This document shows, piece by piece, positions 1 through 24,007 of a DNA stretch of 24,007 nt; position 1 is the stretch's first letter; each line of letters begins with the position of its first letter. The stretch is from a virus (lineage: Duplodnaviria; Caudoviricetes). A program made the position numbers and the translations under genes. The DNA is taken from positions 1-24,007 of the IMG/VR virus record IMGVR_UViG_3300037484_000530, one strand, 5' to 3'. Under the pieces are notes generated by a model. The model was given only the letters and a program-made list of their open reading frames with translations. It had not been told where the DNA came from and searched no databases.

Positions 1-5
1 AAACA

Positions 6-3000
6 ATGAGAACAATCTCAGCCGGCGGATTAGCGAAACTTGCCCAGAATCGCGGAACGGAGCCGGTGATTATCCTCGAAGTTCAGTGGACTGACGGCGG
101 CTCGATCTACCGTTACGCTGATATTGATATCACCGCCGAAGGCGTCAAAGGCGTGATTCAAGAAGTCAGCGGCCTCGATAACGTCATCACTGTGAGTGGC
201 GTGACGGCGGGAACGACTGGGGAATCCCAGCAACTGAGCTTCACTCTGGCAGACCAGGATGGGGATATCAAAGCGATTCTTGACACTAATGATATCCACA
301 AGCGTCCCGCTTGGGTCTATCAATGGTACAAGAGTCTCCCGTTCTCTGATCGATTCCTGTTGTTCAAAGGCCAAGTGTCCAGCCCGATTGAGTGGCACGA
401 AGGCGACCGGACGATTCACTTGGACGTGATTAACCAGATCGAGGACGCCGAGATTGGGTTCTCGATCGAGGAAGGCAACTTTGAGTACCTGCCCGAAGAC
501 CTGATCGGGAAGCCGTGGCCGTTGGTGTTCGGGACGTGCATACATATCCCGGCGCTTAAAATCCGTTCACCCTACAAAGGCACGTTGCGTACGGGCTTCG
601 GGGTGCACGATTTTACGAAGGAAGCCAAGCTGGATCAGTTGCAGCATATGTGCTGTCCGCTTGTGTTCCGGGGCTTCTACGTCCAGAGTGGCATCGGTGG
701 TCAGACGGCTAACCCCATCTTCGCGCAAGAGCCGGGCTGCTACTGCCAGCGACTCGCCAACATCGCGCAGCTTGAGGCTGAAATCGCTCTGGAGAAATCA
801 TACGAGTTTGGGACCATCGAGATTATCGGTGGCGACATTTTTCCTCAGAGTCAGACGATCACACTGGATATCTGCGGCGCCAGAGTCACCGGGAAATTCA
901 CCGGGACGTCCGAGAATCCTACGACGACATTTGTTGTACAAGGTCGCCAACATCCAGAATATGGCAATCTCGTAGTTCCGCCGACGATCAATTTCCTGGG
1001 CTGTGAGGCCCGCAGCTTGGCATCCTTCGAGACAAGCCATCCCGGCGGGACCTACGTGGGCCGCGATCAGGTCTTGTTCGCTCCGATCGTGTGTGGCGAG
1101 GAAGACAATGACACGACGAACCTAGGATGGGACTACTACGCCACGTTCCCGACGGCCGATTTCTTCTGGGCCGAGCCGGGGTGCGAAGTATTCTTCGTCG
1201 GTGACGAGGAAATCGTGTATGTCGTCAACCTGTTGCCCAGTACGATCCTACGGGTAGCGGCGTTCAGAACCTACGATTCTGGCGTCAGGGAACTGGTCAC
1301 GGTGCCTCAAACGTACTATACGACCAGACTCTCGGACTTCAACGGCTACACGGTGACTGAAATCGTGATGACCCGGCCCTTGAGTCGCCGGAACGAGGGA
1401 TGGGAAGACGACATCTACGTGAGCCAGACGTCCAGCGTCGGCCCGAACACCGTCGAAATCATTCAGTGGTTGATCGAGAAATACACGACGTTCACAGTAG
1501 ACACCACATCCTTTACAGATGTTCAAGCGAAGATCGAGAACTACCCATCGAACTTCCCGCTCTTAGAGCGACGGAACATCATCGAGGTACTAAAGGATAT
1601 TGCGTTTCAAGCGCGGTGTGCCCTGTACCTGCGGAACGACGTGTTTCATATCCGATACCTCAGTGGGGAGCCTGATACTAATATCACGATAACGGAAGAC
1701 GAAGTGCTTCCGAACTCAATGGTGATTGGGCATACCGCAACTGAGGAACTGGTGACGAAGTTCGTAGCGAAGTGGATTTATGACTACGCGAAGGACGAAC
1801 CGAATCGTGCGATCTACCGCTACAACATCAAGAAGTACGGAACACAGGAACGTGAGTTTGACTTCTTCATCTACAACATCTTGGAGTTGGTGACGAAGTC
1901 CGCCACGTTCTGGCTGATCCGGATGGCAAACACCTGGAGACGACTCAAATTCAAGACGCCTATAAAGAAGTTACAGGCGGAAGTCTTTGACGTGGCAGAA
2001 GTCACGTTGCCTGACTTCGCTGATACTAATATCAAGTGTCTGATTGAGCAGGCGTCGTACGACTCTGAGACATACGAGATTACGTTTGACATGTGGACAC
2101 CGGTACGCTCCGGCGAACGAACGCAATACGATTTCGCCTGGCCGGCGTACATTGACATTACGTTACTGTACCCGACCGAGGGTGACCTATTGGATGGTAT
2201 CGCGGGAGGCTCCGGCCCGAACGTTGACGTGGAGCCGCCGTCCTCACATCCCTTGGCTCAACCACAGGGGTTCAACGCGAACTTCAAAAACTACCCTGGG
2301 GTATCGTGCAAGAACAACTTCGGGGAGCAAGTGTACGCAGATTTCTGCCGACCGGATCACGGCGACAAAATTCCCTCTGACATTGACGACGAGAAGCCGA
2401 GCGTCAAGGTGCCAGGGCAGGGAGAGACAACAGTACCCGCGACCAAGAATCCGGTCGGGATGTTGAATCCTTTTGTACAGGATTTGCAGCAGAAGGCCGC
2501 AGAGCAAGAAGCCAAAAGTGTCGGCAACGCTGTTCGGGCCGAGCAGGGCACAGATGGTAGTGGTGGCTACAACAGCGAGGACGAAGACTTTGATCCGATG
2601 GATACTCTACCTGAGACTCCGCCGGAATCTGAAGAATGCGTTTCTTGCGTTACGTTCTATCAATTCGATGCGATTACGACAGTTTACCAGCCCGGTACTG
2701 AGGCTTCTTTGAACCAGCCGGGCGACGTCGGTAAGGCGCGGACAGGAGAGCCGCCATTCATCGGACAGATGAAGTCAGTCACAGCTTGCTACAATTCACG
2801 TGATTTGGCGATTGCACAAGCGAATAGATGGTCTCAGATTGGTCAACAATCCTATACTGCTGTTGTGGGACAACCACATCCTGTGATTTCGTCCATCAAC
2901 TACCTAGCCGCGCCTAATTGCAACGACGTAACGGAGGAAGACGGCGCAATGATTTCATGGCAACGGTCAGGCGATGATGCCGCAGATCAAGGATTTAAGG

Positions 3001-3062
3001 ACATCTCGAACGCTCCTGATTCCGATTTTGTGGACACGAATGGTGATCCGTTGGTCTTTTAA
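6..3062 (+). CDS. Putative phage tail-tip / baseplate hub-like structural protein (1018 aa)
   Basis: Long ORF. The N-terminal 'PWPLVFGTCIHIPAL' and mid-protein 'IKKYGTQEREFDF...A...' segments resemble tail-tip/host-specificity proteins. It has an acidic, Pro/Gly-rich C-terminus and is followed by a strong hairpin. Function inferred from resemblance only. Confidence 0.55.
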   Translation: MRTISAGGLAKLAQNRGTEPVIILEVQWTDGGSIYRYADIDITAEGVKGVIQEVSGLDNVITVSGVTAGTTGESQQLSFTLADQDGDIKAILDTNDIHKRPAWVYQWYKSLPFSDRFLLFKGQVSSPIEWHEGDRTIHLDVINQIEDAEIGFSIEEGNFEYLPEDLIGKPWPLVFGTCIHIPALKIRSPYKGTLRTGFGVHDFTKEAKLDQLQHMCCPLVFRGFYVQSGIGGQTANPIFAQEPGCYCQRLANIAQLEAEIALEKSYEFGTIEIIGGDIFPQSQTITLDICGARVTGKFTGTSENPTTTFVVQGRQHPEYGNLVVPPTINFLGCEARSLASFETSHPGGTYVGRDQVLFAPIVCGEEDNDTTNLGWDYYATFPTADFFWAEPGCEVFFVGDEEIVYVVNLLPSTILRVAAFRTYDSGVRELVTVPQTYYTTRLSDFNGYTVTEIVMTRPLSRRNEGWEDDIYVSQTSSVGPNTVEIIQWLIEKYTTFTVDTTSFTDVQAKIENYPSNFPLLERRNIIEVLKDIAFQARCALYLRNDVFHIRYLSGEPDTNITITEDEVLPNSMVIGHTATEELVTKFVAKWIYDYAKDEPNRAIYRYNIKKYGTQEREFDFFIYNILELVTKSATFWLIRMANTWRRLKFKTPIKKLQAEVFDVAEVTLPDFADTNIKCLIEQASYDSETYEITFDMWTPVRSGERTQYDFAWPAYIDITLLYPTEGDLLDGIAGGSGPNVDVEPPSSHPLAQPQGFNANFKNYPGVSCKNNFGEQVYADFCRPDHGDKIPSDIDDEKPSVKVPGQGETTVPATKNPVGMLNPFVQDLQQKAAEQEAKSVGNAVRAEQGTDGSGGYNSEDEDFDPMDTLPETPPESEECVSCVTFYQFDAITTVYQPGTEASLNQPGDVGKARTGEPPFIGQMKSVTACYNSRDLAIAQANRWSQIGQQSYTAVVGQPHPVISSINYLAAPNCNDVTEEDGAMISWQRSGDDAADQGFKDISNAPDSDFVDTNGDPLVF

Positions 3063-3071
3063 CTTGGGTGC

Positions 3072-3110
3072 GCGGGGCCGGTGGGTTGTGGTAGCCTGCC
3101 GGCCCCGTTT
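3072..3110 (+). terminator. Probable intrinsic terminator hairpin after the tail gene
   Basis: GCGGGGCCGGTGGGTT (3072-3087) pairs with AGCCTGCCGGCCCCGT (3093-3108), allowing G-U pairs. It starts about 10 nt after the TAA stop; the U-tail is short. Confidence 0.65.
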
Positions 3111-3175
3111 GAGGATAAACTCAATGTGGTTAAACATCCCGCTAGGATCGGTTCTCTTACAGAAGGTGCCAAAAG

Positions 3176-3493
3176 ATGTGCGGAGGATGCGGCGGTCCGA
3201 TGACCAAGAGAAAGGCGAGGATGGACGAGAAACAGAAGCCGATCGTCAAGGACGACGGGAGCCTCCTGTTCACGAAGATAGCTCCGGCGCTGCCGGGGTA
3301 CAGACATGACCCCGACAACCCGAAGCGTTTGATTGCAGACTTGGTAGCTTGCTTTCATCGGTTGACGCTACCAATGATGTTGAAGGATGGGACATACCGG
3401 GTTGTCAACCAATGCAACAACCCGGTATGTCAATGGCGGGGTAAAGAAGTGGATAATAGCATCTGCAAGGACTGTCCGCTCAGGAACGTTTGA
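3176..3493 (+). CDS. Hypothetical Cys-rich protein (possible Zn-binding); start may be 3176, 3200 or 3221
   Basis: ORF with CFHR, CNNPVC and CKDCP motifs; fills the space between the terminator and the convergent operon. Confidence 0.6.
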   Translation: MCGGCGGPMTKRKARMDEKQKPIVKDDGSLLFTKIAPALPGYRHDPDNPKRLIADLVACFHRLTLPMMLKDGTYRVVNQCNNPVCQWRGKEVDNSICKDCPLRNV

Positions 3494-3674
3494 ATCTGTT
3501 CCAGATGAGTAGACAAACTCCTACAATGCTAATAGCTACCAAAAATGCGAGCATTGCTTCCGGTGAATCCCGCTGCGGTGATCCAGAGGGTTCATCCCAA
3601 ATCGGGTTGAGTGGGTTCAACGGGGACAACGGGTTTGCCGGATGGAAAGGACTACAAGGATCTAGCGGGTCCAT
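3480..3674 (-). CDS. Small membrane protein with N-terminal (N/S/D)-P-(L/F) repeats
   Basis: MDPLDPCSPFHPANPLSPLNPLNPIW followed by one hydrophobic helix (AMLAFLVAISIVGVCLLIW). AAAGG RBS upstream of ATG 3674; last gene of the leftward operon. Confidence 0.6.
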   Translation of the reverse strand: MDPLDPCSPFHPANPLSPLNPLNPIWDEPSGSPQRDSPEAMLAFLVAISIVGVCLLIWNRFKRS

Positions 3675-3684
3675 AAGCAACCTT

Positions 3685-4326
3685 TCATGGAATGTGTCCT
3701 AAGACCATTTCGTTGTAGACGTCCGCAGTTGCGATGCAGTCTTGAAGCGCGTCATGCGCTTTGAGATTCTTCACTTTCAACTGACTGCATAGGTACGCCA
3801 AGTTTGATTTCGGAAATGGCACCTTCGCCGGTAGAATGCACAGCGTGTCCTTGGCGTACCTGTCGTTCAGATACTGGGCGACTGGCAAGGTGTCTCGATA
3901 CCACGGATGAAAAAAAGACTCGAAGCTAGTCACGCCGAGCCAGTCCATCATGAAGCTGCGATCGAAAGGCCAGTTCTGGGCGACCGGGACCAGCTTCTTT
4001 CCTTCCGGCAGAAGTGGCGGGCGTCGCTCGGTTCGGACCTTCAGCTTCTCGAACCACTCGTCGAACAGGTCGGCAGCGTCCCACGGATCGAGGGCGCGTT
4101 GCATCTTCTGTGCGAATTCCATCCGCGAGACCTTGACGGCTTTCATGTCAATGTTCTCGGGACGCTTGGGTCGCAATTCAAGATAGAATGGCGTTACGCG
4201 CTTATCTGGTTTGATATTATCATCAAGAATCAGAACGCAGACTTGCCAGATGTCGTGGAAACCGGGAATCGTTCCTGTAGTTTCCACGTCAACGGCGGCC
4301 AGTAGATTCCCGTTAAGGTGAATCAC
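3685..4326 (-). CDS. DEDDh (DnaQ/RNase T-like) 3'-5' exonuclease
   Basis: ExoI VDVETTG, ExoII QNWPFD, ExoIII HDALQD. Confidence 0.88.
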   Translation of the reverse strand: MIHLNGNLLAAVDVETTGTIPGFHDIWQVCVLILDDNIKPDKRVTPFYLELRPKRPENIDMKAVKVSRMEFAQKMQRALDPWDAADLFDEWFEKLKVRTERRPPLLPEGKKLVPVAQNWPFDRSFMMDWLGVTSFESFFHPWYRDTLPVAQYLNDRYAKDTLCILPAKVPFPKSNLAYLCSQLKVKNLKAHDALQDCIATADVYNEMVLGHIP

Positions 4327-4898
4327 TTACGCGGCCCTCCGAAAATCTGCTCACCGATCCAAATGACCTGGTCGTTGAGGGCGCGGAGGTCTCCCTTATT
4401 AGAGACCTTGAAGTGCCACTCTTCCCAAGAATCCAGTTCGGTTTCACGCCCGTCCGTAGCCATTTCGCCATCGCGATCCATACGGACAAGCGTGCCACCG
4501 CACGCCTGAATCTTGGTCGCTTCGTTCGTGAACCCCATGTCCTTGACCAGGATTACGTCAGCCGTAATGCCGCCTCTGAGAACAAAATCAATCCACGTGT
4601 CGCTGTACACGTCGCGAAGAGCGTTGCCGACCTTGATCCAAATTTGCCTGGGAGTCATCCCGATGGCCGGTAGGATCACTTCCTTGTCGGGGTAGTTCGA
4701 CTCATAGTGGATGCCGGGTTGTAAGCCCGCCCACTTGTAGAGTTGGTGGCTGATGTCTTTGAGTTTATCCGCAAAACCCACCTTACGAACCTGGAGTTCG
4801 GGGTGTTCCTTGCGGAGCCAGTTGACCATGAAGTTGGCGAACGTGTCCTTGCCGCGACCCTTCTTGTATCCGATTCCGACGATTGTCTGTTGACTCAT
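4323..4898 (-). CDS. Deoxynucleoside monophosphate kinase (T4 gp1-like P-loop kinase)
   Basis: N-terminal GYKKGRGKDT P-loop, FADKLK, TPRQIWIKVG and D-x-x-F-x-NE pattern typical of phage dNMP kinases; 4-nt overlaps with both neighbours. Confidence 0.82.
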   Translation of the reverse strand: MSQQTIVGIGYKKGRGKDTFANFMVNWLRKEHPELQVRKVGFADKLKDISHQLYKWAGLQPGIHYESNYPDKEVILPAIGMTPRQIWIKVGNALRDVYSDTWIDFVLRGGITADVILVKDMGFTNEATKIQACGGTLVRMDRDGEMATDGRETELDSWEEWHFKVSNKGDLRALNDQVIWIGEQIFGGPRK

Positions 4899-7582
4899 TG
4901 CACCAGCTTTCCATCATAGAGACGCCAGGGCGAGCTAGCCGCCGGCTTCTCGTGCTCGTTGAAGGTTAAGTTGCCCAAGTAGAAATCCGCGCCTTCACGC
5001 ATGTTACGACCTTTTGGGAAGCACCGCGGTAGTTCACGGCCTACACGTATCTTTGACCAGTTGCCGACCTCTTCGGGGTCCAACCACTGAGTGAATCTCT
5101 CGAAGAACTCCCCGTATTTGACGAGGCAGCCGTCTACCTTGTAACAGCATTCGTCGATGAACGCTTCGAGGGCGCTCATGTTGTTCCGAGAGACGTGCTT
5201 CTTCTCCTGAGTTTCGAGCACCGGAATCACGAGTCGTCCGTCTGGATGCGGAATCTCAATAGATATAATCGAACCGAGGAAGTCTGACGCTTCCTTTTCC
5301 AGGAGCTGGTAGAACCGGGCTTCTGGAATTTCTTCGTCGAGAGGTTTGACATAGCTCACGGTGATTCTAGTATCACCAGTGAAAATCGGGCAGAACGTGA
5401 TGCTGTTCGCCGTCTGGACGAAGTGCAAGCAGTTACGAATCTGGTACGGAGTTTGTCCCTTCTTGTGGACCGAAATGTACTTGGAAGTCACCCATTCCTT
5501 GATCCTAGATCGGGCATCCCGATTCTTGGACAAGTCGAGTTCTTCCACGTAGCACAGGATCGCGGACTCAAGTTCGCCTGTAAAGCCGCCTTGGCTCGTG
5601 AGAGCGGTCTTTCCGTCAACGTATCCTTTCGTCATGAGTAAACTGAGCGCTTGATGGAAAGAACTCTTCCCGGTATTCTCTTCCTCGGAGAAGAAGAACA
5701 AGTATGGCAGATGTTCGGTCGGCCGCTGGAACAGCGAAGCGACCCACATCTTGAGATATTCACCGCCGGTCATGATTCCATTTGCTTGACACCACGTGTT
5801 GTGCAGGACCGCGTCATTCAGGCCGTTGCCGCAATGGTTGAGAATCTTGTCCCACGTCGGGTGCTCGAATGGCCCTTCGAGTTTCGGCTTGAACCGAAGC
5901 TGAGCGGCCCCACGGTTCCACTGTCGGTCGCCGGGGAACTCGTCCTCGAATGGTTTGTTCACGAGAGTCCAGCCACGCATTACGCAATTACCCAGAACGG
6001 TATTTATCTCGCGGTCGCTGAAGTTCATGCTCTTCAAAGCTAACTTCGCGTGGTGTATCGGCTCGGTCTGCCATCCTTTACCCGAATTGATGACCCAACC
6101 GTAATCTTCGCTTGAGTCTGTAATCAAGTGCCGAACTATGTCGTCGTGGTTTCCGACTTCGGGTTCAGAGGCGGGTGCGGCTTTGACGTTGAAGATTTTC
6201 TTCCACCAACCGCCGTCCTCTTTCCATTCCTTCATATCGCCGCCGTTGTCTGACGCTTCGCGTTTAATCTCAATAATCAAGCGGCCATCCTTCTTGTGCT
6301 GCTTGAGCACAGTCTGTCGGGCGGACGCCCACGGAGGCAGCTTAACTTGAGCACCGAGAGCCTCGGCCACGGTCTTGGCGACCTCCGCCTCTTGGAACAC
6401 GAATCCGCCGGACTCCTGTTCGATTCCGTTCAGGGACCGGGAAGCAATTTTGAGGTCGGGTTCCTGATTATAAAAGCAACGTGTCCGCCCTTGCCCGTCC
6501 TGGTCCCAAGATGCGTGCTCCTGCACGTCGGAGTATCTACGCACGACCCAAGCCCCTTTACGGAGCGGGAAGGCGTAGCAGTTGTGATCGGCTCCGTGAT
6601 TCTTGCCGATCGCGATGGTGTCGAAAATGCCTTTGAGATTAAGCTCAACATGGGCACGTTTCAGGTCGGCCGTGTGGGCGACCATCATCCAATGGTCCTG
6701 GTCCCACCACCATTGCGCACCGTTCTCGTCCAGGAACGCGTGCAACTTGAGATGCATGGCGTCCAGTTTGATACGTGGTCGCGTGCCGCAAAGTTCCTCG
6801 AACTCATCGACTTCGGTTGATTCGATGTAACGCGGCAGGTTCTTACGGCGGTTGCCTTTGACTACCTCAAGATGATCGGTCCAGTTGACTGGGATATCGT
6901 TCAAGACTTCGCCCTGTTTGACGAGGCGGAGTCCGTCCGTTCCCTTCATCTTGCGTGCCCAGACCCACATATTTCCGCCGCAACAATCGACTTTGCTTTT
7001 GAAATCAAAGCCGGTCTTCGCGGACAACATACCCAGGATCGCACGACCTAGGGCTGCGTGCTCGGAATGATTCTCTGTTGGGACGTTCGGGAGAAAAACG
7101 TAGAGATGGTAGCCCTTGCCAGACGTGGATTTACGAACCGTGATCCACGGAATTGACATCGCCGCTGCACTGACTTCGTGCAGTTCCTCGGCTGTGAGTC
7201 CCTGCTCATGGTTGGCAATTGAGTCGAAATCGTAAGCCACCCAAAGGCTTTCACGTTTCTTCCAGTTCCAACCCGTCATCCCGATCGCCTCAGCGTGCTG
7301 GCCTAAAGGCCATGTCATTTTCTTTGGCGAATATTCGGGCGCAGTCTTGGCCTTGTAGGGTATGCGGAATGATTTCCATATCAACGTCGGATCTTGAGGG
7401 TCCGCCCAACCGTGCCACGTCTTGCCTTCGTACTCCTTAGTGACACGCACGCCGTTGTCCTGCGCGGCGTTAACCTGAATTTCCATGTCCTCGTTATACA
7501 GATCAGCAAGGTCGCGAATGGTGTTAGCTTCGAGAAAGAGTTTGATCGCTTCAGTTTGATACATTGAGTTTATTCTCTCCAT
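4895..7582 (-). CDS. Primase-helicase: N-terminal AEP/Prim-Pol domain plus C-terminal P-loop (SF3/NrS-1-like) helicase; true start may be ATG 7564
   Basis: AEP motifs AYDFD and RKSTSGKGYHLYV; Walker A EENTGKS, Walker B CYVEE, TAN motif; C-terminal winged-helix-like region. Confidence 0.82.
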   Translation of the reverse strand: MERINSMYQTEAIKLFLEANTIRDLADLYNEDMEIQVNAAQDNGVRVTKEYEGKTWHGWADPQDPTLIWKSFRIPYKAKTAPEYSPKKMTWPLGQHAEAIGMTGWNWKKRESLWVAYDFDSIANHEQGLTAEELHEVSAAAMSIPWITVRKSTSGKGYHLYVFLPNVPTENHSEHAALGRAILGMLSAKTGFDFKSKVDCCGGNMWVWARKMKGTDGLRLVKQGEVLNDIPVNWTDHLEVVKGNRRKNLPRYIESTEVDEFEELCGTRPRIKLDAMHLKLHAFLDENGAQWWWDQDHWMMVAHTADLKRAHVELNLKGIFDTIAIGKNHGADHNCYAFPLRKGAWVVRRYSDVQEHASWDQDGQGRTRCFYNQEPDLKIASRSLNGIEQESGGFVFQEAEVAKTVAEALGAQVKLPPWASARQTVLKQHKKDGRLIIEIKREASDNGGDMKEWKEDGGWWKKIFNVKAAPASEPEVGNHDDIVRHLITDSSEDYGWVINSGKGWQTEPIHHAKLALKSMNFSDREINTVLGNCVMRGWTLVNKPFEDEFPGDRQWNRGAAQLRFKPKLEGPFEHPTWDKILNHCGNGLNDAVLHNTWCQANGIMTGGEYLKMWVASLFQRPTEHLPYLFFFSEEENTGKSSFHQALSLLMTKGYVDGKTALTSQGGFTGELESAILCYVEELDLSKNRDARSRIKEWVTSKYISVHKKGQTPYQIRNCLHFVQTANSITFCPIFTGDTRITVSYVKPLDEEIPEARFYQLLEKEASDFLGSIISIEIPHPDGRLVIPVLETQEKKHVSRNNMSALEAFIDECCYKVDGCLVKYGEFFERFTQWLDPEEVGNWSKIRVGRELPRCFPKGRNMREGADFYLGNLTFNEHEKPAASSPWRLYDGKLVQ

Positions 7583-7776
7583 GCGAACCAGGAGCGAATG
7601 GCTACTAACGCACAGAACCCGTCAACCGCAAGTATGTCCCACATGCTCAAGTGTATCGCGTAAATGCACCAAATGAAGTTTCCAGCGAAGCTCAGAATCC
7701 AAGCGTGTCGATTCTTGTTTGATAGTCCAATCAACGCGAACAAAAGGACTGCATTTCCAAGCCACCCTAACGTCAT
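7570..7776 (-). CDS. Small 3-TM membrane protein, PnuC/SemiSWEET half-transporter-like
   Basis: Three hydrophobic segments with 'KNRHAWILSFAGNFIWCIYAI' and C-terminal 'SWFAWR'; GAAAGGA RBS upstream. Confidence 0.6.
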   Translation of the reverse strand: MTLGWLGNAVLLFALIGLSNKNRHAWILSFAGNFIWCIYAIHLSMWDILAVDGFCALVAIRSWFAWRE

Positions 7777-7798
7777 TTCACTGTTAGTCCTTTCTGAA

Positions 7799-7870
7799 AG
7801 TTGAGTTTATTCTCAGGATCTCAATTTGAGGAGTTGAGTTTATTCTCAGGACGCTTGATTATAAACTCAA
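7799..7870. repeat. Left operator array: exact 20-bp direct repeat AGTTGAGTTTATTCTCAGGA (7799-7818, 7832-7851) plus TTGATTATAAACTCAA (7855-7870)
   Basis: Read directly from the sequence; three copies of the 16-bp TTGA-N8-TCAA motif. Confidence 0.85.
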
Positions 7871-7910
7871 ATCAGCGCAGAATCTCGATTAAAAGCGAAA
7901 GTGTCGCCAG

Positions 7911-7946
7911 TCTATGCTATCGGCATTACAGAAAATTGTTGCGCTG
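7911..7946 (-). promoter_or_regulatory. Putative leftward promoter CAGCGCAAC-N12-TGCCGATAGCATAGA
   Basis: Reverse-strand copy of 8185-8220 with identical spacing. Confidence 0.5.
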
Positions 7947-8184
7947 CCGTTGTAAAGTCTTGCGCCGCATAGGGTTACAACTATTCCCGTTTACCGATCT
8001 TACATCAGGCGTATAGGGAAAATCTCAACTCAAAATTTACTAGTAAGGGAATGTAAATCGGGCAATCTTGTATCTTGTCACTTGCTTGACGCAAACCGTT
8101 TCCAGCAAACGCTTTACGTCAAACTAGTGTACATTTGCTATGGCGCTTTATATGTGCGCGTAGTGGCGAACAAAATGCGGAAAA

Positions 8185-8220
8185 CAGCGCAACTAGTTGG
8201 CGTTTTGCCGATAGCCTAGA
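8185..8220 (+). promoter_or_regulatory. Putative rightward promoter CAGCGCAAC-N12-TGCCGATAGCCTAGA
   Basis: Two blocks are conserved with the leftward copy while the 12-nt spacer is not. GCCGATAG resembles the sigma-28 -10 element GCCGATAA. Confidence 0.5.
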
Positions 8221-8255
8221 GTAGCAGGAATCGCCGCGCCAGATGGAACGCTGAT

Positions 8256-8360
8256 TTGAGTTTTCTATCAACCGGCTTTTGAGAATAAACTCAGTCAACG
8301 ACGCAGACGATTCTGATGACAAACTCAATTCTTGTTTCCACCTTTGGAGTATTTTCTCAA
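8256..8360. repeat. Right operator array: 16-bp motif at 8256-8271, 8279-8294, 8313-8328 and a weaker copy at 8345-8360 covering the RBS and start of the ParB-like gene
   Basis: TTGAGTTTTCTATCAA, TTGAGAATAAACTCAG, CTGATGACAAACTCAA, TGGAGTATTTTCTCAA. Confidence 0.8.
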
Positions 8361-9343
8361 TGAGCGTAGGCACCCCGAAACTGGTGGCACTCAGCGAAAT
8401 TCGTCCGAACCCGGTTGCCCTCCGTGCGGTTGATCGCGAAGCCGAGGCTTACATTCAACTGCGAGATTCGATCGCGGACCCGGCCATTGGCCTGTTGAAT
8501 CCGATCAACGTCCGCGAGCGCAGCGAGGAAGTGGACGGCGAGAAAGTCACCTTCTATGAGATCATCGACGGTCTGCATCGGTACACAGCCTGCTCCGAAA
8601 TCGGCTTCGAGGAACTGCCGGTTCTCGTGAAGAGTCTCGAAGAGACCGAATCGTTTCTGGCCCAGATCATCGGCAACGCGATGCGCGTCGAGACGCGCCC
8701 CGTCGAGTACACGAAGCACTTGCAGAGAATAATCTCAGCGAACCCGACGTGGACGATCGCCGACCTGGCCACGAAAGTGCATCGCAGCCCGGCATGGTTG
8801 AACCAGCGGTTCGGCCTGTTGAAGCTGGCCCCGTCCGTCCAGACGTTGGTCGATGATGGCAAAATCGCCGTGTCGAACGCGGTCATTTTGGCCAAGCTGC
8901 CTCACGACGAGCAGTTGAACTACATCGACAGCGCCATGACCATGATCACCGCCGAGTTCGGCCCGATGGTGAACACTCGCGTCACCGAACTGAAGAAGGC
9001 CGAGAAGGAAGGTCGTGAGGCGACCGAGGACGTGTTCGTTCCCGTCGCGAAGCCCCGCAAGCGCAGCGAGCTTGAGACCGAACTCGAACAGCAAGCCGTG
9101 CTGCCCGGACTCGTGGCCGATTGTGATACGAAGGAAAGCGCCGCCCTGAAGACGCTGGCCTGGACCCTTCAGCTTGATCCCGCGAGCGTCGCGTTGGCTC
9201 AGGCCCAGTGGGTCGAGAAGAAGCAGCAGCTTGAGGAGGAGAAGGCAAAGCGGAAGGCCGAGCGGGCCAAGCAGAAGGCAGCCGAAGCCGCCGAAGCAGC
9301 CGCCAAAGCCCAGGAAGAAGCAGCCGCCGCGACCCGCGGTTGA
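8360..9343 (+). CDS. ParB/Srx-family protein 1 (ParB N-terminal CTPase-like domain, HTH, Ala/Lys/Glu-rich C-terminal coil), 327 aa
   Basis: LSEIRPN, GLLNPINVR, YEIIDGLHRY, N-x-x-R (NAMR), HTH-like TIADLATKVHRSPAWLNQRFGLLKL. GGAG RBS at 8346-8349 supports ATG 8360 over TTG 8279. Confidence 0.85.
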   Translation: MSVGTPKLVALSEIRPNPVALRAVDREAEAYIQLRDSIADPAIGLLNPINVRERSEEVDGEKVTFYEIIDGLHRYTACSEIGFEELPVLVKSLEETESFLAQIIGNAMRVETRPVEYTKHLQRIISANPTWTIADLATKVHRSPAWLNQRFGLLKLAPSVQTLVDDGKIAVSNAVILAKLPHDEQLNYIDSAMTMITAEFGPMVNTRVTELKKAEKEGREATEDVFVPVAKPRKRSELETELEQQAVLPGLVADCDTKESAALKTLAWTLQLDPASVALAQAQWVEKKQQLEEEKAKRKAERAKQKAAEAAEAAAKAQEEAAAATRG

Positions 9344-9388
9344 TTTCAAACTCAATTCGACGTGACGTTAGGTAGTTAAGCTCCCAAT

Positions 9389-9431
9389 ACACATCCCGCC
9401 GGGAATGATTCCTGGCGGGATGTGTTTGTTT
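9389..9431 (+). terminator. Intrinsic terminator or strong hairpin
   Basis: ACACATCCCGCCGGGAAT (9389-9406) / ATTCCTGGCGGGATGTGT (9408-9425), followed by TTGTTT. Confidence 0.75.
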
Positions 9432-9489
9432 GCCGGAACGTAGGGAGCGTGCAACGTGCTTCACCTTTCACTTTTCATCAGAGGCTTTA

Positions 9490-10167
9490 ATGTCAGACTC
9501 ATTGATTCCCTTTCAGGCCGGTGGCGAACTTTCGACTCAACTCGCGGACGACATGGAACTCTTGAAGGAAGTGTCCTCCGGCGGTGAGTTTCTCCCGTAC
9601 CTACAGCTTTTCACCACCAAGTCGGACGCCGTGACCGAAGGCAAGATCGGCGGCGGGCATTACGGCCTGGTTCGTGATGGCAACATCACCGACCTCGGCA
9701 AGGAATTGAACGTCATCGTTGTGACCGTGCGTGCCCGTGCCTACGAGAAGGCGGATGATGGCGAAATCACGGTCGTCTACGACAAGACCGATCCCGAGTA
9801 CGTTCGCATCCAAGCGTTGCAGGCCGAGGGCGTCCAAGGCTGCATGGCTGGCCCCGAATTCCTGTTCTGGATTCCCGACGAGAAGACGTTTGCGACGTTC
9901 TTCTGCGGCTCCAAGACCCTGAAGCGTGAGGCTCGGAAGTTCAATCCGTTCCTCGGCGGCAAGGGCGTGTGCAACATGCGGGTGCACCTGATCGACAACG
10001 GCAAGTACAAGTGGCATGGTCCGGTTGTGAACACGTGTTCGGCCGCTCCGTCTGCCCTTCCCTCTGCCGAAGATTCGGACAAGGAAATCACGAAGTTCAA
10101 GAACCCGCCGAAACCCAAGAAGGGCGAGCGTGTTGCGGCGGGCGACACCCAGGAAGTGACTCGCTGA
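9490..10167 (+). CDS. Putative phage single-stranded DNA-binding / replication protein
   Basis: 'FLPYLQLF..KS' N-terminal motif, beta-rich aromatic core ending in KYKWHGPVV, location in the replication module, GAGG RBS before ATG 9490. Family assignment is inference. Confidence 0.5.
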   Translation: MSDSLIPFQAGGELSTQLADDMELLKEVSSGGEFLPYLQLFTTKSDAVTEGKIGGGHYGLVRDGNITDLGKELNVIVVTVRARAYEKADDGEITVVYDKTDPEYVRIQALQAEGVQGCMAGPEFLFWIPDEKTFATFFCGSKTLKREARKFNPFLGGKGVCNMRVHLIDNGKYKWHGPVVNTCSAAPSALPSAEDSDKEITKFKNPPKPKKGERVAAGDTQEVTR

Positions 10168-10177
10168 GGATAAAATC

Positions 10178-10702
10178 ATGCGCCGAGTAACACCGATTGC
10201 GTTGACGAACGTTGCGTGGCAACACTACGTAAACAGTTCGACGGAGTTACTCGGCCGTGCACCGACGAGCGGTGTAGATCGCTGTTCATCCAAATTGTCA
10301 GATTTTGCGAAATACACTGCCTCCCTCGCCGAGTTCGTATCGAAGGAAGAAGTGGACGCCCGGAGAGTGCTCCGGCGTCCCGGTCCTCATCTTCGTCATA
10401 CCTTTTATTCTGTTTTGATTTCGGAATCACCAGGCGTGGTTCTCAAGATTGCCGAAGGTTCGGACCTGGACGTAATTTCAGCCCCGGCCGGGAAAAGTCG
10501 AGCGGCTGTGGTGTCGGGGAATCTGGATTGCTGGCGGAACGCCGTATTGACATTCTGCAATCCAGCCACACCAAAGACCGTTCGCGAGTTGTTCAACGAA
10601 GTCAAGACCATGTTTGACCAACTCGGTCTGGCCGATATTTTCCACGGGTATTCGACGGTGAATCAACGCGATGGCACATTCGCTTTGGAGTACAAGCCGT
10701 GA
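10178..10702 (+). CDS. Degenerate ThyX-fold-like protein lacking the RHR motif
   Basis: 'PHLRHTFYSVLI' and 'AVVSGNLDCWRNAVLTFCNPATPKTVRELF' echo ThyX segments (S.LEH..FTF.I and .VTGN.R.W.HF..LR....AQ.EIR.LA); the central catalytic region is absent. Confidence 0.45.
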   Translation: MRRVTPIALTNVAWQHYVNSSTELLGRAPTSGVDRCSSKLSDFAKYTASLAEFVSKEEVDARRVLRRPGPHLRHTFYSVLISESPGVVLKIAEGSDLDVISAPAGKSRAAVVSGNLDCWRNAVLTFCNPATPKTVRELFNEVKTMFDQLGLADIFHGYSTVNQRDGTFALEYKP

Positions 10703-10860
10703 GGAAAGTTGAGCAAGCAGACAAACGATCGAAGGACGGGCGTGATTCCAAGGCCCATGTTTCTTTGAAGAAACAGAAGGCGCGTATCGAACGTCGTCGG
10801 GCGAAGAAAGATCCTGAGACCCCACCGGCTTATGGAAAGTATGACGGCTATCAAACATGA
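10699..10860 (+). CDS. Small basic hypothetical protein (53 aa, not in ORF track)
   Basis: MRKVEQADKRSKDGRDSKAHVSLKKQKARIERRRAKKDPETPPAYGKYDGYQT. GGAG RBS, GTGA overlap with the upstream stop and ATGA overlap with the next ORF. Confidence 0.6.
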   Translation: MRKVEQADKRSKDGRDSKAHVSLKKQKARIERRRAKKDPETPPAYGKYDGYQT

Positions 10861-11051
10861 TTGGGTATTTCACGATCCAACGATACAAGGGTGGAGTTCT
10901 TTTGTACGAGGAACGTGTAGAGAATAAAATCACCGGGGAAGGTTTCAAAGGCGTCACCTTTTATGAGAAACCGTCAGGAGTATCTTTCTTCCCGCCGTCG
11001 GAACAGTCTCATCAGGCTGATCCGGTCGAAACACGATCTGCGGGACGCTGA
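10857..11051 (+). CDS. Hypothetical protein
   Basis: ATGA-coupled to the upstream ORF; its C-terminal part overlaps the next ORF. Confidence 0.4.
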   Translation: MIGYFTIQRYKGGVLLYEERVENKITGEGFKGVTFYEKPSGVSFFPPSEQSHQADPVETRSAGR

Positions 11052-11250
11052 TATTGAACTCATCCACGAGTTTGTTTTTGCTTTGTGTTGGAGCCGTGAG
11101 ACACATGCTCTTGCGACAGCACAGATGCAGCCAGTGATCGCCTTGAACAAAACAGAATCGGATTGGCTGTGTTCACCGGCGGAAGAGCCACCTAAGATGG
11201 GTGGCCATATTACACACAACCAACGTCCACGTTTGATGTATGTGCCGTGA
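10963..11250 (+). CDS. Hypothetical protein
   Basis: 95-aa ORF in operon orientation filling the gap before the structured intergenic element. Confidence 0.45.
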   Translation: MRNRQEYLSSRRRNSLIRLIRSKHDLRDADIELIHEFVFALCWSRETHALATAQMQPVIALNKTESDWLCSPAEEPPKMGGHITHNQRPRLMYVP

Positions 11251-11316
11251 GTCCCTCGCCGCCTATGCGATAAATATCGGTTAGCCGACGCATCGGCACG
11301 CCGAGGCGGCAGGGAC
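11251..11316 (+). ncRNA. Structured intergenic RNA element (three-way junction), function unknown
   Basis: GTCCCT-C-GCCGCCT (11251-11264) pairs with AGGCGGC-AGGGAC (11304-11316). It encloses ATGCG/CGCAT with an inner TCGG-TTAG-CCGA hairpin, plus a CGGC-AC-GCCG hairpin. Confidence 0.45.
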
Positions 11317-11350
11317 CGGCTCCACTTTAACAACACACGAGTTTACAATC

Positions 11351-13372
11351 ATGAGAATCGAAGAGACGAAGTTCATCCTCGGAAACTTCTGGCGACCGAT
11401 TAGGCTCGCTTATGAGACTGGGCGGATATTCTTTCTCTTCGAGGGCTTCAACAAGCTGCTGAACGCCGAAATCAAGATGATGAGCGGCCATCAGTGGCAT
11501 GGGTATGAGGGTGCCCCTCTCCGAGAGTTCTGTATCAAGAACTTCCGTCGAGACAAAATCTGGTCCGTGAAAGACAACCAGCACAACGCGTTCCATATCG
11601 CGTTCCTGCAAGGCATGAAGCCGTACACTCGCTACAAGCGAGAGCTTATTAAGCATGTCTATGATCGGCCCCTCTACGTTCACCAAACCGAGACTTCTGA
11701 TTTTATTCTCACCCGACGGCAATGCATCGTCGCGGAGGATATGGGCATCGGGAAGACGCTCGCCGAGATAACGGCACGTGAGGCAGTCAACCCGGAAAGC
11801 TCGTGGTACGTCGCTCCGAAGTCCGCTCTCAAAGCTGTAGAGCGCGAGTTCGCCAAATGGCGTGTCAAGCATCGCCCGGAACTGATGACCTATCAAGGTC
11901 TTGTCAGTCGTATCAAGAAGCTCGAAGGTACGGATCTACGTCCACCGCAATGGATTACGCTCGATGAGGCACATTGCGTCAAGACTCCCACGACTCAACG
12001 ATCCGAGGCTGCACAGATTATCTGTGACGCCGTCCGTGAGTATTGGGGCGATGACGCTTACGTCGTGCTGATGACAGGTACTCCGAGTCCAAAGAGTCCG
12101 CTGGACTGGTGGATGTTATGCGAAATCGCTTGCCCCGGTTTTCTGATCGAGGGCGATATCCACAAGCTCCGCAACCGGCTCGCTATCATCGTGCAGCGGG
12201 ATTTCGGCAACGGCGTTCACCCGCACGTAGCTGCGTGGAAAGACCGTGATGATATTTGCGACGTGTGCGGCAAGACCAAGGACGACCCGACTCACGACCT
12301 GAATCCCGAGTTGGCAGCGGCGATGGATGACGACGCCGGTGAGGCTCATGAGTTCAAACTCGCGAAGAACGAAGTAGCGTTCCTCAGCAAGCGGATCGTC
12401 GATGGCGGTCTCGCTATCGTCAAGTTCAAGCGTGATTGCTTGGACCTGCCGGATAAACGCTACGAGAAGGTTGAGCTAACACCGACGAAGAAGCTATTGC
12501 AACTGGCAAGGATGGTTGCCAAAACAGCGCCATCAGTGGCCGAGGCTCTGACACGTTTGCGTACACTCTCAGACGGCTTCCAATACGAGGAGGAGAAGTG
12601 TGGAGAAGAAACCTGTCCCCACTGTGGAGGCACCGGAGAGAAGTTTGATTTCAAACTCAAGGACGAGTTTGAGGCAATGGTGGAAGAGGGCTGGACTTTA
12701 CCGCCACGCCAAGAGTTCGATGATTCTGAAATCGACAGACAGGCGAACCTCGCCTATACGGCCAAATACTTCGATCAACTGATCTTGCCCTGCGTCGTGT
12801 GTAAAGGCAAGAAGGTCGTCGATATCATGCGTCGTGAGACGAAGGAAATCTCCTGTCCGAAGGACGAAGCCCTCAAGGATCTGATCGAGTTGCACGGTAG
12901 CGTCGGGCGTCTTGTGGTCTACGCAGGATTCACCGGCTCTGTCGAGCGTTGCGTTCGCTTGTTCAAAGAAATGGAGTGGGACACGATTAAGTGGGACGGC
13001 CACGGTATCGCGTGTTCAATTCCGGGCATCGACCCGCTGGAGCTGTTCCAGGAGAAGCTGGCCGAGCATCCTCGCGTCGGTTTCATCGGACAGCCCGGTG
13101 CCGCAGGTATGGGTTTGACTTTAACTGCAAGCCCTAGCTGCATATACTTCTCGAATACGTTCAATGCGGTGGATCGCCTGCAAAGTGAGGACCGAATCCA
13201 TCGTCTTGGCATCACGAAATGCCCGACGATTTATGACCTGTTTCACCTGCCGACGGATCGCCTCGTCTACAACAACATAGAAGAGAAGCGGGCGCGGCAG
13301 GATCTCAGTATGGGCGTGGACGTTTCAATGGCCGATGTTCTAGGAGCGCTACATGGCGCAGAAGATAACTGA
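11351..13372 (+). CDS. SNF2-like superfamily 2 helicase/ATPase with Zn-finger insertions
   Basis: Motif I DMGIGKT, Ia VAPKS, II LDEAH, III MTGTP, V GMGLTL, VI QSEDRIHRLG. Inserts CDVC...H, CPHCGGTG, CVVCKGKK. Confidence 0.9.
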   Translation: MRIEETKFILGNFWRPIRLAYETGRIFFLFEGFNKLLNAEIKMMSGHQWHGYEGAPLREFCIKNFRRDKIWSVKDNQHNAFHIAFLQGMKPYTRYKRELIKHVYDRPLYVHQTETSDFILTRRQCIVAEDMGIGKTLAEITAREAVNPESSWYVAPKSALKAVEREFAKWRVKHRPELMTYQGLVSRIKKLEGTDLRPPQWITLDEAHCVKTPTTQRSEAAQIICDAVREYWGDDAYVVLMTGTPSPKSPLDWWMLCEIACPGFLIEGDIHKLRNRLAIIVQRDFGNGVHPHVAAWKDRDDICDVCGKTKDDPTHDLNPELAAAMDDDAGEAHEFKLAKNEVAFLSKRIVDGGLAIVKFKRDCLDLPDKRYEKVELTPTKKLLQLARMVAKTAPSVAEALTRLRTLSDGFQYEEEKCGEETCPHCGGTGEKFDFKLKDEFEAMVEEGWTLPPRQEFDDSEIDRQANLAYTAKYFDQLILPCVVCKGKKVVDIMRRETKEISCPKDEALKDLIELHGSVGRLVVYAGFTGSVERCVRLFKEMEWDTIKWDGHGIACSIPGIDPLELFQEKLAEHPRVGFIGQPGAAGMGLTLTASPSCIYFSNTFNAVDRLQSEDRIHRLGITKCPTIYDLFHLPTDRLVYNNIEEKRARQDLSMGVDVSMADVLGALHGAEDN

Positions 13373-14615
13373 GGATAAACTCAAGGCAGCACGTGACGCG
13401 ATCGCGGCTGGTTCAACGCTCAAGGCAGAAGCCGGGAAGCTTGGCGTTGATCATGATCATCTACGTAGGCGTTTGAAGACAAACCCTGCCGAGAAGGAAA
13501 CGAAGTCCGAGCTTCCGCCGGAGAAGATCACGGTCGTCAATCAACTTGAGGGTCGGCTCGCCTTGTTGCAGGACGAGAATCGCGTACTCAAGGTTCAGTT
13601 GCGTGACGCTCAGAAATCAAGCGTCTCGTTGAAGCTCTTGTCCGAGGAGTTACGGACTCTGGTTCAGCCGATTCCGCCGTACAATGAAATGTACCGGAAG
13701 CGGTCGAAGGGTCCGGTCAAAGAATCGTTGGTTCTACACATGAGCGACGGGCATCACGACTCGATCGTTCTTCCGCACCGGGTCCAAGGATTGGAGTCTC
13801 ATGACTTCAACGTGGCAATGGCGCGGGGCGAGGTTCTGGTGGACACCCTTTTGGATTTCACACAGAACAACATGGCGGGCCATGAGTTCGAGACGCTTTG
13901 GGTTCTCGCCTACGGGGATCACACTCAAGGCGAAATCCACGGGGCTGTCAAGAACACGCACTTCGGAAACATGATGCGGAACTGTCTGGCCATCGGACAG
14001 TTTCACGCGCAGATGTACCGTGATTTGGCTCAGTGGTTTCCGCAAGTGAAGGTACTGTACCTTAGCGGAAACCACGGTCGCCGGAAGGAAGTCGCGAAGA
14101 AAGATTATCAAGCGGCCTGGGATTCCTGGGACTACTTGATTGCGGAAACCGCCCGGTCGTATTGCCGGGATTTGTGGAACGTCGAATTCCAGATTCCAGA
14201 CTCATTCTCCGCCGTCGTGAACATCGAAGGCTACTATTTCAACGCCTGTCACGGCGACGATATCAAGGGATGGGCCGGCGTTCCCTGGTACGGGATCGAA
14301 CGTAAGACTCGCCGACTCACGGCTCTGAACTCCGCGCACGATCGGAAGGTCCACTACTATTGCATGGGACACTTCCATCAGCACGGCACGCAGGCCGCGT
14401 TGAAAGGTGAGACTATTATCAACGGAGCATGGATCGGCTGCGACCCTTACAGCTTCAACAGCTTGGACGCGTACACGGAGCCGTTGCAACTATTACACGG
14501 AGTCCACGCCTCGCGTGGTATTTCATGGCGACTTCCGATCAAACTCCGGCGATACGACAAGCCGGAAGTACCGAACAGGTACAAGATTTCGATTGCAACG
14601 CCGGAATCCGACTGA
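13353..14615 (+). CDS. Calcineurin-like metallophosphoesterase with N-terminal HTH and coiled coil
   Basis: SDGH, GDHTQG, SGNHG, CHGD and GHFH motifs; N-terminal 'GSTLKAEAGKLGVDHDHLRRRL' HTH-like segment; AGGAG RBS. Confidence 0.85.
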   Translation: MAQKITEDKLKAARDAIAAGSTLKAEAGKLGVDHDHLRRRLKTNPAEKETKSELPPEKITVVNQLEGRLALLQDENRVLKVQLRDAQKSSVSLKLLSEELRTLVQPIPPYNEMYRKRSKGPVKESLVLHMSDGHHDSIVLPHRVQGLESHDFNVAMARGEVLVDTLLDFTQNNMAGHEFETLWVLAYGDHTQGEIHGAVKNTHFGNMMRNCLAIGQFHAQMYRDLAQWFPQVKVLYLSGNHGRRKEVAKKDYQAAWDSWDYLIAETARSYCRDLWNVEFQIPDSFSAVVNIEGYYFNACHGDDIKGWAGVPWYGIERKTRRLTALNSAHDRKVHYYCMGHFHQHGTQAALKGETIINGAWIGCDPYSFNSLDAYTEPLQLLHGVHASRGISWRLPIKLRRYDKPEVPNRYKISIATPESD

Positions 14616-14632
14616 TCCCATCGAAGCCAAGA

Positions 14633-14782
14633 ATGAAGGTGTCTCGCGCAGACAGGCGGAGACACCTTCAACGGCTCTTGGATCTTGGGTACAGTCTTGA
14701 AGATATTAGTATCAAGATCAACCTGTCAATTCCCCACTTGCGGAGTATTCTTCAGTGCTCGACCAATATCAAGCCAAAATGA
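14633..14782 (+). CDS. Small HTH DNA-binding protein (49 aa)
   Basis: MKVSRADRRRHLQRLLDLGYSLEDISIKINLSIPHLRSIL fits the HTH pattern G-x-S-x-x-(E/D)-I-x-x-x-x-x-(L/V)-S. Its stop overlaps ATG 14779 (ATGA). Confidence 0.6.
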   Translation: MKVSRADRRRHLQRLLDLGYSLEDISIKINLSIPHLRSILQCSTNIKPK

Positions 14783-15666
14783 TTCCGATGATCGAGATTT
14801 GGAGCGACGACGAGTTCAATTGCCGTGGTCAGATCAGTCCGCTCGATGTGAAGGATCTGGCCAAGGATATCGAGGACAACGAGTTGCAGTTTCCTATCGC
14901 GGTGCAGCCCGCCGAAGATGTTACCGGCGGGCTGCCGGCGGGGAAGAAGTACAGGATCATCGCGGGCCACCGACGCCACAAGGCGTACATGGTTCTAAAA
15001 CGCGACTCGATCCCCGCGATGATTAAACGCGGTCTCAACGAAGTCCGTGCCAGAGTTTATAATCTGGCGGAGAACTTGCAGCGAGCCGAGTTGAACATTC
15101 TGCAAGAAGCTCGTGCCCTGCAGAAACTCAAGGATCTTGGACTCGTCCAGGAGGACGCGGCAAAGGCGATCGGTCGGACCCGCAGTTGGGTCCAGGTCCG
15201 CTATAACCTGCTTGAGCTGCCTGATGTTATTCAACAAGAGGCTGCATCTGGGATTCTCAACCAGGCGCAGATCAAACAACTCTACTCGTTGAAGGACCAA
15301 GGACCTGAAGCACAGTACGAAGCAGTCCGGGCGATCAAGAACGCGCTCCTCCGCGGCGAAAAAGGGATCAGTGTCGCGAAGGCCCCGAAAGTCGACCCGT
15401 ACAAAAAGAGGCGGCGGGCCAAGAACGAAGTACAAGAAATGATGCGGCATATCGGCAAGGAAGGCCCAGGCTACGGACTCGCTACACGTGCGTTGGCGTG
15501 GGCGAACGGTGAGATTAGCACCGCCGAGTTGTACCTGGACATTAAGGCCGAATGCACGAAAGTGTGCAAGTTCTACCGCGTGCCAGTCATTGAGTTGGAG
15601 AACGCGTGCGGCCCGAAGGTCGCTGAAGCGGTTGCGGATTACGAAATCGAGAACGATGAAGTGTGA
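14779..15666 (+). CDS. ParB/RepB/Spo0J-family protein 2 with canonical CTPase motifs and HTH; alternative start GTG 14755
   Basis: FNCR, LQFPIAV, YRIIAGHRR (GxRR arginine patch), AENLQRAELN, HTH QEDAAKAIGRTRSWVQVRYNLLELP. Confidence 0.9.
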   Translation: MIPMIEIWSDDEFNCRGQISPLDVKDLAKDIEDNELQFPIAVQPAEDVTGGLPAGKKYRIIAGHRRHKAYMVLKRDSIPAMIKRGLNEVRARVYNLAENLQRAELNILQEARALQKLKDLGLVQEDAAKAIGRTRSWVQVRYNLLELPDVIQQEAASGILNQAQIKQLYSLKDQGPEAQYEAVRAIKNALLRGEKGISVAKAPKVDPYKKRRRAKNEVQEMMRHIGKEGPGYGLATRALAWANGEISTAELYLDIKAECTKVCKFYRVPVIELENACGPKVAEAVADYEIENDEV

Positions 15667-15680
15667 AGGTTATGTGCACC

Positions 15681-15807
15681 GCCAATATCTTCTAACGGCA
15701 GGATACGAGACCGGCTGTTTTGTGGGTTCGAGTCCCACCGCTACGCGTAGCTTAATCGGTAAAGCCGGCCAACTTCGTGAATGCGGGTTCGAGTCCCGCT
15801 ATTGGTG
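15681..15807 (+). ncRNA. tRNA-like RNA: two tRNA bodies fused through their anticodon stems, no anticodon loop
   Basis: Acceptor GCCAATA/TATTGGT; D-arm TTCT-AACGGC-AGGA; T-arms GTGGG-TTCGAGT-CCCAC and GCGGG-TTCGAGT-CCCGC; second D-arm GCTT-AATCGGTA-AAGC. Confidence 0.7.
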
Positions 15808-15811
15808 GTTT

Positions 15812-15884
15812 GCTGGGATAGCTCAATAGGTAGAGCCGCTGATTTGTAATCAGCAGGTTGTCGGTTCGATTCCGACTCCCAGCT
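15812..15884 (+). tRNA. tRNA-Thr (anticodon TGT), CCA not encoded
   Basis: GCTGGGA/TCCCAGC acceptor, GCTC/GAGC D-stem, GCTGA-TTTGTAA-TCAGC anticodon arm, GTCGG-TTCGATT-CCGAC T-arm. Confidence 0.96.
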
Positions 15885-15912
15885 TTGATTCTAAACTCAA
15901 AAGGGCAATCGC

Positions 15913-16188
15913 ATGAGACTCAAGATATTGAAAAAGTGGTGGCTGCTTGAGTTCATCAAGGGATTCAAACTGAAAGGTGAGTGTGATGCCCCGACGACAA
16001 AAGGAAAGAAGATCAAGATTCGTGAGTCCTTGAAAGGTGAGATTCGGCTGGATACGATTATTCACGAGCAACTGCACGCTGCCGACTGGACCAAAGACGA
16101 GGAGTGGGTGAATGATACTGCCACCGACATTGCCCGAAACCTCTGGCGACTCGGCTATCGAAACATTAACGAAAAATCTGTACCTTGA
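15913..16188 (+). CDS. Small zincin-like (HExxH) protein
   Basis: LDTIIHEQLHA followed by DEEWV, a pattern typical of minimal phage metallopeptidase-like domains. Confidence 0.65.
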   Translation: MRLKILKKWWLLEFIKGFKLKGECDAPTTKGKKIKIRESLKGEIRLDTIIHEQLHAADWTKDEEWVNDTATDIARNLWRLGYRNINEKSVP

Positions 16189-18517
16189 CACCGAGACCTG
16201 CGGATTCCATGGCCTTGCCGTCCTACTACAATACGCTGTCGAGGACGGCCCGATCACGCTATTCGAGCCGTGGCGGAGACCGTTCAAAGATACCATCGCT
16301 CTGATCGAGTGGATGGTCACGCATAACATCATCGGCTTCAACCTGGCGTTCGACTGGTTCCACATCAACAAACTCTACACGACGTGGCTCCAATACATCA
16401 AGAACGGCGGGTCGCCGGACGATATCCCGTACCATAACATCGATGAAGTGGCCGTCGCGGAAGAACAGGCACGCTTCCTGCGGATTTGCGTCAAGCCGAT
16501 AAGCGCGCTAGACCTGATGTTGCACGCCCGCAAGGGTCCGTTCCAAAGTCTCATGTCCCGCAACGATATTCGCGTGCGTCGCGTGCCTGAGATTATGGCC
16601 GAGCGTCTCAGGACTGAACTAGAAAATAGAGTCTGCCTCGACGGTATCTACTTCAAGAAGCGGAAGAACCAGTACGCTCCGAAGTGGGGAATCTACGATT
16701 CCGTGGACAAAGACGGAAATGTTGATCCCAACTTCAAGGACGTGGTTCTGAAGTTCAATCCTGAAGCCGGTCTGAAAGCACTGGCGGAGTATGTTCTCGG
16801 AGTCAAGTCTGAGAATATTCTCACGATGAGCGACCACCTGCCCGAGAAGTTCATGCCGGAAGAAGTCGGCTACGCACCATTCGCAAAGGCGCTAGGACGT
16901 CCTGGTCGGTGGAACGGGGCGTGGCCGGAAGTCATTGATAGGCACATCTTGCATTGGGCATTTAACGCTCGTGCGAGGAAATACGCGACAGACGATATCG
17001 TCTACACCCGCGGCTTGCATCAACACTCAAGTTTTGCTGAAGCCGTTATGGGTGATGATGACAGCGTGTTAGCTTGCATGGTCGGAGCCGTGCGTTGGCG
17101 AAGCTTTCGCGTTGATCTTGAACGAATCAAGCGGCAACGATCTGAAGCCACCCTCAGAGCCGCCAGAGCACCTACTGCACCCAGTGCGGTGATGCGTTGG
17201 TTGGGGTTGGTCATGGACGACGACGAGCGTAAGATATTAGAATCACGAGGAACTGGGGACGTCATTCTTCAGGAAATCGGCGGAACTATCGAAGAGGAAA
17301 AATGTGAGTGCAAAGGTAACAACAAAGAGTGTACCCAGTGTGGTGGGTCAGGTACGATTGAGAAATACGTCGATTACTGGGAAACCGAAGACGGCGACCC
17401 TCACCCTGCGGCTGAACGTGCCCGCGAGGTCAGGAAGGCCCGCGCCGCCAACAAGGAAATAGAACTCTACGACAAGTTGCTCCAGGCGGGGAGATTCCAT
17501 GCCTCGTTCGTCGTGATCGGCACGCTGTCCACACGCATGTCTGGCTCGGACGGCCTGAATCCGCAGGGCATCATCGGCTCTAAGTATGTCCGCGAATGCT
17601 TCCTACTGGCGGACGAGGACGAGCAACTAGACGGCGGCGACTTCGCTAGTTTTGAGGTTTGTATCTCGGCCGCAGTCTACAACGACAAGGGTCTTGAGGC
17701 CGATATCAAGTCTGGCAAAAAGATTCACGCTCTGTTCGCCGAGGCGCTCTTTCCGGATCAGACCTACGATTCGATCATGGAGTCCAAAGGCAGCAAGACC
17801 GGCCGCGACTTTTACACGGACGGAAAGCGCGGTGTGTTTGGTTTGAACTACGGCGGCAATGCCGATACTCTCGTCAAGCGACTTGGCGTCATCAAGGAAA
17901 CTGCCGAACAGGCATTCGCTCGTTTCGAGAAACGCTATCCTGGCGTCAAGAGAGCCAGAATGCGGATTATTGATATGTTCTGCTCAATGCGTCAGCCGAG
18001 AGGCATCGGGACGCAAGTGGAGTGGCATGATCCGGCCGACAAGATCGAGTCCTTGCTTGGGTTCCCCAGATACTTCACCCTTGAGAATAAAATCTGCAAG
18101 GCTCTGTACGATCTGGCTCAAAGCCCGCCGGAAGAATGGAGAGAGGTACGTGTCAAAGTTGTACGTAGAGATCGAACTCAGTCCGCCGCTGGGGCTTGCC
18201 AGTCAGCACTTTACGGTGCGGCTTTTGGACTCCAAGGGTCGTGTATGCGAGCGGCAGCTAACCACGTCATACAGTCAACTGGTGCAGGCATCACGAAGGC
18301 TGTGCAACGTGCTATCTGGGAACTGCAAGAAGCAGGCATCCACTTATTCAGGGTGTCACCGCTGAATATACACGACGAAATCATGGCTCCATGTTCCCCA
18401 GAAATGAGTTCAAAAGTAACGGAGACTGTACAGAAGAAGGTCGAGGAGTATCGGCCGATCGTTCCTTTGATAGCGATTGATTGGGGTTCTAAACTCAAAA
18501 GCTGGGCGTCAAAATGA
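16112..18517 (+). CDS. polA: Family A DNA polymerase with 3'-5' exonuclease domain (phage PolA)
   Basis: ExoI YLDTET, ExoII GFNLAFD, ExoIII YATDD; TRMSGSDGLNPQGI; motif A DFASFE, motif B GKRGVFGLNYG, motif C IHDE; GAGGAG RBS before ATG 16112. Confidence 0.92.
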   Translation: MILPPTLPETSGDSAIETLTKNLYLDTETCGFHGLAVLLQYAVEDGPITLFEPWRRPFKDTIALIEWMVTHNIIGFNLAFDWFHINKLYTTWLQYIKNGGSPDDIPYHNIDEVAVAEEQARFLRICVKPISALDLMLHARKGPFQSLMSRNDIRVRRVPEIMAERLRTELENRVCLDGIYFKKRKNQYAPKWGIYDSVDKDGNVDPNFKDVVLKFNPEAGLKALAEYVLGVKSENILTMSDHLPEKFMPEEVGYAPFAKALGRPGRWNGAWPEVIDRHILHWAFNARARKYATDDIVYTRGLHQHSSFAEAVMGDDDSVLACMVGAVRWRSFRVDLERIKRQRSEATLRAARAPTAPSAVMRWLGLVMDDDERKILESRGTGDVILQEIGGTIEEEKCECKGNNKECTQCGGSGTIEKYVDYWETEDGDPHPAAERAREVRKARAANKEIELYDKLLQAGRFHASFVVIGTLSTRMSGSDGLNPQGIIGSKYVRECFLLADEDEQLDGGDFASFEVCISAAVYNDKGLEADIKSGKKIHALFAEALFPDQTYDSIMESKGSKTGRDFYTDGKRGVFGLNYGGNADTLVKRLGVIKETAEQAFARFEKRYPGVKRARMRIIDMFCSMRQPRGIGTQVEWHDPADKIESLLGFPRYFTLENKICKALYDLAQSPPEEWREVRVKVVRRDRTQSAAGACQSALYGAAFGLQGSCMRAAANHVIQSTGAGITKAVQRAIWELQEAGIHLFRVSPLNIHDEIMAPCSPEMSSKVTETVQKKVEEYRPIVPLIAIDWGSKLKSWASK

Positions 18518-18744
18518 GCATCTACGAACACATGGGAACCATGATGGAGTTGTTAGGCGACCTGATCGTGAAGAGCGCTCATTGTCAACTCGGTCCAGCC
18601 GATGGTGCCTTATACATGCAACTTTGTTCCACGGTCGAAGAATGGGCCAAAGTGGTAGAGAGGAGCCTTGATGCAGGCCCAAGCCAACGCAACGACAATC
18701 CAAGTCCTCGTTCGGAGGGAGACGCTGAATCTCCGAGCAATTGA
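18514..18744 (+). CDS. Hypothetical protein
   Basis: ATGA-coupled to the polymerase stop. Confidence 0.55.
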   Translation: MSIYEHMGTMMELLGDLIVKSAHCQLGPADGALYMQLCSTVEEWAKVVERSLDAGPSQRNDNPSPRSEGDAESPSN

Positions 18745-19015
18745 CCGGATCATACAATCTGACGTTTTCGTCGACGCATGGCGGCAGGCGACCGTGCAGC
18801 AACGCGAGCAACTATTGCAAGTCCTTGGCAACAAGGATCTAGCTGGCGTGAAGCGATGGGTCGATGCCGTAGGGCCGCGTAACGTGGCCGACTTATCTTA
18901 CCGGGATCTGCGGGACTTGGCTCAACGACACTTGGTCCCGCGATATAGCCGTCTCGACAAAGAGCAACTTATCACGGCATTACGAGGCATAAATGACGAC
19001 TCGATCGCTAAGTGA
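18671..19015 (+). CDS. Protein with C-terminal Rho-N / HeH-like nucleic-acid-binding domain
   Basis: DLSYRDLRDLAQRHLVPRYSRLDKEQLITAL matches the Rho N-terminal helix-extension-helix pattern; AGGAG RBS. Confidence 0.7.
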   Translation: MQAQANATTIQVLVRRETLNLRAIDRIIQSDVFVDAWRQATVQQREQLLQVLGNKDLAGVKRWVDAVGPRNVADLSYRDLRDLAQRHLVPRYSRLDKEQLITALRGINDDSIAK

Positions 19016-19451
19016 CATTCAAGGGCTACTCGACGAGGTTCGCCCGTTCCTCATCATGGCGGGTGTGCCGACGAGACGTGCTCAGATCGCCAAGGGCCTT
19101 GATTATAAAATCAAACAGTGTGCCCGAGCGTTCGACTGGCTGCACCAGTTCTCGCTCAGCCCACAGTTTGAGAAGTTCAAGCAAGTGCGTGCCCTCCGGC
19201 CCGAGGACGTGTGGATCAATTATGCGAATCTTGGTATTACCGGCTTGCGTGAACAGGTTATGTTGAAGGAAGCCGGTAAGGCTCTGATGCTTCGTTGGAA
19301 CGTGAAACGTCCCCGTATGTTCGGCCCAGACAAGCCACCGAAAGAGGAATATCATGAGATCGAAGGGTGTCAACAAGAAGCGAATTGCCCAGGTTCTGAG
19401 GAACAGTGTGTTCAGCCCGACGGAGACGGGACCGCTGAAGGTGATTGCTGA
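18993..19451 (+). CDS. Hypothetical protein
   Basis: ORF in operon with GAGG RBS; carries a 16-bp motif at 19099. Confidence 0.6.
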   Translation: MTTRSLSDIQGLLDEVRPFLIMAGVPTRRAQIAKGLDYKIKQCARAFDWLHQFSLSPQFEKFKQVRALRPEDVWINYANLGITGLREQVMLKEAGKALMLRWNVKRPRMFGPDKPPKEEYHEIEGCQQEANCPGSEEQCVQPDGDGTAEGDC

Positions 19452-19806
19452 GTGTGGCGATCCGCGATATTACAAGCAGCGGGCCATCGAATTGATTCGC
19501 ACGTCCGTTGACACGCCATTCGCCGGCGACGAGATTCAGATGGCAATATCGCTGTTGGCTTTGGCGATCGTCGAGAGTCAACTCAAGAACAACGCAGAGT
19601 TGCTCAAGTACGTGAAGCCTATCGAAAAGCCGTCGCACGTCCCTCCGAAGTCAAACCGCCCTGACTGTGGCGGCGGCATGGACCGTGGTCCCGATTACCC
19701 AGTCACTTGCGGAGGTCAGGGTCTCGAAGACATTGATGACCTGGTAGCCTGCCGCAAAGATCCTGACTACGTCGAAAATATGAGTCGTCAGGGAGGCATG
19801 CACTGA
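19354..19806 (+). CDS. Hypothetical protein
   Basis: GAGGA RBS; its stop overlaps the next start (TGATG). Confidence 0.6.
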   Translation: MRSKGVNKKRIAQVLRNSVFSPTETGPLKVIAECGDPRYYKQRAIELIRTSVDTPFAGDEIQMAISLLALAIVESQLKNNAELLKYVKPIEKPSHVPPKSNRPDCGGGMDRGPDYPVTCGGQGLEDIDDLVACRKDPDYVENMSRQGGMH

Positions 19807-20222
19807 TGCTCCGATCCGCCGCAAGAAACACAGTCTATGTTGCGATTGACGGGGAGCGTGCGTACCAGGACACTCTCGGACCTGACCGGACAGATGGCGA
19901 AAAGAGAACAGTTGGCGATTACATCACCATGCTGTCTCGGTACGTCCGATTGGCACAGGACGCTTGGACGGACAACCCTGGCAACACTCAGGCTCTTGAT
20001 ATTATGCGCAAAGTCGCTGGGATCGCTGTTCACTGTATGGAGGATCACGGCATCGTAACGCGTGCAGTTCCAAGCAAAGGCGTTCCCTATCCTGAAGGCA
20101 AAATGCCGTCCTTCATAGATTTCGTGAAAAGTGGAGATTTCTCAAGAAGATGGCTGGACGTTGCTGAGGAAATCCTCAACCCGTCGCCAGATTCCGATGA
20201 GATGAAAGCGTCCCTTTATTAA
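19806..20222 (+). CDS. Hypothetical protein, possibly a degenerate MazG-like all-alpha NTP pyrophosphohydrolase fold
   Basis: 'AIDGERAYQD' and 'MRKVAGIAVHCME' resemble phage MazG-like proteins, but the EExxE metal motif is not evident; GGAGG RBS. Confidence 0.45.
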   Translation: MLRSAARNTVYVAIDGERAYQDTLGPDRTDGEKRTVGDYITMLSRYVRLAQDAWTDNPGNTQALDIMRKVAGIAVHCMEDHGIVTRAVPSKGVPYPEGKMPSFIDFVKSGDFSRRWLDVAEEILNPSPDSDEMKASLY

Positions 20223-20234
20223 ATCGAGAACCAA

Positions 20235-20432
20235 ATGAACATCTTCGCTTGGGCCGCAACCTTTGGATTCACTGTCAAACAAGAACGCGGTAGCTCCAAC
20301 ACTTACGACGTAACGATTCGGTGCAACACCACCAGCTTCACCCTCACGCCCGGTCAGATTTTCGAGGACGGTTTGCGGGGTGCTCTGTTTGAACTCTACC
20401 AGGATATTGAACCCAAGCCGAGGAAACGATGA
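20235..20432 (+). CDS. Hypothetical protein
   Basis: 65-aa ORF abutting the next gene. Confidence 0.55.
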   Translation: MNIFAWAATFGFTVKQERGSSNTYDVTIRCNTTSFTLTPGQIFEDGLRGALFELYQDIEPKPRKR

Positions 20433-21140
20433 ATGGTCCTCATCAAGAAGATCCACTCCGGGAAAGGGCCGGAGAAGAAAATCCAGGAGGACCTAATCAA
20501 GTACCTCAGGATGCGGGACTGGTTCGTCCGCCCGACACACGGAGGCAGCTACCAAGCCGGCGTGCCTGACTTGTACGCTGTAAAACGCCGGTACGGCGCT
20601 CGGTGGATCGAAATGAAGAATGTGGTGAACTACCGCTTCACGGACGATCAGATGCGAGTCTTCCCGCAGTTCTCGAAGAATGGTGTCGGAATCTGGGTGC
20701 TTCAGGGAGCGACAGACGACGACTACAACAGGCTCTTCGGTGCTCCGAATTGGGCATCATACTTGCCGGTGGCACAAGTCTACACCCGGAATCGCACCCG
20801 CAAGGAAGTGATTCGAGCACCGTTGAAGAAGGCCGGGAGCGGCCCGGAAATGGTGATTCAGGAGAAGATAATCAAGGCTCTTGAAGCGGACGGTTGGTAC
20901 TGCTTAACAATGGCAGGCTGTCTGTTTCAAAGCGGCTTTCCCGATATCTTCGTTTGCAAGAAGGGTTGCGGTACGCGTTGGGTGGAAGTCAAAAATCCAG
21001 CCGGCTACCAGTTCACCGGCGCTCAGCTTGAGACGTTTCCGCGTATGATGGCTGAAGGCGTCGGCATTTGGATATTAACCTCAGAGACCCAGATTGACCG
21101 GCTAAACGGCAAACCTAACTGGACGGAGTACCTCAAGTGA
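20433..21140 (+). CDS. Tandem two-domain VRR-NUC / PD-(D/E)xK nuclease (Holliday-junction-resolvase-like)
   Basis: Two homologous halves: GPEKKIQ..GVPDL..RWIEMKN..FTDDQ..GVGIWVL..PNW and GPEMVIQ..GFPDI..RWVEVKN..FTGAQ..GVGIWIL..PNW. Confidence 0.85.
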   Translation: MVLIKKIHSGKGPEKKIQEDLIKYLRMRDWFVRPTHGGSYQAGVPDLYAVKRRYGARWIEMKNVVNYRFTDDQMRVFPQFSKNGVGIWVLQGATDDDYNRLFGAPNWASYLPVAQVYTRNRTRKEVIRAPLKKAGSGPEMVIQEKIIKALEADGWYCLTMAGCLFQSGFPDIFVCKKGCGTRWVEVKNPAGYQFTGAQLETFPRMMAEGVGIWILTSETQIDRLNGKPNWTEYLK

Positions 21141-21376
21141 GCAGTATTCTGGTGTTCACTCGTTTGGACGGCACGCGTCTCGCGATTGATCGCTACGCGT
21201 TCAATTCGATACGTGAGGAACTGAACGGTAGCGTGAAACTGATTCGGGTGTTCTATACCCGCGGCGATGAGTCCCAAGACGCTCTGATCCAAGAATCCTT
21301 CGACGGGGTTCTCGAACAGATCAGGGCAATAGACGATCCTCTAGGAGTGCAGAAATGTGCGACAAGTTCGTCCTGA
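21137..21376 (+). CDS. FlbD/SwrD-like small protein, copy 1
   Basis: FTRLDGTRLAID...IREE...IQESFDGVLEQI resembles the FlbD pattern (LTRLNG..F.LN...IE..E...V.ES..EV...I). Confidence 0.55.
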   Translation: MSSILVFTRLDGTRLAIDRYAFNSIREELNGSVKLIRVFYTRGDESQDALIQESFDGVLEQIRAIDDPLGVQKCATSSS

Positions 21377-21591
21377 CACAGAAGAACGGCGCTCGGATCA
21401 TGATCGAGCGTCATACCGTGAGTATGGTGGAAGAAGTGGTCGGCGATGAGTCAGCTATCGTTACCCACGCGATGTACGGTGAGCCGCACGCAATCAAGGT
21501 TCTCGAATCATTCGATGCCGTGATGGCGATGCTCTATCCGGAGGAACATTCTCCCGATTCGATGACGGCGCAGCCAGGAGGAATGTATTGA
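21355..21591 (+). CDS. FlbD/SwrD-like small protein, copy 2
   Basis: LTQKNGARIMIE...VEEV...VLESFDAVMAML; paralogous to the preceding ORF; AGGAG RBS. Confidence 0.55.
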   Translation: MCDKFVLTQKNGARIMIERHTVSMVEEVVGDESAIVTHAMYGEPHAIKVLESFDAVMAMLYPEEHSPDSMTAQPGGMY

Positions 21592-22049
21592 ACCCTGAAC
21601 TCGTGTTCGTTATCATCAAACCGGACGCTTTGGAGCGCGGCCTGTGCGGGAGAATTATCTCACGCATCGAGGACACGTATCTCCGAATCGACGGTATGCA
21701 ATCTCGACGCAAGACACGGGCCTGGTGCGACGTGCATTACGCCCACCTGCGGCAACTGTCGTTCTACGATAAGCTGGTTGAGTTCATGACCACAAGGTCG
21801 ATTCTGGGCTTCGGCGTCTCTGGCCCCAACGCGATCAAGCGAATGAGGGCGCTTATTGGTCCGACGAAGCCTTGGGAAGCTCCGCCCGGAACGATCCGCG
21901 GCGACTTCGGCGGTTATCCTGCAATGTACAACCTGATACACGCGTCTGATTCTGAAATCAATGCTCACAACGAGCTACAATGGTTCTATGATATCGTGAC
22001 AGACGCGCGGCCGGAGACAGCCAATGCCAATTCGGGAGTGTCGTCTTAA
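21588..22049 (+). CDS. ndk: Nucleoside diphosphate kinase
   Basis: IIKPDALERGL, HYAHL, APPGTIRGDFG, catalytic NLIHASDS; AGGAGG RBS before the TTG start. Confidence 0.95.
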   Translation: MNPELVFVIIKPDALERGLCGRIISRIEDTYLRIDGMQSRRKTRAWCDVHYAHLRQLSFYDKLVEFMTTRSILGFGVSGPNAIKRMRALIGPTKPWEAPPGTIRGDFGGYPAMYNLIHASDSEINAHNELQWFYDIVTDARPETANANSGVSS

Positions 22050-22191
22050 CGGGAAGCCTGGGTACAAGTACGGTGAGAGTGGCAAGTGCTACACGTACAC
22101 ACCCGGCAACACCCAATCGCGTGTCGCGGCTCGACAAAAGGCCGAGAAACAAGCGGCTGCTATCAAAGCGAGTCAAGCGAGGGAAAAATGA
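22024..22191 (+). CDS. Small basic hypothetical protein (55 aa, not in ORF track)
   Basis: MPIRECRLNGKPGYKYGESGKCYTYTPGNTQSRVAARQKAEKQAAAIKASQAREK. GGAG RBS; its stop overlaps ATG 22188. Confidence 0.7.
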   Translation: MPIRECRLNGKPGYKYGESGKCYTYTPGNTQSRVAARQKAEKQAAAIKASQAREK

Positions 22192-22661
22192 ACGTAGGCG
22201 TCTATTTCGACTTGTCCGACCTCTATCATCGCGTCAACAGACGCTTTGGTCGGAAACTCAATTATGGTGCGGTGCTGGAGAGCTTCAAGTTCTTCGGCAA
22301 CATTTCACGCTCGTGTGCCTACGGTATCCAGATGACGAACGAAGCAAGCAGCTTCATCGCGTGCCTGGAACGGGTCGGCATCTACGCTCGATTCAAGCGA
22401 CCCGAAATCATCCGTTGCGGTGATCGTGAAATCAAGCGGGCGAACTGGGAAGCCCAGATGGCTCTCGATATCGTACGTGACATAGAGGCGAGCGAACTGG
22501 GCATCGTGATTCTCGGCTCTGGCAGCGCACGCATGGTGCCGCTGGTGGAGTACGTACGTGAGCGCGGGGTGAAGTGTCTCGCGTTCGGCGTCGGCATTGA
22601 GAAGGAACTCAAGAAGGTAGTGGACGGTGTAATCGACGTGAATCCGGACGCCCTCGAATGA
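22188..22661 (+). CDS. NYN (LabA/DUF88, PIN-like) domain protein with degenerate active site
   Basis: VGVYFDLSDLY, QMALDIV, VILGSGSARMVPLVEYVRERGVKC and ELKKVVDGVID match the NYN layout; the SGDGDF motif is replaced by SGSARM. Confidence 0.75.
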   Translation: MNVGVYFDLSDLYHRVNRRFGRKLNYGAVLESFKFFGNISRSCAYGIQMTNEASSFIACLERVGIYARFKRPEIIRCGDREIKRANWEAQMALDIVRDIEASELGIVILGSGSARMVPLVEYVRERGVKCLAFGVGIEKELKKVVDGVIDVNPDALE

Positions 22662-22739
22662 TCGGATTCTACGAGGAAGTCCCCGAAGGTATCTTGGTCG
22701 TGATGTATTGGCCTTTCAGACTCATACCAGGTATTGACT

Positions 22740-23090
22740 ATGATAACGTGCGGCCTGATTTCAGTAGCAGACGCGAGCAGCTTCAGCGAGGCGCTCAAGA
22801 TCGCGATCCAGAGGAACGGGATTCAGGAGAGTAATATCGCCCACATTAACTGCGCTTACGATGCTGTCAAGAACGGCTACATCGTACAGATCACGCACGT
22901 CCCGAATACGATCTGCGTCGGTGGCGTGCTTGACGGGTTGCACACGAGTCACACCGGGCAGGTATTCGTGACCGACAACGACCAGACGTACGTGAAGAAG
23001 CAATTTGGTCCGGTCTTGGCCTACGTCGAAAGCCGGCTGTCGTGCGACGATGTGATGGAAGCGCTTTTCAAAGTCTATGGTGCTAAATGA
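22740..23090 (+). CDS. Hypothetical protein
   Basis: 116-aa ORF whose stop is ATGA-coupled to the next gene. Confidence 0.6.
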   Translation: MITCGLISVADASSFSEALKIAIQRNGIQESNIAHINCAYDAVKNGYIVQITHVPNTICVGGVLDGLHTSHTGQVFVTDNDQTYVKKQFGPVLAYVESRLSCDDVMEALFKVYGAK

Positions 23091-23269
23091 ACGACCTCGA
23101 CGGAACCAAGCTGCTGGTGTTGGGACGCGAGGACGCCAAGCTACTCATGCGTTGTCTCGACGCCCCGAAGGATTTTGAAATCATACCTGAATGGATTCGG
23201 CTCTACAAGAAGATCAAGGAAGTGGCCGAGGATACTACGATCCCCGTTCCCTTCGGGAGCAACTGGTAA
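23087..23269 (+). CDS. Hypothetical protein
   Basis: ATGA and TAATG overlaps with both neighbours. Confidence 0.6.
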   Translation: MNDLDGTKLLVLGREDAKLLMRCLDAPKDFEIIPEWIRLYKKIKEVAEDTTIPVPFGSNW

Positions 23270-23703
23270 TGAGCACCACCCAAGAGATTCTGGTTAGCGA
23301 GCGTGAATTATTTGCGAAATACGGTTCGACAGCGGGTGACGTTAACCAACGTGCCTACCATTGCGCGCTCGAGAGAGCTGGTCTTATGGGTGTTGGTATT
23401 ATTGATTCCAGAATCGAATACCAAAGTCGTGACCAGTTATACCGAGTTTTCGTTGAGTATGAAGAACTGAAGCCGGTTGAGCCAGAAGGCATCACGATCT
23501 CAATCAAGGAAGCTCAGATGCTGTTTCACTATCTGGCCTCGCACGCGTGCCCATGGAGTGATTCTGACAATTGGATCAAACTATACGAGAGGTTGAAAAA
23601 TGCGTCCTCTGACCCAACCGAACCGATGGTCGTGCACGGTGGCAGCCGCGGCCATGTCTATGGACGTTCCCTTGGAGACCCTGATATCGACCATCGGCCA
23701 TGA
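23269..23703 (+). CDS. Hypothetical protein
   Basis: GGGAG RBS and TAATG overlap support ATG 23269. Confidence 0.6.
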   Translation: MSTTQEILVSERELFAKYGSTAGDVNQRAYHCALERAGLMGVGIIDSRIEYQSRDQLYRVFVEYEELKPVEPEGITISIKEAQMLFHYLASHACPWSDSDNWIKLYERLKNASSDPTEPMVVHGGSRGHVYGRSLGDPDIDHRP

Positions 23704-24007
23704 CGGCAGCGCGGTCGTGTTCCCGGAACTTCCCGTACCCATGCGTTACGCGGGATTCGATATGCAGGAAATCGTGGACGCCGCCTTAGCGAACGGCTGG
23801 AGCATGACGCACGTCGAGGCACGCCCGCGGGTGACGCCAGATGGGTCGCACGTGCGTGACCTATTTCCTGAGGATAAAATCCAGCCACGGATGATGCGAT
23901 ACTTCGACAACTACAGCGGTATCGCAATTGGCATGCGCACGAGCGGGCAGTGGTGGCATTCGGTAGCGTGGGACCACATTCACCGGCTCTGGTTCGACCC
24001 GAGCGGC
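23600..24007 (+). CDS. Peptidase C39-like (papain-fold) cysteine protease, truncated by window end (not in ORF track)
   Basis: Open frame MRPLTQPNRWSCTVAAAAMSM...QWWHSVAWDHIHRLWFDPSG with Q-x5-C, H and DP in C39 order; GAGG RBS. Confidence 0.7.
   Translation, partial: MRPLTQPNRWSCTVAAAAMSMDVPLETLISTIGHDGSAVVFPELPVPMRYAGFDMQEIVDAALANGWSMTHVEARPRVTPDGSHVRDLFPEDKIQPRMMRYFDNYSGIAIGMRTSGQWWHSVAWDHIHRLWFDPSG

Follow-up and report, generated by a model that had tools for sequence, protein, structure and literature searches.

We find that a 24,007-nt stretch of tailed-phage DNA (hereafter, the window) is tiled by a short, symmetric palindrome, as are the genomes of its relatives. These phages make up a large, uncultured tailed-phage family in which one such palindrome recurs every ~0.5-1 kb genome-wide, mostly within genes. 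We favor, at roughly 55% and from sequence evidence, the reading that these are binding sites for a partner-less ParB-type dimer that the phage itself encodes, ParB1 most likely, which would both coat the chromosome and regulate its own expression.

A palindrome under selection at the DNA level

The first-pass annotation had described about 24 copies of TTGA-N8-TCAA with an ATAAA core, and all 24 listed copies are located at the coordinates it gave. The repeat is real, but the label proved too narrow, matching 8 of the 24 literally. The core consensus is instead a symmetric 14-bp palindrome, TGAK-NN-YR-NN-MTCA; in its simpler form, TGAK-N6-MTCA, it fits 16 of the listed copies exactly and seven with one mismatch, leaving two mismatches at 18483. 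The copy number was an undercount, as the window holds 37 exact core sites, 21 of them absent from the earlier listing. YR is the central dinucleotide in 31 of the 37, and ATAAA is present in just nine.

Exact TGAK-N6-MTCA sites, starts of the 14-bp core (span 7..22611):
7, 119, 1673, 2021, 3110, 4212, 4577, 5362, 6113, 6634, 7195, 7370
7720, 7802, 7835, 7856, 8257, 8280, 8314, 9341, 9675, 9756, 10165, 10416, 11049
11698, 12646, 13370, 14408, 15886, 16810, 17695, 19100, 20165, 21947, 22421, 22598
One-mismatch copies from the earlier listing (span 4759..23883): 4759, 6464, 7564, 8345, 10918, 18081, 23868
7564..7582, - strand: one-mismatch site over the primase start region
18483: two-mismatch half-site

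A PWM scan of the window gave further hits beyond the listed imperfect copies.

Literal TTGA-N8-TCAA occurs 14 times against 0.47 expected (maximum 3) in dinucleotide shuffles, and the count of TGA-Nk-TCA is highest at k=8 (40 copies, versus 2-17 at other k). The codon-preserving shuffle proposed by the first-pass annotation likewise uncovered enrichment, with 25 intragenic TGAK-N6-MTCA sites observed versus 2.1 ± 1.4 (maximum 9) in 1000 synonymous-codon shuffles; one-mismatch sites are also over-represented (30 vs 11.5 ± 3.3). Furthermore, about half of the coding positions able to hold a site silently do so (26 of 50 synonymous opportunities). The shuffle excess and the use of these opportunities support the earlier suggestion of selection at the DNA level, and reading of the palindrome by a dimeric protein is also supported.

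Copies at gene junctions (3109, 7564, 9340, 10164, 13369 and 15885), to which attention had been drawn, are real, yet 25 of the 37 exact sites are wholly intragenic. The reported same-sense bias turns out to be weak (inside ORFs, AA-right 10 vs TT-left 6) and may stem from Lys/Asn versus Phe usage. Sites are spaced somewhat more evenly than expected by chance in the window (p 0.025) and in genomes G002 (p 0.033) and G006 (p 0.006); even spacing is not significant in G001 and G007.

Conservation of density and turnover of position

Conservation in relatives, proposed at the outset as a check, is borne out: near-complete relatives each have a variant of their own in 78-114 copies, or 0.9-1.5 per kb, with genome-wide counts of 88, 78 and 114 in three of them versus 2, 9 and 2 for reversed-pattern controls. 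Counting degenerate copies, genomes hold ~80-200. Arms switch between lineages among GAT, GAG, GCT and GGT and the spacer between 5 and 7 bp, such variants being found across more than 100 loci; even sister lineages differ (L027 vs L044, L047 vs L038). The same GAT core occurs over GC contents of 33-61%. Intragenic positions are held in common with relatives at ~68% identity in just 4 of 19, 2 of 20 and 3 of 16 cases, and because they turn over in this way, it is density rather than place that is kept.

An origin of the enrichment as a by-product of codon or amino-acid usage might draw on the reading frame of the sites mapped in homologous genes: 280 of the 336 share a single frame, and they cluster where the peptide is permissive. 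It is refuted by the synonymous shuffles, which preserve protein and codon usage, and by opportunity use: three same-motif relatives use 24-45% of their synonymous opportunities versus 3-7% in four without the motif, and in relatives whose proteins agree but whose spacer differs just 3-7% are used. Intergenic clusters exist as well.

One genome, G006, carries two spacers, with 96 N6-type and 41 N7-type sites. Because arms are degenerate, the center is YR and two spacers are tolerated in one genome, a flexible HTH dimer fits as the reader. Some lineages show half-site enrichment alone. At 24 of 83 ParB1 loci neither dyad nor half-site reaches z>=5 in the flanks, and whole genome G005 has both ParBs and no clear motif.

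A mirror-symmetric control region

Site density rises to 4.7 per kb in the gap between the primase and ParB1 genes, versus 1.4 elsewhere, and a phage's own motif variant is present there at 55 of 59 loci examined.

4895..7582, - strand: primase-helicase, first gene of the leftward operon, with five exact sites inside
7801..8328: mirror-symmetric control region in the primase-ParB1 gap, center ~8064, middle free of motif sites
7906-7946/8185-8225, 7852-7877/8249-8274, 7835-7848/8280-8293, 7801-7820/8309-8328: inverted arms of the control region
7801..7870: left cluster, with exact sites 7802, 7835 and 7856, on the downstream side of the leftward promoter-like element
7914..7944, - strand: putative leftward promoter-like element, GCGCAAC ... 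TAnnnT, from alignment with relatives
8187..8217, + strand: putative rightward promoter-like element, GCGCAAC ... TAnnnT, from alignment (TATAAT in relative L003)
8256..8362: right cluster, exact sites 8257, 8280 and 8314 plus one-mismatch site 8345
8360..9343, + strand: ParB1, opening the rightward replication operon; ParB N-terminal domain followed by HTH and C-terminal helices

The mirror layout recurs in relatives, and the region changes in concert with the arm and spacer switches. We infer twin divergent promoters here, from alignment of the two promoter-like elements; a sigma-70 scan found 0 promoters. The region is possibly also a replication origin. Fixed clusters of sites lie just outside both elements, with just 1 of 170 gap sites less than 100 bp from the mirror center, and one-mismatch site 8345 spans the ParB1 ribosome-binding site and start codon. 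The earlier term operator fits the clusters beside these elements only; most sites are instead intragenic and shift between relatives.

Two ParB-type proteins as candidate readers

14755..15666, + strand: ParB2, second ParB-HTH protein (start 14755 or 14779)

Both proteins match Pfam ParB_N and HTH_ParB, with HTH domains detected in each, and both score above the TIGR00180 cut-off; in a fold search the predicted ParB1 model has ParB, Noc and KorB among its structural matches. GxxR is present in all 83 ParB1 and all 60 ParB2 sequences. ParB1 has DGLHR and AQxxxN, without the canonical Gln/Glu/Glu of solved ParBs, and because these catalytic positions are absent its clamp behavior is uncertain. 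ParB2 has near-canonical nucleotide motifs, AG(H/F/Y)RR (AGHRR in the window) and ENLxR. According to PMC12704722, nucleotide choice of ParB-type proteins is not predicted by sequence. The ParB2 recognition helix is highly conserved, and ParB2 is a candidate alternative or partner binder.

Attribution of the site to a phage ParB holds up as the best candidate, and a single residue hints at ParB1 over ParB2, but without significance once kinship is controlled. Glu149 in the ParB1 recognition helix is present at every one of the 7 GCT-arm loci but at just 24 of the 101 remaining ones, and GCT arms are present at 0 of 50 loci with Gln149. Counted from the GKS motif, residue 149 corresponds to N178 of Caulobacter ParB, listed among parS-contacting residues in PMC7383237. 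Column 149 ranks 2 of 2913 for GCT arms, a primase column ranking higher, and with kinship controlled the link is not significant (4 or 3 supported pairs, sign test p 0.5-1). A stricter rule fixed beforehand, that N148 with E149 marks GCT arms, failed out of sample, where the three new GCT loci were without N148 and 0 new NE loci appeared. The co-variation at residue 149 is suggestive of ParB1 as the binder. No residue was found that explains the N6/N7 spacer switch. Motif class requires 15-20 changes on the ParB1, ParB2, polymerase, primase and helicase trees versus ~31 when shuffled; because it maps equally well on all five, phylogeny cannot name the binder.

Other gene content was also searched. 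ParA was found in 0 of 5 genomes with either PF13614 or PF01656 (two and three of them, respectively, at least 90% complete), and the ParA-binding motif, under the definition of PMC12704722, in 0 of 83 ParB1 and 0 of 60 ParB2 sequences. Tyrosine integrase, HsdS and Cro/XRE-type HTH (HTH_3) were each found in 0 of 5 genomes, and serine integrase in none of 103 proteins scanned. The terminase-adjacent Cys/His-rich protein and ORF 10178 matched no DNA-binding family, and some genomes carry DNA methyltransferases, which are not core genes. The family screening covered ORFs of ~60 aa and longer, a range above the size of small ORFs such as 14633-14782.

Discussion

Under the ParB1 reading, the protein would be made early, as first gene of the rightward replication operon, and its dimer would bind each palindrome. 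Should ParB1 clamp and slide like other ParBs, it could coat the whole chromosome from sites this dense, and such a coat would constitute a phage-specific nucleoid that organizes and marks replicating DNA. Three to four sites downstream of each inferred promoter, plus those at several start codons, would impose negative feedback on both replication operons, and ParB2 may act as a candidate partner or turnover factor.

More tentatively, the palindrome could be a lineage-specific self barcode under drive, with site-rich genomes or segments favored via ParB1/ParB2 clamp coating. In co-infected cells, better-coated genomes or recombinant segments would gain an advantage in protection, replication or packaging, and the ParB-built nucleoid would distinguish self from non-self DNA. 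Such a barcode would account for the uptake-sequence-like coding saturation and reshaped proteins, as well as the repeated rewriting of ~100 sites upon one change in a helix residue or in dimer geometry.

It is doubtful that a host protein reads the site, be it a nucleoid factor, a transcription factor or a methyltransferase of the bipartite Type I/IIB-like kind that leaves marks of use to the phage. In its favor, GAT-N5/6/7-ATC bears what we take to be a resemblance to a symmetric bipartite restriction-modification site, some genomes carry methyltransferases, and the tracking of phage lineage on every gene is equally expected of a motif that tracks host lineage. However, even a single genome shows degenerate arms and spacers, unlike an enzyme site, and both switch between sister lineages while the phage control region changes in concert; the same GAT core persists across GC content, HsdS was found in none of the five phage genomes searched, and the methyltransferases are not core. 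It is unlikely that another core phage protein is responsible, either ParB2 alone or the Cys/His-rich gene upstream of terminase (presumably the small terminase, from its motif) in packaging self-recognition. These genes are core in 7 of 7 relatives examined, and the ParB2 recognition helix, like the GAT core, is highly conserved, ParB2 also having near-canonical nucleotide motifs; yet no ParB2 HTH column tracks GCT arms, L145 retains GATT-N5-AATC despite a degenerate ParB2 helix, and neither the terminase-adjacent protein nor ORF 10178 matches a DNA-binding family. A two-fold site would not be expected of a sigma factor or packaging ring.

We consider it quite unlikely that the sites are classical operators or stoperators, at which the same or another repressor silences transcription genome-wide for lysogeny or superinfection immunity, the variants defining immunity groups. 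Site clusters that immediately follow the two promoter-like elements or overlie several start codons would suit this, as would lineage-specific variants like those of Cluster A stoperators (PMC6550527) and the precedent of KorB as a ParB-family repressor (PMC11790492). On the other hand, the sites are symmetric with slight orientation bias, most lie deep in genes at positions that are not kept, they are two to five times as dense as stoperators, for which PMC6550527 gives up to 30 per genome, and neither tyrosine integrase nor ParA appeared in the five genomes, nor serine integrase among the 103 proteins. Very improbable is a dispersed partition centromere of a plasmid-like prophage, although both ParBs pass TIGR00180 and the site, at 14-16 bp, is palindromic around a YR center. 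A centromere is disfavored because ParA, tyrosine integrase, HsdS and Cro-type HTH all went unfound in the genomes searched; the first-pass term parS, in the sense of a partition site, is likewise unsupported given no ParA in five relatives, no ParA-binding motif in the 83 ParB1 and 60 ParB2 sequences, and ~100 or more sites per genome, which over a whole genome leave no segregation focus.

Tiling by probable sites for a phage-encoded ParB1 has partial parallels. Plasmid RK2 carries about a dozen KorB operators and has a ParA partner. KorB belongs, like the proposed reader, to the ParB family and has palindromic operators that are likewise dispersed. Some of these lie near promoters, as clusters here lie beside the putative ones, and the KorB clamp slides with a reach of ~1.5 kb, KorA serving as clamp lock (PMC11790492). 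Sites here are far denser than in RK2, with no ParA found and no KorA-like partner identified (HTH_3 in 0 of 5 genomes). The closest precedent for phage tiling is found in Cluster O mycobacteriophages, for which PMC4351075 describes 34 near-invariant 17-bp palindromes, 14 of them intergenic, at positions mostly common to five genomes. As here, that account has dispersed palindromes, many intragenic, alongside a ParB-like gene without integrase or parAB; in contrast, the present family has ~80-200 degenerate, mostly intragenic copies whose positions turn over, two core ParB-HTH genes, and arm and spacer variants over more than 100 loci.

In these accounts, the function of the Cluster O palindromes has been unexplained since 2015 (PMC4351075), and many phages carry orphan ParBs, most of which lack an explanation (PMC12704722). 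More than 100 natural protein-site pairs, differing in arms and spacers, are available in the present family, which can therefore be used directly to test whether a ParB clamp is able to coat an entire lytic phage genome and how specificity gets rewritten across ~100 coding sites. Orthogonal ParB-site pairs may also serve for DNA labeling.

Other dispersed systems share single aspects. Cluster A stoperators also come as many sites per phage genome with a lineage-specific consensus, but are described as asymmetric, transcription-oriented, up to ~30 per genome, and bound by the immunity repressor of temperate phages (PMC6550527). DNA uptake sequences of Haemophilus and Neisseria likewise reach about one copy per kb, mostly coding, and make their encoded peptides commoner (PMC2817400), a parallel to the 219 versus ~143 opportunities for the site in G006, although those are asymmetric bacterial competence signals and no uptake machinery is implied here. 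Noc, an orphan ParB paralogue of Bacillus, coats DNA from dispersed 16-bp palindromes (NBS) in a non-partition role (PMC8429893, PMC7383237); its N-terminal amphipathic helix, however, is not apparent here, the ParB1 N-terminus having a strand at residues 5-10, and the Noc model TIGR04285, whose cut-off is 315, gives scores of 64 and 85. Finally, Pseudomonas aeruginosa ParB, in a chromosomal ParABS with ParA and at far lower site density than here, is nucleoid-associated and binds hundreds of single half-parS arms (PMC5961200), reminiscent of the half-site enrichment in some of our lineages.

Results

The palindrome tiling of the window, itself an entire 24-kb virus record, is real and strongly selected. 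All 24 copies listed by a first-pass annotation are present where it placed them, and the repeat itself stands; its wording, TTGA-N8-TCAA, gives way to a symmetric 14-bp core, TGAK-NN-YR-NN-MTCA, which describes the palindrome best. Exact TGAK-N6-MTCA copies number 37, comprising 16 of those 24 and 21 additional ones, with a central YR dinucleotide in 31 of the 37, and one-mismatch copies also exceed expectation (30 vs 11.5). Annotated window genes hold 25 exact copies against 2.1 ± 1.4 in 1000 synonymous shuffles, the codon-preserving comparison that the annotation had proposed, and it is scarcely conceivable that such enrichment is an artefact. Among sparse contigs aligned to the window, one variant (9756) disrupts a weak site.

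In window ORFs of at least 150 aa, the site is carried at 26 of the 50 places where synonymous choice alone can attain it, and the fraction of such places used is 0.24-0.45 in three relatives with the window motif versus 0.03-0.07 in four without. The places themselves outnumber those in residue-shuffled proteins in three near-complete relatives, G001 (146 vs 100-119), G002 (192 vs 132-154) and G006 (219 vs 139-148), and are not clearly in excess in the window (50 vs 34-51). Usage of these places, together with their excess in the relatives, indicates at the sequence level that the site has shaped codons and, in the relatives, probably amino acids as well.

Genes of the window
Tail gene
Exonuclease-kinase-primase operon, leftward
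Operon of ParB1, two genes without assigned function, SNF2 helicase, exonuclease, ParB2, tRNA-Thr, DNA polymerase A, VRR-NUC, NDK and NYN, rightward

ParB1 has at least 126 homologues, and of the loci fetched for these we analysed 83, all non-redundant and none shorter than 8 kb. The family shares a gene order (primase / ParB1, ORF 9490, ORF 10178, helicase, ParB2, polymerase) and carries lineage-specific versions of the motif: TGAG/K-N6, TGAT-N6, GATT-N5 (GAT-N7), GATG-N4, GGTT-N5, GCTC-N4 and GAT-N5. Under a strict test (z ≥ 5), 49 of the 83 loci have a dyad, 10 a half-site only and 24 neither. Conservation in related phages, which the first-pass annotation had proposed to test, is borne out by whole records, in which the tiling is genome-wide: G001, G002 and G006 hold 88, 78 and 114 copies of their own motifs, versus 2, 9 and 2 for reversed-pattern controls. 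Further genomes carry 114 copies of GATT-N5-AATC (G003), 88 of G[AG]TT-N5-AA[CT]C (G007) and 182 of GCT-N7-ATC (vs 26; G010); two spacers coexist in G006 (96 and 41 copies), G004 is enriched in half-sites only, and G005 gives no clear motif signal. In the window, G002 and G006 the sites are spaced somewhat more evenly than chance would give; in G001 and G007 they are not, and in G003 the outcome varies with the pattern chosen. Intragenic positions turn over, with only 2-4 of 13-20 common to relatives at ~68% identity. Secondary enriched dyads, TGCA-N5-TGCA and CTAG-N5-CTAG, accompany the main motif in G002 (L176-L180).

Searches found no cultured relatives: the best phage matches align with only part of ParB1 or ParB2, at 26-34% identity, and those to the polymerase reach 23-34%. 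The three MAG matches obtained for host inference belong to unrelated taxa and point to no host. The sequencing run that matches the window best is a sediment metagenome, which may be its source, and the matching runs list no RNA dataset.

Features of the gap between primase and ParB1
Window 7801-8328: mirror-symmetric control region, ~530 bp, centre ~8064
Window 8250-8262, 7863-7875 and 8021-8031: tandem half-sites
Primase-ParB1 gaps of relatives' loci L050, L161, L047 and L122: tandem half-sites

The layout of the control region is conserved across the family, with a centre free of sites: 1 of 170 gap sites falls within 100 bp of the mirror centre. Each arm contains a conserved GCGCAAC...TAnnnT element, which we infer to be a promoter; a sigma-70 scan of window 7400-9600 returned 0 promoters. 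Outward of each element lie three or four sites, with more over the primase and ParB1 starts. The gap count covers only those loci, 59 in all, that combine a defined motif with a neighbouring primase; in 55 of them the gap holds the locus's own motif variant, and the density there is 4.7 per kb against 1.4 per kb elsewhere. Besides twin promoters, the region may constitute a bidirectional origin; GC skew in G002 tracks gene direction and does not locate one.

The tandem half-sites (GATTTGATT or GAGTTGAGT type, 5-bp period) adjoin the promoter-like elements and occur even where the genome-wide arms are GCT; they may mark another mode of binding or an additional binding protein. An ECF-like sigma factor encoded in 6 of 7 relatives (L178:19198-19743 and homologues) is a candidate for recognising these elements. 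Directly 3' of ParB1, a strong 17-bp hairpin with a T-tail (window 9389-9425) makes a terminator-like site within the rightward operon; ahead of it, a motif site lies on the stop codon of ParB1.

ParB1 and ParB2, distant paralogues with 21% identity, are the only recognised dimeric HTH proteins in the core gene set. The predicted structure of ParB1 (pLDDT 89) matches those solved for ParB, Noc and KorB. ParB1 keeps GxxR and lacks the Gln and two Glu of solved ParBs, residues that we take to be catalytic; ParB2 retains near-canonical nucleotide motifs. ParB1 residues ~274-326 form a long terminal Ala/Lys/Glu-rich helix, conserved in the family and not known to be typical of chromosomal ParB. 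Some relatives have a third, more distant ParB-like ORF. A weak ParB_N match on contig L011 makes it unusable as a ParB-free control.

Third ParB-like ORF in relatives
L180:2879-3910 (G002)
L181:692-1738 (G001)
G006:39063-39269

Tree parsimony does not separate the candidate binders, all 12 gene/domain trees giving 15-20 changes; for the N6/N7 spacer variants, the best ParB1 residue column (0.88) is equalled or exceeded by polymerase and helicase columns. In the training loci, N148+E149 in the ParB1 recognition helix was confined to the four GCT-arm loci (4/4), a rule that, fixed beforehand, failed on newly fetched loci: the pair occurs in 0 of 54 further rows, and the three new GCT loci lack N148. 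E149, the post hoc remnant of this failed rule, is present in all three and, in total, in 11 of the 54 rows. Across the pooled loci, E149 is found in 7/7 with GCT arms versus 24/101 others, GCT arms occur in 0/50 Gln149 loci, and ParB1 column 149 ranks 2 of 2913 for GCT-arm association. GCT arms require 5-7 changes on the trees, and the independent pairs, none in the wrong direction, are too few for significance. Glutamate can act as hydrogen-bond acceptor for A or C; glutamine favours A. By counting, position 149 corresponds to the parS-contacting N178 of Caulobacter ParB (PMC7383237). The earlier proposal of a phage ParB as binder thereby gains a hint toward ParB1, short of significance and of proof.

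Discussion

Sites denser than 1 per kb, positions that are not kept and a mild evenness of spacing all speak for coverage, not place, as what matters. KorB can slide as far as 1.5 kb away from its site (PMC11790492), so a ParB-type clamp loaded this densely would reach the whole genome. On this coverage argument and KorB-like reach we favour, at roughly 55%, a genome coat with ParB1 as candidate binder: ParB1, made early, would load at the dense palindromes, its clamps would coat the whole genome, and promoter-proximal site clusters would provide feedback. Such a coat might serve compaction, protection, anti-silencing or replication.

Other readings are less probable. A host factor at the sites is unlikely; another phage protein, or ParB2 alone, is slightly less likely again. 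A little more doubtful still is a stoperator-type immunity system. Dispersed sites liken the tiling to KorB, Noc and P. aeruginosa ParB, yet the family belongs to none of the ParABS, Noc and stoperator systems. No tyrosine integrase, Cro/XRE HTH or HsdS was found, each sought in five relatives. A centromere is very improbable; the first-pass parS reading, in its partition sense, is not supported, with no ParA in five relatives searched and no ParA-binding motif in ParB1 or ParB2.

A literature search spanning few subscription papers and no supplements returned no description of this phage family or motif. The nearest precedent is the Cluster O mycobacteriophages (PMC4351075), which have 34 unexplained palindromes and a ParB-like gene but neither integrase nor parAB; common to both are a ParB-like gene and no tyrosine integrase or ParA found.

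Beyond the palindrome, ORF 10178 (window 10178-10702), a core gene in 8/8 genomes examined, gave only weak ThyX-like matches in Atlas and PDB searches (E ~0.1) and may represent a thymidylate synthase fold that has degenerated. The same searches identified a 313-aa core gene as a PD-(D/E)XK nuclease and returned no match for the terminase-adjacent gene. Upstream of tRNA-Thr, tRNA-like remnants (window 15721-15810), with the T-arm-like GGTTCGAGTCCC twice, are called by neither ARAGORN nor Rfam, tRNA being the only match in the Rfam search. At window 20433-21140, two VRR-NUC domains are fused in one ORF, as in G001; the other relatives have a single domain.
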